This document shows positions 1 to 64,000 of a stretch of 64,000 nucleotides of DNA, one piece after another. Origin of the DNA: Ilumatobacteraceae bacterium (GTDB lineage Bacteria; Actinomycetota; Acidimicrobiia; Acidimicrobiales; Ilumatobacteraceae); assembly GCA_031430695.1 (NCBI GenBank), contig JANPBZ010000134.1, positions 8,683 through 72,682 of the forward strand, in the 5' to 3' direction. The number at the start of each line of letters is the position of its first letter. Within the stretch, counting starts at the first letter, position 1. The position numbers and the translations under genes were made by a program. Below the pieces are notes generated by a model. It did not search any database, was not told where the DNA came from, and was given only the letters and a program-made list of their open reading frames with translations.

Positions 1-759
1 ATCTGTGGCGAGGAAACAGCGATGCTGGAAAGCCTCGAGGGCAAGCGGGGTATCGTGCGCGCCAAACCGCCGTTGCCCGCGCTGCAGGGTCTGTTCGCAA
101 AACCAACCGTGGTCAACAACGTGCTGAGCCTGGCCACCGTGCCGGCCATCCTCGCCGATGGGGCGGCGGCGTATGCCGCCTTGGGCATCGGTCGCAGCCT
201 CGGCACCCAGGTGTTTCAGCTTGCCGGTAACATCGCCCGCGGCGGCATCGTCGAGACCGCGTTCGGCATCACGCTCGGCGAACTGATCGAAGACCTCGGT
301 GGCGGAACCGAGAGCGGTCGTCCGGTGCGCGCCGCGCAGGTCGGCGGGCCGTTGGGCTCCTACCTGCCGAGCGATCGATTCGACCTGCCCATGGATTACG
401 AGGCGTTTGCCGCTGCTGACGCGCTGTTGGGCCACGGAGGCATCGTGGTGTTCGACGACACGGTCGACATGGCAGCGCAGGCTCGCTTCGCGATGGAGTT
501 CTGTGCCGTCGAGTCGTGCGGCAAGTGCACGCCGTGCCGGATTGGCAGCACACGAGGTATGGAACTGATCGACAAGATCGTTTCCGGCGACGGAGGCTCC
601 GATGGCCGCATCTCGAACATCGCCACGCTCGTCGACCTGTGCGAGGTGATGGCCGATGGTTCGCTGTGTGCGATGGGTGGCCTCACGCCGTTGCCCGTTC
701 GTAGCGCATTGGCACACTTCACCGACGACTTCAACCTCGCAGTAGGAGCGACCGTATGA
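1..759 (+). CDS. fdsB: NAD-dependent formate dehydrogenase beta subunit (NuoF-like flavoprotein), 5'-truncated by the window edge
   Basis: The frame is already open at base 1 (ICGEETAMLESLEGKRG, the NuoF/FdsB NADH-FMN region). It carries the 4Fe-4S motif ESCGKCTPCR. The stop overlaps the next start (ATGA at 756-759). Confidence 0.8.
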   Translation: MCGEETAMLESLEGKRGIVRAKPPLPALQGLFAKPTVVNNVLSLATVPAILADGAAAYAALGIGRSLGTQVFQLAGNIARGGIVETAFGITLGELIEDLGGGTESGRPVRAAQVGGPLGSYLPSDRFDLPMDYEAFAAADALLGHGGIVVFDDTVDMAAQARFAMEFCAVESCGKCTPCRIGSTRGMELIDKIVSGDGGSDGRISNIATLVDLCEVMADGSLCAMGGLTPLPVRSALAHFTDDFNLAVGATV

Positions 760-3700
760 CGCTGAGCCTTTCCGTACTCACCGGCGTATCGGAGTTTGCA
801 TTCACCGGCGATCACGATCTCGGTACGCCGGCGCCCGATCGTCAGCTACGCAAACCCGCCCCGGCGACGGTGCGGATCACGATCGACGACCAGACCATCA
901 TGGTGCCCGAGGGCACCTCGGTCATGCGCGCTGCCGCACTCGCAGGCGTCGACATTCCCAAGCTGTGTGCCACCGACAGCCTCGAGCCGTTCGGTTCGTG
1001 CCGTCTGTGCCTGGTTGAGATCGATGGCCGCAAGGGCGCGCCCGCGTCGTGCACGACACCTGCGGTCAGTGGCATGCAGGTCACCACGCAATCACCCAAA
1101 CTCGAGCGCCTGCGCCGCGGCGTGATGGAGCTGTACATCAGCGATCACCCGCTCGACTGTCTCACCTGCGCGGCAAACGGTGACTGCGAGTTGCAAGACA
1201 TGGCCGGCGCGGTGGGTCTGCGCGACGTGCGGTACGGCTATGCGGGCGACAACCACCTCGGCCTCGACAAAGACACCTCGAACCCGTACTTCACCTTTGA
1301 TTCGGCGAAGTGCATCGTCTGCTCGCGCTGCGTTCGCGCCTGCGAGGAGGTACAGGGCACGTTCGCCCTCACCATCGAGGGCCGCGGTTTCGGCTCGCGC
1401 GTAGCCGCCGGCGCCAACGGGTCCTTTCTCGACTCACCGTGCGTGTCGTGCGGTGCGTGCGTGCAGGTCTGCCCAACGGCGACGCTCACCGAGAACACCG
1501 TCATCGAGCTGGGGCAACCGCGCCGCACCGTGCTCACCACCTGCGCGTACTGCGGTGTCGGTTGCTCGTTCAAGGCCGAGATGCAGGGCGAGCAAGTCGT
1601 GCGCATGGTGCCGTACAAGGACGGCGGCGCCAACGAGGGTCACTCGTGCGTGAAGGGCCGCTTCGCCTGGGGCTACGCCAGTCACCCCGATCGCATGCTC
1701 GAGCCGATGATCCGCGAGAACATCGACGATCCGTGGAAGATCGTGTCGTGGGATGAAGCCATCGCCTACACCGCGGCCAAGTTGCTCGACATCCAGGCTC
1801 GCCACGGCAACGATGCCATTGGTGGCATCACCTCGTCGCGTTGCACCAACGAGGAAGTGTTCGTGGTGCAGAAGATGGTTCGTACCGCGTTCGGCAACAA
1901 CAACGTCGACACATGTGCCCGTGTCTGTCACTCGCCCACCGGGTTCGGGCTGAAGACGGCGTTCGGCACATCGGCGGGCACACAGGACTTCAAGTCGGTC
2001 GAGCAGACCGACGTCATCTTGCTGATCGGTGCCAACCCCACCGATGCGCACCCGGTGTTCGCGTCGCGCATGAAGAAGCGGCTGCGCGACGGCGCCAAGT
2101 TGATCGTGGTCGACCCGCGTCGCATCGACCTCGTGCGCAGCGCGCACGTCGAGGCGCAGCACTTCCTGCAGCTCCGCCCCGGCACCAACGTGGCCATCGT
2201 CAACGCGCTCGCCCACGTGATCGTCACCGAAGACCTCGTCGACCATCGCTTCGTCGTCGAGCGCTGCGAGCCGGTCGACTTCTCGCACTGGGCCGAGTTC
2301 GTCTCGCTTCCGGAGAACAGCCCCGAGGAAACGGAACTGCACACGGGTGTGCCCGCCGCCGAGCTTCGTGCGGCCGCACGTCTGTATGCCACCGGCGGCA
2401 ACGGGGCGATCTACTACGGCCTGGGCGTCACCGAGCACAGCCAGGGCAGCACGATGGTCATGGGCATGGCCAACCTCGCCATGGCCACCGGCAATCTCGG
2501 CCGCGACGGCGTGGGCGTCAACCCGCTGCGCGGGCAGAACAACGTGCAGGGTTCCTGCGACATGGGTTCGTTCCCGCACGAACTGTCGGGGTATCGCCAC
2601 GTCAGCGACGACGGCACGCGGGCGATGTTCGAGACCTTGTGGGGACGTCCCATCCAGTCCGAGCCGGGCCTGCGCATCCCCAACATGTTCGATGCGGCCA
2701 TCGACGGTCACTTCAAGGGCCTGTTCGTGCAGGGTGAAGACATCGCCCAGAGCGATCCCAACACGGTGCACGTGACGACCGCGCTGCGATCGCTCGAGCT
2801 GTTGGTGGTGCAGGACCTGTTCGTCAACGAGACCGCCAAACTCGCCCATGTGTTCTTACCGGGCACGTCATTCCTGGAGAAGGACGGCACGTTCACCAAC
2901 GCCGAGCGACGTATCAACCGCGTTCGACCCGTGATGCGGTCACGTTCGGGCAAGCAGGAATGGGAAGTGGCCTGCGAGCTCTCTGCCGCGCTCGGCGCCC
3001 CCATGCACTACGACCAGTCGAGTGAGATCATGGACGAGATCGCCCAGCTCACGCCGACGTTTGCGGGCGTGTCGTTCGCGATGCTCGACGAGGTGGGCAG
3101 CGTGCAGTGGCCGTGCAACGCCGACAAGCCGCTCGGTACGCCGATCATGCACGAGGGCACGTTCGTACGCGGTCTCGGCATGTTCACGGCCACCCCGTAT
3201 GTGCCCACCGAAGAACGGTCCAACCGCCGATTTCCCCTGCTGCTGACCACCGGTCGCATCCTCAGCCAGTACAACGTCGGCGCCCAGACGCGCCGCACCG
3301 ACAACGTGCTGTGGCACCCCGAGGATGTTCTCGAAATCCACTCGCACGACGCAGAGGAGCGCGGTATCGGCGACGGTGATGAGGTCACACTGGCCAGTCG
3401 CGTCGGCGCCACCACGTTGCACGCACTGGTGTCGGACCGCATGCCACAGGGCGTGGTGTACACCACGTTCCACCACCCGGTCAGCGGCGCCAACGTGGTG
3501 ACCACCGAGTGGAGCGACTGGGCCACCAACTGCCCCGAGTACAAGGTCACCGCGGTCCAGGTCACGCCCGGTCACTCGGCCGCAACGGTGGAACTTGATC
3601 ATCCAGAGCATCGCCTCAGCGCGTTGGTGCGCATGGCCAACCAGATCGCCCGCCAGTTCTCACACGAGCCGGCTGAAGCTGCCGCCGCCGCTGTTGCGGA

Positions 3701-3824
3701 TCACCTCGACAAGTTCTGGGAACACGAGATGCGGGTAGATCTCGCCCGGGCGATCGAGGGTGGCAGTGTCACCGTCGATCCGATCGTCGTGCAAGCCGTC
3801 GAGCGGCTGGTCATCATCGTCTGA
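756..3824 (+). CDS. fdsA: Formate dehydrogenase alpha subunit (Mo-bisPGD, NAD-linked type) with a C-terminal FdsD-like extension
   Basis: N-terminal 2Fe-2S region (CATDSLEPFGSCRLC) and 4Fe-4S motifs (CIVCSRCVRAC, CVSCGACVQVCP, TTCAYCGVGCSF). Catalytic Cys-His context is DTCARVCHSPTG. The C-terminal ~75 aa (LVRMANQIARQF...VADHLDKFWEHEMR) resemble the separate FdsD subunit. Confidence 0.9.
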   Translation: MTLSLSVLTGVSEFAFTGDHDLGTPAPDRQLRKPAPATVRITIDDQTIMVPEGTSVMRAAALAGVDIPKLCATDSLEPFGSCRLCLVEIDGRKGAPASCTTPAVSGMQVTTQSPKLERLRRGVMELYISDHPLDCLTCAANGDCELQDMAGAVGLRDVRYGYAGDNHLGLDKDTSNPYFTFDSAKCIVCSRCVRACEEVQGTFALTIEGRGFGSRVAAGANGSFLDSPCVSCGACVQVCPTATLTENTVIELGQPRRTVLTTCAYCGVGCSFKAEMQGEQVVRMVPYKDGGANEGHSCVKGRFAWGYASHPDRMLEPMIRENIDDPWKIVSWDEAIAYTAAKLLDIQARHGNDAIGGITSSRCTNEEVFVVQKMVRTAFGNNNVDTCARVCHSPTGFGLKTAFGTSAGTQDFKSVEQTDVILLIGANPTDAHPVFASRMKKRLRDGAKLIVVDPRRIDLVRSAHVEAQHFLQLRPGTNVAIVNALAHVIVTEDLVDHRFVVERCEPVDFSHWAEFVSLPENSPEETELHTGVPAAELRAAARLYATGGNGAIYYGLGVTEHSQGSTMVMGMANLAMATGNLGRDGVGVNPLRGQNNVQGSCDMGSFPHELSGYRHVSDDGTRAMFETLWGRPIQSEPGLRIPNMFDAAIDGHFKGLFVQGEDIAQSDPNTVHVTTALRSLELLVVQDLFVNETAKLAHVFLPGTSFLEKDGTFTNAERRINRVRPVMRSRSGKQEWEVACELSAALGAPMHYDQSSEIMDEIAQLTPTFAGVSFAMLDEVGSVQWPCNADKPLGTPIMHEGTFVRGLGMFTATPYVPTEERSNRRFPLLLTTGRILSQYNVGAQTRRTDNVLWHPEDVLEIHSHDAEERGIGDGDEVTLASRVGATTLHALVSDRMPQGVVYTTFHHPVSGANVVTTEWSDWATNCPEYKVTAVQVTPGHSAATVELDHPEHRLSALVRMANQIARQFSHEPAEAAAAAVADHLDKFWEHEMRVDLARAIEGGSVTVDPIVVQAVERLVIIV

Positions 3825-3839
3825 CGCGCCCACGTCGCG

Positions 3840-4637
3840 TCAAGCCGGAGGAATCGGCGCCTTGCGCTGCTTCCAGTAGTAGTACATCGCCGCACCTGCT
3901 GCGGCAAGCACCAACGCGATCACAATGATTGTGTTTGCGCTGTCTCCGTCCGACTCGGCCTCGCTCGGTTGCGTGACGGTTGGCGCGAGGATGACGGCGG
4001 TGTCGGTGGGTGCGCCGGTGGTGGTGGTGCTGGCGGCGGCGGTGCTGGGTGCCGACGTCGGCGGCAGCGTGTTGGCGAGAGTGGTTGGTGCGGGGGTCGG
4101 CGCGACGGTGGTCGTGGGTGGGATTGTCGTGGTCTCGGCTGGTGGCGTGGCGGGTGCGACGCCCGCGACTTCGAGGGTAGGTGCTTCATTGTCGAGACCC
4201 GGATCGCCGATCCATCCAACCTCCTCGCCCGTGTTGTAGGTCTGCAGTATGGGGAAGGTCGCGGTTCCCAGATTTGTTCCCGAATGGAGGGTGATGTTGA
4301 AGGTCTCGTCCTCGGCGGGTGCGGCGCCTTCGTCCTTGGTGTAGCGGATGACGACCCGCTGTGACTCGCCGACAATCGTGCACGTCCACGTCGGCTTGCT
4401 CTCGCAGGCTAGGCCGGTCCACCCCTCGGGCAGTCGAATGGCGATGCGTTCGTTGTAGGTGGCCTCATCGCGCTCGTCTTCGACGAACAGCGTGAGTGCG
4501 ATGTCGCTGTCGGCAGCGACGGTGGCCGGAGCATCTTTGAAATCGGCGCGAGCATCGACGCGCGCAGGCGCCCACATGCCAATAAGACCAATGAGGATTG
4601 CGGCCGAGAACACACGCCGGCGTCGGTGAGAAGACAT
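3840..4637 (-). CDS. Secreted/membrane-anchored YcnI (DUF1775)-like protein with a Pro/Thr-rich linker and C-terminal TM anchor
   Basis: Signal peptide MSSHRRRRVFSAAILIGLIGMWAPARVDA. The core pattern (ALTLFVEDERDEATYNERIAIRLPEGW...KPTWTC...FPILQTYNTGEEVGW) is reminiscent of DUF1775. A P/T/A-rich tract follows, then IIVIALVLAAAGAAMYYYW. Confidence 0.55.
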   Translation of the reverse strand: MSSHRRRRVFSAAILIGLIGMWAPARVDARADFKDAPATVAADSDIALTLFVEDERDEATYNERIAIRLPEGWTGLACESKPTWTCTIVGESQRVVIRYTKDEGAAPAEDETFNITLHSGTNLGTATFPILQTYNTGEEVGWIGDPGLDNEAPTLEVAGVAPATPPAETTTIPPTTTVAPTPAPTTLANTLPPTSAPSTAAASTTTTGAPTDTAVILAPTVTQPSEAESDGDSANTIIVIALVLAAAGAAMYYYWKQRKAPIPPA

Positions 4638-4710
4638 ATCTCAAGTTTGTCGTCCGAGGAACGCGAAAAGTTCCCGAGAACGACAGAAATCTACCTCGCT
4701 ACCAGTCGGG

Positions 4711-4989
4711 CTAGACGGCTTCTTTCACCTTGCGTCCGACTTCGATGGCGTGGTCGGGGTAGCGATTGGGATCGCCCGGCACGCCGAGTGAAGCGCGGAA
4801 CAGCGTGATCGCCTTGAAACAGGCCGCCTCGTGCAGGCCGGCGTTCATGATTCGATTCACCGAGGGAGTCAGGTCGATCGATTCTGTGCGGATGGCCTGG
4901 GCCACACCCTCACTGGTGGTGAGGTCTTCGGCAATCGCTGCGGCTGCTTTGGCGCGCTTGGTGGCTGGACGAGGCTTCGGTGTAGGCAT
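4711..4989 (-). CDS. Hypothetical small protein (92 aa)
   Basis: Only the ATG at 4989 gives a protein-like product (MPTPKPRPATKRAK...). The longer 245-aa ORF upstream is Arg/Pro-rich GC-artefact-like sequence. No family recognised. Confidence 0.4.
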   Translation of the reverse strand: MPTPKPRPATKRAKAAAAIAEDLTTSEGVAQAIRTESIDLTPSVNRIMNAGLHEAACFKAITLFRASLGVPGDPNRYPDHAIEVGRKVKEAV

Positions 4990-5102
4990 GGCGATCCTTC
5001 GTGGTTGATGATGACGCCCAGTGTCGGACGTGCTGAGGACGGCATGAGAAGCAATCATTCTACCGCCGGTCCAGAGCCTTCGTCGCCGGCCGCGATTCGA
5101 GG

Positions 5103-6392
5103 TCAGCGGGCGATACCCTCGATCAGATCGGCGGCGCGTTGCGTGCCACCGCGCGAGCGGATGATGGCGGCATTTGCCGCCATTCTGGTTTGCAGGTGTT
5201 CGTCGGCGAGCAGGCGATCGACTGCCCCGATCAACTCTGCATCCTCGAACGCGTAGGTCGACAGTCGTACTCCGTAGCCGGTCTCGTGCACCCGCTGAGC
5301 GTTGTCGTACTGATCCCAGAACAGGGGCAGCAGTACCATCGGCTTGCCGAAGTGGAAGCTCTCGGTGGTCGTGTTGTTGCCGCCATGGGTGATGACCAGA
5401 TCGACCGTCGGCAATACGTTGGTCTGTGGTACCTGCTGGGCGCCCCACATGTTGGGCGGCAGGTCGAGCGTGTCATGTAGCGGACCCTTCGACACGATGT
5501 AGCGATGTGGCGTTTGGCCGAGCACGTGGACCAGACGCTGCATCAGCTCGACGTCGGCGGAGCCGAGCGAGCCCAGCGACAGGTAGATGAGCGCGCCGCT
5601 ATCAGACGAGGCGGCGCCGAGTTCGGAGGGCACCTCGAACGGTTCGTCGGTGGCACGCACCGACGAGTCGAGGCGATGCCAGGTCGCACCGAGTGGTCGT
5701 CGATCGGTGTAGTCGATGACCTCGGGGTAGGTGTACAGGTTCAGGTGGGCGCTCTCGTGGATGAACTCGAGATCAGCCAGCGGTTGTGCCCCGCATGACT
5801 GCACCCATTCGTTGTAGGCCTGCCACGTCGGTCGATGGGTGCGGTCGTACTCGGCACGGAACGCATCCCATTCACTGCGATCGTCGGCGGGCAGCCCGCT
5901 GTATGTGGGTGGGACATCGGGGCCCTTCATCTCCAACGGCTGGCAGCTGACGATGCGGACGAACGGCACACCTGCGGTCGTCAGGGCCGGAAAGCAGTTG
6001 ACGTTGTCTTCGATGATCACGTCGGGACGTTGGCGCTCGATGATCTCCTTCAGATGTGGCTCGCAATACATGGCACCATCGATCAGTGCCTGCCACGTCG
6101 GCTGCATGAAGCCGCTGAGTTGGTCGAACGTCGAGGTGCGGAATACCGGCTTGGTGTCACGAATGAAGTCGGTCCAGAACTGCCCGGCTGCTTGCTCGGG
6201 CGCATCGGGCGGCGGAGGGGGGGCGAGGTCGACGAGGTCCTCGACGAATCCCAGCGGCTCCAATCGGCCGGCCCACGATGCTTCGGCGGCGAACACCACC
6301 TTGTGACCGCGCTGCAGCAGGATGTTGCCGATTCCAATGCAATTGTTCGTCGGCCCGTAGGCGCTCTCTGGCATGAACAAGAAGGTGGCCAT
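5103..6392 (-). CDS. GT1-family (MGT/UDP-glycosyltransferase-like) glycosyltransferase
   Basis: Start chosen at MATFLFMPESAYGPTNNCIGIGNILLQRGHKV (ATG 6392). C-terminal nucleotide-sugar signature HGGNNTTTESFHFGKPMVLLPLFWDQYDNAQR. The 137 upstream codons in the ORF track are not protein-like. Confidence 0.8.
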   Translation of the reverse strand: MATFLFMPESAYGPTNNCIGIGNILLQRGHKVVFAAEASWAGRLEPLGFVEDLVDLAPPPPPDAPEQAAGQFWTDFIRDTKPVFRTSTFDQLSGFMQPTWQALIDGAMYCEPHLKEIIERQRPDVIIEDNVNCFPALTTAGVPFVRIVSCQPLEMKGPDVPPTYSGLPADDRSEWDAFRAEYDRTHRPTWQAYNEWVQSCGAQPLADLEFIHESAHLNLYTYPEVIDYTDRRPLGATWHRLDSSVRATDEPFEVPSELGAASSDSGALIYLSLGSLGSADVELMQRLVHVLGQTPHRYIVSKGPLHDTLDLPPNMWGAQQVPQTNVLPTVDLVITHGGNNTTTESFHFGKPMVLLPLFWDQYDNAQRVHETGYGVRLSTYAFEDAELIGAVDRLLADEHLQTRMAANAAIIRSRGGTQRAADLIEGIAR

Positions 6393-6407
6393 GGCTACCG
6401 TTCTAGC

Positions 6408-7376
6408 GTGACACCAGGCGCCTCGATCGAACTGGCTGCGCGGTTGCTCGGTCGGGAGTGTTCCGTCGAACGTCCGATCACGGTGGATCAGACCAACTTC
6501 AGTGTGGTGGTCGACGAGTCGGTGGTTGTCAAATGGCTGCGCCCACCGGTGCCCGTTCCACATCCGGGTGTGCAACTCATTCGCCATCTCACTGCGGCCG
6601 GATTCGACGAGATGCCGCCCCTCGTTGGCGTCGACCAGCGCGACGGAGCGGTGGCTGCGATCGTCACGTCGTACCTGCCGGGGGCCGTGGATGGGTGGGA
6701 TTGGTATGTCGACGACGTCGAGGCCTGGCTTGCCGACCGGTTGCCGTTGAGCGGCGTTGTCGACTTCGCTCGTCGAATGGGCGCCATGACGGCGCGTTTG
6801 CATTCCGCGCTCGCCGATCTGCAGCCGATGATGGTCGAGGTTGCTGGCGCCGCCGAGCAGGCGATGGCTGATCTACGGCTGGCGAAGGAGCGGCTCGACG
6901 GCTTGGAGTGGCTGGACGAGCGATCGGTTGCCACCGCATTGCAGCCTCTGCGCGACGCCGGTCACGTTGCAGGCCATCGCATTCACGGCGACCTTCACGC
7001 CGGCCAGTTCCTGCGCGCCGGGGACACGATGGTCGTCACCGATTTCGATGGCAACCCACTGCAGGATCCGGCCGAGCGGGCACGAACGCAATCACCGCTA
7101 CGCGACGTGGCCTCGATGGTGCAATCGATCGCCCATGTCGGTGCTGTGGTGGTGAAGCGACGTCGGCCCGACCGGGCCGACGACGTCGACCGGTTCACCG
7201 TGGCTGCGACTGCCGCCGCTCTTGATGCCTACGTCGCTGAACACAGCATCGATGAGGATCTCCTGCTGGCCTTTCGTGTGGCCCAGGAGCTGCACGAGTA
7301 CGCCTACTCGATTCACCACCTGCCGCACTGGCGCTACGTCGCCGATTCCGCTCTTCCAAGGTTGCTCGGCGGGTAA
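6408..7376 (+). CDS. Maltokinase/glucosamine-kinase-like sugar kinase (aminoglycoside-phosphotransferase fold)
   Basis: Motifs VDQTNFSVVVDESVVVKWLRPP (nucleotide-binding region), catalytic loop HGDLHAGQFL and VTDFDGNP. There is no in-frame ATG before MPPLVG, so GTG 6408 is the first start candidate clear of the divergent GT gene. The start is uncertain. Confidence 0.7.
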   Translation: MTPGASIELAARLLGRECSVERPITVDQTNFSVVVDESVVVKWLRPPVPVPHPGVQLIRHLTAAGFDEMPPLVGVDQRDGAVAAIVTSYLPGAVDGWDWYVDDVEAWLADRLPLSGVVDFARRMGAMTARLHSALADLQPMMVEVAGAAEQAMADLRLAKERLDGLEWLDERSVATALQPLRDAGHVAGHRIHGDLHAGQFLRAGDTMVVTDFDGNPLQDPAERARTQSPLRDVASMVQSIAHVGAVVVKRRRPDRADDVDRFTVAATAAALDAYVAEHSIDEDLLLAFRVAQELHEYAYSIHHLPHWRYVADSALPRLLGG

Positions 7377-7386
7377 GTTCGACATC

Positions 7387-8328
7387 GTGGACCCGGCAGC
7401 CTTCCTGGCCGATCTCGAAGCCAAGCCGGTCACGCTGCTGGCGTTGCTCGACCAGCTGCCCTCGTGGCCCGAGCTCGGCAGCGGCCCGATCGTGCTCACG
7501 GGCATGGGGTCGTCGCGGTTCGCAGCCGATGTTGCTGCTCGCCGGCTCCGTCGCCATGGCATCGTCGCCGTCGCCGAGTTGGCCTCGGTGGAGACCACGC
7601 TGCCGCCGTCGTCGGATCTCACAGTCATCGGGATCACCGCCTCGGGCCGAAGCGCCGAGACCATCGCGCTGCTGGAAGCCCACGCCGGCATCAGCCGCAC
7701 GATCGCCCTGACCAACAATGCTTCCGTGTCGCTGGCGACCGATCACACCGTGTTGCTGCACGCAGGCGTCGAGGCGGGCGGCATTGCCTGCCGCACGTAC
7801 CTGCACACGCTGGTTGCGCTCCTGGTCTTGGAGCAACGTCTGGCCGGTGTCGATCTGCGGTTGGGCGAACGACTGCGCCGTGCCGCCGCCGCGATCGCGT
7901 ACCTGCTCGATCGACGCGATGGTTGGATGCCCCTGTTGCTGGAGTCGATCGAGGGGACGGAGGGGTTGTGGCTGCTGGCCCCGGCGGAGCGGCTCGGCTC
8001 CGCGCTGCAGGGTGCGCTGATGGTACGCGAGGGTCCGCGCCGGGCGGCCGACGGTTGCGAAACCGGCGACTGGAATCACGTCGACGTCTACCTGACCAAA
8101 TCGCTCGACTATCGAGCCCTGCTGTTCACCGGTTCGCGATTCGACGCCGATGCGTTGAAATGGATGACCGATCGCGGTAGCCACGTCGCCACGGTTGGAG
8201 CAGAACCGGCCGGAGCGTCGGCCAGTGTTCGATATCCCGGTGACGATGATCCGATCGTGGCCTTGATGACGGAGGTCCTGGTTGCCGAGTTGTTGGCAGC
8301 GCACTGGTGGCGAGCGTCGACCGCCTGA
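7387..8328 (+). CDS. SIS-domain sugar-phosphate isomerase/aminotransferase-like protein
   Basis: SIS motif VLTGMGSSRFAADVAARRL and a second SIS-like half. GTG 7387 is the first in-frame start after the upstream stop (7374-7376). The start is uncertain. Confidence 0.7.
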   Translation: MDPAAFLADLEAKPVTLLALLDQLPSWPELGSGPIVLTGMGSSRFAADVAARRLRRHGIVAVAELASVETTLPPSSDLTVIGITASGRSAETIALLEAHAGISRTIALTNNASVSLATDHTVLLHAGVEAGGIACRTYLHTLVALLVLEQRLAGVDLRLGERLRRAAAAIAYLLDRRDGWMPLLLESIEGTEGLWLLAPAERLGSALQGALMVREGPRRAADGCETGDWNHVDVYLTKSLDYRALLFTGSRFDADALKWMTDRGSHVATVGAEPAGASASVRYPGDDDPIVALMTEVLVAELLAAHWWRASTA

Positions 8329-8379
8329 CAGCATGACAGGAAGTAGCTATCGCAGTGCCGTGGTGGTAATGATCGAGGC

Positions 8380-9015
8380 GTGCTCGGCACATACGACTAT
8401 CCGGTGAGTCACCGAGTTTTCGAGCTCGTGGCCGTCGGAACGTTCATCGGCTTCGCCGCCGCGCTCACTCGGCGCGTCGCGGTCGAGGTCGCCGACCGCA
8501 TGTCGTTGCCGATTGCGATTCTGCTCGTCGTGCTGATCGTGGCCGCGTACGCGGTCGCCGACCTGGCATCGGGAATTGTCCACTTCCTGCTCGACAACTT
8601 CGGCTCGCCCGATACGCCGGTGATCGGCCAGAAGTTCGTCAAGCCCTTCCGCGATCATCACGTCGACCCGATGGCCATGACCCAGGGCGATTTCATCGCG
8701 GTCAACGCCGACAACGTGTTCGTCTGCCTGCCCGTGATCGTTCCGTCGTTCTTCTTCCTCGATACCTCGCAGCATCCATATGGCGGTGTGTTCATCGTCG
8801 GCCTCGTCTCCGGCGTGATCATGACCAACCAGCTACACAAATGGGCACACATGCCGACGGTGCCGCGGCTCGTTGCCGCGGCGCAGCGACATGGTGTGGT
8901 GCTGTCGAAGGAGCATCACTCCGTGCACCACTCGGGGGCCTACGACCGCAACTACTGCATCACGTGGGGTCATCTCGATCTGCTGTTGAACCGCTTCGTC
9001 GCGCACCGCAACTGA
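8380..9015 (+). CDS. CarF/PEDS1 (TMEM189, FAD4-like) family membrane lipid desaturase
   Basis: Multi-TM protein with the family's histidine clusters: IVHFLLDNFG, FRDHHVDP, QLHKWAHM, EHHSVHHS...YCITWG. Confidence 0.7.
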   Translation: MLGTYDYPVSHRVFELVAVGTFIGFAAALTRRVAVEVADRMSLPIAILLVVLIVAAYAVADLASGIVHFLLDNFGSPDTPVIGQKFVKPFRDHHVDPMAMTQGDFIAVNADNVFVCLPVIVPSFFFLDTSQHPYGGVFIVGLVSGVIMTNQLHKWAHMPTVPRLVAAAQRHGVVLSKEHHSVHHSGAYDRNYCITWGHLDLLLNRFVAHRN

Positions 9016-9017
9016 CG

Positions 9018-10415
9018 TCAGGCAAGAGGGAGGCGAACGCAGGCATCCAGTCCGCCGTCGTTGCGGTTGACCAGGTCCACTTCGCCGCCACTGGCCTCGG
9101 CCAATTGCCGAACGATGGCCAGCCCCAGCCCAGAACCTTCGTGGCCTGCGCTTGAGGCCCTCCAGAATCGATCAAAGGCGTGCTGCAGTTGGTCGGTGGG
9201 CATGCCTGGACCGCGATCGGTCACGTGCACTTCCGCCCAACCGTTGTCACCGACCGCCGACACGGTGATCTCGTTGCCCGGTCCGCCGGCATTGAGCGCG
9301 TTGTCGATGTAGTTGTCGACGATCTGTTCGAGTGCGCCGGGCACGGCTCGCGCCGTGAGGGTGGCAATTCCGCCGGCGGTCAACCTGACTCCTCGCTCAT
9401 CGGCAAGTGGCGCCCAGATCGCGGCGCGTTCGGTGACGATGTCGGCAACATCGATGGTCTCGGTCGCCATGGTTCCCTGATCCGCCCGGGCCAGCATCAA
9501 CAGTCCCTCGACGAGGCGCTGCAACCGTTCCGTCTCCTCGCTGGCAGCCTCGATGTCGCCGCGCGCCGCAGCCGGGTCGGTCTCGATATTGACGGCGGCG
9601 CGTTCGAGTTGCAGTCGCAACGCCGTCAGCGGGGTTCGCAATTGGTGCGAGGCATCGCCGGCGAACGACCGTTGCCGCTCGACCAGCGTCGAGATCTTCT
9701 CCGTCATGGTGTTGAACGATGCGGCAAGACCGCGGATCTCCGGCGCGCCTTCGTCGATCACCGCCCTGCTGTCGAAGTTGCCTCCGGCAACTTGCTCGGT
9801 CGCGCGCTGCAGGCGGCGCAATGGCCGAACAATGGTCGCGGCCATCAACGCGGCAGCCAGCGCGGCTGCGCCGAGGGAGATCAGGCCGACCGCGACGATC
9901 CCGCGAAGCTTGTCGGATACCCGGTCGTCGACACTTGCGGCCGAATACGTGAGTCGAACGACACCGACCGGCAAGGCGCCCGACAGGACCGGCACGGCGA
10001 CATAGATGATGTCGCCGCCGAGGGTATCCGAGGGCCTCCGCCCCGAGCTGGGGCTTCCGCTGAGCGCCGCAGCGATCTCGGGTCGCGTCGAGAAGTCGTC
10101 ACCGCGGCGCGCTTCATCTCCCGAGACGGCAACCGCGATGCCCAACTCGTCGGTGACCACCACGCGAGCGCCGGTCCTCGTTCGATAGATGTCGACGGTG
10201 CTCTGCAGAGCGTCCTGACTCTGTTCGCCTGAAGCGAACCCCTCACCCGACAGGGCATCATCGGATGAACCGGCCAGGATGAAGGCGTCGCGCTGAATCG
10301 AAGCCAGCACGCGTTCGGTCTCGACGGTGCGCAGATAGCGACCCAACGGGATGTCCTGTGCAGCAAGAATGACGATCGTGACGCCGACGAAGGCAGCGAT
10401 CAACCGCCATCTCAC
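9018..10415 (-). CDS. Sensor histidine kinase (TM-periplasmic-TM-HAMP-HisKA-HATPase)
   Basis: H-box ASHQLRTPLTAL, N-box DNYIDNALNAG, G-boxes VTDRGPGMP and GSGLGLAIV. GTG 10415 overlaps the regulator's stop (GTGA). Upstream ORF-track residues are Arg-rich non-protein-like sequence. Confidence 0.85.
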   Translation of the reverse strand: MRWRLIAAFVGVTIVILAAQDIPLGRYLRTVETERVLASIQRDAFILAGSSDDALSGEGFASGEQSQDALQSTVDIYRTRTGARVVVTDELGIAVAVSGDEARRGDDFSTRPEIAAALSGSPSSGRRPSDTLGGDIIYVAVPVLSGALPVGVVRLTYSAASVDDRVSDKLRGIVAVGLISLGAAALAAALMAATIVRPLRRLQRATEQVAGGNFDSRAVIDEGAPEIRGLAASFNTMTEKISTLVERQRSFAGDASHQLRTPLTALRLQLERAAVNIETDPAAARGDIEAASEETERLQRLVEGLLMLARADQGTMATETIDVADIVTERAAIWAPLADERGVRLTAGGIATLTARAVPGALEQIVDNYIDNALNAGGPGNEITVSAVGDNGWAEVHVTDRGPGMPTDQLQHAFDRFWRASSAGHEGSGLGLAIVRQLAEASGGEVDLVNRNDGGLDACVRLPLA

Positions 10416-11089
10416 GACGGAGCTTCCAACCGAAAGCCGACACCTCGAACCGCCTCGATCCATCCGTGGTGGCCGAGTTTCTTGCGCAGTGAGGCGACGT
10501 GGGCATCGACTGTTTTGGTGGGCCCGTACCAATGGGCGTCCCACACAGTCTCGAGAATCTCCGTCCGAGTATGCACCGCCCCGACATCGTTGGCCAGAAA
10601 GGCCAACAGATCGAACTCCTTGGCGGTCAGCGCGATCTCGTCGCCATTGATTCGAACTCGTCGTGTGCGTCGGTCGAGCTCCATCGCTCCGACCGTTTGC
10701 GGCGCGCTCATGTCGCGATCCTCGGCATTCGGAGGGCCGTCGTTGGTTCGCCGGGCCACAGCCCCGATTCGGGCGACGAGCTCGCGCAGGCTGAACGGCT
10801 TGGTGACGTAGTCGTCGGCGCCCAGCTCGAGGCCCAGCACTCGGTCGAACTCCTCGCTGCGAGCGGTGAGCATGATGATTGGCCTGCGCGAGCGTTGCCG
10901 CAGCTGACGGCACACATCGCGTCCGTCCATGTCGGGCAGGCCGAGATCGAGAAGCACCATCTCGTGGTCGGGCTCGGCCAGTGCGCCCGCCCCCGTCGTG
11001 ACATGCACGACCGTGTGACCCGCAGCGGTCAGTCCTTCGACCAACGTGTCGGCGATGGCCTTGTCATCTTCGACCAACAGCAGCTTCAC
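10412..11089 (-). CDS. OmpR/PhoB-family response regulator
   Basis: Receiver domain VKLLLVEDD...LLDLGLPDMDG and winged-helix region LTAKEFDLLAFLA. GTG 11089 gives the canonical N-terminus; ATG 11137 is the alternative. Confidence 0.9.
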   Translation of the reverse strand: MKLLLVEDDKAIADTLVEGLTAAGHTVVHVTTGAGALAEPDHEMVLLDLGLPDMDGRDVCRQLRQRSRRPIIMLTARSEEFDRVLGLELGADDYVTKPFSLRELVARIGAVARRTNDGPPNAEDRDMSAPQTVGAMELDRRTRRVRINGDEIALTAKEFDLLAFLANDVGAVHTRTEILETVWDAHWYGPTKTVDAHVASLRKKLGHHGWIEAVRGVGFRLEAPS

Positions 11090-11231
11090 ATGGTCATTGT
11101 GACAAGTCCGCCAACGCCCGCGGCTCTTCTTGGACAAATCTTGGATATTCGCAGCCCGTCCCTTGGGAGGTGCCTCCGTACCGTGCGGTGCATGCGATCC
11201 GCGTGATCGCTACGACGGAAAGGTCTGAACC

Positions 11232-11777
11232 ATGAAGGCACGAATTGCAACAATGATCTCAATCGCCGGAGTGCTGGTGGCCGGCTCGGCTGCAGCGCTG
11301 GTGAACACCCAGGTGCTCAGCGGCAGCGCGTCGCCCTCCCCACTCGTTGTCGATGCTGCATCGCCGACGCAGCCCTCGATCGCCACCACGTTGTCGGCGA
11401 CAACGCCGACCATCACGGCTGTCCCTCTGGTTGAGGCGGCAGCGACACCGGCTCCCGCCGCTGTGGCCACCCAGGCGGTCTATGCGATCGGTACATCCGG
11501 CACCGTGACACTCGATACCGTCGGCGATGTTCTGACGATCGTCGATGTCACGCCTGCCCCGGGCTGGACCATCACCGATTCGGAGCGAGAAGACGCAACG
11601 AACGTCGAGATCAAGTTCCAGTCCGGCAGCATCGAGGTCGAGTTCCACGCCAACTTGCTGTTCGGCGTCGTGACCACCTCGGTCGAGTCCGACGATCAGT
11701 CGGCATCCAGTAATTCGACGAGCAACTCCGTGGATGACCGCGGCGGTCGCGACGACCATGGTGACGACGATGACTGA
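11232..11777 (+). CDS. Secreted hypothetical protein
   Basis: Signal-peptide-like N-terminus MKARIATMISIAGVLVAGSAAALV, a beta-rich core and an acidic C-terminal tail. Divergent from the two-component genes. Confidence 0.5.
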   Translation: MKARIATMISIAGVLVAGSAAALVNTQVLSGSASPSPLVVDAASPTQPSIATTLSATTPTITAVPLVEAAATPAPAAVATQAVYAIGTSGTVTLDTVGDVLTIVDVTPAPGWTITDSEREDATNVEIKFQSGSIEVEFHANLLFGVVTTSVESDDQSASSNSTSNSVDDRGGRDDHGDDDD

Positions 11778-12210
11778 GCCGATGCTGCCAACTGCGGCCG
11801 AGCGACTCGCCGCACTTCGCGCACCGTCGAAGAAGCGCAGCAGACCGGCCAACACGTCGAAGATCCTGTCGGCCGGCTTATCAACGACAGCCATGTTCGG
11901 CCTGGTCACGGCGATGGGTTGGTCGAGCGGCGCCGGCAGCGTGCAGGCCACGTCAGCACCGGTCGCGCCGATCATCCAAGGCGCTGCGGCGGCGGCGGCG
12001 CCCACTGTCGCAGCACCTACCGCCGTCGTGTCAGCAGCTCCGGTCGAGCCCACTGTCGCCCCGTTGGTGCCAGTGGCGCCCGCGCAGCCGGCGGTTCCGG
12101 CGCCGGCAGCCCCGGTCGTGGTTCCCGTCGTCATTCCGGTGGCTGTTCCCGTTGCCCAACCGCGGGTGCAGGCGGCAGCGTCGAACACCACTACGAGCGC
12201 CTCAGGCTGA
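11770..12210 (+). CDS. Single-pass membrane protein with Pro/Ala/Val-rich ectodomain, hypothetical
   Basis: ATG 11770 overlaps the upstream stop (11775-11777). TM segment ILSAGLSTTAMFGLVTAMGW is followed by a low-complexity PAV tract. Coding status is moderately uncertain. Confidence 0.4.
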   Translation: MTEPMLPTAAERLAALRAPSKKRSRPANTSKILSAGLSTTAMFGLVTAMGWSSGAGSVQATSAPVAPIIQGAAAAAAPTVAAPTAVVSAAPVEPTVAPLVPVAPAQPAVPAPAAPVVVPVVIPVAVPVAQPRVQAAASNTTTSASG

Positions 12211-12213
12211 ACC

Positions 12214-13194
12214 GTGAGCCTCGATGTTCACGTCGGGTCGTGGCGAGCGATGGGATGCACTGTCGACGTTGTCGTCGTCGGCGGGTCACCCGGCTTGCTG
12301 TATCTGGCGAGAACGTCGATCGATCACCTCGAACGACGCTGGAGTCGCTTGCTGCCAGAGAGCGACAACAGCCGTCTGAACCGCGGCGCCCGGGCCACCG
12401 TTCCCCACGACCCGGCGACGCCGGTCCTCGTTCAGTCCATGGTCGATGGTTGGCGGGCAACCACGGGCGCGTTCGACCCCACGTTGCTCGCGCCGTTGGT
12501 CGGCCTTGGATACAGCGCGAGTTGGCATGATCCGACTTCGGTCACGTCGTTGCCCCCGGGTTCACTGCCCCGCGGCGATCTCGCTGCGATCTCGATCGAC
12601 CGCCAGCGCAACATGGTCAGCGTCCCGCCTGGGATGTGCCTCGACGCAGGTGGCATTGGCAAGGGGCTGGCAGCGGATCTCGTGGTCGGCTATCTGATCG
12701 ATGCCGGGGCCGCCGGTGCGTCGGTGTCGATCGGCGGCGATGTGGCCGTACGCGGCAACGCGCCACAGCCCGGCGGTTGGTTGATCGGTGTTGTCGACCC
12801 GATGAACATCGAGATCGAGACGGGTCAACTGACGATGGTCGAAGGCGGTGTCGCCACCTCGGGCACATTGCGTCGACGGTGGGAAACTGACGACGGTGAA
12901 TCGGTACATCATCTCCTCGATCCGACGACCGGAAGGCCCGTACTGCACGATCGCGAGATCGTGGCCGTCACCGTCATCGCCGGCACGGCGGCGTGGGCGG
13001 AAGTGTGGACCAAGGCCGTGATGGTGCTGGGCGCGGGCATGCTTGCCGCACTCGACGAACTCGGGCTCGGCGCCCAGGTGACCTATGCCGGCGCGGCGAC
13101 GGTGACCAACCAGTCGTGGTCGGCCTTCGCCGTCTCACGCCAGCAGCGGGGCGACCTCGCCGGCGATGAAGTCGACATGGTCGAGGTCCGATAG
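12214..13194 (+). CDS. apbE: FAD:protein FMN transferase (ApbE family)
   Basis: ApbE core including DAGGIGKGLAAD and SGTLRRRW..HHLLDPTTGRP. GTG start. The 3' end overlaps the convergent LLM gene by 60 nt. Confidence 0.8.
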   Translation: MSLDVHVGSWRAMGCTVDVVVVGGSPGLLYLARTSIDHLERRWSRLLPESDNSRLNRGARATVPHDPATPVLVQSMVDGWRATTGAFDPTLLAPLVGLGYSASWHDPTSVTSLPPGSLPRGDLAAISIDRQRNMVSVPPGMCLDAGGIGKGLAADLVVGYLIDAGAAGASVSIGGDVAVRGNAPQPGGWLIGVVDPMNIEIETGQLTMVEGGVATSGTLRRRWETDDGESVHHLLDPTTGRPVLHDREIVAVTVIAGTAAWAEVWTKAVMVLGAGMLAALDELGLGAQVTYAGAATVTNQSWSAFAVSRQQRGDLAGDEVDMVEVR

Positions 13195-14070
13195 GTCGAG
13201 GACCTGCAAATAGACCCGGTCGGCGCCGACGTCGGTGTACTTGCGAATGGCTGCAGCGGTCTCTTCGGCCGATCCAGCCGCGCCGTTCGCGCGAAGCTCG
13301 GCCGGCTCGCGCCCGATTGCTGCCGCACGACGAACGACGTCGGCCTCGGTTCCACCTGCACACACCACGAGCGCAACCGAGTAGCTCATCGGGCGCTGTC
13401 GGTTGATCGCCGCGCATGCAACCTCGACACGTTGTTTGCGTTCGGTGAACGTCTCGACCGAAGCAAATGCGACGTTGCACTCGGTCGCGTATCGGGCGGT
13501 CAAGGCCGGCGTACGCGTCTTGCCACCACCACCGATGATGATCGGTATCGGTTGCTGGACTGGCTTGGGCAAGCCCGGCGAGTCGGTCACGCTGTGCACC
13601 GAGCCGGCGTAGCTGAAGGTCTCGCCGGTCGGCGTGCCCCACAGACCATCGATGATCGCCAGCTGATCGGTGAGGCTGTTGAACCGCGCTGCCGCGTCGG
13701 GGAAGTCGAAGCCATAGGCCGTGTGCTCGGCTTCGTACCAACCGGCGCCGATGCCCAGCTCGACGCGCCCGCCACTCATCTGATCCACCTGGGCGACACT
13801 GATCGCCAGCAGACCGGGACCGCGGAACGTGACCGGCGAGACCAGGGTTCCGAGGCGGATGGTCGAGGTCTCACGGGCAAGCCCGCCCAGCGTGACCCAG
13901 GCATCGGTGGGCCCCGGCAGACCGCTCGACCCACCCATCACCAGGTAGTGGTCACTGCGGAAGAAACCTCCGAAACCGAGCGCTTCGGCACGCTGGGCCA
14001 CCGCCAGCAACGTGTCGTACGAGGCGCCCTGCTGAGGCTCGGTGAAGATGGACAGGTCGGCGAGCTGCAT
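13135..14070 (-). CDS. LLM-class (luciferase-like) flavin/F420-dependent oxidoreductase
   Basis: Start at MQLADLSIFTEPQQGASYDTLLAVAQRAEALGFGGFFRSDHY (ATG 14070), followed by GRVELGIGAGWYEAEH. The remaining 290 upstream codons of the track ORF are Arg/His/Pro-rich artefact. Confidence 0.8.
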   Translation of the reverse strand: MQLADLSIFTEPQQGASYDTLLAVAQRAEALGFGGFFRSDHYLVMGGSSGLPGPTDAWVTLGGLARETSTIRLGTLVSPVTFRGPGLLAISVAQVDQMSGGRVELGIGAGWYEAEHTAYGFDFPDAAARFNSLTDQLAIIDGLWGTPTGETFSYAGSVHSVTDSPGLPKPVQQPIPIIIGGGGKTRTPALTARYATECNVAFASVETFTERKQRVEVACAAINRQRPMSYSVALVVCAGGTEADVVRRAAAIGREPAELRANGAAGSAEETAAAIRKYTDVGADRVYLQVLDLSDLDHVDFIAGEVAPLLA

Positions 14071-14102
14071 CAGCGGACAGTAGCGGCCTCGGCCGTCGGC
14101 TG

Positions 14103-15338
14103 TCAGGCGATGATCGACTGGTACACGAGCTGCTTGAGTTGGCTGCGGATGGGGTGGGTGCTGCTGGGAAGCAGTTGGGTGAAGAACTGCACGGTGAGGT
14201 CCTGCGCCGGGTCGATCCAGAACGCCGTGCTGGCCGCGCCGCCCCATGCGTACTCGCCGGCGCTTCCCGGCACACGGGCCTTGACGGGGTCGATGGTCAC
14301 GCTGACTCCCAGCCCGAAGCCAACACCATCGAACGTCGTCTCGGCGAACAACGGCCGGCCGAACGCACTGAGGTCGACGCCGCCCGGCAAGTGGTTGCTG
14401 GCCATGTACTTCACGGTGCCCGGAGCCAGGATGCGCACTCCATCGAGCTCGCCGCCGTGCAGCAACATCTGGGTGAAACGGTGGTAGTCGTGAGCAGTGC
14501 TCACCAGCCCACCGCCGCCGCCGTGCGCCTTCGGTTCGCGCAGCGTGTCGCGGTCCATGGCTTCCATGCGCACCGCCTTGCGCGTCTGCGGATCCGCGCC
14601 GTACAACGTGGCGAGGCGAGGAGCGTGCTCTTCGTCGACGAACCAGGTGGTCTCGTGCATGCCCAGTGGCTCCAACAGCCGGGTGCGCATGAGCTGATCG
14701 AGGCGTTGGCCGGTGATGACTTCCAACACCCGGCCGAGCACGTCGAGACCGACCGAGTAGTTCCACTCGGTGCCAGGTTGGAACAGCAGTGGCAGCGCCG
14801 CCCACCTGTCGACGATTGCCTCGAGATCGAGGTCGCGGGGCATACCCCATTCGAAACCGGCCTTGCGATACATGGCGTCGACCGGATGGGCGAACATGAA
14901 CCCGTAGGTCAGCCCGCTGGTGTGCGCGAACAGATGCCACAAGCGCATCTTCTCGACGACCGGATCCAAGATCGGTGACGTCGAGCTACCCGCCCGCCAC
15001 ACCCGCTGATGCCTGAACGCTGGGATGTATCGGTACACCGGGTCGTTCAACTCGAAGGCACCCTCTTCCCACAGCTGTAATGCCAGCACGGCGGTGATGG
15101 GCTTGGTCATCGAGAAGATGCGCCACAAGGTGTCGGTCTCGACCGCGGCCGCGGCCTCGATGTCGCGATGGCCGTAGGACGACAGGTGCACGATCTTGCC
15201 GCGCCGGCTGACGCTGATCAGCCAGCCCGGCAGCCTCCCATCGTCGACGTACTTGCGGAAGTGGGTGTCGATGCGGGCGAGTCGCTCGGCCGAGATCCCG
15301 ACATCGGTTGGGTCGCCTTCGATCTCAAGTGTTGCCAT
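14103..15338 (-). CDS. Serine hydrolase (beta-lactamase / EstB-type esterase family)
   Basis: S-x-x-K motif FSMTKP and overall class-C-like architecture. Start is ATG 15338 (MATLEIEG) or ATG 15362. Confidence 0.8.
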   Translation of the reverse strand: MATLEIEGDPTDVGISAERLARIDTHFRKYVDDGRLPGWLISVSRRGKIVHLSSYGHRDIEAAAAVETDTLWRIFSMTKPITAVLALQLWEEGAFELNDPVYRYIPAFRHQRVWRAGSSTSPILDPVVEKMRLWHLFAHTSGLTYGFMFAHPVDAMYRKAGFEWGMPRDLDLEAIVDRWAALPLLFQPGTEWNYSVGLDVLGRVLEVITGQRLDQLMRTRLLEPLGMHETTWFVDEEHAPRLATLYGADPQTRKAVRMEAMDRDTLREPKAHGGGGGLVSTAHDYHRFTQMLLHGGELDGVRILAPGTVKYMASNHLPGGVDLSAFGRPLFAETTFDGVGFGLGVSVTIDPVKARVPGSAGEYAWGGAASTAFWIDPAQDLTVQFFTQLLPSSTHPIRSQLKQLVYQSIIA

Positions 15339-15385
15339 CGGGATCGACGATACGACGATCACCGACTGGTGCGTGGTGTCGGGCG

Positions 15386-15874
15386 CTACGGATCAGGTAC
15401 CTTCGGCCGCCCGGCCGAACCAGGCGCAGCAGTCGAGATTCGTCGCAACCACACCGCCACCGGTCCTGCCGGATCCTCGACGTACCACGACTCCCATCCA
15501 CCTGGGACGAAGCCTTCGGCGCGCTCGACCACCCACGTCGCGGCCTCGGCTGCGAGGGTCGCCAGCGGCGCCATTGCCACCACCTCAGCAGCGCCGGGTC
15601 GTGGTGCCAGGCGGGCAAGGGTGGTCCACAGGTTGGTGGTCATCAGCATTGGCCATGCGCTCGGCCAGTCGAGTTCGGGCAGATGGCTGCCGCGCCGGTT
15701 GTTGCAGCGGCGATGAGCAAGGCGCAGGTTGGCCATGTCGGGCGAGCCACCCCTCGACCGCGGCACGAGATGGTCGATGGTTGCCTGCCAGGGTCCGATC
15801 GCTGCGGCGTCGATGGCATCGCCGCACAACCAGCACCACCAACCATCACGCTCGGCGAGACGGGAGAGTTGCAT
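15386..15874 (-). CDS. HNH endonuclease domain protein with an uncharacterised C-terminal half
   Basis: CWLCGD...IDHLVPRSRGGSPDMANLRLAHRRCNNRRG (Cys pair, HNH core). Overlaps the 3' end of the upstream PhyH gene by 29 nt. Confidence 0.65.
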   Translation of the reverse strand: MQLSRLAERDGWWCWLCGDAIDAAAIGPWQATIDHLVPRSRGGSPDMANLRLAHRRCNNRRGSHLPELDWPSAWPMLMTTNLWTTLARLAPRPGAAEVVAMAPLATLAAEAATWVVERAEGFVPGGWESWYVEDPAGPVAVWLRRISTAAPGSAGRPKVPDP

Positions 15875-16745
15875 CGCTCAGGCCGGCGGCGCGGTAGGGG
15901 GCCATGTCGATGTCTGGGTAGCGCACTTCCATGTTGGCGATGGTCTGGTCGGTCCAGTAAGGGTGGCCGGGTGCTGGGATGTCGAGCAGAGTGCGTGTGC
16001 CAGGTTCGACGTTGGTGACGAACTCGATCATCTCGGGACGGTTCCCGAGGTGTCCGAACGCGTGCTTGTTGGTCCAGTTGGCGTCGGCTGCCTTGTAGTC
16101 GGCGAGGACCGTGAAGCGTGACGCATTCGCTCCAGTCATCGACGTTGCCCTGTGGAACACTTCGGTCGAATACACCAGCGTGGTGCCGGCCTTGCCGCAG
16201 GCCAGCACTTCGCGGTCGCGTAGATCGCCTGGCTCGGTTCGTCGCTGACCGAGGGGAATATGGGCCGAGTACCGCTTCGGCACCGCAGCCGTTGCCCCGT
16301 TGTCCTCGTCGACATCGCACAGGTAGGTGAAGGTCGTGACCTGCATCCAACGTCGCTTCTCGCTCGGCACCACCAATGTGTGGTTGCCGAAGTCGCGGTG
16401 ATGGTGCTGGTCGTAGTTGACGTTGCCTGCGTACTTGGCCCAGAGTTCGCCCTTGTACAACCTGACGTCGTCGACGCCCAGGATTTGACGCACGATCGCC
16501 AAGATGCGCGGGTGGGCGACCAATCGGTTGAGGTCAGGCGAGATCCACGGAAAGTTGATGAGGCCCGAGAACGGAGTGCTGGTCAGTTCGGCGAACGCTT
16601 CCGGCTCGGCGAAGTAGTCCGTTGGCGAAGGAACGTTCTGCCAAACGCCTGCCTGCAGGGTGGCCACTTCGTCCGCATTCAGCACGTCGGGCACCAGCAC
16701 GAATCCGTCGGTGTGGAAGCAGTCCAGCTGTTGCTCGGTCAGCAC
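15846..16745 (-). CDS. Phytanoyl-CoA dioxygenase (PhyH) family Fe(II)/2-oxoglutarate oxygenase
   Basis: N-terminus LTEQQLDCFHTDGFVLVPDVL is typical of PhyH, with an HHHRDF region. GTG start at 16745. Confidence 0.8.
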   Translation of the reverse strand: MLTEQQLDCFHTDGFVLVPDVLNADEVATLQAGVWQNVPSPTDYFAEPEAFAELTSTPFSGLINFPWISPDLNRLVAHPRILAIVRQILGVDDVRLYKGELWAKYAGNVNYDQHHHRDFGNHTLVVPSEKRRWMQVTTFTYLCDVDEDNGATAAVPKRYSAHIPLGQRRTEPGDLRDREVLACGKAGTTLVYSTEVFHRATSMTGANASRFTVLADYKAADANWTNKHAFGHLGNRPEMIEFVTNVEPGTRTLLDIPAPGHPYWTDQTIANMEVRYPDIDMAPYRAAGLSDATLPSRRA

Positions 16746-16791
16746 CTGCGCATTGTCGCACTTCCCGGGGTCCGACCACCCGGCATCCCCA

Positions 16792-16945
16792 CCCCTCCCG
16801 AATCGTCAGTGACGAAACCAGCCCGGCGACATTCCTGGATCTGGGCGCCAAACTCGTGCGCTCGTGCTGGCATTTGGGATGTAGTGGCGCCCAGATCGCC
16901 GGACCCGCCGCGACCCGAGTTTCGTCACTGACGATTCGGAAGGGG
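16792..16945. repeat. 154-nt nested imperfect palindrome (27-nt terminal inverted repeats plus inner 12-nt inverted repeat)
   Basis: The arm at 16792-18 (cccctcccgaatcgtcagtgacgaaac) pairs with the reverse complement of 16919-45 at 26 of 27 positions. The inner pair is ggatctgggcgcc (16838-50) with ggcgcccagatc (16887-98). Each arm contains the near-palindrome TCGTCAGTGACGA. Confidence 0.6.
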
Positions 16946-16991
16946 TCTGGTTGGCAAGTACTCGTCCGCCCTCGGAGCCCAACCTTCCAAA

Positions 16992-17012
16992 CTTGAGTCA
17001 TATCGACTCAAG
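16992..17012. promoter_or_regulatory. HAIR operator (HspR-associated inverted repeat), perfect consensus
   Basis: CTTGAGT-catatcg-ACTCAAG lies 112 nt upstream of the dnaK ATG. hspR closes the same operon. Confidence 0.85.
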
Positions 17013-17056
17013 TTTTCGTCGGTCGATGTTGCGCGGCCCTACCGTGGAGCCGTAAA

Positions 17057-17077
17057 CTTGCGTCACGTTCACTCAAG
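17057..17077. promoter_or_regulatory. Second HAIR operator (one mismatch)
   Basis: CTTGcGT-cacgttc-ACTCAAG lies 47 nt upstream of the dnaK ATG. Confidence 0.75.
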
Positions 17078-17123
17078 TTTGAGCCGTCCACCCCCAATTG
17101 TTTGCATCGAAGGAGTCACCCCC

Positions 17124-18962
17124 ATGGCCAAGGCAGTCGGAATCGACCTCGGCACCACCAACTCTGTCGTCGCCGTACTCGAAGGTGGCGACCCGGTCGT
17201 CATCCCCAACTCCGAGGGCGCCCGCACCACCCCATCGGTCGTGGCATTCTCGAAAGCCGGTGAGGTGCTGGTCGGCGAAGTTGCCAAGCGCCAGGCGATC
17301 ACCAACTCCGACCGCACGTTCCGCAGCATCAAGCGGCACATGGGCGAGTCGTGGAAGAGCCCCGACATCGACGGCAAGCAGTACACGCCGCAAGAGATCA
17401 GCGCTCGCACCCTGATGAAGCTGAAGCGCGACGCCGAGGCGTACCTCGGCGACACCGTCACCCAGGCCGTCATCACCGTGCCTGCCTACTTCGACGACGC
17501 CCAGCGCACCGCCACCAAGGAAGCCGGCGCGATCGCCGGCCTCGAGGTGCTGCGAATCATCAACGAGCCGACCGCAGCTGCGCTCGCCTACGGCCTCGAC
17601 AAGGGCGCCGAGGACGAGAAGGTCCTGGTGTTCGACCTCGGCGGCGGCACCTTCGACGTGTCGGTGCTCGAGATCGGCGACGGCGTGTTCGAGGTCAAGA
17701 GCACCCACGGCGACACCCACCTCGGTGGAGACGACTGGGATCAGCGGATCATCGATTGGCTCGTGCAGCAGTTCAAGTCGGCGCATGGCGTCGATCTGGC
17801 TGCCGACCGCATGGCCGGGCAGCGCCTGAAGGAGGCTGCAGAGAAGGCCAAGATCGAGCTCAGCCAGGTGCAACAGACGCAGATCAACCTGCCGTTCATC
17901 ACCGCGACCGCCGAAGGACCACTGCACCTCGACGAGTCGCTGACACGCGCCAAGTTCCAAGAGATGACGGCTGACCTCATGGAGCGTTGCCGCATCCCGT
18001 TCGAGCAGGCATTGAAAGATGCCGGCATCAGCAAGGGCGAGCTCAACCACGTCATCCTGGTCGGCGGGTCCACGCGCATGCCGGCTGTTGTCGATCTGGT
18101 GGTCAGCCTCGCCGGCAAGGAGCCCAACAAGAGCGTCAACCCCGACGAAGTGGTCGCGGTCGGTGCGGCGGTTCAGGCCGGTGTTCTGCGCGGCGACGTC
18201 AAGGACGTGTTGCTGCTCGACGTCACCCCATTGAGCCTCGGCATCGAGACCAAGGGCGGCGTGATGTCCAAGTTGATCGAGCGCAACACCACCATCCCGA
18301 CCAAGCGCACCGAGGTGTTCACGACGGCCGACGACATGCAGCCAAGCGTGGAGATCCACGTGCTGCAGGGCGAGCGGGAGATGGCCGGGTACAACAAGAC
18401 GCTCGGCAAGTTCCAGCTGGTCGATCTGCCGCCGGCTCCCCGCGGAGTACCGCAGATCGAGGTCACGTTCGACATCGACGCCAACGGCATCGTGCACGTC
18501 AGCGCCAAGGATCGCGCCACGGGCAAAGAACAGTCGATGACCATCACCGGTCAATCGACACTCGACAAGAAGGACATCGACCAGATGATCCGCGATGCCG
18601 AGGCACATGCCGAAGACGACCGCAAGCGTCGCGAAGAGGCCGAGATTCGCAACAACGCCGACTCGCTCGTGTACCAGATGGAGAAAGTCCTTCGCGACAA
18701 TGCCGACAAGGTGGACGACGCCGAGAAGGCCACGGTCGAAGGTCCGTTGGCCGAACTGAAGACCGCGCTCGCCGGCAACGACATGGACACGATCCGTTCA
18801 GCACACGAGAAGCTGATGACAGCCAGCCAGGCATTCAGTCAGAAGCTGTACGAGTCGGCTGCTCGCGACGAGAACGCTGCCGGAACATCGGCATCGGGCC
18901 AGACGGGCGAGTCGAGTAGCGACGATGACATCGTCGACGCGGAGATCGTGGACGAAGCGTGA
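17124..18962 (+). CDS. dnaK: Molecular chaperone DnaK (Hsp70)
   Basis: [14 protein letters not shown]..., DLGGGTFD and full-length Hsp70 architecture. AGGAG RBS at 17111-17115. Confidence 0.97.
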
Positions 18963-19468
18963 GCGACGTCGGTCCCTCTCAGTCAGCGACGGATCCCGTC
19001 ACCGGAGTAGAACCGGCGGAGGCCCCCGTCGATGAAATCGAATCCATCGTTCTGACCGACCTGGAAGTTGTCACCGCCGAGCGCGATGAGTGGATGGATC
19101 GCGCTCAGCGAATAGCAGCCGATTTCGAGAACTATCGACGTCGGTTGTCGACGCAGCGCTCCGACGACATCGACCGGGCGACCGGGCGTTTGGCCGAGGC
19201 CATGCTGCCTGTGCTCGACGCCTGCGAGGCCGCGTTCTTGCAGCATCCCGCGGAGATCGAGCCGCTCTTCAACCTGATGCTCAGCGAATTGAAGAAGCAA
19301 GGCCTCGAGTCGATGAACCTGCATGAGCAGCCGTTCGACCCTCATCTTGCCGACGCCGTCTTGCACGAGCCGGGCGAGGGCGAGCCGGTCGTCAGCGAAG
19401 TGCTGCGCTCCGGCTACATGTGGAACGGGAAGGTCCTGCGACCGGCAATGGTCAAGGTCCGCGGCTGA
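18959..19468 (+). CDS. grpE: Nucleotide exchange factor GrpE
   Basis: GTGA overlap with the dnaK stop. Contains the ADFENYRRR motif and a GrpE C-terminal beta domain. Confidence 0.9.
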
Positions 19469-19511
19469 CACGCCCGAGTGGCTAGGCACGACGTAGAGGA
19501 GGTGATGAGCG

Positions 19512-20633
19512 GTGGCAGCACAGCGTGAGTGGTATGAGAAGGACTACTACAAGGTGCTCGGTGTCAGCGACGACGCCACCCCGAAAGACATCACCAAGGC
19601 CTATCGAAAGCTGGCCCGCGGCAGCCATCCCGATACCCATCCAGGCGACGACGCGGCCGAGGAGCGCTTCAAGGAGGTCAGCGGGGCCTATGACGTGCTG
19701 GGCGACGAAGCCAAGCGCAAGGAGTACGACGAGGTCCGCAAGCTCGGCCCGATCGGCGGGTTCCAAGGCGGCGGTCCCGGCGGGCAGGCGGGCTACAACT
19801 TCAACGTCGGCAGCGACGGTCTCGGCGACATCTTGGGGCAGATGTTCGGCCGCGGGCGGCGCGGCGGTGGACCTTCTGCGGCCGCCGGCCCACAGCGCGG
19901 CGCCGATGTGGAGGCGACACTCAATCTCGATTTCGCCGATGCGGTGAAAGGCCTCACCACCACCTTGTACCTCACCAGCGACGCGCAGTGCAGCACCTGC
20001 CACGGCAGCGGCGCCAAACCCGGTACACAGCCCACGGTCTGTTCGCAGTGCGGTGGGCGTGGCGTCGTCGACGACAATCAGGGGCTGTTCTCGTTCTCGT
20101 CGCCGTGCCGTGCCTGCGGTGGCCGTGGTGTGGTGGTCACCGACCCATGTCCGACGTGTCGGGGGTCCGGCAGCGAACGCCGCCCGCGCGAAGTGCAGGC
20201 GCGGATTCCAGCCGGTGTTGCCGATGGGCAGAAGATCCGCCTGAAGGGCCGCGGAGCGCCAGGTCGAAACGGCGGTCCGCCGGGCGACCTGATCGTCGAG
20301 TGCCACGTTGCCGGCCACCGCCTGTTCGGACGCGACGGCAACAACCTCACGGTCAAGGTGCCGATCACGTTTGCCGAGGCGACGCTCGGTGGCGACGTCG
20401 ACGTGCCAACGCTCGATGGCCCGCGGGTCATGCTGCGATTGCGGCCCGGCACACCCTCTGGCTCGCGTCATCGAGTGAAGGGCAAGGGCATCGTGACCAA
20501 CAAAGCGACCGGCGACTTGATCGTGACGGTCGACGTCGAGGTGCCCACTCATCTCTCCGACGAACAACGCACGGCCGTCGAGGCACTCGCCGCGGCGACT
20601 ACCGTTTCACCAAGGACTCGATTGGAGTCATGA
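19512..20633 (+). CDS. dnaJ: Co-chaperone DnaJ
   Basis: J-domain (DYYKVLGV...HPD), G-rich linker and four CxxCxGxG repeats (CSTCHGSG, CSQCGGRG, CRACGGRG, CPTCRGSG). Confidence 0.95.
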   Translation: MAAQREWYEKDYYKVLGVSDDATPKDITKAYRKLARGSHPDTHPGDDAAEERFKEVSGAYDVLGDEAKRKEYDEVRKLGPIGGFQGGGPGGQAGYNFNVGSDGLGDILGQMFGRGRRGGGPSAAAGPQRGADVEATLNLDFADAVKGLTTTLYLTSDAQCSTCHGSGAKPGTQPTVCSQCGGRGVVDDNQGLFSFSSPCRACGGRGVVVTDPCPTCRGSGSERRPREVQARIPAGVADGQKIRLKGRGAPGRNGGPPGDLIVECHVAGHRLFGRDGNNLTVKVPITFAEATLGGDVDVPTLDGPRVMLRLRPGTPSGSRHRVKGKGIVTNKATGDLIVTVDVEVPTHLSDEQRTAVEALAAATTVSPRTRLES

Positions 20634-21025
20634 CCATGCGATCTCAACATCACGCCGTCTACGTCATCTCGGTTGCCGCCGAGTTAGCGGGCATGCATCC
20701 ACAGACGTTGCGGATCTACGAACGACGCGGGCTGGTGCAGCCGGCGCGCACCCAAGGTGGCAACCGCCGCTACAGCGACGTCGACATCGAATGCCTGCGG
20801 CGCATCAGCGAACTGGCCGCTGAAGGTATGAATCTCGAGGGCATCCGTCGCGTGATGCAACTCGAGGTCGAGAACGAGCAGTTACGCGCCGAGAACGCCG
20901 AACTGCGTCAAGTGGCATCGTCGGCGTTGGCCGAAGCCGATCGCCGGCCGCCGCGTCGCGATCTCGTTCCGCTGCACCAGGAGGTCTCGGTGTTCGGCGG
21001 ATCACGCCTCGGTCGCTCGAGCTAA
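20630..21025 (+). CDS. hspR: MerR-family heat-shock repressor HspR
   Basis: ATGA overlap with the dnaJ stop. HTH region YVISVAAELAGMHPQTLRIYERRGL. Last gene of the dnaK operon, with HAIR sites upstream. Confidence 0.9.
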   Translation: MTMRSQHHAVYVISVAAELAGMHPQTLRIYERRGLVQPARTQGGNRRYSDVDIECLRRISELAAEGMNLEGIRRVMQLEVENEQLRAENAELRQVASSALAEADRRPPRRDLVPLHQEVSVFGGSRLGRSS

Positions 21026-21027
21026 CA

Positions 21028-21058
21028 CCGACGCGGCGATCGACGCGCGACGCGTCGG
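21028..21058 (+). terminator. Candidate stem-loop terminator after hspR
   Basis: An 8-bp GC-rich stem, ccgacgcg (21028-35) with cgcgtcgg (21051-58), starts 3 nt after the stop. No U-tract. Confidence 0.3.
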
Positions 21059-21429
21059 CTCGCCAGAGCCAGTCGAATGACCTTGTGAGTCACGTGTCCG
21101 TCGGAGCACTATTCAGCCATGCGCCGTGTGGTCCCGATGGTTGTCGCCCTGATTGCGTCTGGCACGGGTTGCGGCACTTCAGGCGAGATGTGTACGGAGA
21201 CAGCTTCCGCGTGAGGTTCAGCGCGACCACGGCCGACGGTGAAGTTCCTGCGACCACGGGTGAGATAGAGATGGTCGAATGAGCCCTGAGGTGCCGGTGG
21301 CGCTCGTCGCGCTTGGTTCGTGTTGCTCTGCCCCGGCGAGTCCTTGCGCTCACGCGCTGGACGGGGCAATCTGGGCGCGTGCGGGTGGCGGCGTCGATGG
21401 CGTCGACATCCTGAGATGAGGAGACCACC

Positions 21430-22005
21430 ATGACCAGCCTGAGTGACCGCCACAACACCGCCCTGTTGGTCGTGGACGTGCAGAACAACGTGGTGGCCAA
21501 CGCCCACCAACGCGACGAGGTGATCGCGAACATCAACACGCTGGTCGCCAGAGCCCGCGCCCAGCAGGTGCCGGTGATCTGGGTCCAGCACGCCGATGAC
21601 GATCTCCCCCACGGCAGCGATGGATGGCAGTACGTGCCCGAGCTGCAGCGCCTGGAATCCGAGCCGCTGGTGCACAAGCGGTACGGCGATTCCTTCGAGG
21701 ACACCACCCTGGAGTCCGAACTCGCACAACGCGGCGTCGGTCGGCTCGTCGTCACCGGCGCACAGACCGACGCCTGCATCCGAGCGACGCTTCACGGTGC
21801 GTTCACTCGCGGCTACGACACGCTCCTCGTCAGTGACGCCCATACGACCGAGGACTTGTCCGAGTACGGCCTGCCACCGGCCGACAAGGTGATCGCTCAC
21901 ACCAACATGTACTGGACTTGGCAGGCGGGCCCTGGGCGTACCGCCAGCGTGGTCGAGACCTCTGATGTCAGCTTCGACGGAGACGAAGCTCAACAGTCAC
22001 GGTAA
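21430..22005 (+). CDS. Isochorismatase-family cysteine hydrolase
   Basis: ALLVVDVQNNVV and LVVTGAQTDACIRAT (catalytic Cys context). GAGGAG RBS precedes ATG 21430. Confidence 0.8.
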   Translation: MTSLSDRHNTALLVVDVQNNVVANAHQRDEVIANINTLVARARAQQVPVIWVQHADDDLPHGSDGWQYVPELQRLESEPLVHKRYGDSFEDTTLESELAQRGVGRLVVTGAQTDACIRATLHGAFTRGYDTLLVSDAHTTEDLSEYGLPPADKVIAHTNMYWTWQAGPGRTASVVETSDVSFDGDEAQQSR

Positions 22006-22092
22006 CAATCGCGCCCGACCAGTCGCCTGCTTGGGCGCGGGCCCGCCTACAGCGCGCGAACGTTCGTGGTCACAGCACTAGCCCGAGGACGA

Positions 22093-22818
22093 TCACCGAG
22101 CTGAGTCGCTGTCAGCGCTGTATCGGCTGAGCACCTGCCATGCGGAGCGGATCACGTCGGCAACATTGGTGCGATCCAGTTGCATCGTCGGCAGCGGCAA
22201 CGGCTCGCTTGTCACCTTGATGTTGGGCGTCGCCAGGTCATCGCCGGCGAACTCGTGCCATTCGGGGGTGTCGAACGGCGAAGGCGGTGGAGCAGGTGGA
22301 ACAAGGCGCAGATGCCGATCGGTACGGGCCCGTGAACCGACCTTCGTGCGCCGAGTGTCGTCGACATCGCCGCATCGCCACGTTGCCAGCAACTCGGGTC
22401 GCGTCGCCAGCTCGGCGGCGAGTGCCAGAAGCGCCGCGACCCCGTGTTTGCACGGGTCATCCCAGTCGGGGCAGGTGCACGAGCAGAGCAGTTCCTCGCC
22501 GCGCGGGATCAGCCGTGCAACGTGTGCTCGCTCGGGCACCTGGCCGAGATCGTCGGGACGGGCCACGGTCTCGACGGTGATCGTGACGTGGTATGGCTCG
22601 GGTCGCCCGCCGACGACGGTTGCCAGCAGCACGCCCTCGGACAGTTCGAGCCGACCGACGGCGTTGTCGGCGAGGTAGGCCTTGCCTCGTCGAAACCGTT
22701 GCGGATCAGCAAGCCCGGCAGCCGTCACTGACAACAACGAGGCTGCAAGTCGGCCCGCCGGCGTCGGCTCGCGCCGCGCTGACACCGACGCCGGTGTTGG
22801 CGTGATGACGATGCTCAC
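22093..22818 (-). CDS. SWIM zinc-finger protein
   Basis: SWIM motif CSCTCPDWDDPCKH. GTG 22818 overlaps the stop of the upstream SNF2 gene (GTGA). The longer track ORF N-terminus is Arg-rich artefact. Confidence 0.75.
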   Translation of the reverse strand: MSIVITPTPASVSARREPTPAGRLAASLLSVTAAGLADPQRFRRGKAYLADNAVGRLELSEGVLLATVVGGRPEPYHVTITVETVARPDDLGQVPERAHVARLIPRGEELLCSCTCPDWDDPCKHGVAALLALAAELATRPELLATWRCGDVDDTRRTKVGSRARTDRHLRLVPPAPPPSPFDTPEWHEFAGDDLATPNIKVTSEPLPLPTMQLDRTNVADVIRSAWQVLSRYSADSDSAR

Positions 22819-25772
22819 GTGCCACGCACCGCGTGGTGGTCGAGAACGATCAGATCGCGCAGTTCGTCGGTCGACAGTTCGCTGAGCCACGTCTCGCCGG
22901 TGGTTCCGACAACGGCATCGGCCAGGGCGCGTTTGTCGTTGATCATGGCGTCGACGCGTTCCTCGATCGTGCCTTGGCAGACGAGCTTGTGCACGAACAC
23001 CGAGCGATGCTGACCGATGCGCCAGGCTCGGTCGGTGGCCTGGTCTTCGACGGCGGGGTTCCACCAGCGGTCGTAGTGAACGACACGCGATGCCGCGGTG
23101 AGGTTGAGGCCGGTGCCTCCGGCGCGCAACGACACCAGGAGCAGCGGTGATGTCGAGCCTGCTTGGAACTCGTCGACCATCCGGTTTCGTCCCGTTCTCG
23201 ACACGCCACCGTGCAGGAACGGCGTCGGCAAGGCGAAGCGTTCGTTGAGATGGCGTTGCAGCAGCAGGCCCATCTCGCGGAACTGGGTGAACACCAGTGC
23301 CTGCTCGCCGGCGTCGAGCAGGTCGGTGATCAACTCGTCGAAGCGGGTCAGCTTGCCCGACCGACCACCGAGGCGCGACCCGTCGGCGAGCGCCTGTGCG
23401 GGATGGTTGCAGATCTGCTTAAGGCGGGTGAGCGCGGCGAGAACCAGCCCGCGACGGCGCATGCCGATGGCTTGCTGGGCGTCGTCGAGTAGCTGATCGA
23501 CGACACCTTGGTACATGCCGGCCTGCTCGCGGGTCAGCGATGCCCACGCCAACTGCTCGACCTTGTCGGGCAGGTCGGGCACCAGCGACTTGTCGGCTTT
23601 GGTTCGACGAAGCAGGAACGGCGATGTCAATTGGCGGAGTGCCGCCGCCGCGGCGAGATCGCGATTGCGTTCGATCGGCGTGGCGAAACGTTGGCGGAAC
23701 TGAGTGAGGTTGCCGAGCAGCCCGGGCGTGACCATCGACATGATCGACCACAGTTCGCTGAGCCGATTCTCGACTGGCGTGCCGGTGAGGGCGATGTGCT
23801 GGTGGGCCGGCAGTTTGCGCAATGCCTTGGCCGTTCGCGTCTCGGGGTTCTTCACTGCCTGGGCCTCGTCGAACACGATGGTCGCCCACGGCACTGCCGC
23901 GAGCGTGTCGATATCGCGGGCGGCGATGTGGTACGTGGTGATGATCAGGTCGTGTTGGGCGACGACGTTGGCGAACATGGTTGCGCCGCTGCGCCCGGTG
24001 CCGTGATGCACGGCGACACGCAGCAGCGGTGTGAATCGTGCTGCCTCGGCTTCCCAGTTGCGCACGACCGACAACGGGCAGATCACCAGGTGCGGCCCCG
24101 GCAGCGCCGCCAGGTGGGCGAGGGTGGTGGGGGTCTTGCCAAGCCCCATGTCGTCGGCAAGGCACCCCCCAAGACCCAGCTGATGCAAGAACTGCAGCCA
24201 GCCGAGGCCGCGTCGCTGGTATGGGCGAAGTGTCGCCATGAAGCCGGCCGGCTCGACGCCTTCGGCCAGCGTCGCGTCGGGCAGACCTTGCAGCAGATCG
24301 CCGAGCCAGCCGGTAGCAGCGATCGCCGGTAGGTTCTCGCTGAGGGCTGTGCCATCGGCGGCCACATCCGCGGTCGGCACCAGTTCCTCCGCTGCCAATT
24401 CGGCGGCCAGGCGGAGTAGTTCGAGCGTCGACAGTTCGGCATGGTCGCGTCGATGTTCGGCGAGATTGGCAAGGGCGCGGCGGGCCTCGGTGCGATCGAG
24501 CCGCACCCATCGGCCATTGACATTGATCAGGCCGGCGCCCGTTGCTGCAGCACGCTCCAGCAACGTCTCGTCAACCGGCGTGTCGTCGACAACGACGGTC
24601 CAGTCGATGATCGCTGCGGCGCTGAATCGACTTGTGCCCGAGGCGTCCTTCGGTTGGGCGACGCCTTTCGTGGTTGCCGAGCGGCGGGTGAGGCGTTCTG
24701 GTGTCAGCAGTTCGATGTCGACAGCCGCTAACGCATCGACTGCTTCGAGTGTTGCAGCGGCGCCATCGAGATCGATGCCGGACTGTGGGCGGGCGAGCCA
24801 TCCCGAGAGCCACGGTGCCAGCATCTCGATGTCGACCCTGGCAGTGGCGATGCATTCGCCGAGCATCGGAAGGAACCGCTGTTCGCCGGCCAGGCTCAGT
24901 GCCGTCGGCCCACCGATGCCGACCTCTGCCGCGGCACACCATCGGCTGCGATCGTCGGGATCGACCAACTCCAACGCCAGCGGCCAGTCACCGAGCGGAT
25001 CATCGGGCAGTGCCAGGCGCAGCCGAGCTCGCACCACCGGCTCGCCCTCGGCGCGACGGATGGCCTGATCGAGCATCGTCGCCAGGTCGTCGAGAGCCTC
25101 ACCGAGATCGGGGTCGGCGCGGAACTCGCCGGCCGGGGCGCTGAGGGCCCGGGCCACGACGCGCGTGGCACGCGCCGTGACGCGGCGGGTATCGGTGATC
25201 GGCGCATGCCACCCAGCCCCGGCGAGCAGCAGCCGAGCCGTCTGATCGACGAACGAGTCGATGATCACCGTCGTCAGTTCCTCAGCGGTGAATCCCGGAC
25301 TGGCCACAGCGACAACCGGTGGTTGCAGCGCAGCGAGTTCGGCTACTGGATCGGCCAGGTCGGAGCGCAATGGCCGCCAGCGGGCGAGCCACCACCCGAG
25401 TCCAGTGTCGGTGAGCTGCGGCAGCACGCGGCCAGCAGTGACCAGTCGAATTGCGACCGAGTACGCGGCACCGAGCCAGCCGACCGACGAACCGGCGTCG
25501 CTGCCGAGGGCGTCGAGTTGCCCGAGCGCGGCGAGTGATGCGACGGTGAGGCGCTGGCACATCACCTGTTGCTCGCCGCCTGGCAGCGCCATGCGCACGA
25601 CGCGCATCGAGCCGGTGTGGGTGGTCGCAGGTGGCCGGCGGAATGTCGAACTGACAACCGCCTGAAGATTTCCGCCGTAGACGCCGCGACCTGGCTGCCA
25701 CGCCACAACCTCGCCATCGAGCCAGGTCAGCTGCAACCCAGGAGTCAGCGCGGCGTCGGGACGGGAGGGCAC
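22815..25772 (-). CDS. SNF2/RAD54-family helicase with an N-terminal region of about 480 aa of unknown function
   Basis: Motifs LADDMGLGKT (I), DEAQAVKN (II), LTGTPVEN (III) and QATDRAWRIGQ (VI). Confidence 0.9.
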   Translation of the reverse strand: MPSRPDAALTPGLQLTWLDGEVVAWQPGRGVYGGNLQAVVSSTFRRPPATTHTGSMRVVRMALPGGEQQVMCQRLTVASLAALGQLDALGSDAGSSVGWLGAAYSVAIRLVTAGRVLPQLTDTGLGWWLARWRPLRSDLADPVAELAALQPPVVAVASPGFTAEELTTVIIDSFVDQTARLLLAGAGWHAPITDTRRVTARATRVVARALSAPAGEFRADPDLGEALDDLATMLDQAIRRAEGEPVVRARLRLALPDDPLGDWPLALELVDPDDRSRWCAAAEVGIGGPTALSLAGEQRFLPMLGECIATARVDIEMLAPWLSGWLARPQSGIDLDGAAATLEAVDALAAVDIELLTPERLTRRSATTKGVAQPKDASGTSRFSAAAIIDWTVVVDDTPVDETLLERAAATGAGLINVNGRWVRLDRTEARRALANLAEHRRDHAELSTLELLRLAAELAAEELVPTADVAADGTALSENLPAIAATGWLGDLLQGLPDATLAEGVEPAGFMATLRPYQRRGLGWLQFLHQLGLGGCLADDMGLGKTPTTLAHLAALPGPHLVICPLSVVRNWEAEAARFTPLLRVAVHHGTGRSGATMFANVVAQHDLIITTYHIAARDIDTLAAVPWATIVFDEAQAVKNPETRTAKALRKLPAHQHIALTGTPVENRLSELWSIMSMVTPGLLGNLTQFRQRFATPIERNRDLAAAAALRQLTSPFLLRRTKADKSLVPDLPDKVEQLAWASLTREQAGMYQGVVDQLLDDAQQAIGMRRRGLVLAALTRLKQICNHPAQALADGSRLGGRSGKLTRFDELITDLLDAGEQALVFTQFREMGLLLQRHLNERFALPTPFLHGGVSRTGRNRMVDEFQAGSTSPLLLVSLRAGGTGLNLTAASRVVHYDRWWNPAVEDQATDRAWRIGQHRSVFVHKLVCQGTIEERVDAMINDKRALADAVVGTTGETWLSELSTDELRDLIVLDHHAVRGT

Positions 25773-25837
25773 AGGTCGAGTGTACGAGTGGGGTGTGCGT
25801 CGGTTAGGGCGTAGTGGTGCGTAAGACTGTGCCGAAC

Positions 25838-26863
25838 ATGTCGCATCTCTGGGATCCCCCCGATCCGGATCAAAGGCGCAAACGTGCTCGCGCCGGCCGT
25901 TCCAATCGCAGCGTCGGCATCGTGTTGCTCGTGCTCACGGCACTCGTCGGCGGCGGCGCTGTCTCGTACGTGTTCTCCCAATGGCAGTCGTCGCGAAATA
26001 CTGCTGCAGCACTGCCGACGGCGGCTCCGACAACCGCATCGACATCGACATCGACGTCCACGACGAGCACAACGAGCACGACGATCGTCCCGACCACGAC
26101 GACCACGATCGCTCCGACCACGACTGCTGTGCAGGTCGTCGGTGATCACATGGTGTTCGCCGATGGGTACCCGATCGGCCAGGTCACACCTGCTGGTTTC
26201 GCTCGCTATGAGGGCGACGCCGTATCGCAGCTGCGCCAGGGTGCTTTCGAGATGTCGTCGGTCGTCAACTTCATCGGATCGAAGTTCAGCGTGCAGATCC
26301 GTCCCCTCGACATCACCGAAGTCTCGGCATCGTGCCCGATTGCAGTCCAGCCGCGTGCGGCCGACAACGCCGAGCCATTGGGTCTGTGGGTAGAGGCACC
26401 GAACTGGCAGCTGCAGCCGCAGACCGCCACCCCGGTACCGCTCGCCGATCCGACCGTCATCGCCGTGGTGCAACTGATCACGGCCAACAACGCCGTGATG
26501 CCGGCGCCACCACCTCAACGCGGCAGTGCAGTGCTGGTCGACTTGATCGGCGATGGTGTTGCTGATCTGGTCGTGTCAGCGACGTACGGCGACGACTCCA
26601 TCTACTACCGCCTCGTGGCGATTGCACCGGATAGCAACCCCGAGGCCGCCTCGACGGTGATGATCGAGTTCGGTGGCTCGTTTCGCGAGGACGGCTCGCG
26701 TGATCCGCAGTCGCGTGGCGAGTTGCGAGTCGACGGCGTGATCGAGTTGACCGGCACAGCGCCGTACGAGTTGTTGATCCGCCGCACGACAGCCGACACC
26801 AAAGGTGTCGTCGTCCGCGATCTCGCCGGCGCGGAACTGACGTCCTCGTCCTGCCCTCGCTGA
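25838..26863 (+). CDS. Single-pass membrane protein with Ser/Thr-rich linker, hypothetical
   Basis: Basic N-terminus, TM segment VGIVLLVLTALVGGGAV, a TSTSTSTSTTSTTSTT linker and a globular domain with DLIGDGVADLVV (FG-GAP/VCBS-like). The alternative start 25814 lies only 41 nt from the divergent helicase start. Confidence 0.5.
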   Translation: MSHLWDPPDPDQRRKRARAGRSNRSVGIVLLVLTALVGGGAVSYVFSQWQSSRNTAAALPTAAPTTASTSTSTSTTSTTSTTIVPTTTTTIAPTTTAVQVVGDHMVFADGYPIGQVTPAGFARYEGDAVSQLRQGAFEMSSVVNFIGSKFSVQIRPLDITEVSASCPIAVQPRAADNAEPLGLWVEAPNWQLQPQTATPVPLADPTVIAVVQLITANNAVMPAPPPQRGSAVLVDLIGDGVADLVVSATYGDDSIYYRLVAIAPDSNPEAASTVMIEFGGSFREDGSRDPQSRGELRVDGVIELTGTAPYELLIRRTTADTKGVVVRDLAGAELTSSSCPR

Positions 26864-26864
26864 T

Positions 26865-27674
26865 CTAGCTGCGCGGTTCGGCGAGGATGGACTCGATCAC
26901 CTGAGCGACTCCGTCGTCATCGTTCGATGCGGTGACGTGGGTAGCAGCAGCCCGTACGAGAGCGGCGGCGTTGGCGACAGCCACCGAGCGGCCGGCGAAC
27001 TCGAACATGGCGAGGTCGTTGATCTCGTCGCCGAACACCAACACGTCGGCAGGATCGATGTCGAGATGGGCGCAGAGCCATCGCAGGCCGGCACCTTTGT
27101 CGGCGCCCGCTGGGCCGAGTTCGACGGCCTCGGTGCCCATGTGGCTCACGACCAGGTCGGTGCCGACGATCGGCGGGATGATGTCGAGCAGTTCGAGGGC
27201 GGAATGGTGATGATGGAACGCCAACAGCTTGATCGCCTCGGTGGCTCCGTCGTGCCCGTTCAGCACGTCGTCGACGGTCTCGTTGCGGTGGTGCACCGGC
27301 ATGCGCTCGGCGAAGCCGACTTCCTCGGTGAAGCCACGATCGGTGGCAAGGGCGAACCCGAACAGCGGGTCGTGAGCCCGAAGCCGCGCGATCGCGGCAA
27401 CCGCCAGCGCACTGGGGAAGCCGATGGTGAACAGCGGCTCGCCGTCGGGCAACGAGCAGATCATCGAGCCGTTGGCCATGACGCCGTACCGCACCGCTGC
27501 GCCGACAGCGGTGACCTCCCGGGCGGCGACCATCGGTGGCCGGCCGGTGGCAAAGACCACGATCACGCCCGCCTCGTGGGCGGCGTGCAAGGCCGCGATG
27601 GTCCGTGCCGACACTTCTCCGCGGCTGTTCAGCAAGGTACCGTCGAGGTCCGTGGCAATCAGTCGCGGCAGCAT
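26865..27674 (-). CDS. Cof-type HAD-IIB phosphatase
   Basis: Motif I ATDLDGTLL, motif IV GDEINDLAM. Start at MLPRLIATDLDG (ATG 27674). Confidence 0.85.
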   Translation of the reverse strand: MLPRLIATDLDGTLLNSRGEVSARTIAALHAAHEAGVIVVFATGRPPMVAAREVTAVGAAVRYGVMANGSMICSLPDGEPLFTIGFPSALAVAAIARLRAHDPLFGFALATDRGFTEEVGFAERMPVHHRNETVDDVLNGHDGATEAIKLLAFHHHHSALELLDIIPPIVGTDLVVSHMGTEAVELGPAGADKGAGLRWLCAHLDIDPADVLVFGDEINDLAMFEFAGRSVAVANAAALVRAAATHVTASNDDDGVAQVIESILAEPRS

Positions 27675-27781
27675 GATCGACAGTCTGCACGGGCGTGTTG
27701 GCCGTTCGGCAATGTTGATAAGCTTCGACTCAGGATTTCTGTTGCGAGAGAGTTGAAACACGAGAGTTGAAAGAGGCAGAC

Positions 27782-30265
<2,484 letters not shown>

Positions 30266-30342
30266 TAGCTGTTCACCCAGGCGTTGCCTGATCGTTGGTC
30301 TGCGTTCGGATCGATGACATCTGCACCATTCATGCTGGCGTC

Positions 30343-30516
30343 ATGAATAGCCCTCGACGCTGGTGGCAGCGATATCTGGAGTTGTTCGTGATGGAAGTGC
30401 GTCGACCCGATGGCTCGACGTACCTGGTCTCGATCGACCCGACCGGTTTCGGCGAGTGTTGGCTGCCGGTTGAGATCGGTGCCATTCAAGAGGGTGACGT
30501 TCCCGCAGCGGTTTGA
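30343..30516 (+). CDS. Possible small protein (57 aa), hypothetical
   Basis: MNSPRRWWQRYLELFVMEVRRPDGSTYLVSIDPTGFGECWLPVEIG... is protein-like in composition. A competing 75-aa ORF lies on the opposite strand. Confidence 0.25.
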   Translation: MNSPRRWWQRYLELFVMEVRRPDGSTYLVSIDPTGFGECWLPVEIGAIQEGDVPAAV

Positions 30517-30543
30517 TCGCGGCGTGATCGGCTAGAGAAGGGG

Positions 30544-31716
30544 GTGATGATCACCTCTGATGGGCGGCGACTGATCGCCACCCGCGCTCTGCGCGGCTAC
30601 GCCGATGGACTGGTTGCGGTATCGCTGGCGGGGTATCTCGGCGATCAGTTGGGATATAGCGCCACTCGCATTGGCGTGATCGTGACGGGCATGCTGCTGG
30701 GCTCAGCGGTGCTGACGATGTTCACCGGCACATGGGGATGGCGGTTCGAACGTCGACTGCTACTGCGAATCGGTGGACTGCTGATGATCGTCACGGGCGT
30801 GGTCTTCGCCACGTCGACGACGTTCGTCGTCTTGTTGGTCCTGGGTGTCGTCGGCACGATGAATCCGAGCGGCAGTGATGTCAACGTCGTGCAGCCGATC
30901 GAGCAATCGCTGCTCCCGCTGACCACGACCGAGGAACACCGCTCGCACGTGTTCGCCCGCTACACGTTCTTCGGTGGATCGCTGGCGGCGCTCGGGGCAC
31001 TGTCTGCGGGGCTACCCGCTCGGTTTCATTGGCAAGCCGATTCGGTGTTCATCGTCTACGCCGTGGCCGGCGTCGCGATGCTCGGCGTCTATGCATCGAT
31101 GTCGCCGTTGGTCGAGGCGGCCGCTCAGGCGACGACCCCGACGCCGCTCGGCCCATCGAAGCGCGTCGTCTATCGGCTGGCCGCGTTGTTCAGCATCGAC
31201 GCCTTCGGGGGCGGGTTTGCCGTGCAGTCGCTGTTGGTGCTGTGGCTGCTGCGTCGCCATCACTTCTCGGTCGGCAAAGCGGGCGCGGTACTCGCCGTCA
31301 TGCAAATTCTGGCTGCCGCTTCGGGCTTTGCGGCCGTGCGAATCGAACGTCGTCTCGGGCCTCTGCGGACGATGGCGTTCACTCATCTTCCCGGGCAGAT
31401 CTTGCTGATTGCCGCCGCGCTCATGCCCAACGCCCCGCTGGCCGTGGCCTGTTTGATCGGCCGGAGTCTGCTGTCGAGCATGGACGTACCGGTGCGCAAT
31501 GCGTACGTGATGTCGGTCGTGACTCCGGCCGAGCGGGCGGCGGCGGCCAGCGTGACCAACGTGCCGCGTAGCCTGGCCGCCGCGCTGCCCCCGATTGCCG
31601 CGGGTTGGATGCTCGATCGCTCGACGTTCGGCTGGCCCCTGATCGTCGCCGGTTCGCTGAAGATCATCTACGACGTGTTGCTGTTGCGGATGGCCAGAGA
31701 CTCGCCTGACCGCTAG
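30544..31716 (+). CDS. MFS transporter
   Basis: About 12 hydrophobic segments and MFS-like loop motifs. GTG 30544 or ATG 30547. Confidence 0.8.
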   Translation: MMITSDGRRLIATRALRGYADGLVAVSLAGYLGDQLGYSATRIGVIVTGMLLGSAVLTMFTGTWGWRFERRLLLRIGGLLMIVTGVVFATSTTFVVLLVLGVVGTMNPSGSDVNVVQPIEQSLLPLTTTEEHRSHVFARYTFFGGSLAALGALSAGLPARFHWQADSVFIVYAVAGVAMLGVYASMSPLVEAAAQATTPTPLGPSKRVVYRLAALFSIDAFGGGFAVQSLLVLWLLRRHHFSVGKAGAVLAVMQILAAASGFAAVRIERRLGPLRTMAFTHLPGQILLIAAALMPNAPLAVACLIGRSLLSSMDVPVRNAYVMSVVTPAERAAAASVTNVPRSLAAALPPIAAGWMLDRSTFGWPLIVAGSLKIIYDVLLLRMARDSPDR

Positions 31717-32160
31717 CGATTGCTGATTGCTGCGGCCAGCGGACCCGCCTGGTACCGCCGCCAGGTGATGGATTGCATGGCAGCGAGAATGACAGCGACT
31801 CCACCGACCGCCGCTGAGTCCGGCAGCGACGCGCCGACGAGCAACCACGCCGCGGCGACGACAACTGCCACGAAGCGTTCGGGGGCAAGCCGATGCACGA
31901 CCCGCCATTGGATGTGGAGGCAACGATTCGGTCGGGTCGGCGACCATGTGCTTGGCCACGACCGCGTAGGCGATGATCCCCGTGACGATCGGGAAATGTC
32001 CGAACGTGAACAGGTCGCGGGCTGCTCGCCTGCGATGCGCGTCGCCGGCACGCTCGAGCGTGTGCTCGGCGACACGGGGAATGGATGCGAAGTACACCCA
32101 CCAGACCACGCACGCCACCGATGTGGCAGCCGCCAGCCCTACCGGTGAGCGCGAAGCCAG
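31713..32160 (-). pseudogene. C-terminal remnant of an LtrA (low-temperature-requirement A)-like membrane protein, frameshifted
   Basis: One frame reads ...LAAATSVACVVWWVYFASIPRVAEHTLERAGDAHRRRAARDLFTFGHFPIVTGIIAYAVVAKHMVADPTESLP down to about 31920. Protein-like sequence then continues in another frame (LHIQWRVVHRLAPERFVAVVVAAAWLLVGASLP...AAISNR, stop 31713). The N-terminal two-thirds expected for the family are absent. Confidence 0.4.
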
Positions 32161-32660
32161 ATCAGCAACGCAGCCGCCCACAGTTGCTCGTACGGCACGT
32201 CGCGCCCGAGCTCGTCGGCGAGGTCCAGCCGCAGCTCGCCGAGTGCGAGATCCAGATCCGCAGGGATCGTCGCCTGTACCAGACGCGGACCCGTCGTTGC
32301 TTGCTCGGCCAGCCGACGAACGTCGGCGAGGCGTCTGCTGATGTCGCCGCGTTGAGCGAGCAGGAGTTCGAGGGCCTCGGTGGCGACGTCGTCCCATGTG
32401 ACACGACGGCCCCGGCGAGCCTGTTGCAGGAGCTTGAGCCGACGAGCGTCGGCGTGCAACGCGTGGGGCACGAGGTGACCGCGAAGTCGACCACTGGACG
32501 TACCGCGACCGAGCGGCTCGACACGATGCTGGGATGGGTGCGTCAGCGATGCGCTACGCGGAGCGATTGGCGTCGCATCGATCTCAGCCGCACCGCGAGC
32601 GGGAGCCTTCTGCATGCGATCTGCGAACCGCTGTGCCAACTCGTGGCGCTTGGAAGTCAT
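32139..32660 (-). CDS. 173-aa arginine-rich partner protein of the ParA-like ATPase, hypothetical
   Basis: ATG 32660 lies 2 nt downstream of the parA-like stop (32663-65). Basic N-terminus MTSKRHELAQRFADRMQK, Arg-rich middle and helical C-terminal half. No ParB HTH or ParB-N motif recognised. Confidence 0.55.
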   Translation of the reverse strand: MTSKRHELAQRFADRMQKAPARGAAEIDATPIAPRSASLTHPSQHRVEPLGRGTSSGRLRGHLVPHALHADARRLKLLQQARRGRRVTWDDVATEALELLLAQRGDISRRLADVRRLAEQATTGPRLVQATIPADLDLALGELRLDLADELGRDVPYEQLWAAALLIWLRAHR

Positions 32661-32662
32661 CA

Positions 32663-33508
32663 CTAGACCAACTCGGGAATAGGAAAGCGCCAACCTCGCC
32701 GTTGGATCAGTTCGTAGGCGACGTGTCGATAGGCGGTGGCTGAACGCGCGCTGTAGTGATACGCGCCGACGGGCAAGCCGACGAGGTGGGCTTCGCCGAA
32801 CTTGGCATCTTCTGGAATCTTGTTGCGAAACAACGGAACTTCATATCGGTCGGCGATGGCGCGGATCTGTTCCTCGGCGACGCGCCGGTAGACGCTGGTG
32901 CCCCAGATGCGCATCTTGATGATGCCGTACACCTCGGGGCGGCCGTCGGAATCAGCCGACGTACGAATGGTGTTCAGGATCGTCGGCAACTCGGTAACAG
33001 GTCCGGCCTCTGGCACCATCGGCACGACCACCCCCGATGAACCGCTGAGTGCCGCGGCGACGACACCCGACTGATGGCCGGGAGTATCGACGAGCACGAC
33101 GTCCCACTCGAGGCGAGCGCTGTCGAGGATGTCGATCAACCGGCTGCGCACCCATGGGTCGGTGAGCTGTCGTCCCGCGTGCGCCATCGACACTTCGTCA
33201 GCGGGAAGGACGTCGAGGTTGGGGTGCACCTGACGAACCAACGCCTCCTCGAGCATGGCATGGCCGAGGAGAACGGCGCCGACGTCGGCGACATCGCGCA
33301 CCGAGCGCCGCGGAGCAGCCTCCCCGATGAACACCGACTGGCCGGTCTGCTGATCGAGATCGATGACGAGGACTTTCGCGCCGCACGTCGACAGGGCGTA
33401 GGCGAGGTTGAAGGTGAGCGACGTTTTGCCTGCGCCACCTTTGGTGTGGGCAACCGTGATGACCTCGCCCAATGGCGCGAACGGGGTCGGGGGTGGCAGA
33501 TCGCTCAT
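32663..33508 (-). CDS. ParA/Soj-family (deviant Walker A) ATPase
   Basis: KGGAGKTS Walker A, VIDLDQQ, LVDTPG. Divergent from the giant surface-protein gene. Confidence 0.85.
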   Translation of the reverse strand: MSDLPPPTPFAPLGEVITVAHTKGGAGKTSLTFNLAYALSTCGAKVLVIDLDQQTGQSVFIGEAAPRRSVRDVADVGAVLLGHAMLEEALVRQVHPNLDVLPADEVSMAHAGRQLTDPWVRSRLIDILDSARLEWDVVLVDTPGHQSGVVAAALSGSSGVVVPMVPEAGPVTELPTILNTIRTSADSDGRPEVYGIIKMRIWGTSVYRRVAEEQIRAIADRYEVPLFRNKIPEDAKFGEAHLVGLPVGAYHYSARSATAYRHVAYELIQRRGWRFPIPELV

Positions 33509-33576
33509 CCGACCACCAGTGTCACAGATTGCACCAACAAACCCATGAGCAGGATCTTAGCTCACGATTTCAAATA

Positions 33577-33588
33577 TGCATATATGCA
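33577..33588. promoter_or_regulatory. Perfect 12-bp palindrome TGCATATATGCA in the low-GC divergent control region
   Basis: Seen directly. It sits 69 nt upstream of the parA-like ATG and about 215 nt upstream of the giant-gene ATG. An operator or centromere-like role is only inferred. Confidence 0.3.
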
Positions 33589-33802
33589 AATACTTCTCGC
33601 AGGGTTGAAATTGTCAAGGTCTCGGCAAGAATGCCGATGAAATCCCTGGTGAGAATGAAGATTCACGTCAGAGGGCTGGGCTCGAGACGTGTGGTTCGGT
33701 GGACGAACGCACAACTCGATCGCTGCACGGGTGCCGGCGCCAACTCGGCGCGCCCCCATTCGGACTCACTATATTCCTGTCGGCGGCCGGGCCTGTTCAC
33801 AC

Positions 33803-36800
33803 ATGGCTGACGACAGACCCTCCTCAAACAACGCCTCCCGCTGGTCGGGTCTGCGACGAAGCGCTCTCGCGACCGCGCTCGTCAGTGGATCTGTTGTGTT
33901 CGGCACCGGCCTGTTCGTTCCCTCGGTCGCTGCGGCTCCACTCTGCGCTTCACCGCCACTGACGGGCAACACGACTGCCACCGGTGTGATCAACACCTAC
34001 TACCCCGGTCAGACCTCGATCACAGCTGGCACGTCGAACACGACGGTGACGGTCGGAACGAGTCGCGGCTCGGCGACTCCGATCGCGGTTGGCGATCTTG
34101 TGATGGTGATGCAGATGCAGGGCGCAGAGATCAACGCGACCAACACCAACGCGTACGGCGACGGTGTCACGTCCGCGACGGCGTCAGGGTTCTTGAACAA
34201 TGCCTCGTTCATCGCCGGGCAGTACGAGTATGCGACCGTGCGCTCGGTGGCCGGAGCAGTGGTCGGGCTCGATGGTTCGGGTACGAACGGCGGACTCATC
34301 AACAACTACGTCAACGCCAGCGAGTCGGCGACTCAGGGTCAGCAGCGGTTCCAGGTCGTGCGCGTGCCGCAGTACTCGTCGGCCACATTGAGCGTGGCGA
34401 CGCCGCCTGCTGCCGTGGCGTGGGACGGCTCGAGCGGCGGCATCGTCGTGCTCGATGTCGCCAGCGATCTCAACCTCAACGGCGCGACGATCAACGTCAC
34501 CGGCCAAGGCTTCCGTGGCGGTCTGCAGCGGAGTCGAAGCGGCACCGGCGGGTTGGCCAACACCGACTACCGAACGACCACCGCGCAAGCAGCGAATGGT
34601 CAAAAGGCGGAAGGCATCGCCGGAACCACGAAGTGGACCACCGGTTCGGCCGACACCGTCGGCGACGGATATCCGAACGGCGACTTCGGCCGCGGCGCAC
34701 CCGGCAATGCCGGCGGTGGTGGGACCGACGGCGACCCGGCTTCCAACAGCGAGAACTCCGGCGGCGGTGGCGGAGGCAACGGCGGTGCCGGCGGCGTCGG
34801 AGGCAACACCTGGTCGTCGAACCTCGCACGCGGCGGGCATGGCGGTGCTGTGGTGCCCGGGACCGCGAGCCGAGTGTTCCTCGGCGGTGGCGGTGGCGCC
34901 GGCAGCGACAACAACGCAGTCCTTTCGTCAAGTGGTGGCGCAGGCGGAGGCATGGTGCTGGTGCGCGCCGGCAGCCTGTCGGGCACGGGCACGATCAACG
35001 CCGACGGCGCAGCCGGAAACGTGAGCGGTCAAGACGGCAGCGGTGGCGGCGGGGCAGGCGGCTCGATCGTCGTGCTCACTTCCTTGACCGGAGCGGCAAG
35101 CGGTATCAGCGGCCTGACGGCTCGTGCCCGAGGTGGTGCCGGCGGCAACGAGACCCACGCCGATCAACATGGCCCGGGTGGCGGCGGTGGCGGCGGGCGA
35201 GTGATCACTGCGGCTGCTACCGCATCGACCGTTGTCACAGCTGGAGCCAACGGCACCCACGTCCCGACGAGCAGTGCCTACGGTGCAACGAGCGGTAGCG
35301 CTGGTGCGTCGTCGGCGACTGCGGTCGTCGGCGATGCCCCAGGCACCAACACCGGCTCGCAATGCATCGATGCAAGTGTCACCAAATCGACCAACCCCAC
35401 CCCCGTGATCCCTGGCCAGACAGTGACCTATACCGTGGTGGCCACCAACGACGGCCCGTACCCTCGAACGGGCACGGCGCCAATCGTGGTGACCGACACG
35501 TTGCCCGCCGGGCTCACCTCGGCGACATGGACGTGCAGCGCCTCGGCCGGATCCAACTGCACCGCCAGCGGCAGCGGATCGTTGAGTACGACCGCCAACC
35601 TCGAGGTCGGTGACTCGGCGACATACACGATCACCGCGACCCTGGCGTCGACATTCACGGGGACCCTCTCCAACACCGCCACCGTCGCCGGGCCGGCGAC
35701 GATTCCTGAGCTCAACGCCACGAACAACTCGGCGACATCGGCCGTCCTGGCCGAACCACGCGCCAACCTTGGCATCACCAAGACGGACGGAGTCGCTGCT
35801 GAGGTACCCGGCACCAATGCCGTCTACACGATCGTGGCGTCGAACGCCGGTCCCTCCACGGCAACCAACGCACTGATCACCGATTCACTGCCGGCGGGCA
35901 CGATCTCGGGTTCGTGGACGTGCGCAGCCGGCAGCGGGGGCACATGCGGTGCGGCAAGCGGCACGATGCCGATGTCGACGACTGCGACCCTCTCGCCGAG
36001 CGGCACGGTGACGTATACCGTCACCGTCGCTGTGTCGTCGACCGCCACCGGTTCGCTGGCCAACACGGTCACGATCGCCGCCCCGGCCGGAACCGTCGAG
36101 ACCAACTCGGCCAACAACGTCGCGACCGACACCGACAACTTGACGCCGACGGCCGACCTGTCGATCTCGAAGACCGACGGTCTCACCACCATTGATGCCG
36201 GCACCGGCCTCACCTACACCATCGCCCTCTCGAATGCCGGCCCATCGGCGATCACCGGAGCGACGGTCACCGATACCTTCCCTGCCAGCCTGACCGGCGC
36301 AACGTGGACGTGTGCCGCGTCGGCTGGGTCGAGTTGCCCGGCATCGGGCTCCGGCAGCATCTCCGCATCCGTGAATGTTCTTGCTGCCGGCTCGGTGACG
36401 TTCACGGTGACCGCCACGGTGGTCTCCACTGCGACCGGCACGTTGTCGAACACGGCGACCGTTGCATTGCCCGGTGGGGCGACTGACCCGACCGCGGCCA
36501 ACAACACAGCCACCGACACCACGACCATCACCCGCCGAGCCGATGTCTCGATCACCAAGACCGACGGGGCCGCCACGGAGGTGCCGGGAACGTCGGTGAC
36601 CTACACGATCGTGGCGGCGAACGCCGGACCGTCTGCGGCGATCGGCACGAGCGTCACCGATACGTTGCCGGCCAGCCTCACGGGCGCGACCTGGACCTGC
36701 ACAGCCACCGCTGGGTCGACCTGCCCGGCATCGGGCAGCGGCAACATCAGCACCACGGTCGACCTACTGCCCAGTGGTAGCGCAACGTTCACCCTGACCG

Positions 36801-39800
36801 CCACGATCGCGTCGACCGCCACCGGGTCGCTGGCCAACACCGCCACCGTCGCAGTCGCCGCCGGAGTCACGGACCCCGCCGCTGGTAACAACTCGGCGAC
36901 CGACACCGACACGCTGACACCGACCGCCGACCTGTCGATCACCAAGACCGACGGTGTCACCGGCGAGGTGCCGGGAACGGCGGTGACGTACACGATCGTC
37001 GCCTCCAACGCCGGCCCGTCAACCGCCACCGCCGCAACCGCGACGGACACGCTGCCGGCCGTGTTGTCGGGTGGCACATGGACATGCTCGGCGTCCGTCG
37101 GCTCGACGTGTCCCGCATCGGGCAGCGGCAACATCAACGCCAGCGTCACGCTGGCTCCGGGCGGTACGGCGACGTTCACACTCACTGCCACGATCTCGAG
37201 CAGCGCCACCGGCAGCCTGGCCAACACGGCGACCATCGCCGCCCCGGCCTCGGTGACCGACCCGACACCTGGCAACAACTCGGCCACCGATGTCGACACC
37301 CTGACTCCCACCGGTGATCTGTCGATCACCAAGACCGACGGAGTCGCCACCGCGATCCCCGGGCAAAGCGTGACGTACACGATCGTCGCGACCAATGCCG
37401 GCCCGTCGGTGATCACCGCAGCGACCGTCGCCGACACGTTCCCCGCGTCGATCGCCGGCGCGACCTGGACATGCTCGGCCTCCGCCGGTTCGAGCTGCCC
37501 GGCATCGGGCAGCGGCAACATCAACGCCAACGTCAATCTGGCAGTCGCCGGCACGGCGACGTTCACCGTGACGGCACCCATCTCGCCGACGGCCACCGGC
37601 TCGTTGGTCAACACCGCAACGATCGCCGCGCCCGCCGGAAGCAGTGATCCGAGCGGCGCCAACAACTCGGCGACCGACACCGACACGTTGACACCGACGG
37701 CCGATCTGTCGATCACCAAGACCGACGGTGCAGCCACCGAGGTGCCAGGCACGCCCGTGACGTACACAATCGTCGCCTCGAACGCCGGGCCCTCCGCGGC
37801 GTCGGGCTCGAACGTCGCCGACACCTTCCCCGCCGCACTCACTGGTGCAACGTGGACGTGCTCGGCAGGCGGCGGAGCGACGTGCCCGGCGTCGGGTAGC
37901 GGCAACATCAGTGCGACGGTCGACCTGCCGGTGGGTGGTACGGCGTCGTTCACGGTCAACGGCACCGTCGCCGCGGGCGCAACGGGCTCGCTGACCAACA
38001 CGGCGACCGTGTCGGTCGGCGCAGGCATCACGGATCCTGCGCCGGGCAACAATGCCGCGACTGACACCGACACCCTGACGCCGACGGCAGATCTGCTGAT
38101 CACCAAGACCGATGGGGCCACCACCGAGGTGCCCGGGACATCGGTGACCTACACGATCGTGGCCTCCAACGCCGGCCCTTCGACGATCACCGCGGCAACC
38201 GTCACCGATACGATGCCGGCCTCGCTGAGCGGCGTGACCTGGACGTGTTCGGCTTCGGCGGGCTCGTCGTGCCCGGCCTCTGGCTCGGGCTCGATCAGTG
38301 CTTCCGTCACCTTGGTCTCCGGTGGAGCGGCGACGTTCACGGTCACCGGCGCCATTTCGGCGACTGCCACGGGATCGCTGGCCAACACGGCCACGGTGGC
38401 GCTGCCCGGAGGTGCCACCGACCCTACACCGGCCAACAACTCGGCCACCGACACCGACACACTGACGCCGACCGCTGATCTGTCGATCACCAAGACCGAC
38501 GGATCGGCAACCGAAGTACCGGGCACAGCGGTGACCTACACGATCGTGGCCAGCAATGCGGGCCCGTCCGCCGTCACTGCCGCGACGGTCGCCGACACGA
38601 TGCCCGCCGCGCTCACCGGGGTGACCTGGACGTGCTCCGCCAGCAGCGGTGCCGCCTGCCCGGCGAGCGGCAGTGGCGACATCAACGCCTCGGTCGACCT
38701 GCCCGTGGGTGGTTCGGCGACGTTCACCGTCTCGGCAACGATCTCCGCGTCGGCGACGGGCAACCTCGTCAACACCGCAACGGTCGCGGCGCCGGGTGGG
38801 GTCACGGATCCGACGCCGGCGAACAACTCGGCGACCGATGCCGACTCGCTGATCCCGACCGCTGATCTGTCGATCACCAAGACCGATGGTGTTGTGACGG
38901 AAGTGCCGGGCACCGCGGTGGCGTACACGATCGTGGCGACCAATGGGGGTCCGTCGGCGGTCAGCGCGGCGACGATCGCCGACACCATGCCTGCTGCATT
39001 GACCGGGGTGACGTGGACGTGCGCCGGTGCCTCGGGTGGGACCTGCCCGGCGAGCGGCAGCGGCAACATCAACGTCAGCGTCGATCTGCCAGTCGGCGCC
39101 TCGGTGACGTTCACCGTCTCGGCGACGATCTCCACCTCGGCGACCGGCACGCTGGTCAATACGGCCACGATCGCGCCGCCTGCCGGCGTCACTGATCCGA
39201 CGCCGGCGAACAACTCGGCGACCGATACCGACACCTTGAACCCCACGGCTGACCTGTCGATCACCAAGACCGATGGGTCTGCGACCGAGGTGCCGGGCAC
39301 TGCGGTGACGTATACGATCGTGGCCGGCAACTCGGGTCCGTCGGCCGTGATCGCGGCGACGGTTGCCGACACGATTCCCGCAACGCTCAACGGCGCGACA
39401 TGGACCTGCGTGCCGGCCGGTGGTGGGTCGTGTGCAGCCAGCAGCGGCAGTGGCAACATCAGCACGACCGTCGATCTGCCGGTCGGCGCGACTGCGACGT
39501 TCACGATCTCGGCCACCGTGGTGGCAACGACCACGGGCAACCTGGTCAATACGGCATCGATCACTGCGCCGGGCGGGGTCACCGATCCGACGCCTGCCAA
39601 CAACTCGGCGACCGACACCGATACCTTGAATCCGACGGCCGATCTCTCGATCAGCAAGACCGACGGAGTCGCCTCGGTCATTCCCGGCCAAAGCACGACG
39701 TACACCGTCGTGGTCGGCAATGCCGGCCCGTCGACCGCGGTGAACGCACCCGTCGCCGATGCACTTCCTGCTGGTGCGACTTCCGGTTCGTGGACGTGTG

Positions 39801-42800
39801 CCGCGTCTGTCGGCGCAAGCTGCGGTGCTGCATCGGGATCGATGCCGATCGCGACCACCGTCACCATCGCCGCCGGCGCGACTGCGACGTACAACGTGGT
39901 CGTCGCGGTCTCGTCGACTGCTACAGGCTCGTTGACCAATACCTCGACGGTGCAGGCACCGGCCGGAGTGACCGACCCCGTGTCGGCCGACAACTCGGCC
40001 ACCGACATCGACTCGCTGACCCCGACCGCCGATGTGTCGATCTCAAAGACCGATGGCCTCACCACCGTGGTGCCCGGCGCCAACGTCACCTACACCGTGG
40101 TCGCCTCCAATCCCGGTCCTTCGACCGTGACCGGTGCGACAGTCAGCGACACGATTCCCGCGGCGTTGAGCGGCGCAACCTGGACGTGCTCGGCCAGCGG
40201 CGGGTCGACATGTCCGGCCACCGGCAGCGGCGATCTCGCCGCGTCGGTCACCCTTGCTCCGGGCGGGTCGACAACGTTCACGATCTCGGCCACTGTCGTT
40301 GCCTCGGCCACCGGCACGATCTCCAACACAGCGACGATCACGTTGCCGGGCACAGTCACCGACCCGACGCCCGCCAACAACTCGGCCACTGACCTCACCA
40401 CCGTGACACCGCAGACCGACCTGACCATCACCAAGACCGACGGGACTCCGACAGCGGTGCCGGGCCAGTCGACCACCTACACGATCGTGGTCACCAACAC
40501 GGGACCATCCAGCGTCACCGGTGCGGCTGTGACCGACACGATGCCCGCAGGCGTGACGACGATGAACTGGTCGTGTGCCGGTTCGGGTGGCGGAAGCTGC
40601 CCGGCGGCGGGCAGCGGTTCGATCAGCGACAACGTCGACCTGCCGGTCGGTGCGTCGGTCACGTACACCGTCACGGTCGCAGTGGCCGCAGGCGCGACGG
40701 GAACGTTGACCAACACTGCCACCGTCGCCGCACCGCTCGGTGTCACCGATACGAACGCAGCGAACAACACCGCGACCGATGTCGACACGCTGACGCCACG
40801 TGCCGATCTGGCGGTCACCAAGACCGATGGCGTCGCCTCGGTGATCCCCGGGCAATCGACGACCTACACGGTCACAGTGACCAACGCTGGCCCATCGGAT
40901 GCCCCGAACACCGTTGTCACTGACGCCACGCCCGTCGATGCCTCGTTCACGTCGTGGAGCTGCTCGCCGAGCGCCGGCGCCGCCTGCTCGACGGCATCGG
41001 GAAGCGGGTCGATCAACACCTCCGTCGATCTGCCGCTCGGCACGATCGTCACGTTCGTCGTCGACGCCGCGATTGACGCCGCGGCCACTGGCACGCTCGG
41101 CAACACGGCGACGGCCGCCCCGGCGCCGGGCATCACCGACCCTGTTGTCGGCAACAACTCGGCCACCGATACTGACACGCTCACACCGACCGCTGACCTG
41201 GCGATCACCAAGACGAACCTTCTCAGCACGGTGGTGCCGGGCGATCCGATCAGCTACACCGTCACGGCCTCGAACTCCGGCCCGTCGTCGGTCGTCGGTG
41301 CATCGGTCGTCGATGCGTTGCCGGCCTCGTTGACGGCGGCAACGTGGACCTGCGCGGCGTCGGGTGGCGGCTCGTGCACATCGTCGGGTTCCGGTTCGAT
41401 CAACGAAACCGTGAACCTGCCGGTCGGAGCGACAGTGATCTACACGGTCGACGGAGTCGTCGCCTCGGCAGCGATCGGCAGCATCGACAACACCGCAACC
41501 GTGGGAGTGCCGGTCGGGGTGACCGATCCGGTCGTCGGCAACAACTCGGCCACCGATAGCGATCCGTTGACCCCCGAAGTCGACCTGTCGATCACCAAGA
41601 CCGACGGCCTTGCCATTGCCGACCCGCTCGATGCCGTGACCTACACGATCGTGGTGTCCAACGACGGGCCTTCGTCGGTGTCCGACGCGCAGGTCGTCGA
41701 CCTGATTCCGGCGGCTCTGCTCGGGGCGACGTGGACCTGTGCATCGGGCGTCGGGGGCAACTGCGACCTGGCCGGCCCGGTCGCCGGCGACATCAACACC
41801 ACCGTCGATCTGGCCGTCAACGGCTCCGTGCAGTTCACCGTCACCGCCACGATCGCCGGGTCGACGATCGGCACGGTCATCAACACTGCCACCGTGTCGG
41901 CTCCGTCCGGTGTGAGCGAGACCAACAGTGCCGACAACGCGGCGACCGATGCAACGGCCGTCACCTCGACCGCAGCCCTGTCGATCACCAAGACCGACGG
42001 ACAAGCCACCGATGTGGCAGGCACTTCATCGACGTACACGATCACCGTCGCCAACTCCGGTCCATCGGCAGTGATCAACGCGGCGGTGGCCGACGCGCTG
42101 CCGCCCGCATTGACCAATGCGACCTGGACGTGCACGGCCTCCGGTGCCGGCAACTGCGACGACGCCGGACCCACAGCGGGTGACATCAACTCCACCGTCG
42201 ACCTGCCGTCGGGCGAGTCGGCAACCTTCACGGTCACCGCAACCGTCGATCCGAGCTTCACCGGGTTGCTGTCGAACACGGCCACCGTCACCGCGCCGCC
42301 CGGCACGATCGACGATCCGTCGAACAACAGCAGCACCGACGACACCACAGTCGTCGCCGAAGCCAACCTGACCGTCGCCAAGTCCGACGGCACAGTCACG
42401 GCGACTCCGGGGGCCGACACCACGTACACAGTGACCGTCGACAACGCCGGGCCTTCAGCCGTGGTCGGCGCGACCGTCGGCGACGTGTTGCCCGCCGGGG
42501 CGACGGCGATGAACTGGACATGCGCCGCCAGCGTTGGGTCGTCGTGCACCGCTTCGGGAAGTGGCTCGCTCGGTGACACCGTCGATCTCCTGCCCGGCGG
42601 CCAGGTGACCTACGTCGTCATCGTCGACATCGACGCTGCGGCCACAGGCCTGCTGACCAACACCGCCACTGCAACTGTTCCCCCGACCATGACCGAGACA
42701 TCACCGCTCGACAACACCGCAACCGACATCGACAGCCTGGTTGCCGAGACAGACCTGGCGATCACCAAGACCGACAACACGCTCGCCGCGGTACCTGGCA

Positions 42801-45800
42801 CCGCGATCACCTACACCATCGTCGCCACCAACAATGGGCCGTCCGACGCCATCGGAGCCACTGTCGCCGACACGTTCCCGGGCGAGTTGAACTCGATCAG
42901 TTGGACATGCGTCGGTCCGTGCACACCCGCTGGCAGCGGAGCGCTGAACGACGTCGTCGGCCTTCCTGTCGGCGCCACCGTCACGTACACCGTCACGGCG
43001 ACCATCGCCGCATCGGCGGTTGGTGTGCTGAGCAACACCGCCACCGTGACCGCCGCGCCTGGCACCGTTGATCCGAACCCGGTCAACGATTCGGCCACCG
43101 ATGTCGACACGCTCGCCGCTGTCGCCGATCTGTCGATCACCAAGACCGATGGAGCGGCCAATGAGGTGCCCGGCACCCCGGTCAGCTACACGATCGTCGT
43201 CTCGAACAATGGTCCATCCGATGTCGTCGGTGCGTCCGTGGTCGACACGTTCCCGCTCGACCTCGCCAACGCCACATGGAGTTGTGTGGCTGCAGGGGGG
43301 ACCTGCCCGGTAGCGGGATCGGGCGACATCAACGCAGTGGTCATCCTGGCCGTCGGTGGCGCGGCGACGTTCGCGGTCACCGCTGATGTCGCCGCTTCGG
43401 CGACCGGCACGTTGACCAACACCGCAACGGTGACAGCACCTCCGGCCACCGATCCGAACGCGGGGAACAACTCGGCCACCGATGTCGACACCTTGTCGCC
43501 TGAAGTCGATCTGTCGGTCACCAAGACCGACAACGACCTGGTGGCCCAACCCGGTGACTCCGTGACCTACGAGATCGTGGTTTCCAATGCCGGACCATCC
43601 GCTGTGATCGGCGCACCGTTCACCGACATCGTGCCCTCCTCGCTCGTCGGAGTGTCGTGGACGTGCGCGGCATCGTCGGGCGCGTCGTGCCCAGCGGCGG
43701 GATCGGGCAATGCCATCAACACCACGCTCTCGCTGACACCTGGTGGGACAGCAACGTTCACCGTGACTGCCACGGTGGATGCACCGGCGACTGGCGTGAT
43801 TGCCAATACGGCGACCATCGCTGCGCCCGTTGGCGTGGTCGAGACAGCATCCGGTGACAACACCGCGACCGACACGACGTCGGTGACGCCGACGGCAGAC
43901 CTGATCATCACCAAGACGGACGGGCTGACGTCGATCGCTGCGGGCCAAGCAATCACATACACAATCGTCGTCACCAACGCTGGTCCGTCGACCATCACCG
44001 ACGCACTCGTCACCGACGTACTGCCCTCAGCGTTGGTCGGTGCCACCTGGACATGTGCCGCGTCGGCCGGGTCGAGCTGCCTCGACGCGGCAGGCTCAGG
44101 CGACATCAGCGACCTTGTCACGTTGGCATCCACCGGTACGGCGACGTTCACGGTCTCCGCGACCGTCGCCGCGTCGACGCCGGCGGGCACGCTTTCTAAC
44201 ACCGCCGATGTGGCGATGCCGGTTGGCTCGGTCGACCCGACACCGGCCAACAACACGGCCACTGACACCACGACGATCGAGCGGCACGCCGACCTCGAGG
44301 TCACCAAGACCGATGGCGTGAGCTCGGCGACGCCGGGTCTGGCGATCCAGTACACGATCGTCGTCACCAACAACGGGCCATCCAATGTGTCTGCGGCCAC
44401 GGTCGTCGACACCATGCCGGCCACGTTGATCGGCGCCACCTGGACGTGCTCGGCTTCGGTCGGCTCGACGTGCCCGGCCTCCGGATCTGGCGATTTCGCC
44501 TCGCTCGTCGACCTGCTCGCCGGTGGCACGGCAACCTTCACCGTCGATGCCACCGTGGCCGCCTCGGCGCTCGGCACGCTGGTCAACACGGCCGGCGCGA
44601 CCGTTCCGTCCGGCGTGACCGACCCGGTGCCCGGCAACAACTCGTCGACCGACACCGACACCCTCGACCCCGTTGCCGACCTGTCGATCACCAAGGACGA
44701 CTTCTCGGCCACGGCGACGCCAGGCGCGCCAGTCACCTACACGGTTGTCGTATCGAATGCCGGGCCTTCCGACGTCATCGGCGCGACGGTTGCCGACGTG
44801 CTGCCGGCGACCTTGAGCGGGGTCACCTGGAGCTGCTCGGTCAGCGGTTCCGGCTCCTGCCCGGCCTCGGGCAGTGGCGACGTCAACAGCCTCGTCTCGC
44901 TGACCGTTGGCGCCACGGCGACATTCACGATCACCGGGACTCTGTCTGCAGCAGCCACTGCCAATCTGGTCAACACGGCCACCGTCACCGCCCCCGTCGG
45001 TGTCACCGATCCGGCACCGGCCGACAACAGTGCCACCGACGTCGACACATTGGCGCGAGTCGCCGATCTGTCGGTCACCAAGACCGACTTCGCCGCCACC
45101 GCGACACCGGGTACAGCGGTGAGCTACCAGATCGTCGCCACCAACAACGGGCCATCCGACATCACCGGTGCTGTGGTGACCGACACCCCACCGGCTGAGC
45201 TCACCGGTGTCACCTGGTCGTGCACCGCCACGGGCGGGGCATCGTGCAGCAACTCCAGTGGTGTCGGGGCAATCAACGAACTCGCCGATCTGCCAGTGGG
45301 CGCCTCGGTCACCTTCACCCTCACAGCGACGCTGAGCCCTGCAGCGACTGTCCCCGTCGCCAACACCGTCCAGATCGCTGTACCTGCTGGGGCGACGGAT
45401 CCGAACCCAAGCAACAACACCGCTACCGACACCGACGCGATCGTGCCAGTGGCTGATCTGTCGATCACCAAGACGGTAGACCTGGCAGCGGCACTGCCCG
45501 ACGACGTGCTGACGTACACCATCGTCGTCGCCAATGCCGGACCGTCCGACATCAGCGATTCGCTGGTCGACGACGTCGTGCCCGCCGACGTGGTCGGGGC
45601 GACGTGGACGTGTGCGGCGCAGGCCGGCGGCAACTGCGATCTCACCGGTCCTGTCAGCGGCGACATCGCGGGCACCGTCGACCTGGTGGTCGGTGGCAGT
45701 GTGTCGTTCACGGTGACCGGCACGGTCGCGTCGACGGCGACCGGCACGATCATCAACTCGGCGACCGTCGCTGCACCGGCGGGAGCCAACGATCCGAACC

Positions 45801-48800
45801 CGGCCAACAACACGTCCTCGGCATCGACGACGATCAACCCGAAAGCCGACCTGTCGATCACCAAGACCGATGGCAATGTCACCGATGTCGCCGGTACATC
45901 GCTCCAGTACTCGATCGTTGTCACCAACAGCGGTCCTTCGACCATCCAAGACGCGCCGGTCGACGACGTGCTGCCGGCCGCGTTGCTGGCAGTGTCGTGG
46001 ACCTGCTCGCCTTCTGCTTTCTCCGTATGCGACGATCCAGCGGGTGGCGGCGACATTACTACAACCGTCGATCTGCTGGCCGGTGGAACAGCGACGTTCG
46101 TCATCGACGCCTCGATCGACCCGGCCTTTGCCGGTGTGCTCACCAACACTGCCTCGGTGACCATGCCAGGCGTCGGTGTCGACCCGACTCCTGCCAACAA
46201 CTCGGCGACCGATCTCACCACGATCGTCGCCGAGGCCGACCTGTCGATCACCAAGACCGATGGCAGCCTGGCGGCTACGCCCGGCGGCTCGACCGTCTAC
46301 ACAGTGACGGTGAGCAACTCCGGTCCGTCGACGGTCGTTGGCGCCCCGGTGTCGGACGCCATTCCCGCCGGTGCGACAGCAATGAACTGGACCTGCCTGG
46401 CGTCGCCGGGCTCGTCGTGCGCGCCTTCCGGCAGCGGAGCGCTCGCTGACACGGTCTCGTTGCTGCCGGGTGGCGCCGCCACGTACCAAGCAACGGTCGA
46501 CATCTCGAGCGCGGCGACGGGCGCCTTCGTCAACACTGCGTCGGTCGCCGCACCGATCGGGGTCACCGACCCGGCGCCCGCGAACAACTCGGCGACCGAT
46601 ATCGACACGTTGAGCCCGTCGGCCGACCTGTCGATCACCAAGACCGACGGCTTGTCGAACGCCGTGCCCGGCACGTCGTTGACTTACACGGTTGTCGCCA
46701 CGAATGCCGGACCTTCCGACGCGGTCGGCGCGACGATCAACGACAGTCTCCCGGCCTCGCTTGTCGGCTCGACCTGGACCTGTGTCGGTACTGGCGGCGG
46801 CACCTGCGCAGGAGCCGGAGTCGGGAACATCGCCGACACGGTGAATCTCCCGACGGGTGCCTCGGTCACCTACTCGGTGACGGCAATGATCGATTCCAAC
46901 GCCACCGGAACGTTGGTCAACACAGCGTCGATCGCTGCACCGATCGGCACCACCGATCCAGACCCGAGCGACAATTCGGCCACCGACACCGACACGCTGA
47001 CACCGCAATCCGACCTGTTCGTCACCAAGACCGACGGCCAAACCAATGTGGTGCCGGGTACGCCCGTCACCTACACGGTCGTCGCCGGCAACGCCGGCCC
47101 GTCGGCTGTGGCCGGTGCGACAGTGACCGACCTCCTCTCAGCCGACCTGCTCGGCGCGTCGTGGACGTGCGCGGCGGCCGGCGGAAGATGCCCGGCGACC
47201 GGTACGGGCAATATCGCGGCCAACATCGATCTTGCAGTCGGTGGCACTGCGACCTTCACGATCTCCGCCACCGTGTCGCCCTCGGCAACCTCCACGCTCG
47301 CCAATACCGTCGACGTCGCCGTTCCGAGCGGCGTCACCGATCCGATGGCCGGCAACAACACAGCGACCGACACCGACACCTTGAACCCTGAGGCCGATCT
47401 GTCGATCAGCAAGACCGACGGCCGGATCAGCGCCCAGCCCGGCGACGCGATCACCTACACCCTCGTCGCCGCCAACGCCGGCCCGTCGGCGGTCGTCGGT
47501 GCCCCGGTGATCGACGCCTTGCCCGCAGGCCTGTCCGCAGCCTCGTGGACCTGCGCACCGTCCGCAGGTGCGTCGTGTCCTGCATCGGGTAGCGGCAACA
47601 TCAACACGACGGTGTCGCTGCCGGTAGGAGCGACGGCAATCTTCACCGTCACGACGTCGATCACCGCAACGTCAGGCGTCGTTGCGAACACGGTGCAGAT
47701 CGATGCTCCGGCAGGGGTCAGCGATCCGAGCACCGGTGACAACGTGGCGACCGATACCACCTCGATCACGCCGACCGCGGATCTCTCGATCACCAAGACC
47801 GACGGCCTCACCACGGTGGCTGCCGGTGAGGTGGTCACCTATTCGATCGTTGCCACCAACGCAGGACCGTCGCCGATCATCGGTGCAACCGTCGCCGACG
47901 CGATCCCCGGAGTGCTCGTCGGCGCATCCTGGACCTGCTCTGCGACGGTCGGTTCGACGTGCGCCAACGCCACGGGCAGTGGCAGCATCAACGAGCTCGC
48001 CGACCTTGCCGCTGGCGGTCAGGTGACGTTCTCGATCACCGGGACCGTCAATGGATCGGCGGCGCCAGGGCTGCTCTCCAACACGGCGACGATCACGATG
48101 CCGTTCGGCTCGATCGATCCGACGCCGGGCAACAATTCGGCGACCGACACCACCGTCATCGAGCGACGCGCTGACCTGTCGATCTCCAAGGACGACTTCA
48201 CCGGCGCGGCAGTGGCCGGTGGTTCCACGACCTACACCGTCGTCGTCTCGAACAACGGACCTTCGAACGTGTTCGGCGCCGCAGTCAGCGACCCGATCCC
48301 GACCGGAGTGACGGCAATGACCTGGACGTGCAGTGCGACCGCGGGAGCCTCGTGCATCGTCGCCGGCACGGGCGCGCTGGCGACGAACGTCAACCTCGCG
48401 GCCGGCTCGTCGGTCACCTTCACCGTCGTCGTCGACATCGACGCAGCGGCCTCGGGCCTGCTGACCAACATCGCCTCGGTCATCCCGCCGAGCGGCGTGA
48501 CCGACCCGAACTCGGCCAACGACTCCGACACCGATGTCGACACGGTTGCCGGCGTTGCGGATCTGACCATCACCAAGGACGACGGTTCGTCGACTGCGAC
48601 CCCAGGGTCGACCACGACGTACACGATGGTCGTCACCAACAACGGGCCGTCGAACGTGACCGGTGCGACCGTGACCGATCTCCAACCGGTCGGCACCACG
48701 TTCGACTCGTGGGCCTGCACGGCGACCGGAGCGGCGAGCTGCAGCGACCCGTCGGGAACGGGCTCCATCTCGACCACGGTCGATCTGGCCGTCGGCGCCT

Positions 48801-51800
48801 CGGTGACCTTCACCGTGGTGATGGCAATCGACTCCTCGGTGACCGCTGACGTGACGAACACCGCGACGGTGGCCGCACCCAGCGGCGTCACCGATCCAAA
48901 CTCTGGCGACAACGCTGCCAGCGACACCGACACCATGCTGTTGGTCGCTGATCTGTCGATCACCAAGACTGATGGCTCGGCGACCGTGACGCCCGGCACG
49001 ACCGTCGTCTACTCGGTGACCGCATCGAACGCCGGCCCATCCGACATCGCCGGCGCGGCGGTCACCGACCTCGTGCCGGCCGCGCTCACCGGGGCGACGT
49101 GGACCTGCGCCGGAACGAGCGGAGGAGCATGCACCACCGCGACCGGATCGGCACCGATCAACCAGTCCGTCGATCTGCCGGTCGGTGGCTCGGTCACGTT
49201 CACCATCACGGGTGTGGTCGATCCGGCACTGGTCGGCGACCTCGTCAACACGGCAACGGTTGCCGCGCCGGTCGGCGTGATCGACCCGAACCCAGGCAAC
49301 AACTCGGCAACTGACCTCGACACCAACACTCCGGTCACCGACCTCGCCGTCAGCAAGACCGATGGCCTGACATCGGCACTGCCCGGCGACGTGGTGACCT
49401 ACACCGTCACGGTTTCCAGTGCCGGCCCATCCGATGCCGTCGGCGCATCGTTGATCGATGCCGTGCCGGCTGTGCTCACCGGCGTGACATGGACCTGCGC
49501 TGCGGTCAATGGCGGCTGTGTTGCCAGCGGCACGGGCTCACTGAACGAGTCGATCGACGTAGCCGTGGGTGGCACGGTGACGTTCTCGATCACCGGAACC
49601 GTCGTCGGCACAGCGACTGGAACGATCACCAACACGGCCACAGTCATGGCGCCAGCAGGCGCGAACGATCCCAACCCGGGCGACAACTCGGCCACCGATG
49701 CGACGACCGTGAATCCGAAGGCCGACCTGTCGATCACCAAGACCGATGGCAATCTCAGCGATGTTGCCGGCACCACGGTGACATACACGATTGAAGTCGC
49801 CAACGCCGGTCCGTCGATGATCACCGGCGCACCGGTGGCCGACGTCATGCCCCCGGCGCTCAGCGGAGCGACGTGGAGTTGCACGGCGACTGCCGGGTCG
49901 GTGTGCGGCGGGGTCGGTGGCGCCGGTGACATCGCCGCGACGGTCGATCTGCTCGCCGGTGGTGTGGCTACCTTCACGGTGACCGCGACGATCGACGCTG
50001 CCTTCACCGGCACGCTGACGAACACCGCGACCGTGGCCATGCCCGGCCCCGGTGTGGATCCGACGCCCGGCAACAACATCGCCGTCGACACCACCGACGT
50101 CGTGGCAGTCGCTGATCTGTCGGTGACGAAGACTGATGGTGTGGTGTCGGAGGTGCCTGGTACTGCGGTGTCGTACACGATCGTGGTGTCGAACGCCGGT
50201 CCGTCGGATGTGGTCGGTGCGTCGGTGAGTGATGTGATGCCGGTGTCGTTGTCGAATGTGTTGTGGTCGTGTGTGGGTGTGGCTGGTGGTGTGTGTTCGC
50301 CGTCGGGTACGGGTGATGTCGTTGATGTGATCGATGTGGCTTCGGGTGGCTCGGTGACGTACTCGGTGTCGGGTGATTTGGCTGCTGATGCGTCCGGGGT
50401 GTTGGTCAATGCGGTGTCGGTGGTTGCTCCTGGTTCTGTGACGGATCCGGATCTGTCGAACAACTCGGCGAGCGATGTCGACACGTTGGTGCCGACTGCT
50501 GATCTGTCGGTGACGAAGACTGATGGTGTGGTGTCGGAGGTGCCTGGTACTGCGGTGTCGTACACGATCGTGGTGTCGAACGCCGGTCCATCGGATGTGG
50601 TCGGTGCGTCGGTCACCGACGTCTTCCCGGCGACGCTCATCGGCGCCTCGTGGACCTGCGTCGCCGTGAACGGTGCCTGCCCGGCGTCCGGTAGCGGCAG
50701 CATCAGCGAATTGGTCGACCTGGCAACAGGCGGCACTGCAACGTTCACCGTCACCGCCACCTTGTCGAGTTCGGCCACAGGATCGATCACCAATACGGCC
50801 ACCGTCACGCCGCCGGCGGGCGCGACGGATCCGGATCCGACCAACAACTCTGACGCCGACACCGACACGCTCGATGCCGTTGCCGATCTGTCGATCACCA
50901 AGACCGACAACGACACGAATGCTCGCCCGGGAGACCTGATCACGTACGAGATCGTTGCCTCCAACGCCGGTCCGTCGGCGATCACTGGCGCTGTTGTCAG
51001 TGACGCGATGCCCGCGGGAGTCTTTGGCGTCAGTTGGACGTGCGCAGCCGGCAGTGGCGCCACGTGCCCGGCGTCGGGTATCGGTGATCTGAACGAAACA
51101 GTCGATCTGGCCGTCGGCGCCTCGGCGACGTTCACTGTCACGGCGACCGTCACGGCCTCCGTTGGATCGATCACCAACACCGCGCAGATCGATGCACCCG
51201 CCGGTGCCACGGATCCGAACACAGCCGACAACGTCGCCAGCGACACCACCCAGGTCGACCCGCTCGGTGATTTGTCGATCACCAAGACCGACGGTCTGAC
51301 GTCGGCCGCGCCGGGAGCAGGGATCTCCTACTCCATCGTTGTTTCCAACAGCGGTCCGTCGGCGGCCGCAGGCGTCGCTATCAGCGACACCGTGCCCCCG
51401 TCGTTGTCGGGTGTCACCTGGTCGTGCACGGCCAGCCCCGGATCCGCATGCACCAATGCGACCGGCACCGGCGACATCAGCGAACTTGTTGATCTCGCTG
51501 CCGGTGGTTCTGTTTCGTTCATGGTCGCGGCAACGATCGACGCCGATGCCACGGGTGTGCTCAGCAATACCGCGACGGTGGCTCCACCCTCCGGCTTCGC
51601 CGACTCCGACTCCGCCAACAACTCGGCCACCGATGTCACCGACCTGGATCCGGCGGTCGACCTCGCCGCGACGAAGACCGATGGGCAGGTCATCGCGATC
51701 CCCGGCACGCCGATCAGCTACATCATCGTCGTCACCAACGCCGGCCCGTCGGTGGCCGCGGGATCGCAAGTGCTCGACAGCCTGCCTGCGTCGTTGCTCG

Positions 51801-54800
51801 GAGCGACCTGGACATGTAGCGCGGCACCGGGATCCTCGTGCGGTGCGCCGTCGGGTAGCGGCTCGATCGACGAGATCGTGACCGTCGGCGTCGGCGGCAC
51901 CCTCACGTACATCGTTGCTGCTTCCGTTTCACCATCTGCCGTGGGAGTGCTCGCCAACACCGTCACCGTCATGCCCGCCCTCGGCACCGGCGACACGAAT
52001 GCCGGCAACAACTCGGCGACCGACGTCGACTCGCTGTCGCCGCAGGCCAACGTGAATGTTGTCAAGACCGACGGAGCAGCCGCGGCTGTGCCGGGCACGA
52101 CGATCACCTACTCGATCATCGTCAGCAACGCCGGCCCATCCGCTGTGTCCAATGCCGCCGTTGCCGATGTGCTGCCGGCAGAGCTCATCAATGCCACCTG
52201 GACGTGCACGGGCTCGATCGGTGGCTCGTGCGATGCGGTCTCGGGCATCGGTGGCATCGTCACGACGGCCGATCTGCAGGCCGGCTCCGCTGTGACCTAC
52301 ACCCTGACTGCCACGGTCGTCCCCGTCGCTACAGGCACCGTGGTCAATACCGCAACGGTGAGCGTGCCGGTGGGTGTCGTCGACTCCGATCTGACCGACA
52401 ACTCGTCGACCGATATCGACAACCTCACTCCTTCGGTCGACCTGTCGATCGCCAAGACAGATGGTGTCACATCGGTGGTTCCGGGGACCTCGACCACCTA
52501 CACGATCATGGTTGCAAACAGCGGGCCGTCAACGGCGGCCGGTGCTCAGATCACGGACCTGTTGCCCGCAGAGCTCATCAATGCCAGTTGGGGGTGCACC
52601 GCTTCGGGCGGCGCGACGTGCGGCACCCCCAGCGGCTCTGGCGACGTATCGCTGCTGGCCACACTGCCGGCCGGCGGATCACTGACGATCGATGTCGATG
52701 CCGATATCGACCCGACCGCCACGGGCTTCGTCGTCAACACGGCAACGGTCACAGGACCTGTCGGCGTGACCGACACGGACCCCGCCAACGATTCTGCGAC
52801 CGACAGCGATGTACTGACTCCAACGGCCGACCTGTCGATCACCAAGGACGACGGTCTGGCGACGGCATTGCCCGGCGACCCCGTGGCCTATGCCATCGTG
52901 GTCACCAACAACGGCCCGTCCGCAGTCGTCGGCGCGACCGTCACTGATGTGATGCCCGCCGGGTTGTCGGCGGTGACATGGACGTGCAGCGCTTTGCCGA
53001 GTTCGTCGTGCGCGTCCGCTGCGGGTGGCGGGGACATCGCGACCACGGTCGATCTGGCCATCGGTGAGTCGGCGACGTTCGTGATCGACGCGACGATCGC
53101 GATTAGCCAAATCGGTGTCGTGACCAACACCGCGACCGTCGACGCCCCAGTGGGGGTCACCGATCCCAACAGCGCCGACAACATCGCCATCGACACGACC
53201 ATGGTCAACGGGCTCGGCGACGTGTCGATCGTCAAATCCGATGGTGTTGCCACGATCGTTGCCGGAACCTCGACTACGTACACGATCGTGGTCACCAACC
53301 CGGGGCCGTCGCAGATCGACCGCATCCAGGTGATCGACTCGTTGCCGGCTGCATTGATCGGTGCGAGTTGGACCTGCGCGGCGACCGGTGCAGCGTCGTG
53401 TAGCGCAGCATCAGGCTTCGGTTCGATCAGCGAGATGATCGACATGCCGGCCGCGAGCACCGTCACGTTCAGCGTGACGGCCACGGTGTCACCCTCTGCC
53501 AGTGGCACGCTTTCGAATACTGCGTCGGTGACGTTGCCGACTGGCATCGTGGACTCCGACCTGACCAACAATGACTCGACTGATGTCACCGACATCGACA
53601 GGATCGCCGATCTGGCCGTGACGAAGACCAATCACGTCTCGGCGCTCACGCCTGGCAACTCGGTCGGCTACGACATCACCGTCGTCAACAACGGGCCTTC
53701 ATCGGTCAGCGGTGCCACGCTCAGCGATCTCGTTCCCGCCTCGATCACCGGTGTCACGTGGACGTGTACAGCGGGCGCCGGGGCCGCATGTGGAGCGGGC
53801 GCCGGCAGCGGCAACGTGTCGCTCAACCTCGATCTCGCGGTCGGCGCGAGTGTGGCCGTACGCATCACCGGCACGGTGTCGCCGAACGCAGCCGGAACAC
53901 TGACCAACTCCGCAACGGTCGCCCCGCCTGTCGGCGTCACCGACCCCGATGTCGCAGACAACACAGCCACAGATACCGACACGCTCGACCCGGTCGCCGA
54001 CGTGTCAGTGGCCAAGTCGAACGGCGTCACGTCGCAGTCGCCAGGTGCAACGTCGTCGTACACCATCACCGTTGCCAACGCCGGGCCTTCTGCGGCCGCC
54101 GGCGTCACCATCGACGACCCGCTGCCTTCGGGCGTGGCGACTGCCTCGTGGACATGCTCGGCAGCGGCAGGTTCGTCGTGCGCCGCTGCGTCGGGAATCG
54201 GAGCTGTCAACACCACCGTCGACCTTGCCGCGGCCGGAACTGTGACGTTGACGGTGTCGCTGCAAGCCGGCCTGTTCGCTGGCACATTGACCAACACGGT
54301 GACCGCGACCGTGGCAGCTGGAACGACCGACCCCGACCCCTCCAACAACGTCGCCAGTGACACCGACACCTTGGTGTTCACCGCCGACATCGCTGTCACC
54401 AAGGCCGTGTCTGCGGCCGTGGTTGCAGTTGGTCAGGCCCTCAACTACACGGTCGTTGTCTCCAACGCCGGCCCCGATCGGGCGGCGGGCGTCACCGTGC
54501 TCGACACCATGCCTGCCGGCCTGGCCAGCCTCACATGGACATGCGCGGCAACCCCTGGTTCCTCGTGCCCGGCGAATGGCACGGGCGACATCACCTCGAG
54601 CATCGATCTTGCCGCTGGCGGATCGGCCACCTTCACCGTGAGCGCGACGGTGACCAGTGCCGCGCCGAACACCATCGTCAACACTGCGACTGCTGCCGTC
54701 GGGCCCGACACCATCGATCCTGATCCGACGAACAACACGGCCAGTGTGACGTTCGCGGTCGACTTCACCTCGTCGCTGTCGGTGCAGAAGACAGCCACAG

Positions 54801-55984
54801 TCGCAACCGCCCTGCCCGGAGACGCCTTCTCGTACACGATCGTGGTCAGCAATGCCGGCCCAGCGCTGCTCGACGATGTCTCGATCTCCGACCCTGTGCC
54901 GGCCGGTCTCGTTGCGCTCTCGTGGACATGCCTGGGCAGCGCCGGTGGTGTCTGCAACTCGGTCATCGGCAGCGGTTCGCCAGCACTCACTGCCGACCTG
55001 CCATTGGGTGGCTCGGTCACGATCACGTTCAACGTGCAGGTAGCACCGGGTGCCACAGGCTCGATCCTCAACATCGTCACCGCGACGGCCGGCGGGGCCA
55101 GTGGCCAGGTCACCGCGCAGGCAACCGCCAGCGTGGAAGTGAGCCCGGTCGTGCCACCGACCGCGGCACTCTCGATCACCAAGGCGACATCGGTGGCGAC
55201 GTATTCGACGGTCGGCAGCGTCGTCAGCTTCACCCTTGTCGCGAGGAACACCGGCAGTGCCACATTGACCAACGTGACAATCGCCGATCCCAACGCCACG
55301 CTGACGGCGTGCGCGCCGGTCACGCTCGGCCCGGGTCAGACACTGACCTGCTCGGCGGGCCACGTCGTGACGCAGTCCGATCTCGACCGGGGCACGTTGA
55401 GCAACACGGCATCTGTGTCGGGCGTCTCGCCGACCGGCTCCACCGTTGTCGCCACCAGCGCGACCGTGGTGGTACCCGCGCTGCCGATCACGGCTCTGTC
55501 GATCGTCAAGTCGTCGTCGGCGACCGAGTTCGTCAAGATCGGCGACAAGATCTCATACACGATCACAGCCACGAACACGGGCAACGTAACCCTGATCAAC
55601 GTTGTCATGTCCGATCCCAATGCTTCGCTGATCTCCTGCGCCCCGACCAACTTGACGCCGGGGCAAGCCCTGACGTGTACGGCTGTTCACACGGTGACAG
55701 CCGCTGATGTGGCGGCCAAGGTGATCCTCAACCAGGCGTTCGCAACGGCATTGCCGGTGACCGATTTCGAAGTGGTCTGCCCGCTCCTGGGGGCCAGCGG
55801 CCTGCAGTGCCCCAACGGTCCGACGGTCTCGGCCGAGTCCAACACCGTGGTGTTGAACCGGGCTTCGCTACTGCCCAGTACTGGTGGAACGGTTGTCACC
55901 AAGCTGATCGTCGGTGGGTGGCTCTTCGGTGTCGGCGGCCTGCTGCTGCTGGTGACCGGCCGTCGCCGCCGCGCAGCGCGCTGA
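33803..55984 (+). CDS. Giant (about 7,390 aa) LPXTG-anchored cell-surface protein made of DUF11-type repeat modules
   Basis: A single open frame runs 33689-55984. ATG 33803 precedes a signal-peptide-like N-terminus (RWSGLRRSALATALVSGSVVFGTGLFVPSVAAAP). About 51 modules of about 129 aa follow. The C-terminus is LPSTG plus a hydrophobic segment plus RRRRAAR. Confidence 0.9.
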   Translation: MADDRPSSNNASRWSGLRRSALATALVSGSVVFGTGLFVPSVAAAPLCASPPLTGNTTATGVINTYYPGQTSITAGTSNTTVTVGTSRGSATPIAVGDLVMVMQMQGAEINATNTNAYGDGVTSATASGFLNNASFIAGQYEYATVRSVAGAVVGLDGSGTNGGLINNYVNASESATQGQQRFQVVRVPQYSSATLSVATPPAAVAWDGSSGGIVVLDVASDLNLNGATINVTGQGFRGGLQRSRSGTGGLANTDYRTTTAQAANGQKAEGIAGTTKWTTGSADTVGDGYPNGDFGRGAPGNAGGGGTDGDPASNSENSGGGGGGNGGAGGVGGNTWSSNLARGGHGGAVVPGTASRVFLGGGGGAGSDNNAVLSSSGGAGGGMVLVRAGSLSGTGTINADGAAGNVSGQDGSGGGGAGGSIVVLTSLTGAASGISGLTARARGGAGGNETHADQHGPGGGGGGGRVITAAATASTVVTAGANGTHVPTSSAYGATSGSAGASSATAVVGDAPGTNTGSQCIDASVTKSTNPTPVIPGQTVTYTVVATNDGPYPRTGTAPIVVTDTLPAGLTSATWTCSASAGSNCTASGSGSLSTTANLEVGDSATYTITATLASTFTGTLSNTATVAGPATIPELNATNNSATSAVLAEPRANLGITKTDGVAAEVPGTNAVYTIVASNAGPSTATNALITDSLPAGTISGSWTCAAGSGGTCGAASGTMPMSTTATLSPSGTVTYTVTVAVSSTATGSLANTVTIAAPAGTVETNSANNVATDTDNLTPTADLSISKTDGLTTIDAGTGLTYTIALSNAGPSAITGATVTDTFPASLTGATWTCAASAGSSCPASGSGSISASVNVLAAGSVTFTVTATVVSTATGTLSNTATVALPGGATDPTAANNTATDTTTITRRADVSITKTDGAATEVPGTSVTYTIVAANAGPSAAIGTSVTDTLPASLTGATWTCTATAGSTCPASGSGNISTTVDLLPSGSATFTLTATIASTATGSLANTATVAVAAGVTDPAAGNNSATDTDTLTPTADLSITKTDGVTGEVPGTAVTYTIVASNAGPSTATAATATDTLPAVLSGGTWTCSASVGSTCPASGSGNINASVTLAPGGTATFTLTATISSSATGSLANTATIAAPASVTDPTPGNNSATDVDTLTPTGDLSITKTDGVATAIPGQSVTYTIVATNAGPSVITAATVADTFPASIAGATWTCSASAGSSCPASGSGNINANVNLAVAGTATFTVTAPISPTATGSLVNTATIAAPAGSSDPSGANNSATDTDTLTPTADLSITKTDGAATEVPGTPVTYTIVASNAGPSAASGSNVADTFPAALTGATWTCSAGGGATCPASGSGNISATVDLPVGGTASFTVNGTVAAGATGSLTNTATVSVGAGITDPAPGNNAATDTDTLTPTADLLITKTDGATTEVPGTSVTYTIVASNAGPSTITAATVTDTMPASLSGVTWTCSASAGSSCPASGSGSISASVTLVSGGAATFTVTGAISATATGSLANTATVALPGGATDPTPANNSATDTDTLTPTADLSITKTDGSATEVPGTAVTYTIVASNAGPSAVTAATVADTMPAALTGVTWTCSASSGAACPASGSGDINASVDLPVGGSATFTVSATISASATGNLVNTATVAAPGGVTDPTPANNSATDADSLIPTADLSITKTDGVVTEVPGTAVAYTIVATNGGPSAVSAATIADTMPAALTGVTWTCAGASGGTCPASGSGNINVSVDLPVGASVTFTVSATISTSATGTLVNTATIAPPAGVTDPTPANNSATDTDTLNPTADLSITKTDGSATEVPGTAVTYTIVAGNSGPSAVIAATVADTIPATLNGATWTCVPAGGGSCAASSGSGNISTTVDLPVGATATFTISATVVATTTGNLVNTASITAPGGVTDPTPANNSATDTDTLNPTADLSISKTDGVASVIPGQSTTYTVVVGNAGPSTAVNAPVADALPAGATSGSWTCAASVGASCGAASGSMPIATTVTIAAGATATYNVVVAVSSTATGSLTNTSTVQAPAGVTDPVSADNSATDIDSLTPTADVSISKTDGLTTVVPGANVTYTVVASNPGPSTVTGATVSDTIPAALSGATWTCSASGGSTCPATGSGDLAASVTLAPGGSTTFTISATVVASATGTISNTATITLPGTVTDPTPANNSATDLTTVTPQTDLTITKTDGTPTAVPGQSTTYTIVVTNTGPSSVTGAAVTDTMPAGVTTMNWSCAGSGGGSCPAAGSGSISDNVDLPVGASVTYTVTVAVAAGATGTLTNTATVAAPLGVTDTNAANNTATDVDTLTPRADLAVTKTDGVASVIPGQSTTYTVTVTNAGPSDAPNTVVTDATPVDASFTSWSCSPSAGAACSTASGSGSINTSVDLPLGTIVTFVVDAAIDAAATGTLGNTATAAPAPGITDPVVGNNSATDTDTLTPTADLAITKTNLLSTVVPGDPISYTVTASNSGPSSVVGASVVDALPASLTAATWTCAASGGGSCTSSGSGSINETVNLPVGATVIYTVDGVVASAAIGSIDNTATVGVPVGVTDPVVGNNSATDSDPLTPEVDLSITKTDGLAIADPLDAVTYTIVVSNDGPSSVSDAQVVDLIPAALLGATWTCASGVGGNCDLAGPVAGDINTTVDLAVNGSVQFTVTATIAGSTIGTVINTATVSAPSGVSETNSADNAATDATAVTSTAALSITKTDGQATDVAGTSSTYTITVANSGPSAVINAAVADALPPALTNATWTCTASGAGNCDDAGPTAGDINSTVDLPSGESATFTVTATVDPSFTGLLSNTATVTAPPGTIDDPSNNSSTDDTTVVAEANLTVAKSDGTVTATPGADTTYTVTVDNAGPSAVVGATVGDVLPAGATAMNWTCAASVGSSCTASGSGSLGDTVDLLPGGQVTYVVIVDIDAAATGLLTNTATATVPPTMTETSPLDNTATDIDSLVAETDLAITKTDNTLAAVPGTAITYTIVATNNGPSDAIGATVADTFPGELNSISWTCVGPCTPAGSGALNDVVGLPVGATVTYTVTATIAASAVGVLSNTATVTAAPGTVDPNPVNDSATDVDTLAAVADLSITKTDGAANEVPGTPVSYTIVVSNNGPSDVVGASVVDTFPLDLANATWSCVAAGGTCPVAGSGDINAVVILAVGGAATFAVTADVAASATGTLTNTATVTAPPATDPNAGNNSATDVDTLSPEVDLSVTKTDNDLVAQPGDSVTYEIVVSNAGPSAVIGAPFTDIVPSSLVGVSWTCAASSGASCPAAGSGNAINTTLSLTPGGTATFTVTATVDAPATGVIANTATIAAPVGVVETASGDNTATDTTSVTPTADLIITKTDGLTSIAAGQAITYTIVVTNAGPSTITDALVTDVLPSALVGATWTCAASAGSSCLDAAGSGDISDLVTLASTGTATFTVSATVAASTPAGTLSNTADVAMPVGSVDPTPANNTATDTTTIERHADLEVTKTDGVSSATPGLAIQYTIVVTNNGPSNVSAATVVDTMPATLIGATWTCSASVGSTCPASGSGDFASLVDLLAGGTATFTVDATVAASALGTLVNTAGATVPSGVTDPVPGNNSSTDTDTLDPVADLSITKDDFSATATPGAPVTYTVVVSNAGPSDVIGATVADVLPATLSGVTWSCSVSGSGSCPASGSGDVNSLVSLTVGATATFTITGTLSAAATANLVNTATVTAPVGVTDPAPADNSATDVDTLARVADLSVTKTDFAATATPGTAVSYQIVATNNGPSDITGAVVTDTPPAELTGVTWSCTATGGASCSNSSGVGAINELADLPVGASVTFTLTATLSPAATVPVANTVQIAVPAGATDPNPSNNTATDTDAIVPVADLSITKTVDLAAALPDDVLTYTIVVANAGPSDISDSLVDDVVPADVVGATWTCAAQAGGNCDLTGPVSGDIAGTVDLVVGGSVSFTVTGTVASTATGTIINSATVAAPAGANDPNPANNTSSASTTINPKADLSITKTDGNVTDVAGTSLQYSIVVTNSGPSTIQDAPVDDVLPAALLAVSWTCSPSAFSVCDDPAGGGDITTTVDLLAGGTATFVIDASIDPAFAGVLTNTASVTMPGVGVDPTPANNSATDLTTIVAEADLSITKTDGSLAATPGGSTVYTVTVSNSGPSTVVGAPVSDAIPAGATAMNWTCLASPGSSCAPSGSGALADTVSLLPGGAATYQATVDISSAATGAFVNTASVAAPIGVTDPAPANNSATDIDTLSPSADLSITKTDGLSNAVPGTSLTYTVVATNAGPSDAVGATINDSLPASLVGSTWTCVGTGGGTCAGAGVGNIADTVNLPTGASVTYSVTAMIDSNATGTLVNTASIAAPIGTTDPDPSDNSATDTDTLTPQSDLFVTKTDGQTNVVPGTPVTYTVVAGNAGPSAVAGATVTDLLSADLLGASWTCAAAGGRCPATGTGNIAANIDLAVGGTATFTISATVSPSATSTLANTVDVAVPSGVTDPMAGNNTATDTDTLNPEADLSISKTDGRISAQPGDAITYTLVAANAGPSAVVGAPVIDALPAGLSAASWTCAPSAGASCPASGSGNINTTVSLPVGATAIFTVTTSITATSGVVANTVQIDAPAGVSDPSTGDNVATDTTSITPTADLSITKTDGLTTVAAGEVVTYSIVATNAGPSPIIGATVADAIPGVLVGASWTCSATVGSTCANATGSGSINELADLAAGGQVTFSITGTVNGSAAPGLLSNTATITMPFGSIDPTPGNNSATDTTVIERRADLSISKDDFTGAAVAGGSTTYTVVVSNNGPSNVFGAAVSDPIPTGVTAMTWTCSATAGASCIVAGTGALATNVNLAAGSSVTFTVVVDIDAAASGLLTNIASVIPPSGVTDPNSANDSDTDVDTVAGVADLTITKDDGSSTATPGSTTTYTMVVTNNGPSNVTGATVTDLQPVGTTFDSWACTATGAASCSDPSGTGSISTTVDLAVGASVTFTVVMAIDSSVTADVTNTATVAAPSGVTDPNSGDNAASDTDTMLLVADLSITKTDGSATVTPGTTVVYSVTASNAGPSDIAGAAVTDLVPAALTGATWTCAGTSGGACTTATGSAPINQSVDLPVGGSVTFTITGVVDPALVGDLVNTATVAAPVGVIDPNPGNNSATDLDTNTPVTDLAVSKTDGLTSALPGDVVTYTVTVSSAGPSDAVGASLIDAVPAVLTGVTWTCAAVNGGCVASGTGSLNESIDVAVGGTVTFSITGTVVGTATGTITNTATVMAPAGANDPNPGDNSATDATTVNPKADLSITKTDGNLSDVAGTTVTYTIEVANAGPSMITGAPVADVMPPALSGATWSCTATAGSVCGGVGGAGDIAATVDLLAGGVATFTVTATIDAAFTGTLTNTATVAMPGPGVDPTPGNNIAVDTTDVVAVADLSVTKTDGVVSEVPGTAVSYTIVVSNAGPSDVVGASVSDVMPVSLSNVLWSCVGVAGGVCSPSGTGDVVDVIDVASGGSVTYSVSGDLAADASGVLVNAVSVVAPGSVTDPDLSNNSASDVDTLVPTADLSVTKTDGVVSEVPGTAVSYTIVVSNAGPSDVVGASVTDVFPATLIGASWTCVAVNGACPASGSGSISELVDLATGGTATFTVTATLSSSATGSITNTATVTPPAGATDPDPTNNSDADTDTLDAVADLSITKTDNDTNARPGDLITYEIVASNAGPSAITGAVVSDAMPAGVFGVSWTCAAGSGATCPASGIGDLNETVDLAVGASATFTVTATVTASVGSITNTAQIDAPAGATDPNTADNVASDTTQVDPLGDLSITKTDGLTSAAPGAGISYSIVVSNSGPSAAAGVAISDTVPPSLSGVTWSCTASPGSACTNATGTGDISELVDLAAGGSVSFMVAATIDADATGVLSNTATVAPPSGFADSDSANNSATDVTDLDPAVDLAATKTDGQVIAIPGTPISYIIVVTNAGPSVAAGSQVLDSLPASLLGATWTCSAAPGSSCGAPSGSGSIDEIVTVGVGGTLTYIVAASVSPSAVGVLANTVTVMPALGTGDTNAGNNSATDVDSLSPQANVNVVKTDGAAAAVPGTTITYSIIVSNAGPSAVSNAAVADVLPAELINATWTCTGSIGGSCDAVSGIGGIVTTADLQAGSAVTYTLTATVVPVATGTVVNTATVSVPVGVVDSDLTDNSSTDIDNLTPSVDLSIAKTDGVTSVVPGTSTTYTIMVANSGPSTAAGAQITDLLPAELINASWGCTASGGATCGTPSGSGDVSLLATLPAGGSLTIDVDADIDPTATGFVVNTATVTGPVGVTDTDPANDSATDSDVLTPTADLSITKDDGLATALPGDPVAYAIVVTNNGPSAVVGATVTDVMPAGLSAVTWTCSALPSSSCASAAGGGDIATTVDLAIGESATFVIDATIAISQIGVVTNTATVDAPVGVTDPNSADNIAIDTTMVNGLGDVSIVKSDGVATIVAGTSTTYTIVVTNPGPSQIDRIQVIDSLPAALIGASWTCAATGAASCSAASGFGSISEMIDMPAASTVTFSVTATVSPSASGTLSNTASVTLPTGIVDSDLTNNDSTDVTDIDRIADLAVTKTNHVSALTPGNSVGYDITVVNNGPSSVSGATLSDLVPASITGVTWTCTAGAGAACGAGAGSGNVSLNLDLAVGASVAVRITGTVSPNAAGTLTNSATVAPPVGVTDPDVADNTATDTDTLDPVADVSVAKSNGVTSQSPGATSSYTITVANAGPSAAAGVTIDDPLPSGVATASWTCSAAAGSSCAAASGIGAVNTTVDLAAAGTVTLTVSLQAGLFAGTLTNTVTATVAAGTTDPDPSNNVASDTDTLVFTADIAVTKAVSAAVVAVGQALNYTVVVSNAGPDRAAGVTVLDTMPAGLASLTWTCAATPGSSCPANGTGDITSSIDLAAGGSATFTVSATVTSAAPNTIVNTATAAVGPDTIDPDPTNNTASVTFAVDFTSSLSVQKTATVATALPGDAFSYTIVVSNAGPALLDDVSISDPVPAGLVALSWTCLGSAGGVCNSVIGSGSPALTADLPLGGSVTITFNVQVAPGATGSILNIVTATAGGASGQVTAQATASVEVSPVVPPTAALSITKATSVATYSTVGSVVSFTLVARNTGSATLTNVTIADPNATLTACAPVTLGPGQTLTCSAGHVVTQSDLDRGTLSNTASVSGVSPTGSTVVATSATVVVPALPITALSIVKSSSATEFVKIGDKISYTITATNTGNVTLINVVMSDPNASLISCAPTNLTPGQALTCTAVHTVTAADVAAKVILNQAFATALPVTDFEVVCPLLGASGLQCPNGPTVSAESNTVVLNRASLLPSTGGTVVTKLIVGGWLFGVGGLLLLVTGRRRRAAR
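35360..55150 (+). repeat. Coding tandem-repeat array, unit about 387 nt (129 aa), about 51 copies by hand count
   Basis: Recurrent ADLSITKTDG..EVPGT.VTYTIVASNAGPS...W(T/S)C...C...TNTATV..P.G.TDP...NNSATD.D.L.P. The anchor tcgatc(a/t)c(c/g)aagaccga recurs at 36161, 36548, 36935, 37322, 37709, 38096 (with ctgatc in place of tcgatc), 38483, 38870 and 39257. Confidence 0.9.
55871..55984 (+). other. Sortase cell-wall sorting signal (LPSTG, hydrophobic span, basic tail)
   Basis: LPSTGGTVVTKLIVGGWLFGVGGLLLLVTGRRRRAAR followed by the stop. Confidence 0.85.
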
Positions 55985-56044
55985 CCGCGCCTCTTCGGCT
56001 GACGGCGTGATCGCAAGTCTGCAGCTGCCGGAGAGCCTACGAGA

Positions 56045-56062
56045 GGAGCTGCGACCAGCTCC
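56045..56062 (+). terminator. Small hairpin downstream of the giant gene
   Basis: ggagctg-cgac-cagctcc (7-bp stem, 4-nt loop) lies 61 nt after the stop. No U-tract. Confidence 0.35.
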
Positions 56063-56092
56063 ATCAGGCAGATCGGTGCCACCTGGTACACG

Positions 56093-56201
56093 GCGTTTGA
56101 TGACTGGCGCCCCGCATCGGGGCCGGAATCGTCAAGCGCATCTGCCTGATTAGTGCGTTTGATGACTGGCGCCCCGATGCGGGGCCGGAGTCGTCAAACG
56201 C
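56093..56201. repeat. Two tandem copies (period 62 nt) of a 47-nt extended stem-loop between convergent genes
   Basis: Copy 1 is 56093-56139 and copy 2 is 56155-56201: gcgtttgatgactggcgccccg-(cat/atg)-cggggccgga(a/g)tcgtcaa(g/a)cgc. The outer stem of about 13 bp tolerates G-U pairs, and there is an inner 6-bp GC stem. Confidence 0.6.
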
Positions 56202-56310
56202 CTCGGCAGCAGCGTCGGGTGCCTGATATGGATCGGGTCCGCAAGGCGGCTCTCGAGGATTTGTCACACCCTCATCCGAAAGGGGGACCGCGCTGACTAC
56301 GTCGCCACGA

Positions 56311-57633
56311 TCAGTCGCCGCGGATGAGCGCTGCGGTGCCGTGTGCGGCGAAACCCTCGTGCTTGCTCATTGCCACAATGGTCGGCGTCATCCTGCGCCG
56401 GGCCGTCGCATCGGCACGAGCCACCGCGGTTCGCTTCAAGAACGCGTCCGCAGTGATCCCACTCGACACATGGGCGAACCCGCCCGTCGGAAGGCTGGCC
56501 GGGCAACCGATGACGTAGTTGCCGGCCGCGAACAAGGTGTGCTGGCCGATCAGGATCTCGCCGGCATTGACCAGGCGGTCGACCAGTTCGGCTTCTGCCG
56601 TGGCGGTGACGACCACCTGCAAGTGCTCGGGCGCCCAACGGTTGGCGACGTCGGCGGCTTCACCCAGGTCGGCGACCAGCACGCAGCCGCCGTTGATGCC
56701 CAACGCCGCGCGTGCGGCGTCTCCGCGTTCGGCCGGCAGGCCGGCGATCTGCTGCTGCAGTTCGCGGTCGACCATGGAGAACAGCTTGGTGGACGTTGTG
56801 ACAAGCACGACGGTCGAGTCCATGCCGTGCTCGGCCTCGTTCAACAGATCGGCCGCAAGGTATCGAGGGTCGGCGGAATCATCGGCGATCACCATGCTCT
56901 CCGTCGGCCCGAGGATCATCATCGTCGCCACGCCGTACCGCTGCATCTCGACCTGGGCACACGCGACAGGCGAACTTCCCGGACCGACGATCTTGCGAAC
57001 TTGAGGGATGGACTCGGTGCCGAACCCGAGTGCCGCAATGCCTGCCGGGCCGTTGACGCGAAACACGTTGTCGATGCCCAGCTTGCGGCACACGACAAGC
57101 ACAGCAGGGTCGATGCGCGCCCCGCCGTCGGGCATCGGTGGCACGACAAGTGCGAGCTCAGGCACGCCGGCGACGGTGGCCGGCACTCCCAACTGGTAGG
57201 CCACGCTGGGATAACTGGCCTTGCCACTGGGCACGAACAGACCGGCAGAGCTGATCGGTGTGACTTTCTCGCCGACCGACAGGCCAGGCTCGCTCTCGAA
57301 GCTCCAATCAGCCGAGCGCAGCATCAACTGCTCGTTGAACGAACGCAGGTGGGCGATTGCGTCGTCGATTGCCAGGTCGACTTCGATGGTTACTTCGGCG
57401 TCGGCGATCTCCTCGGTGGTGGCTCGAAGTTGATCCGGCTGCAGCGACACGTGATCGAACTCACGCAGGGCACGACACACGGCCTCGTCGCCGTTGACGC
57501 GAACGTCGTCGATGATTCGACCGATGGCCTCCTTCAGATCGGAATCGAAGATCGCCTCCAATCCTCGTGCACACAAGGCGCGGCGCGCGTCGTCGTTCAT
57601 CGCCGACCAGGTCATCGATCGCAGCACCGACAT
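56311..57633 (-). CDS. Histidinol dehydrogenase family protein (divergent HisD paralogue)
   Basis: Collinear by eye with HisD: VRVNGDEAVCRALREFD, GPGSSPV (in place of GPGN.YV), LGPTE, NEAEHG, APEHLQVV. ATG 57633 gives an N-terminus of HisD-like length; GTG 57666 is the alternative. Confidence 0.7.
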   Translation of the reverse strand: MSVLRSMTWSAMNDDARRALCARGLEAIFDSDLKEAIGRIIDDVRVNGDEAVCRALREFDHVSLQPDQLRATTEEIADAEVTIEVDLAIDDAIAHLRSFNEQLMLRSADWSFESEPGLSVGEKVTPISSAGLFVPSGKASYPSVAYQLGVPATVAGVPELALVVPPMPDGGARIDPAVLVVCRKLGIDNVFRVNGPAGIAALGFGTESIPQVRKIVGPGSSPVACAQVEMQRYGVATMMILGPTESMVIADDSADPRYLAADLLNEAEHGMDSTVVLVTTSTKLFSMVDRELQQQIAGLPAERGDAARAALGINGGCVLVADLGEAADVANRWAPEHLQVVVTATAEAELVDRLVNAGEILIGQHTLFAAGNYVIGCPASLPTGGFAHVSSGITADAFLKRTAVARADATARRRMTPTIVAMSKHEGFAAHGTAALIRGD

Positions 57634-57698
57634 GAGCGACGAGGGTATCGGGTAGGATTCACCCACGTTCCGCCCGAAGCCGCTAGGAGCGTCTCGCC

Positions 57699-58922
57699 AT
57701 GCCCGTCACCGTCGTCGTTGGAGCCCAATGGGGCGATGAGGGCAAAGCCAAGGTCATCGACCTGCTGGCCAGCGAACACACCCACGTCGTGCGCTATCAG
57801 GGTGGCCACAACGCCGGCCACACGGTGGTGGTGGGAACCGAGCGGTATGCGCTGCAACTGGTCCCATCCGGTGTGCTCTATCCGCACATCATCCCGGTCA
57901 TCGGCAACGGTGTGGTCATCGACATGCCCACCTTGTTCAACGAGATCGACACGCTGGAGGGCCGCGGCGTCAGTTGCGTCAAGCTCAAGGTCAGCAGCCA
58001 GGCTCACCTGATCTTCCCATGGCATCAGGCCCTCGACGCGCTGTACGAAGCGGGGCGCGGTGACGCTCGCATCGGTACCACCTTGAAAGGCATCGGCCCG
58101 GCGTATGCCGACAAGGCGCGGCGCGAGGGTGTACGCGCCGGCGAAGTGCTCGACCCGGTTGGCTTCGCCACGGCAGTGAAAGAGCGCGCTGTCAGCCACA
58201 ACGCCGAGATCGTTGCGCTCGGTGGGGAACCGCTCGACGTCGACGAGCTCGTCGAGCGCTTCACGACACTCGGCCGCAGGCTGGCGCCGTACGTGATCGA
58301 CACGGTGCAGCTACTGCACGAGGCTCTCGACCGCAACGATCACCTGCTGCTCGAGGGCGCGCAGGCGACATTCCTCGACCTCGATCACGGCACCTACCCC
58401 TTTGTCACGTCGTCGAATCCGACTGCGGGCGGTGCGTGTGTCGGCACTGGCATCGGCCCGTTGTACCTGACGCGCATCGTCGGTATCACCAAGGCATATA
58501 CAACGCGAGTGGGTAGCGGCCCGTTCCCCACCGAACTGCTCGACGACACCGGCGACCGGCTTGTCGAGATCGGCCACGAGTTCGGCACGGTCACCGGGCG
58601 TCGTCGTCGCACTGGCTGGCTCGACTGCGTGATGTTGCGCAAGGCGGTTCGCATCAACTCGCTCACCGAGATCGCCCTGACCAAGCTGGATGTGCTCGAC
58701 ACGTTCTCCGAGATCAAGGTGTGCACCGAGTACGACGCCGACGGTCGCCCCATCTACGCGGTGCTCGACGGTTGGCTGTGCGACATCTCTGCCGTACGCA
58801 GCCGCAGCGACCTTCCTCCGAAGGCCGCCGAGTTCGTGGCCCTGGTCGAGGCCGAGGTCGGCGTGCCGGTGAGGATCGTCGGCACCGGGCCGGCCCGCGA
58901 CGCGGTGCTGGAGTGGCAGTGA
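57699..58922 (+). CDS. purA: Adenylosuccinate synthetase
   Basis: GAQWGDEGKAKVID and YQGGHNAGHT motifs. Confidence 0.95.
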   Translation: MPVTVVVGAQWGDEGKAKVIDLLASEHTHVVRYQGGHNAGHTVVVGTERYALQLVPSGVLYPHIIPVIGNGVVIDMPTLFNEIDTLEGRGVSCVKLKVSSQAHLIFPWHQALDALYEAGRGDARIGTTLKGIGPAYADKARREGVRAGEVLDPVGFATAVKERAVSHNAEIVALGGEPLDVDELVERFTTLGRRLAPYVIDTVQLLHEALDRNDHLLLEGAQATFLDLDHGTYPFVTSSNPTAGGACVGTGIGPLYLTRIVGITKAYTTRVGSGPFPTELLDDTGDRLVEIGHEFGTVTGRRRRTGWLDCVMLRKAVRINSLTEIALTKLDVLDTFSEIKVCTEYDADGRPIYAVLDGWLCDISAVRSRSDLPPKAAEFVALVEAEVGVPVRIVGTGPARDAVLEWQ

Positions 58923-60226
58923 TCGATCGGTATTCGCTGCCGGAGATGGCAGCGGTGTTTTCCGACACCACCCGCTTCAGCCGATATGTGGAGATCGAGC
59001 TACTGGCGACCGAGGCGCAAGCCGCCCTCGGCATCGTGCCGGCAGCCGATGCCGCAACATGCAGGGCCAAGGCGCCCGTCACCGATGCCACGTTTGTGCA
59101 GGCGGTCAGTGATCGCGAGGCAGTCACCGATCACGACGTGGCAGCGTTCGTCGACGTCGTGCAGGCCGCGATCGGCCAGCCGGCCGGGGCGTGGATTCAC
59201 TACGGCCTGACGTCCAGCGACATCGTCGACACCGCGTGGTGTTGGGCGTTGCGCGATTCGGCCGACCTGTTGATCGAGGCATCGTCGGCGTTGCTGGCGA
59301 CGGTGATCGATCTGGCGCGTGCTCATCGCGACACAGTGATGATCGGGCGAACTCACGGCATCCACGCCGAACCGACGACGTTCGGCGCCAAGGTTGCGCT
59401 GTGGGCACTACAGATCGATCGTGATCGTGGCCGCCTGCGTGCCGCGCGCCAGGCAATTGCCGTCTGCAAGCTCAGCGGCGCGGTCGGCACGTACTCCAAC
59501 ATCGATCCGTCGGTTGAGTCCTACGTGGGCGAGCGTCTCGGTCTCACGCCAGTGCCGGCAACACAGGTCATTGCCCGCGACCGGCACGCCGAGTACTTGT
59601 GGGCCTGCGCGTCGGTCGGGGCAACGATGGAGATGATCGCCGTCGAGTTGCGCCATCTTCAACGAACCGAGGTCGGCGAAGTGCAGGAGGGTTTCAAGCC
59701 CGACCAAAAGGGCTCCAGTGCAATGCCCCACAAACGCAACCCGATCAGTGCCGAGACGATCAGCGGGTTGTCGCGGGTGCTGCGCGGGAATCTGCAAGCT
59801 GGTATGCAGGACATCGCGCTGTGGCATGAGCGCGATATCTCGCACAGTTCCGTCGAGCGAATCATTCTTCCCGACAGTTCATTGATGGCCTATTACGTGA
59901 TGCGCCGAATGCAGCGATTGCTCGCTGGTCTGCAGGTGTTTCCCGATCGCATGCGCACCAATCTCGATGCCAGCTTTGGTCTGGTCTTCAGCCAACCGGT
60001 GTTGTTGGCGTTGGTGCAGGGCGGGCTTGGCCGCGACGATGCCTACCGTATTGTGCAAGACAATGCAGCGCGGGCATGGGGCGAGAAACGCTCGTTCCGT
60101 GACCTCCTCGATGCTGACCCCAGGGTTGTTGTGCCCCCTGAGTTGCTCGACGAGGCCTTCGATTTGCAGCGTTCGCTGCGCCACAGTACGGCGGTATTCG
60201 ACGCTGTTGACGCCCTGAGGGGCTAA
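58919..60226 (+). CDS. purB: Adenylosuccinate lyase
   Basis: GTGA overlap with the purA stop. Fumarate-lyase signature GSSAMPHKRNP. N-terminus IDRYSLPEMAAVFSD. Confidence 0.93.
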   Translation: MIDRYSLPEMAAVFSDTTRFSRYVEIELLATEAQAALGIVPAADAATCRAKAPVTDATFVQAVSDREAVTDHDVAAFVDVVQAAIGQPAGAWIHYGLTSSDIVDTAWCWALRDSADLLIEASSALLATVIDLARAHRDTVMIGRTHGIHAEPTTFGAKVALWALQIDRDRGRLRAARQAIAVCKLSGAVGTYSNIDPSVESYVGERLGLTPVPATQVIARDRHAEYLWACASVGATMEMIAVELRHLQRTEVGEVQEGFKPDQKGSSAMPHKRNPISAETISGLSRVLRGNLQAGMQDIALWHERDISHSSVERIILPDSSLMAYYVMRRMQRLLAGLQVFPDRMRTNLDASFGLVFSQPVLLALVQGGLGRDDAYRIVQDNAARAWGEKRSFRDLLDADPRVVVPPELLDEAFDLQRSLRHSTAVFDAVDALRG

Positions 60227-60636
60227 CCGGCGCGAGAAATGCCAGCGCGCTTGAGGACGGCTGCGTCGACGCCGATTTCACGCCACGTGGCATACGAAAT
60301 GCCCTGGCGGGCGCTGTATGACTTGGCGACCGTCACGAACCCATCTTCCAACGCGCTGATGTCGACCTTCTCGCCGATGGAGGCCAGCTCGGTCTGTAGA
60401 TCACGGCGCTCCTGACGCAGCCGCAGCTCGTTCATCGAATCGGCCGCCTCCAACTCGGTATCGATGCTTGCCAGGCGGGCGGCGATCGACTCGCGAGTGC
60501 GGCGCCTGCCGCGCTTGGGCTTGTTGCTGCGCAACGCCTCGAGATAGTTACGCACTGCGTTGCCCTCGTTTCGTCCCATCGCCAGCGCTGCTTTGTGCTC
60601 ATCCGTCATCGGCCCTTTGGGCCCTCGTTTTGCCAT
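60223..60636 (-). CDS. Hypothetical basic/coiled-coil protein
   Basis: MAKRGPKGPMTDEHKAALAMGR... and a charged helical middle. ATG 60636 or 60645. No family recognised. Confidence 0.5.
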   Translation of the reverse strand: MAKRGPKGPMTDEHKAALAMGRNEGNAVRNYLEALRSNKPKRGRRRTRESIAARLASIDTELEAADSMNELRLRQERRDLQTELASIGEKVDISALEDGFVTVAKSYSARQGISYATWREIGVDAAVLKRAGISRAG

Positions 60637-60688
60637 GGTGTGCATTATAGTTTCATATTTGTGAATCTCAATAGTTACGATCGAGGTG

Positions 60689-61486
60689 ATGGATCTCAGC
60701 CGACTGTTCGATCTCGAGCTACACGGGGCCGATACCTTCGTTGGAATTGGTCCGCAGTACCCGTGGGGTGGATTGTACGGCGGTCAGATCGTTGCTCAGG
60801 CTTTGCGCGCTGCCGCAAGCACGGTTGAACCTGATCTCGAAGTCCATTCGTTGCGTGCGTATTACATTCGTCGCGGCGACCACACGGAACCCATCCGTTT
60901 CGAAGTCGACCGTATTCGTAACGGGCGGAGTTTTTCAACGCGCAGCGTGATCGCTCGCCAGGCGACCGGTGCAATCCTCAATCTCGAGGCTTCCTTTCAG
61001 CGTCCCGAGCCGTCGGTCGATCTGCAGACAATCACGATGGACAGTGACATTGCCGATCCCGAATCGCTCGTCTCTGACACGTGGACATCGTCATACGAGC
61101 GACGCTTCGTGCCGACTCGTCCTGGTGTTGGTCGCACGTTGGCGTGGATGAAGGTCAACGCTGCGCTCGGTGAAGATCAGTTGTTGCATCGCTGTTGGCT
61201 GGCATATCTCTCCGATGATCTCCCGACCGATTCGATACAAGCAGCGACCGATATCGATGTCGATGGCAGATTCGTCGCCAGCCTTGATCACACGATGTGG
61301 TTTCATCGTCCGGTGCGTTGCGACAGCTGGCATCTCTACGACTTCACGTGTCACAGCTACGTGGGCGGGCGGGGGTTGGCCATCGGGCATGTGTTCACGG
61401 CCGAGGGTCTCCACGTCGCAACCATTGCTCAAGAGGTGTTGATGCGCGGCCACCGCGCCCCACAGACTGACCAACATGGCTCCTGA
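60689..61486 (+). CDS. tesB: Acyl-CoA thioesterase II (double hot-dog)
   Basis: LFDLELHGADTFVG...YGGQIVAQAL...RNGRSFSTR pattern typical of TesB. ATG 60689 (GTG 60686 is the alternative). Confidence 0.85.
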   Translation: MDLSRLFDLELHGADTFVGIGPQYPWGGLYGGQIVAQALRAAASTVEPDLEVHSLRAYYIRRGDHTEPIRFEVDRIRNGRSFSTRSVIARQATGAILNLEASFQRPEPSVDLQTITMDSDIADPESLVSDTWTSSYERRFVPTRPGVGRTLAWMKVNAALGEDQLLHRCWLAYLSDDLPTDSIQAATDIDVDGRFVASLDHTMWFHRPVRCDSWHLYDFTCHSYVGGRGLAIGHVFTAEGLHVATIAQEVLMRGHRAPQTDQHGS

Positions 61487-62048
61487 CCTTTCTCCTGGCA
61501 TCTCTCCTGGCATCTCTCCTGACTCATTGGCCCATCGGGTCAACTCGATCGCTCGGCTCACCGGGACGTTCACGCTGCGGTCCGGCCAGATCGCCACCGA
61601 ATACTTCGACAAGTACCGCTTCGAGGCCGACCCGGTGCTGCTCGCCGACATTGCCGCCGCGCTCGTGGCACTGTTGCCGCCCGACACCGAGGTACTCGCC
61701 GGGCTCGAGCTGGGTGGCGTGCCGATCGCCACGGCGCTGTCACTGCACACGGGCATCCCAGCGGCGTTCGTACGCAAACAGGCCAAGGCCTACGGCACTG
61801 CCCGGCTCGCCGAGGGCGCGGAGATCGAGGGCAGGCGGGTGACGGTGATCGAAGATGTGATCACCACCGGTGGGCAGGTGGTGATCTCGACTGAGCAGCT
61901 GCGCGCGCTCGGGGCGATCGTCGAGCATGTCGTGTGCGTGATCGATCGCAGCCCCGATCACGGTGCGGCGCTGGTCGACGCCGGCCTGACGATGGTCTCG
62001 CTGCTCACCCGCGCCCAACTCGACGCCATCGAAGCCGCCCGCCCCTGA
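61476..62048 (+). CDS. pyrE: Orotate phosphoribosyltransferase
   Basis: FTLRSGQIATEYFD and PRPP-binding VTVIEDVITTGGQ. The N-terminus contains a 12-bp tandem repeat, so the true start may be further downstream. Confidence 0.85.
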   Translation: MAPDLSPGISPGISPDSLAHRVNSIARLTGTFTLRSGQIATEYFDKYRFEADPVLLADIAAALVALLPPDTEVLAGLELGGVPIATALSLHTGIPAAFVRKQAKAYGTARLAEGAEIEGRRVTVIEDVITTGGQVVISTEQLRALGAIVEHVVCVIDRSPDHGAALVDAGLTMVSLLTRAQLDAIEAARP

Positions 62049-62198
62049 CCGCCAGCGCAAGCTCGTCGGGCGCGATTCCGGTAGGCGTGGTACTCGTCTC
62101 GCGCCCGTGGGTGCGATTGTGGCAACGCTGCTGCACTTTTCGCGCCCGACGGGGAGGCTGTGAGACTCGCGGTGAGGTCGTCGGCGCGCCGCGGCTTC

Positions 62199-63482
62199 TT
62201 AGGCGATGATTCGGGCGCCGGCGGGGAGTTGAGCCAACAACGGCTCGCTGACCCAGCACCGGGTGAGATGCAGTGTGCTGCGGATGCGCACGACGCTCTT
62301 GGGCTCGTCGACGGCCTTGCCACACATGCTGAGCGCGGCTTTGATGCAGTCGGTCTCGGTCGGTAGCACCATCGGCATGCGACTGCGACGCACGCCCGAC
62401 GGCCCGGCCGTGAAGCAGTTGACATAGGTCTTCTGCCAGTTGATACCGGCGGCTACCGACGTCGGAATGAAGTCTGCGAAACCGATTCCCAGCACATTTC
62501 CGCCCGATGCCTCGGTGATGCCGAGCAGCACGATGGTGCTGACCCGTGGCGAGTCGGCGTCGGCGAGGCCGTGCACCCAGAAACGTCCGGTGACGTTGGG
62601 GTCCAGCGTTGTGCCACTGATGTCCTTTCCGCCCTGTTCGATGATCAGTACATCGATGACCGGGAATGGCAAGGGTGGCACGAGGTCGCGTGCCTCATCG
62701 GTGAGGGTGATCTCGACGTCACTGCCGACCTCGTCGGCGGTGAGCGCCCGCACACTGACCACTTGACCATCGGCCGACTCCAACGAGCCGACGCCTCCGA
62801 GAAGCCGACCGGTCGCTTTCAGTGCTCCGATGCCGTTGAGCAACCGGTTGCGCATCTCGACCGGCCCGCAGGCGTGGATCTGGGCCGCGCCGGGTTGCTT
62901 GCCGAATCCGACCACGGCCATCTTGGTCAGACCGCTTTCGATTGGACCCTTGAAGCACGTGTGCGGCTTGATGCGGTTGACCGGCATGATCCGGTCGGCG
63001 CCGGCGGCGTGCTGGTCGAGGTACAACGGCATGCCGTCGGGTGTGCGGGCAACCTCGACGGTGTCCATCGAGGCGCGTATCTCGCAGTCGATGGCCGATT
63101 CGGTCATGCCCAGTGCTTCCAACATGGCTCGCTGACCTTCGGCGGTGGCGCCGCCGTGGCTTCCCATTGCCGGCACAACGAAAGGTTCGGCGCCAAGGGA
63201 GCGCAAACCGCTGATTGCGCCGCGCAACAGGGCTACTCGCTCGACGAGACCCCGGCTTCCGGCACCGACGGCGATCGTCATGCCGCTGCTGACCGAGCCG
63301 GCCAGCCGGTCGACGACCTGTTGATGCGCTTCGGCCTCGACATCGGCGACCGGATCAGGCTGAGGAATGGGAAGGGCGACCTCGGTCAGTGCGGGTACGG
63401 CGAGGTCGGGGTGGAAGGGAAGATCGATTCCCTCGAGAAGCTGTTCCCATGGGTTCACCGCGAGGACGCTAATGCGGCACAC
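62199..63482 (-). CDS. LarA-like (DUF2088-type) domain protein
   Basis: AMGSHGGATAEGQ and NRIKPHTCFKGPIESGLTKM resemble the LarA N-domain motifs. Start is uncertain: GTG 63482 avoids overlap with arfB, and the track ATG is 63590. Confidence 0.5.
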   Translation of the reverse strand: MCRISVLAVNPWEQLLEGIDLPFHPDLAVPALTEVALPIPQPDPVADVEAEAHQQVVDRLAGSVSSGMTIAVGAGSRGLVERVALLRGAISGLRSLGAEPFVVPAMGSHGGATAEGQRAMLEALGMTESAIDCEIRASMDTVEVARTPDGMPLYLDQHAAGADRIMPVNRIKPHTCFKGPIESGLTKMAVVGFGKQPGAAQIHACGPVEMRNRLLNGIGALKATGRLLGGVGSLESADGQVVSVRALTADEVGSDVEITLTDEARDLVPPLPFPVIDVLIIEQGGKDISGTTLDPNVTGRFWVHGLADADSPRVSTIVLLGITEASGGNVLGIGFADFIPTSVAAGINWQKTYVNCFTAGPSGVRRSRMPMVLPTETDCIKAALSMCGKAVDEPKSVVRIRSTLHLTRCWVSEPLLAQLPAGARIIA

Positions 63483-63513
63483 TGCACCGTGCCGTAGTGG
63501 CCACAATAAGTCA

Positions 63514-63936
63514 ATGGAACCCTTCGATGGTGTGTACCGGACGCCGCGTGGCTTGCGGCTAGCGGCCGACGCCGTGTCATGGGTTGCCACGCGTTCGGGC
63601 GGACCAGGTGGTCAGCACGCCAACACGTCCGACACGGCCGTGACGATCACCATCGATGTGGAAACCGCCGGCTTCACGGCGGCCATTCGCGACAGAGTGC
63701 TGGCCGCGGTGGGCCCGACGATCAGCGCCTCGTCGGCTGGTTCGCGCTCGCAATTTCGTAACCGGGCAACGGCGTGGGCAGCGGCGTTGGAGCGGCTCGA
63801 CGAAGCCGCCAAACCACCGCCTCCGGCACGCAGAGCCACGCGTCCCTCGAAGTCGGCCGTTCGCAAGCGGCTCGAGGGCAAGCGCCGGGTTGCCGAGCGC
63901 AAACAGGACCGAAAGCGACCGTCCAGTGACGAGTAA
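63514..63936 (+). CDS. arfB: Alternative ribosome-rescue factor ArfB (peptidyl-tRNA hydrolase, GGQ)
   Basis: GGQ motif GPGGQHANTSDTAV and a basic C-terminal tail KRLEGKRRVAERKQDRKR. Start at MEPFDG (ATG 63514). Confidence 0.85.
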   Translation: MEPFDGVYRTPRGLRLAADAVSWVATRSGGPGGQHANTSDTAVTITIDVETAGFTAAIRDRVLAAVGPTISASSAGSRSQFRNRATAWAAALERLDEAAKPPPPARRATRPSKSAVRKRLEGKRRVAERKQDRKRPSSDE

Positions 63937-64000
63937 CTGCAGGTAGACGCATCTATTGCGCGATCGGACGGTGGTGCCGATGTGCTGCGGACGGCGAGCC

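Follow-up and report, generated by a model that had tools for sequence, protein, structure and literature searches.

Why should a gene for a ParA-like ATPase, with that of a small basic protein directly behind it, share its control region with the gene of a giant surface protein? The cargoes known for ParA ATPases are plasmids, chromosomes and a small number of protein bodies. The locus that raises this question lies in a stretch of 64,000 nucleotides (the window) from an uncultured Ilumatobacteraceae bacterium, which carries the pair as an extra, orphan ParA module beside its canonical parAB. The latter, for which the original prediction had proposed a search elsewhere in the genome, was found as jag-rsmG-parA-parB on contig C138, and its ParA is only 28% identical to the ATPase described here.

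The ATPase and its chromosomal neighbourhood

The locus comprises the following genes:

32663–33508, reverse strand: parA-like gene, 281 aa, with the deviant Walker A motif TKGGAGKTS, the signature lysine, DLD and DTPGH
32139–32660, reverse strand: partner gene, 173 aa, basic, with its ATG at 32660, 2 nt past the parA stop
31716–32181, reverse strand: LtrA remnant, frameshifted, residues 225–400 only
33803–55984, forward strand: giant surface-protein gene, 7,393 codons, divergent from parA, with its ATG at 33803

The basic layout is as it had been predicted: an ATPase of 281 aa with the deviant Walker A motif KGGAGKT (TAG at 32663–32665) is followed 2 nt later by a small basic protein of 173 aa (ATG at 32660, end at 32139), and a divergent spacer of 294 bp (33509–33802) forms a control region common to the pair and the giant gene. 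In many relatives LtrA comes third in the operon; here only a remnant of it is present. The giant protein has a signal-peptide-like N-terminus, a glycine-rich head, DUF11/DUF7507 repeats and a C-terminal LPSTG sortase signal. The locus is chromosomal, flanked by clpB and an MFS gene and by a hisD-like gene, purA and purB, which bears out the claim that the pair does not adjoin dnaA, gidB or replication genes; a search of the flanks for replication, relaxase, integrase, transfer and other plasmid or ICE genes returned none.

The ATPase, whose HTKGGAGKTS motif was read from the translation of the reverse-strand open reading frame at 32663–33508, was classified by HMM and PDB scores. Pfam assigns AAA_31 (4.5e-26) and CbiA (1.6e-14) to residues 15–247, and other domains, an N-terminal HTH included, are absent, as in the small ParA proteins of type Ib loci. 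None of the NCBIfam equivalogs reaches its cut-off, the top one being ParA_partition with 77 bits against a cut-off of 180. Among PDB entries, Soj, MinD and a mycobacterial ParA-like protein align with the ATPase over the full length (E about 1e-15), while the match to McdA is weak (E 1.5e-4), so that the best sequence matches are of the Soj/MinD type. Two more specific identities were rejected. The Pfam MipZ match covers only profile positions 2–129 of 262, the PDB alignment with MipZ spans residues 15–57 only, and a dedicated partner gene is present; with the VirC1 equivalog NF010423 the ATPase reaches 16.4 bits where 313 are required, and T4SS genes are absent from the flanks.

The partner protein and the TGCA boxes

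The partner belongs to a small family, with 57 representatives (about 57 clusters at 50% identity) among 1.84 billion proteins, and the family is without annotation everywhere. Searches of its sequence against Pfam, NCBIfam and PDB profiles gave no usable match, the ribbon-helix-helix (RHH) families being unmatched as well, and neither did Pfam searches with all 24 members of the partner alignment at E values up to 10. At the level of sequence comparison, the earlier statement that the partner lacks a recognisable ParB HTH or ParB-N motif is therefore correct; what it missed is a DNA-binding domain that appears in the predicted fold, the parts of which are as follows:

32610–32654, reverse strand: basic N-terminal helix, partner residues 3–17, SKRxxLAxRFADRL, with near-invariant K4, L8, A9, R11, R15 and L16
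32502–32606, reverse strand: disordered linker, partner residues 19–53, pLDDT below 50, variable in length and sequence
32355–32492, reverse strand: first RHH unit, partner residues 57–102, with a strand at 57–64 and helices at 66–83 and 89–102
32145–32285, reverse strand: second RHH unit, partner residues 126–172, connected to the first by a helix at 104–120

According to the models, the C-terminal part of the partner is a tandem RHH in a single chain, that is, a covalent pseudo-dimer, with a TraY-type resemblance at the level of the fold. The domain is predicted with pLDDT 93 and pTM 0.86 when modelled alone and with pLDDT above 94 within the full-length AF2 model, hhalign matches its first half to its second in register (E 1.8e-4), and the omega of the domain is 0.08–0.19. 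In the PDB, the folds that match best are those of the three TraY chains in the F relaxosome (probability 0.8–0.95, TM 0.5–0.62); identity to TraY is 9–12%, sequence homology is absent, and the Foldseek E-values of the partner matches are weak (0.1–0.5). VirC2 is a still weaker fold match (E 2.9, probability 0.06). A ParB-like partner was rejected on the fold and on the absence of the ParB_N and HTH_ParB domains in Pfam, and an McdB-like partner on the fold, the folded domain being a predicted DNA-binding RHH. Neither a membrane segment nor a cargo-binding domain was found in the partner by Pfam or in the AF2 model. The N-terminal helix, predicted by AlphaFold at residues 3–17, is kept in distant relatives with long linkers (up to about 350 aa), and it may be a peptide that contacts ParA and stimulates its ATPase.

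The spacer between the divergent genes contains three conserved elements:

33569–33588, unstranded: TGCA-box array TTCA-aata-TGCA-tata-TGCA, 2 exact boxes and 1 degenerate box with an 8-bp period, with the palindrome TGCATATATGCA inside
33539–33559, reverse strand: −10-like TAAGAT (33554–33559) and conserved leader CCTGCTCATGGGTTT (33539–33553), between the boxes and the parA start
33612–33636, unstranded: TTGACA (33612–33617, towards parA) and palindrome CGGCA-N4-TGCCG (33623–33636), on the giant-gene side of the spacer

The boxes are tetramers with 4-bp AT spacers that lie directly upstream of parA in 2–4 copies per locus. As they are short, generic repeat finding missed them, and they were recognised solely through cross-species alignment of the upstream regions. 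Apart from the most distant ones, every lineage with the partner has them in this position; the 8-bp period is seen in the genus, where 3 boxes are the usual number, as well as in G188/L044/L066, L069 (4 boxes), L085 (3 boxes) and L068. They are absent from the upstream alignments of all three partner-less loci. In the 4.15-Mb genome the array at 33569–33588 occurs once; chance would produce 0.25 arrays of 3 boxes per genome, and the rest of this one contains no such array. Since 2-box pairs occur at chance level across the genome (64 seen against 63 expected) and only two boxes are exact here, the case for the boxes rests on their conservation across species. A genome search for a dispersed centromere, in the form of further palindromes or box arrays, found none. 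One AT-spaced box pair on contig C70, flanked by XRE-like and Xis-like genes, appears unrelated.

In the upstream alignments, TAAGAT and the leader CCTGCTCATGGGTTT are conserved in same-genus loci, and TAAGAT is a putative part of the parA promoter. TTGACA and the CGGCA-N4-TGCCG palindrome are kept in the genomes that have ATPase, partner and giant gene (the trio) and partly in G015. Directed at the giant gene, a weak sigma-70-like site is predicted at 33605–33632; the boxes are about 215 bp from the giant-gene ATG.

Distribution, selection and losses

The module was found in 19 of 26 genomes of the genus, and a sample of 300 other genomes of the class gave only one match, although the sensitivity of this class-wide search is uncertain because the first-look filter scored few candidates. 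A metagenome scan gave short contigs only (1–3 kb). The giant gene adjoins the module in 13 same-genus loci, and outside the genus at least four further lineages have the divergent trio, with other flanks and other heads on the giant proteins, which makes the proposed link between pair and giant gene more than a one-off. The linked giant genes in Acidimicrobiia are of the sortase-anchored DUF11/SpaA type.

Within the genus, the position of the locus is constant over dS values up to about 1. Six same-genus genomes have the pair without the giant gene, and three, forming one clade, have ParA alone. Within the genus there were about five losses of the giant gene, and the giant-less state is a secondary loss rather than ancestral. 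The original prediction had held that pairs lacking the giant gene in relatives, with plasmid or ICE genes around them, would count against a link; pairs lacking the giant gene do exist in the six genomes, and the losses are secondary; the locus itself has housekeeping flanks. After loss of the giant gene the RHH domain and the boxes are still present, and the N-terminal helix of the partner is lost or degraded in 4 of the 6 giant-less genomes and in no giant-bearing one; counted as independent events, the two losses coincide in 2–3 of 3 pairs, which is not significant (p = 0.25). The series from trio to pair, to pair without N-terminal helix, to ParA alone constitutes a natural experiment by which the functions of the parts could be told apart.

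Across the genus the ATPase is under purifying selection in every one of these states (trio, pair and ParA alone), with omega of 0.06–0.18. In the clade without partner, boxes and giant gene, omega is still 0.06–0.09, so ParA must have a role that is independent of the partner, and this role must fall outside the reach of the model preferred below.

Possible roles of the module

The locus is probably best described as a module on the chromosome with the architecture of a type Ib partition locus of plasmids, and as a conserved companion of giant surface-protein genes, a description to which we attach somewhat more belief than doubt. The combination of ParA, a tandem-RHH partner and a repeated site of their own, recurring beside giant genes, indicates a plasmid-partition-type module reused on the chromosome, and predicted folds, conserved site, synteny, selection and loss pattern are the direct observations behind this.

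A close architectural likeness is that to the type Ib system ParF-ParG-parH/OF of plasmid TP228, in which a small ParA without HTH is likewise followed by an RHH partner with a flexible N-terminal tail and preceded by a site made of boxes. There, tetramer boxes with 4-bp AT-rich spacers upstream of the genes serve ParG as both operator and centromere (PMC3130281). The differences are that ParG is a homodimer, whereas the partner here has two RHH units fused in one chain; that the ParG boxes are ACTC, 8 plus 12 in number, and those here TGCA, 2–4 in number; and that ParF-ParG is plasmid-borne, whereas the module here is chromosomal and linked to a giant gene. Sequence similarity between the two is absent. 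Loci of type Ib give segregational stability to low-copy replicons; the module here lies between housekeeping genes of a chromosome. Another example is ParB of the actinobacterial type Ib plasmid pCXC100 from Leifsonia xyli, an RHH protein without a sequence signature (PMC3074162). Like the partner, it is an RHH protein whose motif is undetectable by sequence; its N-terminal half is protease-sensitive and its site consists of tandem direct repeats (PMC3074162). It differs in being a dimeric single RHH that is plasmid-borne and has nine 9-nt repeats, and a search of PDB profiles with the aligned partner sequences did not return it.

No fold other than that of F-plasmid TraY comes close: a TraY monomer comprises a complete RHH dimer within one chain (PMC12117103) and binds as a train to direct and inverted subsites. 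Unlike the partner, TraY acts with a relaxase at oriT rather than with a ParA, and it has neither an N-terminal helix nor a long linker. On the Agrobacterium Ti plasmid, VirC1-VirC2 also combines a ParA/MinD-like ATPase with an RHH-fold protein and has been co-opted beyond partition, but its context is one of T4SS and relaxase, neither of which is found in the flanks here. Its VirC2 fold is reportedly formed by a single chain, as Lu et al. are said to have described in 2009. Soj/ParA-Spo0J/ParB-parS resembles the module in its full-length alignable ParA (E 1e-15 for Soj); chromosomal ParB, however, carries ParB_N and HTH_ParB, both of which the partner lacks, and the canonical locus is separate on C138.

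In the partition-type model, the two RHH units of one partner chain would form a DNA-reading beta-ribbon, with which the partner most likely binds the TGCA boxes abutting the parA promoter. Such binding would autorepress parA and the partner gene and would probably also affect the divergent promoter of the giant gene. By analogy to the tails of ParG and ParB, the helix on its flexible linker would touch the dimer of ParA-ATP and raise its ATPase activity; in type Ib loci the stimulating tail has an arginine-finger-like residue, and the helix here has the conserved basic residues K4, R11 and R15. From a partner that binds the boxes and a helix that contacts ParA, it follows that the cargo would be a DNA site, the giant-gene locus itself, rather than a protein body. 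Several points weigh against this model: its protein-DNA and protein-protein contacts are all inferred; for a centromere, one short array is little (12–20 boxes in parH); ParA is under selection in the clade that lacks partner, boxes and giant gene; G040 has the pair without a giant gene, and in L087 the pair adjoins an FtsK/SpoIIIE gene; and the Foldseek matches are weak, with RHH families unmatched by sequence.

Among the rivals, the one that survives best, with a low but appreciable probability, is a pure transcription switch, in which the costly giant adhesin gene would be controlled from the shared spacer by the RHH protein, ParA-ATP serving as its co-repressor or anti-repressor, and positioning or segregation would play no part. 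The boxes lie between divergent genes and abut promoter-like elements, a single short array suits an operator better than a centromere, and RHH domain and boxes outlast the giant gene, as those of an autoregulator would; moreover, ParG and omega repress in addition to binding centromeres (PMC3130281). Left unexplained is the strong selection on a ParA with its full set of catalytic motifs, even where the partner is missing, and the distance of the boxes to the giant-gene ATG, together with the weakly predicted promoter of that gene, fits poorly. Moreover, the pattern of N-terminal helix loss suggests that it is in the presence of the giant gene, specifically, that contact between ParA and partner is important.

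A more far-reaching form of the partition-type model, which we consider unlikely, is a dedicated system for handling the locus of giant secreted-protein genes. A protein of 7,400 residues that is secreted while its gene is being transcribed and translated would otherwise keep the locus tethered to the membrane, and the partner, bound to the boxes next to the promoter and in touch with nucleoid-bound ParA by way of its N-terminal helix, might position or free it, or couple its expression to cell location. If true, a machine of the partition type would here be at the service of one gene and not of a replicon.

Positioning of a protein cargo in the manner of McdAB or ParC/PpfA, with nucleoid-bound ParA placing the adhesin secretion or sortase site or some other assembly by way of the partner, is quite improbable. 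McdA-McdB, ParC-ParP and PpfA do share with the module an orphan ParA-type ATPase and a small, partly disordered basic partner away from oriC, and a long disordered linker is found in many adaptors. The repeated linkage with giant, secreted, LPXTG-anchored proteins would suit such a role, and a ParA kept without its partner would permit another cargo. A ParA-like protein coupled to secretion has a precedent in VirC1/VirC2 (PMC8406263), and PldP, according to a preprint, influences TatA dynamics. Against this, the only folded domain of the partner is a predicted DNA-binding RHH with a co-conserved DNA site, a membrane segment and a cargo-binding domain are lacking, the ATPase has the signature lysine and Soj/MinD-type best matches with only weak similarity to McdA, and carboxysome or chemotaxis genes are absent among the neighbours. 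The suggestion of an adaptor for non-DNA cargo similar to McdB or ParP thus gives way to a predicted tandem RHH with a conserved iterated site upstream of parA, the ParG-type solution that the original prediction had itself named as the contrary outcome.

That the pair is the partition cassette of an integrated plasmid or ICE that delivered the adhesin gene, as had also been proposed, and now has no function, is the least credible account: it would agree with the type Ib-like architecture typical of plasmids, the patchy distribution in the class, the lineage-dependent context of the trio and the piecemeal loss of giant gene, LtrA, N-terminal helix and partner, but not with housekeeping flanks devoid of mobility genes, a position conserved across the genus, omega of 0.06–0.19 for both genes in all states and boxes conserved to the base.

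The module of ParA and tandem RHH linked to giant-adhesin genes is a new variant of ParA/RHH modules and most probably not a decaying plasmid remnant. It is of a plasmid type and yet fixed on the chromosome, its fused double-RHH partner is unusual, and giant adhesin genes accompany it in several lineages of Acidimicrobiia. The partition-type model supplies a partner family that had no annotation with a fold, a DNA site and a role that can be tested. Should the link to the giant genes be functional, it would reveal in what way bacteria control or physically manage the genes of extremely long secreted proteins, and the ParA adaptors would include a further class, one that has a single gene locus on the chromosome as its cargo.

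A second ParA module on the chromosome

The features of the locus are the following, in window coordinates (G-, L- and C-numbers designate genomes, loci and contigs, G000 being the genome of the window).

31716-32181, minus strand: LtrA remnant, residues 225-400 alone, frameshifted
32139-32660, minus strand: partner gene, 173 aa, start at 32660, 2 nt past the parA stop
32663-33508, minus strand: parA-like gene, 281 aa, motif HTKGGAGKTS
33569-33588, strand not applicable: array of two exact TGCA boxes and a degenerate third
33803-55984, plus strand: giant gene, ATG at 33803, DUF11/DUF7507 repeats in its product

The original prediction of a deviant-Walker-A ATPase gene, followed 2 nt later by that of a small partner and sharing a 294-bp control region with the giant gene, is borne out by these positions. 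The 281-aa protein is a ParA/MinD-family ATPase, which has Pfam matches to AAA_31 (4.5e-26) and CbiA; Soj, archaeal MinD and a mycobacterial ParA-like protein can be aligned to it from end to end (E about 1e-15). No cut-off of an NCBIfam equivalog is reached, the top one being ParA_partition (77 bits versus a cut-off of 180).

The genome is a 4.15-Mb metagenome-assembled genome (MAG) of 270 contigs, the window being part of contig C134, and its close relatives carry the label Ilumatobacteraceae (class Acidimicrobiia). The locus is flanked by housekeeping genes, with clpB (TIGR03346, 1254 bits) and an MFS transporter gene on one side and a histidinol-dehydrogenase-like (hisD-like) gene, purA and purB on the other. 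As had been noted, the pair does not lie beside replication genes, and neither relaxase nor integrase genes are found near it. The canonical parAB, for which a search elsewhere in the genome had been proposed, lies in a jag(R3H/KH)-rsmG-parA-parB cluster on another contig (G000:C138:16490-17618; L002), which is the chromosome's own partition locus. Its ParA is just 28% identical to that of the pair, which is therefore an additional, non-canonical ParA module.

The giant protein ends (55502-55984, plus strand) in LPSTGG, a hydrophobic segment and RRRRAAR. Judged by its sequence, the end is a classical cell-wall sorting signal for sortase, and the protein would thus be a covalently wall-anchored fibre.

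In many same-genus genomes, an intact gene of the LtrA membrane protein (PF06772, E about 1e-70) follows the partner gene (L048:5994-7193; L054:10506-11693; L062:10405-11616; L064:10418-11593). The partner stop and the ltrA start overlap there, forming a parA-RHH-ltrA operon (RHH, ribbon-helix-helix). LtrA has been lost repeatedly in the genus.

The partner protein and the TGCA boxes

The partner had been described as having no recognisable ParB motif, and its sequence indeed has no matches in Pfam, NCBIfam or PDB. Homologues are scarce, with 57 clusters at 50% identity among 1.84 billion representatives, all of them annotated as hypothetical. At their N-terminus is a conserved basic helix (SKRDDLAKRFADRL) with K4, L8, A9, R11, R15 and L16 all but invariant. 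A low-complexity linker, whose length ranges widely from about 20 to 350 aa, joins it to a C-terminal domain of some 120 aa that is likewise conserved. The AlphaFold2 model contains a helix (3-17) and a disordered stretch (19-53), followed by two similarly built halves, the first with a strand (57-64) and two helices (66-83 and 89-102), the second with a strand (126-133) and two helices (134-151 and 157-172). Both halves and the helix that connects them (104-120) have pLDDT values above 94, and the C-terminal domain modelled alone reaches a pLDDT of 93.4 and a pTM of 0.86. Aligned with hhalign, one half matches the other in register over 45 columns (E 1.8e-4). Two Foldseek searches against PDB both returned TraY chains of the F-plasmid relaxosome as top matches (probability 0.8-0.95, TM 0.5-0.62), with weak E-values of 0.1-0.5; VirC2, an RHH protein paired with the ParA-like VirC1, matches weakly. 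The partner is predicted to fold as two RHH units in a single chain, which is supported by the order of strands and helices, by the repeat within the chain and by the Foldseek matches, but not by sequence homology.

Aligning the DNA upstream of parA in relatives revealed that a palindrome in the spacer, TGCATATATGCA, forms part of a TGCA-box array with a period of 8 bp, its boxes being set apart by AT-rich spacers of 4 bp. The array abuts the parA promoter region within the control region shared with the giant gene. The usual array in the genus, present in most genomes, has three boxes, TGCA-TATA-TGCA-TAT(A/G)-TGCA. Two boxes or a shifted variant are found in G188, L044 and L066, four boxes in L069 (Acidimicrobiaceae) and three each in L068 and L085. 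No TGCA array is seen upstream in the most distant loci (G040/L035, L045-L047 and L087). In outlying box-bearing lineages, the partner is just 37-46% identical, so the site is conserved over considerable divergence. In the genome of the window, the palindrome has no second copy with one mismatch allowed, 3-box arrays elsewhere number 0 against 0.25 expected, and plain 2-box pairs occur at chance level (64 versus 63 expected); the argument for the site therefore rests on conservation and position, not on within-genome statistics. We infer that the partner binds the TGCA boxes.

Farther along the spacer (33612-33636) lie a conserved TTGACA, directed towards parA, and a CGGCA-N4-TGCCG palindrome, both kept in genomes with the trio of parA, partner and giant gene, and partly in one giant-less genome. 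A second regulator may bind here, or the stretch may belong to the promoter region of the giant gene. In the genome, TGCA boxes with an AT spacer form one further pair only (TGCA-ATAA-TGCA; G000:C70:3090-3370), which has an XRE-like HTH gene, in divergent orientation, on one side and the gene of a 71-aa excisionase-like protein on the other. It is probably part of a mobile-element switch region unrelated to the ParA/RHH module.

Linkage to giant genes and order of losses

Conservation of the trio in related genomes, for which a test had been proposed, holds for 13 same-genus loci and for other lineages, but not for six further same-genus loci and G040, where the giant gene is absent. Most relatives examined are fragmentary MAGs, and kin are not independent of one another, which makes the counts a description of the sample rather than a formal test. 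Within the genus, the order clpB-MFS-partner-parA is conserved. In the 13 loci, the giant gene separates parA from the hisD-like gene; in the six, the hisD-like gene ends 40-110 nt from the boxes (one was assigned from the hisD-like 3' end within the parA-upstream sequence). Three further loci (G008, G013 and G005-C300) have parA alone, with neither partner nor boxes in the upstream alignment, and form a single clade. The parA and MFS gene trees concur on supported sister pairs and place giant-less genomes beside trio genomes. By parsimony, the parA tree implies that the giant gene was lost five times. The amount of old spacer retained differs among the six loci, so the deletions were separate events. 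For three giant-less genomes, a search for the giant head elsewhere in the genome found none.

Outside the genus, the divergent trio recurs with other flanks: with orthologous giants beside HAD-GH18 or S8 peptidase genes (G188/L067, L066 and L044), with a giant of different head and an aquaporin gene downstream (L069), and with a giant of glycine-rich head (L085). In L045, the partner gene is followed, in the same orientation, by that of a large SdrD/SpaA-repeat protein. Besides G040, an exception is L087, in which the pair (3101-4848) comes directly after the gene of an FtsK/SpoIIIE-family ATPase (1008 aa or more; L087:2-3028, plus strand), an association different from that with giant genes. 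The linkage between pair and giant gene is thus real and recurrent, and not obligatory.

Some loci call for separate comment. The ATPase of L087, a distant branch of the partner family, is EccC- or TraB-like, and L087 and G040 have DUF2889 and HpcH neighbours in common. G005 holds a trio-type locus (C389) and a ParA-only locus (C300) with the same clpB-MFS flank in one MAG (L074, L077), which points to a bin that mixes two strains or species (4% reported contamination). In L044 (1919-4396, minus strand), four small plus-strand 'hypothetical genes' between parA and a 650-aa fragment overlap about 830 N-terminal codons of the giant gene on the minus strand, whose downstream part is 86% identical to the G188 giant; they are gene-calling artefacts around a frameshift. 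In L063 and L065 (MFD MAGs), frameshifts split parA and partner while the protein sequence is conserved across the breaks, which looks like assembly error rather than pseudogenes.

The N-terminal helix of the partner is intact in all 12 trio loci in which it is readable, two of which (MAGs of one series) carry frameshifts that may be assembly errors. In giant-less genomes, it is deleted in three (L051, L062 and L064) and degraded at invariant positions in G007/L052 (K4N, L8P, F12S). The tree shows four separate events, which all fall within giant-less lineages; the sign test of giant-gene against helix loss gives p = 0.25, with three well-supported independent contrasts only. The RHH domain has omega values (a selection measure) of 0.08-0.19 with the giant gene present or absent. 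For ParA, omega is 0.06-0.18 in every comparison made, and pairs inside the ParA-only clade have 0.056-0.098, with all catalytic motifs intact. This pattern suggests, but does not prove, that the helix, and presumably its contact with ParA, is needed mainly alongside the giant gene, that RHH domain and boxes form an autoregulator in either case, and that ParA has a further role independent of the partner.

Proposed mechanism and related systems

In the proposed mechanism, the RHH pseudo-dimer would read the boxes like trains of TraY and ParG, with each box or box pair bound by one chain. Binding would repress parA and partner and influence the divergent promoter, and the N-terminal helix would engage ParA-ATP on the nucleoid and trigger hydrolysis. 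Given such box reading and ParA-ATP engagement, the cargo would be a DNA locus, not a protein body. The McdAB-like positioning of non-DNA cargo originally envisaged would give way to this reading, with a predicted tandem RHH partner and a conserved box array. In membership tests, the module does not belong to the McdAB, MipZ, chromosomal ParABS or VirC families.

A double RHH in one chain is also found in TraY, and VirC2 was reportedly described as such by Lu et al. in 2009. The array matches the layout of the OF operator/parH centromere of TP228, where the RHH protein ParG binds ACTC tetramer boxes with 4-bp AT-rich spacing, a site that serves repression as well as partition (PMC3130281). Like the partner, ParB of the actinobacterial pCXC100 is an RHH protein without a sequence signature, and it binds tandem repeats (PMC3074162). 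The module would work as the type Ib par loci do (ParF-ParG, pCXC100 ParAB), but its double RHH is fused in one chain, its box array is very short, and it is fixed on the chromosome and linked to giant adhesin genes. The outcome could be regulation, positioning of the locus, or both, between which sequence cannot decide. The module is chromosomal, under selection and recurrently linked to the gene of a giant sortase-anchored protein.

Follow-up and report, generated by a model that had tools for sequence, protein, structure and literature searches.

The 64-kb window, that is, the whole stretch of DNA analysed here, comes from an Ilumatobacteraceae bacterium (Acidimicrobiia, Actinomycetota) and carries a giant gene whose 7,393-aa product is interpreted, at a probability of roughly 0.8, as a fibrillar wall-anchored surface protein that would be exported through Sec, linked to the wall by a sortase, and shaped as a self-locking rod of CLIPPER domains holding an N-terminal head off the cell. 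It is a new member, and among the largest, of a type of protein known from earlier work, the fibrillar CLIPPER adhesins, and the gene reveals no new mechanism. With 53 predicted self-locking domains per chain, the array ranks among the longest CLIPPER arrays known. All the features described below are encoded on the forward (+) strand.

Gene structure and export signal

The coding sequence (33803..55984; 7,393 aa plus stop) was delimited by ORF scanning and by the start codon of its orthologues. It lies in an open reading frame (33689..55984) of 7,431 codons with one stop, at the end, and covers 34.7% of the window. An earlier note made from the DNA letters had described this uninterrupted frame, occupying about a third of the window, and had put the protein at about 7,390 aa, an approximate size that stands and of which the exact figure is 7,393 aa. 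Its choice of ATG 33803 as the start is likewise upheld: since the orthologues, the 97%-identical one included, carry in-frame stops about 10-40 codons before the homologous ATG/GTG, translation is assigned to ATG 33803 and not to GTG 33689. The protein has a calculated mass of 705.6 kDa and a pI of 4.05, and is rich in Thr (16.7%), Ala (15.7%), Val (11.0%), Ser (10.7%) and Gly (10.7%), with 0.83% Lys. A candidate sigma-70-like promoter (TTGAAA-16-AAGAAT, 33605..33632), about 170 nt before the start codon, is weakly suggested by a consensus scan (one found versus zero expected in shuffles). A gACTCACTAt/g element located 30-40 nt before the ATG is kept in all orthologues, in whose alignment no Shine-Dalgarno sequence was found upstream of the ATG; on the 3' side of the gene, a terminator search and RNA folding gave nothing over background.

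The first 45 residues (33803..33937) form a signal peptide, recognised by direct sequence reading and conserved across 11 orthologues, in agreement with the earlier description of a basic n-region followed by a hydrophobic h-region. The n-region reads RWSGLRRS and the h-region ALATALVSGSVVFGTGLFVPSV, with likely cleavage after AAA (read by eye), and AlphaFold2 (AF2) places a low-confidence helix at residues 18-35. Because the RR pair is replaced by RN or RS in some orthologues, Sec is a more likely route than Tat; a Tat signal was ruled out on this ground and for the implausibility of a 7,393-aa Tat substrate. A lipoprotein signal (AAAPLC) was also considered and ruled out, with Leu at position -1. 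The precursor would leave the cell N-terminus first through Sec, directed by the 45-residue signal peptide.

The stalk of CLIPPER modules

The stalk (aa 523-7121; 35369..55165) comprises 51 tandem Ig-like modules of the CLIPPER family (DUF11, PF01345), delimited with Pfam and with a self-derived profile. The latter resolved 53 modules in total, of which 51 recur every 125-132 aa, separated by linkers of roughly 3-4 residues, and two are shorter; the earlier hand count of about 51 modules of about 129 aa with the DUF11 signature was therefore exact. Pfam PF01345 matched 52 stretches in three segments (4+23+25), scoring 193, 1,205, and 1,283 bits against a cutoff of 24.6 (E down to 0), and DUF7507 (PF24346) and TIGR01451 also matched, so that the HMM searches suggested in the earlier note gave overwhelming support. 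The isopeptide family TIGR04226 scored 27.9 bits, below its cutoff of 30.

CLIPPER is the current name of DUF11. Its Ig fold is CnaA-like and carries an isopeptide bond between Lys and Asn, as in the crystal structure 9IFR, in which K715 and N806 are bonded and D748 is catalytic; tandem CLIPPER domains constitute fibrillar-adhesin stalks, and the bond confers thermal and protease stability, as thermal melting and proteinase K treatment of 9IFR showed (bioRxiv 10.1101/2025.04.25.650565). The repeat family that the earlier note gave as DUF11 has therefore been characterised as an isopeptide-bonded domain.

Lys6, Asp40, and Asn99 are invariant in 51/51 long modules, at triad offsets (sequence spacing) of +34/+93 compared with +33/+91 in 9IFR. 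Structure prediction of a single module, which had been proposed as a check, returned a confident Ig fold: the AF2 model of module 4 (pLDDT 97.2) has nine strands, and K6, D40, and N99 fall on predicted strands 2-7, 33-40, and 96-104, respectively. In Foldseek, 9IFR was the top PDB match of the module, at a moderate level (E 3.2e-5; TM 0.62/0.64; 127 aligned columns), and SpaA, RrgB, FimA, and BcpA were also returned. This link came from the fold search alone, as the module profile yielded no useful match to PDB sequences, 9IFR included. A Lys6-Asn99 isopeptide bond with Asp40 as catalyst is predicted in each long module. The cysteines C53 and C61, invariant in the long modules and 8 residues apart in one loop, probably form a disulfide.

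The 53 Ig-like CLIPPER/CLIPPER_2 modules would fold successively into a thin rod, about 200 nm long if roughly 3.7 nm per domain is assumed by analogy with the GhlA fibre discussed below. Each module would lock autocatalytically through the Lys6-Asn99 bond, with Asp40 as the catalyst and the Cys53-Cys61 disulfide probably as a second lock. Of the 61 lysines, 53 occupy module position 6; given that almost no Lys or Arg lies outside bond-forming positions, the stalk should be stable to heat, to mechanical pulling, and to proteases of the trypsin type.

The N-terminal head

The head (aa 46-522, 477 aa; 33938..35368), the distal tip of the proposed fibre, was defined by its relatedness to AgmC_N and by its AF2 model. 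Its N-terminal half (about aa 50-235) is rich in beta structure and its C-terminal half (aa 236-522) in glycine (30%). Cys48 and Cys521 are conserved, and D98, Q104, Q106, E142, R187, Q190, K268, E270, D411, and H456 are invariant polar positions. NCBIfam NF047640 (gliding_AgmC_N) matched it with an E-value of 5.4e-43 and 147.5 bits over profile positions 39-409 of 412. As NF047640 is an equivalog domain with a curated cutoff of 275 bits, the head is, on profile evidence, a domain homologous to AgmC_N over nearly the whole profile, with a score about half of that required for AgmC equivalog status.

The head fold has no solved structural relative and no Pfam family. Pfam returned zero families even at E 10, a PDB sequence search nothing useful, and a Foldseek search of the PDB no match; phage tailspike or depolymerase beta-helix pieces from that search were dismissed (TM 0.14), and a PHROGs match of unknown function (E 0.013) was disregarded. 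The AF2 model of the head (pLDDT 86, pTM 0.87) structurally resembles predicted prasinovirus proteins. Since the glycine-rich half is modelled at high pLDDT but shows hardly any DSSP elements, our guess is that it may adopt a polyglycine-II-like or solenoid structure. Homologues of the head number at least 2,404, at about 50% identity and in several phyla. Around the genes of three short relatives that carry the head, no common partner genes were found, and genomic context therefore gives no functional clue for the head. The rod would keep this glycine-rich domain distant from the cell, where it would bind a ligand or surface that is probably widespread.

Short modules and the sorting signal

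The two shorter modules (aa 7122-7337; 55166..55813), assigned by Pfam and the self-profile, are of the CLIPPER_2 type (DUF7507, PF24346), in both of which position 6 is Lys, a D-P motif starts the pattern at position 41, and either LSNTA or ILNQA is present. Their presence and different subtype had been correctly noted before, at about 55150-55700, but their end lies further downstream, the actual span being 55166-55813. A conserved cysteine pair (C7326/C7336) marks the end of module 53, just before the sorting region.

The C-terminal sorting region (aa 7338-7393; 55814..55981), identified by direct sequence reading and orthologue conservation, contains the sortase signal motif LPSTG (aa 7357-7361; 55871-55885), a span of 25 mostly hydrophobic residues, GTVVTKLIVGGWLFGVGGLLLLVTG (55886-55960), and the basic tail RRRRAAR (55961-55981). 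This tripartite signal, already named in the earlier note, is confirmed by the sequence and by the orthologues, whose C-termini keep LPxTG (x = K, T, H, R, G, or S), the hydrophobic span, and RRRR. LP.TG occurs once in the 7,393 aa, and Pfam Gram_pos_anchor (PF00746) gave 18.7 bits (E 0.0017) for a cutoff of 20.

A six-frame scan of the 64-kb window for TLxTC-like motifs and Pfam scans of 30 of its larger ORFs found no sortase, in line with the earlier observation that none was recognisable among the other ORFs, and none was seen within 10 kb on either side of the orthologues. Because neither the window nor the orthologue flanks hold a sortase, it is the motif that argues for anchoring. For the class E 'housekeeping' sortases of Actinobacteria, the motif generally reported as preferred is LAxTG and not LPxTG. 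Cleavage of LPSTG between T and G, and the covalent attachment of the giant protein to peptidoglycan that follows, would be the work of a sortase from another part of the genome.

An LPXTG signal combined with isopeptide-type Ig domains is also found in Gram-positive pilins, several of which (SpaA, RrgB, FimA, BcpA) were among the Foldseek matches, while the head matches gliding_AgmC_N. That the protein is instead a sortase-polymerised pilus subunit, or serves gliding motility like Myxococcus AgmC, is nonetheless highly improbable. Gram-positive pilins are marked by a Lys in a YPKN-type motif and by a class C sortase gene next to their own; here no YPK motif occurs in the whole protein, nearly every stalk lysine sits at the position of the predicted intramolecular bond, no pilus sortase or accessory pilin adjoins the gene in the 64-kb window, and a 706-kDa monomer is unlike known pilins. 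Against the gliding role stands the AgmC_N score of 147.5 versus the equivalog cutoff of 275, and myxobacterial-type gliding machinery is not known in monoderm Acidimicrobiia.

Integrity and conservation of the array

At least 11 Ilumatobacteraceae MAGs carry an orthologue of the gene, with the genomic surroundings conserved. Misassembly is a well-known problem of repeat arrays, several long-read MAG orthologues are broken by many frameshifts, and short-read MAG contigs of orthologues stop inside the array, all of which could indicate that the 22-kb array arose in assembly, through over-expansion or chimerism of its repeats, or that it is a pseudogene in decay. This alternative is effectively refuted. 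The frame runs for 22.2 kb without a stop, and DNA identity between modules averages 63% with a maximum of 80%, the longest exact repeat being the 92 bp shared by modules 39 and 40. Two independent assemblies of related genomes contain genes spanning 22,559 and 22,576 bp: in the better-preserved one modules 1 to 53 follow one another as they do here, apart from one extra copy at modules 39/40, and the second, more frameshifted, has its modules in order with several unresolved. A further orthologue is undisrupted, and its modules match in order at 26/26. Values of dN/dS of 0.11-0.17, in head and stalk alike, indicate that the giant gene is under purifying selection, which speaks against a pseudogene. 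The frameshifts of the orthologues are most simply read as sequencing errors, being absent from the short-read contigs and from the array of one long-read orthologue (L012). Divergent repeats, two independent assemblies of the same span, and purifying selection thus argue against an artefact, and the single intact 22.2-kb gene proposed in the earlier note stands, with neither the assembly artefact nor the stops that it had raised as possible objections being found.

The same data bear on whether the stalk might be a 'periscope' spacer of variable length, in which rapid gain and loss of repeats between strains would tune the projection of the head. The defining marks of periscope proteins are DNA repeats that are nearly identical and copy numbers that change often. 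A long tandem array of equal-sized modules would suit such a spacer, as would the more homogeneous stretch m3-m11, where adjacent modules are 66-81% identical in protein, and the exact repeat at modules 39/40, where one orthologue has its extra copy. The low mean identity of the modules, however, and their module-by-module orthology make this reading very unlikely: every module can be paired with an orthologue of its own in genomes with heads just 80-85% identical, and total length across orthologues differs by only about one module, so that the giant protein displays neither near-identical repeats nor variable copy number. As its repeats are old and divergent and not near-identical, in contrast to those of periscope proteins, a stalk of fixed length is favoured.

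Significance

The intact sequence is valuable because public assemblies contain its orthologues only in frameshifted or truncated form, and it provides a full-length reference for those of at least 11 MAGs of the Ilumatobacteraceae, a family common in metagenome surveys. It also offers a natural series of 53 divergent isopeptide domains, usable in protein engineering, and draws attention to a widespread head domain without a Pfam family or a solved structure. In a broader and decidedly tentative interpretation, a fixed-length, wall-anchored fibre of about 200 nm in free-living Ilumatobacteraceae would be the equivalent, in a monoderm and dependent on a sortase, of the T9SS grappling hook, with a tip that recognises a universal target or carries an enzymatic activity. 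If this were true, a head conserved at about 50% identity across at least six bacterial phyla, with structural relatives in algal giant viruses, would point to a universal target, such as a common polysaccharide or the surface of another cell, and not to a niche-specific adhesin.

Comparison with known fibres

The earlier view that proteins of this size are unusual was not sustained. The homologue searches returned no protein above 2,000 aa, and size rarity was judged from an exhaustive representative search, in which DUF11 proteins of 4,000-6,800 aa were not rare. The 53 repeats exceed the maximum of 46 among the best 150 of 52,041 DUF11 matches.

Among proteins sharing the head, short ones of 650-900 aa from Acidobacteriota, Chloroflexota, Deinococcus, and cyanobacteria carry heads about 50% identical to the present one, directly followed, as here, by DUF11 modules. 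These number 1-3 in the usual members of the family, and up to 13 in the fragments seen, compared with 53 in the giant protein, and some head relatives end in a fused sortase domain, whereas the giant protein ends in an LPXTG signal.

For the stalk, the structural reference is B9T28_05395 of Acinetobacter silvestris (9IFR; Costa, Barringer et al., bioRxiv 10.1101/2025.04.25.650565), which shares with all 51 long modules the Pfam family, the CnaA-like Ig fold, and a Lys/Asp/Asn triad with like spacing. In CLIPPER adhesins and the giant protein alike, the tandem stalk separates an N-terminal part, made up of signal peptide and head, from a sorting signal at the C-terminus. Sequence identity of the module to 9IFR is only 21%, the predicted disulfide lies in a C53-x7-C61 loop here and in a CxxC of the last strand in 9IFR, and the host belongs to a free-living Acidimicrobiia lineage, whereas the 9IFR-type adhesin comes from a host-associated bacterium. 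The classical giant LPXTG stalk proteins of Gram-positive bacteria, such as those of the Ebh, SasG, and Rib types, likewise combine a signal peptide, a tandem Ig-like stalk, LPXTG, and a projected N-terminal domain, but are built from another repeat family, while the modules here are predicted to be covalently locked.

The closest characterised analogues of the giant protein are the grappling-hook fibres GhlA and GhpA. GhlA of Litorilinea aerophila (WP_141610714.1; A0A540VE73) has 6,596 aa and 49 DUF11 domains and forms a fibre of about 180 nm, a three-stranded filament (trimer), reported without a signal peptide and with no mention of LPXTG (bioRxiv 10.1101/2025.08.19.671072; PMC13319060). 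Both proteins are nearly all DUF11 (49 domains against 51 + 2 modules in 7,393 aa) and derive from bacteria without a classical outer membrane, and the GhlA fibre has been seen experimentally. GhpA of Aureispira (5,898 aa, 240 nm, about 52 Ig-like repeats, heptamer) is a T9SS substrate anchored to the outer membrane via PorP/PorE homologues, with inter-domain disulfides and O-glycans (bioRxiv 10.1101/2024.01.29.577165). [quoted passage not shown]

These fibres raise the possibility that parallel copies of the giant protein bundle, like the GhlA trimer and the GhpA heptamer, into a rigid grappling-hook-like fibre for catching cells or particles, a reading that we regard as conceivable though doubtful. 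The stalk family of GhlA, nearly its domain count, and the plan of GhpA are matched, and both the brevity of the linkers and the conservation of module order from species to species suit a structure whose length is set. On the other side, the heads of GhlA and the giant protein look unrelated, because the GhlA tryptic peptides of aa 257-382 are without the glycine-richness of the present head, a weak test in that peptides only were compared; the GhpA hook is described as an adhesin-like loop, unlike the AgmC_N-like head; and its disulfides are inter-domain, whereas the cysteine pair here is 8 residues apart within one loop. Bundling refines, and does not exclude, the reading of the giant protein as a wall-anchored, self-locking CLIPPER rod, which, by comparison of the published descriptions, has the grappling-hook architecture, in which some 50 Ig-like repeats connect an N-terminal module at the distal end with an anchor at the proximal one.

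Gene, product and module array

The single open frame at window positions 33689-55984 (+) comprises 7,431 codons and contains only the terminal stop, as the earlier note had described. The start proposed there, ATG 33803, proved correct on the basis of orthologue starts and upstream in-frame stops: in 11 related loci the signal peptide is conserved and opens with a homologous ATG (GTG in one). Six of the 11 have in-frame stops between a few and about 40 codons 5' of this start; they include L003, a 97% identical locus, in which a stop occupies the position equivalent to the GTG at window 33689. The gene (33803-55984, +) encodes a protein of 7,393 aa (705.6 kDa, pI 4.05) in which T, A, V, S and G are abundant, while K is very scarce (0.83%), as are R, E, M and H. 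The motif gACTCACTAt/g, conserved 30-40 nt 5' of the start codon (window 33763-33802; related loci L001, L003-L010, L016 and L029), may be a -10-like promoter element yielding a short leader; no recognisable Shine-Dalgarno sequence was found 5' of the start codon in the window or these loci.

A profile made from the protein itself detected 53 modules, 51 of them long (period 125-132 aa, aa 523-7121) and two shorter (aa 7122-7337), in agreement with the earlier count by hand of about 51 plus two. The DUF11, DUF7507 and TIGR01451 models all match the protein, with 52 matching stretches and a top score of 1,283 bits for Pfam DUF11. DUF11 is now named CLIPPER; its fold is of the CnaA-like Ig type, and a Lys-Asn isopeptide bond forms in it autocatalytically (in the structure 9IFR, between K715 and N806 with D748 as catalyst). 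This bond raises the melting temperature from ~45 to ~80 °C and confers proteinase-K resistance, and CLIPPER_2 corresponds to DUF7507 (bioRxiv 10.1101/2025.04.25.650565).

The predicted equivalents K6, D40 and N99 are present in 51/51 long modules, with offsets of +34/+93 compared with +33/+91 in 9IFR; K6 falls on the first predicted strand, D40 on the third and N99 on the penultimate one. An AF2 model of one module (pLDDT 97.2) found 9IFR as its best PDB match (E 3.2e-5, TM 0.62-0.64), with the isopeptide-bonded pilins SpaA, RrgB, FimA and BcpA lower in the same list. Both short modules keep Lys at position 6, the D-P motif and the N-T/N-Q motif. Position 6 holds 53 of the 61 lysines of the whole protein and, if the isopeptide bonds form, almost no free lysine would be left in the mature stalk. 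W51, C53 and C61 are also invariant in the long modules; a short loop separates C53 from C61, which are most likely disulfide-bonded, at a position unlike that of the CxxC of 9IFR. Because the last strand reaches residue 125 of 129, linkers are only ~3-4 residues. Scaling from the grappling-hook fibre protein GhlA (49 domains, ~180 nm), the 53-domain stalk would be about 195 nm long.

Authenticity and conservation of the array

The earlier note had considered that the array might be an assembly artefact or contain stops. The array is real on four independent grounds, namely module divergence, orthologue loci and their synteny, collinear spans and dN/dS. Between modules, identity averages 49% for protein (28-81%) and 63% for DNA (maximum 80%). 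No exact repeat within the gene is longer than 92 bp, the stretch over which modules 39 and 40 are identical in their N-terminal halves (window 50111-50202 and 50498-50589); the modules are thus old and divergent, leaving little for assembly to collapse or expand. A genome-collection scan placed the source lineage in Ilumatobacteraceae (Acidimicrobiia, Actinomycetota) and retrieved 13 loci labelled Ilumatobacteraceae, 11 of which cover the full head at 80-97% identity. The loci with visible flanks share one neighbourhood: SNF2 helicase, HAD hydrolase (present in one of two), Clp ATPase, MFS, ParA-like, giant gene, hisD, purA and purB.

In the two other genomes where both gene ends could be located, the gene spans 22,559 and 22,576 bp, compared with 22,182 bp in the window. 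On the orthologue-bearing contig_EHDLDABF_115513, modules 1 to 53 each find their best match in the equally ranked module of the window, and a single additional copy beside module 39 accounts for the ~390-bp length difference. The more frameshifted contig_5846 retains its resolved modules in order, several ranks being unresolved, and L016 is intact, with 26/26 modules collinear. Compared with five orthologues, dN/dS is 0.11-0.17 for head and stalk alike. The gene is genuine, conserved and functional.

The extra module falls at the 92-bp repeat, and modules 39/40 seem to be the single site where copy number still changes. At the related locus L002, the head is 69% identical and the neighbourhood differs; this appears to be a second giant locus, paralogous or more distant.

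In some long-read MAG assemblies (L001, L002, L005, L006, L008, L027-L029; samples ERZ25039492, ERZ25039600, ERZ1700618 and MFD bins) frameshifts split the orthologue into 5-15 pieces, annotated as individual genes of 50-3,035 aa; a single frame is kept in the short-read contigs and in the array of long-read L012. We read these frameshifts as sequencing errors. Owing to such assemblies, public protein sets hold the giant protein as fragments only, without a full-length version.

The N-terminal head

The head (aa 46-522, window 33938-35368) had no Pfam match at a threshold as loose as E = 10, and no PDB match by sequence. It aligns with NCBIfam NF047640 (gliding_AgmC_N) along almost the entire profile (E 5e-43); the score of 147.5 bits lies below the cutoff of 275, and the head is therefore a homologous domain rather than an AgmC equivalog. 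At least 2,404 proteins match the head, typically of 650-900 aa, comprising the head and 1-3 DUF11 modules, and ~50% identical to it, in Acidobacteriota, Chloroflexota, Deinococcus, cyanobacteria and others; the gene neighbourhoods of three short relatives had nothing informative in common. The alignment has ~70 invariant columns, including many polar residues and Cys521, Cys48 being nearly invariant, and the C-terminal half of the head is 30% glycine. Such strong cross-phylum conservation argues for a target that would be common rather than a host-specific receptor.

The AF2 model of the head (pLDDT 86, pTM 0.87) had no meaningful fold match in the PDB (best TM 0.14). Among predicted structures it matched prasinovirus proteins, with E 3.5e-16 over 481 columns for a Bathycoccus virus 'PA14 domain-containing protein' and E 4e-10 at 28% identity for an Ostreococcus virus protein, as well as glycine-rich or collagen-like viral proteins.

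In three relatives from Chloroflexota/Dormibacteraeota (P0175, P0152 and P0196), a polypeptide with the same head and 5-9 DUF11 modules ends in a sortase domain (PF04203), and locus L032 carries two adjacent CLIPPER-sortase fusion genes (489-9011). With enzyme and presumed cargo in one chain, these fusions are an unusual link between the family and sortases.

Proposed export and anchoring, and other genes in the window

The C-terminal sorting signal proposed in the earlier note is present: LPSTG at 55871-55885, the sole LP.TG in the protein, precedes a span of 25 residues, most of them hydrophobic, and then RRRRAAR. It is kept in orthologue C-termini, with x of LPxTG free, and scores slightly below the Pfam anchor cutoff. 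As also noted earlier, no sortase was found within the 64-kb window, nor was one found near the orthologues.

In the most likely model, the protein would be exported via Sec, its modules would fold and self-lock successively after export, a sortase would cut LPSTG and join the protein to peptidoglycan, and the head would be held ~200 nm from the wall. Tat export was rejected, the RR pair of the n-region not being conserved and the substrate size being implausible for Tat.

A ParA/MinD-like ATPase gene (AAA_31, CbiA; 32663-33508, -) is divergent from the giant gene, an arrangement kept in L001 and L029; the region is syntenic throughout, which precludes inferring a functional link. A 566-aa protein encoded 27 kb upstream (5103-6803, -) has a UDP-glycosyltransferase domain of GT1 type at its C-terminus. 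By analogy with the grappling-hook protein GhpA, O-glycosylation of the Thr/Ser-rich stalk is conceivable, and nothing ties the 5103-6803 gene to it. Antisense to dnaK (17058-18962, +; followed by dnaJ, 19512-20633, +), a 511-aa ORF (17073-18608, -) matches Pfam PF10712 'NAD-GH' at 5e-140, and was read as a shadow ORF of conserved dnaK sequence rather than a gene.

Comparison with known systems

Searched exhaustively with the profile, a set of 1.84 billion representative proteins yielded 52,041 with this module. The best 150, in a ranking by score to the protein's own profile that could pass over larger but more divergent proteins, extend to 6,770 aa and 46 repeats, none attaining 51; the giant protein is at or above the top of their size range. 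Many giants among these 150 end in LPXTG/LAXTG signals or T9SS-type C-terminal domains, so the kind is already established, and an AgmC_N-like head occurs in three, making such a head with so long a stalk an uncommon pairing within this set. Other families include bacterial proteins that are far larger.

A 'periscope' protein was ruled out by the too-divergent repeats and near-fixed length, and a pilin by the absence of a pilin motif and of an adjacent pilus sortase. The closest family is that of the CLIPPER fibrillar adhesins, whose sequence and predicted-fold features the protein shares, and grappling-hook fibres are the closest objects seen experimentally. GhlA of Litorilinea aerophila (6,596 aa, 49 DUF11 domains) forms polar, three-stranded fibres of ~180 nm (bioRxiv 10.1101/2025.08.19.671072; PMC13319060), and GhpA of Aureispira (5,898 aa), a heptamer of 240 nm, combines a Sec signal, an N-terminal hook, 52 Ig-like repeats and a T9SS sorting domain (bioRxiv 10.1101/2024.01.29.577165). 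The giant protein shares this plan, with an LPXTG signal for anchoring and an apparently different head; GhlA peptides (aa 257-382) are not glycine-rich, unlike the C-terminal half of its head. Both the observation and the interpretation of the earlier note are supported, and the protein is best placed in the CLIPPER fibrillar-adhesin/fibre class, as a new member of very large size in Acidimicrobiia.

Follow-up and report, generated by a model that had tools for sequence, protein, structure and literature searches.

Nested five- and ten-module periodicity in the putative DUF11 stalk of a giant surface protein from an Ilumatobacteraceae bacterium

The question raised by this locus is whether a gene encoding a protein of about 7,400 residues, found in an uncultured Ilumatobacteraceae bacterium, grew by single-unit slippage or by the duplication of whole blocks of domains. 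The preliminary description of the window (the whole stretch of DNA analysed, 64,000 nucleotides) had proposed that a block of ten modules is present about 2.6 times between positions 41576 and 51650. The observations described below suggest that an old duplication of multi-module blocks, five within ten, most probably built the stalk of a sortase-anchored giant fiber.

Architecture of the gene and its product

The giant surface-protein gene occupies positions 33803-55984 of the forward strand, as do all its features given below. The longest open reading frame, of 7431 amino acids, begins at a GTG at 33689; the likely start is the ATG at 33803, which is followed by a signal-like N-terminus. 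The gene was segmented into 53 modules, numbered as in the preliminary description. These are preceded by a non-repeat, glycine-rich head domain (33959-35368), residues 96-522 of which align to positions 39-409 of 412 of the AgmC N-terminal family NF047640 (E = 1e-42). As its score of 146.4 bits falls far short of the family cut-off of 275 bits, the head is a related domain and not an AgmC equivalog. Homologous heads occur in other phyla, in much shorter open frames (1431-2947 aa).

Modules 1-16 (35369-41581) contain a sub-array, modules 4-11 (36542-39640), which is more uniform (70-81% amino acid identity) and appears to have expanded more recently. The seven half-blocks that follow are described in the next section. 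Beyond them lie module 51, which is divergent, and modules 52 and 53, both short and of the DUF7507 type (54773-55819), and then an LPSTGG sorting motif, a hydrophobic segment, an RRRR tail and the stop codon (55871-55984).

Pfam DUF11 (PF01345) has 51 matches in the gene, with every DUF11 module above the cut-off (for 41582-45454, ten of ten modules, 537 bits), and TIGR01451 is matched by all 50 di-modules. Judged by these profiles, the gene product is a DUF11 repeat protein. An AF2 model of the di-module 17-18 (pLDDT 96.7) consists of two Ig-like sandwiches; when the sequence of the same two modules was searched against the PDB, there was no match even at E <= 1. Residues K6, D40 and N101, of the types (Lys, acidic, Asn) that make up the triad of isopeptide-forming domains, are invariant across all modules; a Lys-Asn isopeptide and a Cys-Cys disulfide are candidate cross-links. 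The isopeptide-forming Ig-like family TIGR04226 (RrgB D2 type) matches the C-terminal segment with 41.8 bits (cut-off 30), and 9 of the 50 di-modules at E < 0.01. The signal-like N-terminus together with the LPSTGG motif, hydrophobic stretch and RRRR at the C-terminus is the pattern of an LPXTG protein, and the host genome carries four sortase genes (PF04203 matches above cut-off), one of which contains an internal TGA. The sorting signal and the sortases point to a protein that would be anchored to the cell wall.

Ten-module signal and five-module unit

The sequence signatures on which the ten-module block had been proposed were all located within 3 nt of the positions reported for them. AMNWTC occurs at 42506 and, 3873 nt further on, at 46379; IERHADL at 44276 has its counterpart IERRADL at 48158, a distance of 3882 nt; NPKADLSITKTDGN lies at 45836 and 49712 (3876 nt), and GNCDL(A/T)GPV(A/S)GDI at 41756 and 45629. 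The periodicity itself is observed directly. Modules 17-26 and 27-36 share on average 56.1% of amino acids and 63.8% of nucleotides, compared with 46.5-49.4% and 57.7-60.6% at offsets 6-9 and 11-14 and with a background amino acid identity between modules of 48.5 +/- 4.7%. After row and column centering, offset 10 stands 5.7 points above expectation, or about 5.8 SD (permutation SD 0.98), a value reached in none of 5000 shuffles; against the maximum over offsets 2-30 the peak has P = 0.011.

The signal is modest and is located at the protein level. Of the diagonals predicted at about 3.87 and 7.75 kb, the former corresponds to the offset-10 peak in amino acid identity; in a k-mer nucleotide dot-plot there is a weak rise at offsets 9-10 and no more, and the 7.75-kb diagonal is carried by the pairs 17/37 and 18/38 only. 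The only period reported by Tandem Repeats Finder is that of 387 nt, in the 5' sub-array. Whole-gene nucleotide autocorrelation is uninformative for the super-repeat because small indels between modules smear all lags beyond one or two units.

Within the first two blocks, eight of the ten positions have their offset-10 partner among the five best matches out of 50 modules. For 24/34 the partners come at ranks 32 and 25 and for 25/35 at ranks 10 and 12, and 21/31 is a weak match. In a maximum likelihood tree of the modules (IQ-TREE; supports are given as UFBoot/SH-aLRT), module 21 groups with 39/40 and module 31 with the 5' sub-array, rather than with each other. The one-to-one correspondence claimed for modules 17-26 and 27-36 is therefore incomplete, and the unpaired positions need later replacement or conversion as an explanation. 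The third copy is related to the second at offset 10 for modules 37 and 38 and at offset 9 for module 41 and, weakly, 42. Thus, of the proposed triplets 22/32/41 and 23/33/42, the first holds, with module 41 inside the A2 clade defined below (98/88), and the second is weak at its last member: 33/42 identity is 51%, near background, and the tree pairs module 42 with 43.

The tree also resolves the block into smaller parts, and its clades can be read off directly. Modules 17, 22, 27, 32, 37, 41 and 46 form one clade (type A, 99/97) and modules 18, 23, 28, 33, 38 and 47 another (type B, 98/92), each uniting modules from positions 1 or 2 of the block with those from positions 6 or 7. The two clades split congruently, A into {17,27,37} (A1) and {22,32,41,46} (A2), B into {18,28,38} (B1) and {23,33,47} (B2). 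Clustering by block position, for which a module phylogeny had been proposed as a check, holds for positions 1, 2, 3, 6 and 7 (supports 86-100), as in {17,27,37} (98/83), {18,28,38} (100/94), {19,29} (100/99), {22,32,41} (86/77) and {23,33} (99/83). The module immediately before a B module is an A module in six of six cases (0 of 200,000 shuffles), and in the numbering of the congeners all seven A modules fall in one phase modulo 5 (P = 5e-6). As B directly follows A and the subclades of the two split congruently, the basic unit is five modules, so that the ten-module block would itself have been built from a five-module unit that was later doubled and then copied. Growth by block duplication, as originally proposed, is supported by this clustering; the smaller unit nested within the ten had not been recognized.

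The half-blocks can be laid out accordingly along the gene. The first, modules 17-21 (41582-43507), reads A1, B1, C, D, E, and the second, modules 22-26 (43508-45454), A2, B2 and three modules without clear partners. Modules 27-31 (45455-47395) read A1, B1, C, D and module 31, and modules 32-36 (47396-49339) A2, B2, C-like 34, 35, 36. In the fifth, modules 37-40 (49340-50884), A1 and B1 are followed by 39 and 40; the sixth, modules 41-45 (50885-52828), contains A2, the weakly B2-like 42, and 43-45; and the seventh, modules 46-50 (52829-54772), A2, B2 and 48-50. The A2/B2 modules at 46/47 and the B-like modules at 3 and 13 show that the periodicity runs further than the interval 41576-51650 to which it had been assigned. 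Modules 2 and 12 form an offset-10 pair (100/98), as do 3 and 13, but because 2 and 12 group with type C and not type A, the extension upstream is only partial. A peak at constant offset, clustering by position and congruent splits of adjacent modules are thus found together, as in a super-repeat that arises by duplication of multi-domain blocks. For the order of the block duplications, the tree gives conflicting branching at different positions, (17,27) with 99/89 vs (28,38) with 100/71, and an AU test keeps (27,37) with p = 0.27.

The third block had been described as rearranged around modules 39-40. It is indeed irregular in this gene, and appears so because one module is absent: three long-read congeners have 52 DUF11 modules, compared with 51 here, and their additional module, 40a, is located between 39 and 40, so that their fifth half-block ends in 39, 40a, 40b. 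With 40a put back, the five-module phase is perfect. (In the tree, the congener rows labeled module 40 are double modules, 40a plus 40b, which distorts the placement of those rows.) The gap sits at a tract of 116 nt at the start of module 39 (50111-50226) that is identical in 115 positions to the start of module 40 (50498-50613), the second copy being the likely junction of the missing module. Because of this tract, the shortfall may be either a real deletion between identical 5' tracts or a collapse of the short-read assembly. In one congener, G009, modules 39 and 40a are identical.

Age and history of the blocks

Comparison with orthologues, another check that had been suggested, reveals the offset-10 signal in three or four congeners too. 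In G002, G021 and G009 the peak amounts to 5.0-6.4 points, and lesser ones stand at offsets 5, 15 and 20; a fresh segmentation of G002 reproduces the offset-10 peak. The orthologues are collinear module by module, with 65-91% identity, and almost every module position is monophyletic across species, modules 8-10 being an exception. In the super-repeat region, positional orthologues are closer to each other than any paralogues are (offset-10 partners, 55-62%). Selection can be measured directly: dN between orthologues is 0.10-0.22 with dN/dS of 0.12-0.27, and dN is 0.30-0.36 between super-repeat partners and 0.41-0.50 between most unrelated modules. Dating the duplications by dS fails, as pS is about 0.5 for orthologues and paralogues alike (0.49-0.65 for offset-10 partners), synonymous sites being saturated or capped by codon bias. 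This saturation, together with the greater closeness of orthologues, indicates that the block duplication is old. A homologue with a single block as an intermediate was not found; the only intermediate relative, from an Ilumatobacter sp. (head identity 60-62%), ends at a contig end.

From these observations we infer an order of events, a recombination mechanism, and a function as fiber and anchor. The protein would start with a signal peptide and the glycine-rich head, continue in a stalk made up of 51 Ig-like DUF11 and two DUF7507 modules, and end in the LPSTGG wall anchor. The offset-10 resemblance would be a trace left by past unequal recombination, in which modules were copied in blocks. 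A five-module unit with a leading A-B dyad may have duplicated to give A1 B1 C D E A2 B2 F G H. This ten-module block would then have been copied to produce blocks I (17-26), II (27-36) and III (37-45), one more A2 B2 half-block (46-50) would have been added, and single modules would have been amplified later near the 5' end (4-11). All these steps would predate the divergence of the species sampled within the genus. From that point on, the modules have probably evolved as positional orthologues under purifying selection, with short local gene-conversion tracts persisting between neighbors (8-10 and 39/40a/40b).

That the pattern arose by chance from motifs common to 53 similar modules, or from an assembly error at a repetitive gene in a short-read MAG, is barely credible. 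The source assembly is a MAG of 270 contigs, the contigs of short-read congeners end inside the gene, and in absolute terms the signal is a small one of about 8 points of identity; against this stand the shuffles at offset 10, the probability of the phase and the high bootstrap supports given above. Block copies that are about 56% identical are beyond confusion by an assembler, and the long-read assemblies G002, G009 and G041 show the identical order of the 53 modules. For the super-repeat an artefact is effectively refuted, and only the module count at 39/40 could be one; given the collinearity with three long-read assemblies, a chimeric contig appears unlikely as well. It is also very improbable that modules ten apart came to resemble each other by recent gene conversion or recombination, with no ancient block duplication. 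Local cases exist, in 39/40, in 8-10 and in modules 39 and 40a of G009, but they are confined to adjacent modules, whereas the offset-10 partners are saturated at synonymous sites, have no long identical tracts, and are each nearer to the positional orthologue in another species than to the paralogue.

A further reading concerns function rather than history: selection might keep the A-B dyads as spaced binding, hinge or cross-link sites, in the manner of the titin and nebulin rulers. This is unlikely. Every module position is under purifying selection across species, but the same is expected of any folded domain and requires no periodic function. The three long-read congeners have an equal number of modules, 52 plus 2, and an exact period-5 phase across seven dyads, and orthologues retain the signatures of their type (PGD and a DN ending in A, AG replacing PG in B); yet the remaining three positions of the unit are not retained as types, the pattern is absent from the 5' third of the stalk, and the present gene copy, if its phase shift is real, tolerates one. 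We know of no partner structure of matching period for the fiber, and nothing in the window suggests one. In a more specific form of the proposal, which we regard as quite unlikely, the exact dyad every five modules would provide lateral binding or hinge sites, spaced for bundling or for register with a periodic partner. If 4-4.5 nm per Ig-like domain is assumed, the dyads would be about 20 nm apart on a fiber of about 230 nm. If true, the dyads would let fibers bundle or come into register with a periodic partner in the cell wall or matrix, as a bacterial counterpart of titin.

Comparison with known repeat proteins

Read as the product of old block duplication, the locus illustrates cleanly, in a bacterium, how a giant stalk protein would have been built by nested duplications, from 5 to 10 to about 35 modules, and then frozen in a long stasis. 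Its module positions have been kept as orthologues across species despite neighboring repeats that are up to 80% identical, and it may offer models of repeat-array evolution a worked example. The A, B and C types offer a rational choice of representative modules for structural and biophysical work on DUF11 stalks. The 39/40 tract calls for caution from annotators and assemblers, as short-read MAGs break there or may be collapsed.

Multi-domain block duplication is a well-known route of growth for repeat proteins, and no new mechanism is involved here. Nebulin has a super-repeat of 7 modules, and titin has super-repeats of 7 and 11 domains. Unlike these, the present protein is a bacterial DUF11 stalk and not an array of eukaryotic Ig/Fn3 or nebulin repeats, it has no exons to shuffle, and its period is nested, five within ten. 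A ruler function is unsupported for the DUF11 stalk because a periodic partner is not known. The head is a domain related to that of AgmC, an adventurous gliding motility protein of Myxococcus; the anchoring is predicted here to be of the Gram-positive sortase type. A shallow search of the literature did not turn up any DUF11 protein described as having a nested 5/10-module super-repeat.

According to Björklund, Ekman & Elofsson (2006, PMC1553488), domain repeats often expand by the duplication of several domains together. The present array resembles repeat proteins of this kind in its multi-domain autocorrelation peak, its clustering by block position and its mid-array expansion. A close parallel in architecture comes from Mobiluncus mulieris, whose giant LPxTG adhesin has 7651 aa and 51 Ig-like repeat domains. 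The growth of this adhesin has been ascribed to domain duplication by recombination, and it has inserted blocks of domains relative to its M. curtisii homologue (PMC10619420). Both proteins come from Actinomycetota and share one layout, in which a head at the N-terminus is followed by about 51 Ig-like domains as the stalk and by an LPxTG anchor. They differ in origin, the present one coming from an environmental Ilumatobacteraceae MAG, and in domain families, which are ester-bond and isopeptide domains in M. mulieris and DUF11 here. Cross-links are proven in the Mobiluncus adhesin, and the sequence of the Ilumatobacteraceae stalk suggests that it may form them too.

Architecture of the giant gene and its product

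The giant gene is a single open reading frame of 22.3 kb (33689-55984, + strand; 7431 codons). The longest frame starts at GTG 33689; the true start is probably ATG 33803, because a signal-peptide-like sequence comes after it. The gene encodes a glycine-rich, non-repeat head (33959-35368, + strand), 51 modules of about 129 residues each, all matching Pfam DUF11 / TIGR01451, two shorter modules of DUF7507 type, and a canonical C-terminal sorting signal, in which LPSTGG is followed by a hydrophobic segment and RRRR. Four sortase-family proteins are encoded in the same metagenome-assembled genome (MAG) (Ilumatobacteraceae, Acidimicrobiia; 270 contigs, completeness 91%), and housekeeping neighbours flank the gene (clpB, an MFS transporter, parA-like, hisD-like, purA and purB).

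The AlphaFold2 model of modules 17-18, of very high confidence (pLDDT 96.7), consists of two tandem Ig-like beta-sandwiches. Among solved structures, its fold comes nearest to integrin alpha-chain ectodomains and to Ig-like domains in Gram-positive adhesins, AgI/II, SspB and PrgB among them. We therefore read the product as a giant fibre or adhesin, anchored by sortase, whose long beads-on-a-string stalk carries the head at its distal end; this function is inferred from the architecture only. The sole polar residues invariant over all modules are K6, D40 and N101, plus C53 and C61 (for example, in 41582-41974). The C-terminal segment scores above the cut-off of TIGR04226, the NCBIfam model for isopeptide domains, and nine of 50 di-modules match this model at E < 0.01. 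A Lys-Asn isopeptide bond and a disulfide are plausibly predicted in each module, and would suit a mechanically robust stalk.

The head and the N-terminal domain of AgmC are related, with a score below the cut-off. Head-like sequences of 43-53% identity occur in Anaerolineaceae, Acidobacteriota, Thermoanaerobaculia, Pseudomonadales and Hymenobacter (loci L031, L033, L035, L040-L042); in the two taxa checked, Anaerolineaceae and Hymenobacter, they lie on much shorter open frames of 1431-2947 aa.

A ten-module period and the five-module unit nested in it

The preliminary description had proposed, from motifs recurring about 3.87 kb apart, that the gene grew by duplication of a ten-module block. 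All the quoted motifs are present within 3 nt of the positions reported, with spacings of 3873-3882 nt. Cutting the array at each DLSITK anchor gave 53 modules, whose numbering agrees with that of the preliminary description, and all pairwise identities were computed. Modules 17-26 (block I) and 27-36 (block II) share on average 56.1% amino acid and 63.8% nucleotide identity, compared to 46.5-49.4% amino acid identity at offsets of 6-9 and 11-14 modules and a background of 48.5 ± 4.7%. With each module's closeness to the consensus removed, pairs at offset 10 exceed expectation by 5.7 points (permutation SD 0.98), a score reached by none of 5000 module-order shuffles, and by only 1.1% even when each shuffle is represented by its best offset between 2 and 30. 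The offset-10 partner ranks 1-5 among 50 at eight of the ten block positions; this ranking gives no partner signal for 24/34 and 25/35. The expected diagonal at about 3.87 kb is thus enhanced. Its signal is modest and resides mostly at the protein level, as a dot-plot of nucleotide k-mers has only a slight rise at offsets 9-10. The diagonal predicted at 7.75 kb is supported by 17/37 and 18/38, and by just those two pairs.

A careful IQ-TREE analysis of 151 modules (supports are UFBoot/SH-aLRT) recovered clustering by block position for three module types. Type A (99/97), recognized by PGD and a DN ending, splits into {17,27,37} (98/83) and {22,32,41,46} (98/88). Type B (98/92), in which AG replaces PG, splits into {18,28,38} (100/94) and {23,33,47} (99/86). 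Type C, marked by AMNWTC, is represented by the pair {19,29} (100/99), which modules 34 and 14 join loosely. Each B module immediately follows an A module (6/6, reproduced by none of 200,000 shuffles), and the splits of the two clades are congruent. This adjacency and congruence argue for a history in which a five-module unit led by A and B was first duplicated into a ten-module block, and the block was then itself duplicated. The pattern extends past the region originally described: modules 46 and 47 form an A2-B2 dyad, named after the subclades {22,32,41,46} and {23,33,47}; a B-like character in modules 3 and 13 gives a series 3, 13, 23 and 33 with a spacing of ten; and modules 2 and 12 are sisters (100/98). 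As to the branching of the three block copies, (17,27) and (28,38) are each supported, and an AU test fails to reject (27,37) (p = 0.27).

The recurrence is thus confirmed, and its interpretation is partly supported. Blocks were indeed duplicated, but in a nested, ancient and imperfect manner: one-to-one alignment holds for eight of ten positions of the I/II pair and fails at 24/34, 25/35 and positions 3-5 of block III (modules 37-45). Module 31 (47012-47395) would be expected to pair with module 21, but it clusters with modules 4-11, the 5' sub-array, possibly because conversion from the 5' region overwrote it or because it retained a consensus-like sequence.

Age of the array and exchange within it

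In a search with the head domain, the gene turned up in 10 of the 24 genomes sampled from the genus; the same search of 16 other families of the order did not find it. Full or long copies were taken from three long-read congener assemblies (G002, G009, G041) and a short-read MAG (G021). They are collinear with the window module by module, at 65-91% identity per module, which is above any paralogue identity within modules 12-48 (maximum 64%). Trees built on the complete module sets of three or four species resolve nearly every position as a separate clade. The offset-10 peak reappears in each species (5.0-6.4 points), and lesser peaks stand at 5, 15 and 20; as the sampled species share ancestry, this is robustness and not independent replication. 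Synonymous differences are saturated (pS about 0.5, in both orthologues and paralogues), and dN rises from orthologues (0.10-0.22) through super-repeat partners (0.30-0.36) to most unrelated modules (0.41-0.50). Together with a dN/dS of 0.12-0.27 for orthologous modules, the identities, the position-specific clades and the order of dN indicate that the block duplication predates the divergence of the sampled species and that purifying selection has kept the array frozen from then on. A role of the periodicity as a functional ruler is possible but improbable, supported by nothing beyond this conservation of modules across species.

Several frameshifts lie within the gene in long-read congener assemblies (two in G009, about six in G041, many in a further congener, G011; loci L016-L019, L044-L045). 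Since the flanking modules stay intact, the simplest explanation is indel errors of the assemblies, not pseudogenisation.

Modules 4-11, phased exactly at 387 nt, are far more uniform than the rest (70-81% amino acid identity, dN 0.13-0.20) and yet form mostly position-specific clades across species, so this single-module expansion is younger than the blocks yet older than speciation. Only modules 8-10 (38090-39250) mix between positions across species, which suggests that exchange or turnover continues there.

The third block had been described as rearranged around modules 39-40. It does differ there, but the cause is a shortfall of one module, possibly an artefact of assembly. A module HMM used for segmentation counts 51 DUF11 modules in the window versus 52 in each of G002, G009 and G041, the extra module, 40a, sitting between the window's 39 and 40. 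With 40a counted, A modules fall at 17, 22, 27, 32, 37, 42 and 47, an exact five-module phase (P = 5e-6). Within each species, 40a and its neighbour 40b are identical over their first 24-31 residues, in G009 together with module 39, which there equals 40a over its whole length. The window's modules 39 and 40 have their first 38 residues in common, and two tracts at the starts of these modules (50111-50226 and 50498-50613) share 115/116 nt. The tract is identical within species but different between them, so short conversion tracts continue to pass among these neighbours.

Loss of 40a from the window by recombination, for which the 39/40 tract is the expected junction, and collapse of a repeat by a short-read assembler account equally for the missing module. 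Three other short-read MAGs end contigs exactly here (G021:C25, L015; G019:C503/C339, L046 and L051; G006:C196, L047). The region thus appears to defeat short-read assembly, and the window's module count there needs caution. In a quick tree with corrected segmentation 40a adjoins 40, near 20/21, and 39 groups with 30 and 44; block III therefore lacks a one-to-one match to blocks I and II at its positions 3-5.

Comparison with known repeat proteins

The seven-module unit of nebulin is the classic case of a multi-domain repeat. Björklund et al. (2006, PMC1553488) showed that domain repeats commonly grow by several domains at once and in mid-array. Multi-domain block duplication is thus already known, and the giant gene adds an example to a known kind. 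In architecture it has a close analogue within its phylum, the Mobiluncus mulieris giant LPxTG adhesin (7651 aa, 51 Ig-like domains), for which its authors likewise invoked intragenic recombination (PMC10619420). Two features are particular to the present gene: its DUF11 stalk has a nested five-in-ten period, and this is strictly conserved across species.

Follow-up and report, generated by a model that had tools for sequence, protein, structure and literature searches.

In the gene for a giant surface protein of an Ilumatobacteraceae bacterium, a tract of 503 nt has been shifted on its coding strand from C and A towards G and T, and the limits of this tract are those of a small tandem array of near-identical units. 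The coincidence of G/T-richness with near-identical neighbouring units is seen in four genomes. From our point of view, there is about an even chance that the tract represents a concertedly evolving mini-array under a strand-specific bias against C that is linked to recombination or replication. As such, it points to a repeat-linked, strand-specific substitution bias that has so far been undescribed in bacteria.

The gene is located in the window, i.e., the whole 64-kb stretch of DNA that was analysed, and belongs to the MAG of a soil actinobacterium (G000; 4.15 Mb, 270 contigs, 91% complete). Its 22 kb encode a product of 7431 aa, in which a head without repeats is combined with 51 tandem modules of the DUF11 type (about 129 aa each) and two DUF7507-type modules, DUF11 and DUF7507 being the Pfam families matched in the gene. 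The head resembles AgmC_N with 147.5 bits, a score below the cut-off of that model, and at the C-terminus, an LPSTGG motif precedes a hydrophobic stretch and a tail of RRRR. With regard to a putative sortase anchor of the LPXTG type, this ending is visible in the translation (LPSTGG...LLLLVTGRRRRAAR), and an NCBIfam search returned the DUF11 repeat as its sole match and no anchor model. Module 39, which lies in the tract, matches Pfam DUF11 (PF01345) with 56.2 bits (cut-off 24.6, E=5e-15), compared with 63.1 bits for the neighbouring module 38, and its 150 bits against our in-house module HMM are inside the range of the other modules. The positions of the features are collected in Table 1.

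Table 1. Features of the giant surface-protein gene and of its G/T-rich tract, numbered from the first letter of the window.
Feature	Position	Strand	Remarks
Giant surface-protein gene	33689..55984	+	Based on ORF, translation, HMM module map and Pfam
G/T-rich (keto-rich), C-/A-depleted tract	50111..50613	+	1.3 copies of a 387-nt unit; edges abrupt at codon resolution
Direct repeat copy 1, head of module 39	50111..50226	+	Matches copy 2 at 115/116 nt; begins 6 nt ahead of the module boundary
Direct repeat copy 2, head of module 40	50498..50613	+	115/116 nt identical to copy 1
Module 39 (DUF11 domain)	50117..50503	+	K3 0.876, C3 0.124; positional orthologue of the relatives' module 39
Module 40	50504..50887	+	First 110 nt copied from module 39; remainder of normal composition and orthologous to the relatives' module 41
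Single mismatch between the repeat copies	50203 (G) vs 50590 (A)	+	Sequence comparison
GCTGGTGG octamer	50282..50289	+	Same as the E. coli Chi octamer; not conserved in G009

The tract comprises the whole of module 39 and the first 116 nt of module 40, with a period of 387 nt. An earlier note on this DNA had described a near-identical 116-nt direct repeat of that spacing as the only long near-perfect repeat of the gene, and both statements hold, as the two copies differ at one base, their identity ends on both sides, and the only exact repeat of at least 40 nt in the entire window (92 nt) falls inside this pair. At both tract ends, the third-position strings pass from C3-rich codons to a lack of C3 within one or two codons, and normal C3-rich coding is back from position 50614. 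It could also be confirmed that the third super-repeat copy lacks one module here: modules 37 and 38 pair with modules 27 and 28 and module 41 pairs with module 32, so that two modules remain where super-repeat copies 1 and 2 have three, and the relatives carry three modules where G000 has two. Copies that lie head to tail at exactly one module period, together with a copy number that varies among relatives, are the hallmarks of tandem duplication and unequal crossover. G000 has one unit plus 116 nt, whereas G009 has two 381-nt units with 0 mismatches plus an 83-nt head (2.2 units), its unit likewise beginning 6 nt before the module boundary, and in G021 the head is repeated and the contig ends at that point. 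Given this variation across the three genomes, a recent unequal crossover is supported for the 116-nt repeat and the missing module.

In its base composition (A.113, C.193, G.410, T.284), the tract departs from the genome (.177/.323/.323/.177) in the way that had been noticed from the letters alone, and the hand counts reported then (6 C in 50221-50280 versus 24 C in 49981-50040) are exact. A skew scan along the gene gave GC skews of +0.43 to +0.47 and AT skews of -0.50 to -0.62 at 50100-50399, compared with about -0.1 and 0, respectively, in the rest of the gene. The third positions of module 39 (A3 0.00, C3 0.12, G3 0.54, T3 0.33) differ strongly from those of the other modules (C3 0.40-0.58, T3 0.05-0.18), with a K3 (share of G/T at third positions) of 0.876 versus 0.432 +/- 0.045 (z=+9.9) and a z of -8.7 for C3. 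Among 162,803 windows of 300 nt, the tract provides the most keto-skewed one of the genome ((G+T-A-C) 0.48, sd 0.074). Similar C-poor tracts scattered among the genes of the genome, which had been set beforehand as a refutation of a singular patch, were looked for and not seen, since none of the 2072 ORF-level genes has a K3 >0.62 or a C3 <0.28. As for the other skewed tracts of the genome, they are either linkers rich in Thr/Pro that are encoded on the opposite strand or IS-like pieces at the ends of contigs. A genome-wide period-3 NNK scan suffered from too much noise, given the general G-richness of first codon positions. The codons of module 39 (GTG, TCG, GGT, GAT) are those that the host itself prefers once codons ending in C or A are set aside, i.e., its second choices, and ATC, TAC and AAC are kept. 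TGG, GGT and GTG account for 21.6% of the trinucleotides of module 39, a 3.7-fold enrichment over the mean of 5.9% (maximum 9.5%).

In every relative, it is the module in the corresponding position that matches module 39 best; this module is of normal composition in G002, G019 and G406, and G000 and these positional orthologues have the private motifs MPxxLSNVxWSC, SPSGTGD and DPDLSNNSA in common. When polarised against the consensus of G002 and G019, module 39 shows 67 changes, including 33 C>T, 14 C>G and 7 A>T but a single C>A, and the reverse changes G>C and T>C occur once each. Per base, this amounts to 45% of C (55/123) and 30% of A, as opposed to 8% of G (11/137) and 8% of T. The loss of C is unequal among codon positions, with 35/49 (71%) at C3, 15/61 (25%) at C2 and 5/13 (38%) at C1. 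With regard to the 5' neighbour, C was changed in 7/27 cases after T, 21/34 after G, 15/27 after C and 10/31 after A, and with regard to the 3' neighbour in 7/15 cases in CpA versus 30/62 in CpG. In control modules, C>G is about as frequent as G>C (9-18 vs 9-15), and since C>G is common there, ordinary synonymous exchange accounts for part of the 'deaminase-like' pattern of C>T and C>G. The earlier idea of a locally hypermutated tract hence stands with respect to the direction of change, as C>T and C>G dominate, but not as a one-off burst, given the codon-position filter and a state that is common to several species.

Two other species, G009 and G021, are recoded in the same way and share the abrupt left edge. 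Flanking synonymous sites between these two and G000 are near saturation (excess codon identity 0.14-0.20), and the common recoded state is therefore maintained and not a relic. Further cassettes are found at other modules. That of G002 extends from module 8 +101 nt to +1321 nt (3.15 units, 94.6% identity) with a C3 of 0.17-0.18 in modules 9-10, the recoding of G019 and that of G002 end at nearly the same codon of module 11, and G028, which belongs to another family, has a cassette in modules 27-28 (C3 0.07-0.10). The cassettes of G002/G019 and G028 are independent of the module-39 tract, which makes at least three origins in related giant surface-protein genes. The recoded head in G335 (~90% identical) has 97% identity versus 85-95% for other heads, a value within range that was left aside as evidence, and among 80 DUF11 loci from other phyla there was no comparable patch except that of G009.

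In G000, G009, G002 and G028, windows with at least 95% identity to the neighbouring unit have a keto skew of +0.19 to +0.38, compared with -0.03 to -0.07 elsewhere. G/T-richness thus coincides with near-identical units in four of the six cassette genomes; in G019, the modules are recoded, yet 0 lag windows reach 95% identity. Homogenisation alone is insufficient, because near-identical neighbours in G406 (modules 9-10, 95% identical, skew -2/-6) and G011 (modules 39-41, 88-92% identical, skew +5 to -2) are not strongly G/T-rich. Third-position identity between species is higher in cassettes than in the flanks (+5 SD for G000-G009, +3.4 SD for G000-G021, +2.8 SD for module 10 of G002-G019), which mostly results from near-deterministic codon choice (expected 0.67, observed 0.80) and also fits selection on a nucleic-acid element.

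According to the mini-array reading, the gene contains a small, long-lived tandem array in which unequal crossing-over and gene conversion would hold one 387-nt unit close to identity with its neighbour, and the 116-nt repeat is the incomplete unit at the trailing end. There, and nowhere else in the gene, the coding strand would have been recoded in place from C (and A) to G and T, to an extent limited by the protein and by host codon preferences. The most likely driver would be a strand-specific bias, be it in mutation or in fixation, tied to recombination or replication slippage between near-identical units, in which extra single-stranded exposure of the coding strand could lead to the removal of C by deamination or abasic-site bypass, and strand-biased heteroduplex resolution could fix the G/T variants. 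We infer both the causal link to recombination or replication and the molecular mechanism, whereas the results above demonstrate the array structure, the orthology in place, the direction of the changes and their dependence on codon position, the conservation across species, the recurrence at other modules and, in four genomes, the G/T-richness of windows near-identical to the neighbouring unit. In mouse cells, mismatch resolution after single-strand annealing of tandem repeats is strand-biased (PMC9001825). The codon-sharp edges, as they would also arise from a recombination junction, are explained here only because the biased tract is the array.

With respect to direction, the tract resembles the asymmetry caused by replication and transcription, in which the leading or non-transcribed strand becomes enriched in G+T via cytosine deamination in single-stranded DNA, as it likewise has G>C and T>A on the coding strand. 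In G406 and G011, the gene is co-oriented with replication and lies ~115-150 kb from dnaA on the same contig, assuming that oriC adjoins dnaA. The coding strand of these relatives, which is the non-transcribed strand, would then be the lagging-strand template, and the affected strand would be the one exposed by replication and transcription processes; this orientation is read in the relatives and not in G000, where dnaA is on a different contig and a codon-skew estimate on the tract's own contig (C134) gave mixed signs with shadow-ORF contamination. Genome-wide skews, however, are in the range of a few percent, whereas here 503 nt reach a K3 of 0.88, and the edges are sharp to the codon and coincide with those of a tandem array. 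Biased gene conversion in repeat arrays, e.g., of the GC-biased type, is similar in that the shift is confined to homogenised sequence and kept over speciation, and in that reverse substitutions are reduced (G>C 0 in the G002/G019 cassette vs 9-15 in controls). GC-biased conversion, however, goes toward GC on both strands, whereas the tract has moved toward keto bases on one strand, and full-text literature searches yielded no description of a keto-directed conversion bias in bacteria.

Like the tract, RIP of filamentous fungi targets duplicated DNA, removes C and has the limits of the duplicated segment. It acts on the two strands alike, with a net enrichment of AT as the result, has a preference for CpA and inactivates genes, whereas in the tract G is almost untouched (8%), CpA is not preferred, and the frame and the DUF11 fold signature are kept. 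Based on the unequal change of G and C and the CpA and CpG counts given above, a RIP-like process was rejected, and a literature search found none in prokaryotes. APOBEC-type kataegis likewise affects one strand with C>T and C>G dominant and few C>A (1/67), but the tract differs from it by its evolutionary time scale, by selection filtering and by the frequent C>G in control modules; an APOBEC/AID deaminase signature was rejected, as C is not preferentially changed after T (7/27 vs 21/34 after G). Reminiscent of the template and variable repeats of a diversity-generating retroelement, the two copies of ~116 nt lie in a surface-protein gene and differ where one has A. However, the tract has one such difference, both copies lie in the gene as consecutive module heads, and the changes are centred on C and not on A. 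Since the 91%-complete genome has no RVT_1 match and the copies have a single G/A difference, this candidate was rejected as well. Finally, the tract resembles RecA-preferred GT-rich/TGG repeats and Chi-like hot spots in being TGG/GGT/GTG-enriched, in containing GCTGGTGG and in being a site of copy-number change. The octamer is probably a by-product of tract composition, and to our knowledge no Chi sequence is known for this bacterial group.

Import from a differently biased donor, as considered in the earlier note, is not supported. A blastn search of the own genome returned the tract itself and ordinary paralogous modules with at most 78% over 183 nt, and the search for a donor copy stayed negative in the genomes of 41 close relatives and in 401 genomes of the family, as it did in collections of phages and plasmids. 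Scanning metagenome contigs for the exact pattern gave 0 hits, and a protein-seeded scan found 19 distant loci, 0 of them G/T-rich. As the best matches are positional orthologues and the codons are the host's second choices, a horizontally imported segment was rejected. A recent lateral exchange among G000, G009 and G021 is likewise disfavoured, if only by a suggestive test: shared derived states outside the bias were looked for in these genomes and none was found, all shared states being C/A-to-G/T changes, and the raised identity is restricted to third positions. It is improbable, though worth weighing, that the tract is an allele acquired by homologous recombination from an unsampled relative that codes this gene region with G/T third positions, which would be the mildest version of the import idea. 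Such an allele would account for the codon-sharp edges, for a tract that is common to G000, G009 and G021 although they form no group in the rest of the gene, for its absence in G011, the nearest relative of G009, and for an identity between G000 and G009 of 0.86 in module 39 versus 0.76 in the flanks. The excess identity is, however, restricted to third positions, with first and second positions as in the flanks, and the shared derived states include 0 neutral markers. Module 39 of G011 appears to have been overwritten by a module-40 type, and the tract is therefore missing there. Moreover, the three cassettes are at three different modules, each orthologous in place, the codon set is that of the host, and no relative with a G/T-coded whole gene was found among ~10 orthologues read and the 41 + 401 genomes screened with the tract.

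A less probable explanation than the mini-array, but one to be taken seriously, is that selection maintains the G/T-rich tract for a function of the nucleic acid itself. Its antisense RNA, unstructured, rich in C and poor in G, could load Rho and thereby end antisense transcription; alternatively, as a TGG-like sequence that RecA prefers for pairing, the tract could favour changes in the number of modules. RecA prefers TGG repeats (PMC3763553), and these trinucleotides are enriched in module 39. The antisense RNA of module 39 folds with -18 kcal per 100 nt, compared with -42 to -55 for the other 50 modules (-21 for the two units of G009, -35 for modules 9-10 of G002), and both the raised third-position identity (+2.8 to +5 SD) and the left edge conserved in three species would fit this explanation. 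The former is, however, mostly a matter of codon choice, a Rho loading site needs ~80 nt and not 500-1200, and there is neither a promoter-like or terminator-like site in 48500-52500 nor an Rfam match at E<=1 in 49500-51200. It would further be odd for a positional signal that cassettes occupy different modules in each lineage (module 39; modules 8-11; modules 27-28 in G028), and a transcription signal would not predict that the recoded tract matches near-identical units in four genomes. Very unlikely, in our opinion, is a single burst of damage on single-stranded DNA that was later duplicated, like the strand-coordinated mutation clusters in tumours. The strand-coordinated C>T and C>G, the almost unchanged G and the abrupt edges are as such a burst would leave them, but one event can neither spare C at second positions (25% changed) while removing 71% at third positions nor choose the host's preferred synonymous codon each time. 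The recoded state also persists across species with near-saturated synonymous sites, and TpC or CpA contexts are not seen. An assembly artefact, i.e., a chimeric join or a collapsed repeat, is the least credible possibility. In its favour, G000 is a MAG of 270 contigs, and contig breaks fall at the repeat in G021, G019 and G335. A layout of one unit plus a partial one is the shortest path through a tandem-repeat loop, and there may thus be more copies than the assembly shows. The recoded module is nevertheless found in frame and at the same place in the independent MAGs G009 (86% identical) and G021 (79%), in the former, a 20-contig MAG, on a contig of 521 kb, and the two 116-nt copies differ at one base. 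The artefact possibility hence touches the copy number only and not the existence of the tract. Overall, of the three origins raised in the earlier note, unequal crossover finds support, hypermutation is retained for its direction and not as a single burst, and import is not supported.

Returning to the mini-array, it is conceivable, although we regard it as rather doubtful, that this bacterial group has a repeat-linked, strand-specific process that strips C (and A) from the coding strand of near-identical tandem duplicates. Such a process would be the prokaryotic counterpart of biased gene conversion or RIP. Mismatch repair in Actinomycetota is non-canonical, relying on NucS with no MutS/MutL. 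The C-stripping process might be tied to the mismatch range of NucS/EndoMS or to the RecA preference for GT-rich strands; NucS/EndoMS is the only mismatch endonuclease of this group and sees only G/T, G/G and T/T mismatches (PMC6159521).

Strand asymmetry and biased conversion are usually studied as weak genome-wide forces, whereas here the composition is ~10 SD beyond the norm over a few hundred bases and the limits of the force coincide with a tandem array in four genomes. In practice, caution is needed, as such patches look like horizontally acquired DNA when composition is scanned and cause short-read assemblies to break. If the link to recombination or slippage is true, they would provide a natural read-out of the sites of module exchange in giant repeat genes and a handle on how NucS repair and single-strand DNA damage shape the sequence of Actinomycetota. 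The C-stripping process, if true, would recode repeats while the protein is kept, and would label the hot spots of recombination in genes for giant adhesins.

The G/T-rich, C- and A-depleted tract at window positions 50111-50613 lies within a giant gene of the source genome (4.15 Mb, 270 contigs; the window is C134:8683-72682), whose product consists of a non-repeat head, 51 tandem modules of ~129 aa that match Pfam DUF11 and two DUF7507-type modules, and whose C-terminus carries LPSTGG, a hydrophobic stretch and RRRR. The head (window 33800-35371) resembles NCBIfam NF047640, the N-terminal domain of the adventurous gliding motility protein AgmC, with E=5.5e-43, its 147.5 bits falling short of the curated cut-off (275). 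The orthologous giant genes of two relatives, G009 (L009/L010, G009:C11; a MAG of 20 contigs) and G011 (L015/L016, G011:C12; a MAG of 10 contigs), are broken into several frames, and single-base indels occur in modules 39-41 of G011; such disruptions may stem from errors in assembly or sequencing and not from true pseudogenization.

Position of the tract within the giant gene (window coordinates)
Feature	Position	Strand	Remark
Giant ORF	33689-55984	+	encodes 7431 aa
Module 39	50117-50503	+	in the tract
Head of module 40, first 110 nt		+	in the tract

An earlier note had described a C-poor patch bounded by a uniquely near-identical long repeat, and this description proved accurate: positions 50111-50226 recur at 50498-50613, 387 nt away, with a single mismatch (50203 G, 50590 A), the pair contains the only exact repeat of at least 40 nt in the window, and the C counts were exact on recount. 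The third-position fractions of module 39 are 0.00 for A, 0.12 for C, 0.54 for G and 0.33 for T, with C at 0.40-0.58 in every other module (z=+9.9 for G/T, z=-8.7 for C). Its keto skew is +0.55 at first and -0.09 at second positions, compared with maxima of +0.30 and -0.05, and since these positions are also shifted, the force acts on nucleotides and not on codon choice alone. Among 162,803 windows of 300 nt, the tract is the most G+T-skewed of the genome (0.48; sd 0.074), and none of 2072 ORF-level genes comes near it (maximum third-position G/T 0.62, minimum third-position C 0.28); the remaining tracts with skew correspond to Thr/Pro linkers or IS-like pieces. Window 3844-4343 (C134:12526-13025), which has a G+T skew of 0.35 on the + strand because a Thr/Pro/Ala-rich protein linker is encoded there on the - strand, is unrelated to the tract. 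At 50282-50289, inside the tract, stands the E. coli Chi octamer GCTGGTGG; it shows no conservation in G009 and probably results from the composition.

The recoding, i.e. the replacement of C/A by G/T on the coding strand, begins at a codon-sharp left edge that lies at the same point in the source genome and in its relatives G009 and G021. G009 carries two 381-nt units with 0 mismatches between them and 83 nt of a third, the repeat starting 6 nt ahead of the module boundary as in the source genome, and G021 (third-position C 0.25) has a repeated head at which its contig ends. Among the three genomes, synonymous sites in the flanks have almost reached saturation (excess codon identity 0.14-0.20), so that the traces of a single event of ancient date would have been eroded; the recoded state of module 39 is old and maintained. 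Its third-position identity to the source genome is 0.79 in G009 (flanking modules 0.58 +/- 0.04) and 0.70 in G021 (0.54 +/- 0.05), exceeding every flanking module in both comparisons, with no rise in first- and second-position identity between species; most of this excess is predicted by near-deterministic codon choice (expected 0.67, observed 0.80). The loss of a module, also claimed previously, was borne out, as two modules stand in the source genome at a place where three are present in relatives. In G335 (L114, G335:C561:1-3001; ~90% identical, compared with window 45458-50208), the closest relative identified, the match to module 27 (0.877) borders directly on that to module 38 (0.871), the recoded head comes next, and modules 28-37, one entire ten-module super-repeat unit, seem to be absent.

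Measured against the consensus of the sister genomes G002 and G019, module 39 has undergone 67 changes, among them C>T 33, C>G 14, A>T 7, G>T 3, A>G 3, G>A 3, G>C 1 and T>C 1. C was changed at 35 of 49 third, 15 of 61 second and 5 of 13 first positions, without a CpA or TpC context, and the other bases at 16/54 (A), 11/137 (G) and 5/62 (T). Because C loss is filtered by codon position, a single mutational burst cannot be its origin.

Recoded stretches of modules (cassettes) also occur elsewhere. In G002 (G002:C47, modules 8-11, L012/L013), recoding extends from +101 nt to +1321 nt of module 8, i.e. over 1220 nt or 3.15 units of 94.6% identity, with third-position C of 0.17-0.18 in modules 9-10. 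In G019 (G019:C503, 1572-2735, L014), module 10 is recoded (0.16) and modules 9 and 11 are partly so; within module 11 the recoding ends at roughly the codon at which it ends in G002. The units are less alike than in G002, and no G019 window matches its neighbouring unit at 95% identity or above. This cassette is a second one, independent of the module 39 tract; its changes comprise C>G 12-16, C>T 12 and G>C 0 (control modules 6 and 14: C>G 9-18 vs G>C 9-15), and third-position identity between the sisters is 0.876 in module 10 vs 0.726 +/- 0.053 in the flanks. A third independent cassette consists of two DUF11 modules in G028, from another family (G028:C68:139909-140621, L110/L111; third-position C 0.07-0.10, T 0.31-0.41), which use the same codon set as module 39 and lie at the very contig end, where the assembly breaks. 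Within the source gene, neighbour identity is highest (68-80%) in the 5' sub-array of modules 3-11 (window 36158-39643), the region fully recoded in G002/G019, and modules 10-11 have third-position keto skews of +0.09 and +0.12, their G/T content being second only to module 39. Across the source genome, G009, G002 and G028, the keto skew is +0.19 to +0.38 in windows whose identity to the adjacent unit is 95% or more, vs -0.03 to -0.07 elsewhere; the converse fails, as modules 9-10 of G406 (95% identical) and modules 39-41 of G011 (88-92%) are raised only mildly. Neither 80 DUF11 loci of other phyla nor 19 metagenome loci contained similar recoding.

The proposal that the patch was imported did not hold up, given positional orthology, the use of the host's own codons and the lack of a donor. 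The best match to module 39 in relatives is always the same-position module (G009 86%, G021 79-80%, G002/G019 72-75%, G406 72%), and the counterparts in G002, G019 and G406 are of normal composition and share with it the private motifs MPxxLSNVxWSC, SPSGTGD and DPDLSNNSA. Its codons are the host's best among those not ending in C or A (GTG 80%, TCG 82%, GGT 86%, GAT 92%), and three codons whose T-ending counterparts the gene strongly disfavours, ATC, TAC and AAC, are kept. Besides itself, the tract matches only ordinary paralogues in its own genome (78% over 183 nt, 67% over 516 nt), and no donor emerged from searches of phages, plasmids and metagenomes. A homologous allele from an unsampled lineage coded G/T in third positions would account for the sharp edges of the tract and its patchy distribution among relatives, but it is without a donor and requires three separate events.

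The main rival is a selected nucleic-acid element, e.g. an antisense RNA serving as Rho loading site, since the antisense RNA of module 39 is C-rich, uniquely unstructured (-18 vs -42 to -55 kcal per 100 nt) and Rho-loading-site-like; however, no signal was found around the tract, and cassette positions vary between lineages. An assembly artefact can be dismissed as the source of the tract because independent MAGs share the recoded module, but is possible for the copy number of units in the source genome.

With regard to strand, dnaA lies at 627 kb (-) and the giant gene at 741-762 kb (+) in G406, and at 381 kb (+) and 204-236 kb (-), respectively, in G011. OriC usually adjoins dnaA and, provided that it does so here, the gene is co-oriented with replication in both genomes; its coding strand would thus be both lagging-strand template and non-transcribed strand, two settings that favour C loss from single-stranded DNA. 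Several observations offer leads to the cause of the recoding. NucS/EndoMS (C113:10867-11226, 128 bits) is encoded in the source genome (91% complete), in which a MutS domain was not detected; this is the usual non-canonical mismatch repair set-up of actinobacteria. The share of TGG/GGT/GTG is 21.6% in module 39 vs 5.9% elsewhere. EndoMS/NucS cleaves G/T, G/G and T/T mismatches only (PMC6159521), mouse cells resolve mismatches with strand bias following tandem-repeat annealing (PMC9001825), and TGG repeats are preferred by RecA (PMC3763553). A bacterial counterpart of repeat-linked, strand-specific recoding was not found in full-text searches of open-access papers. We propose that the tract is a mini-array in concerted evolution, of which the 116-nt repeat is the trailing partial unit, and that the recoding represents an extreme, local strand asymmetry tied to the array, with added single-strand exposure in slippage or recombination, or heteroduplex resolved with strand bias, as candidate causes.
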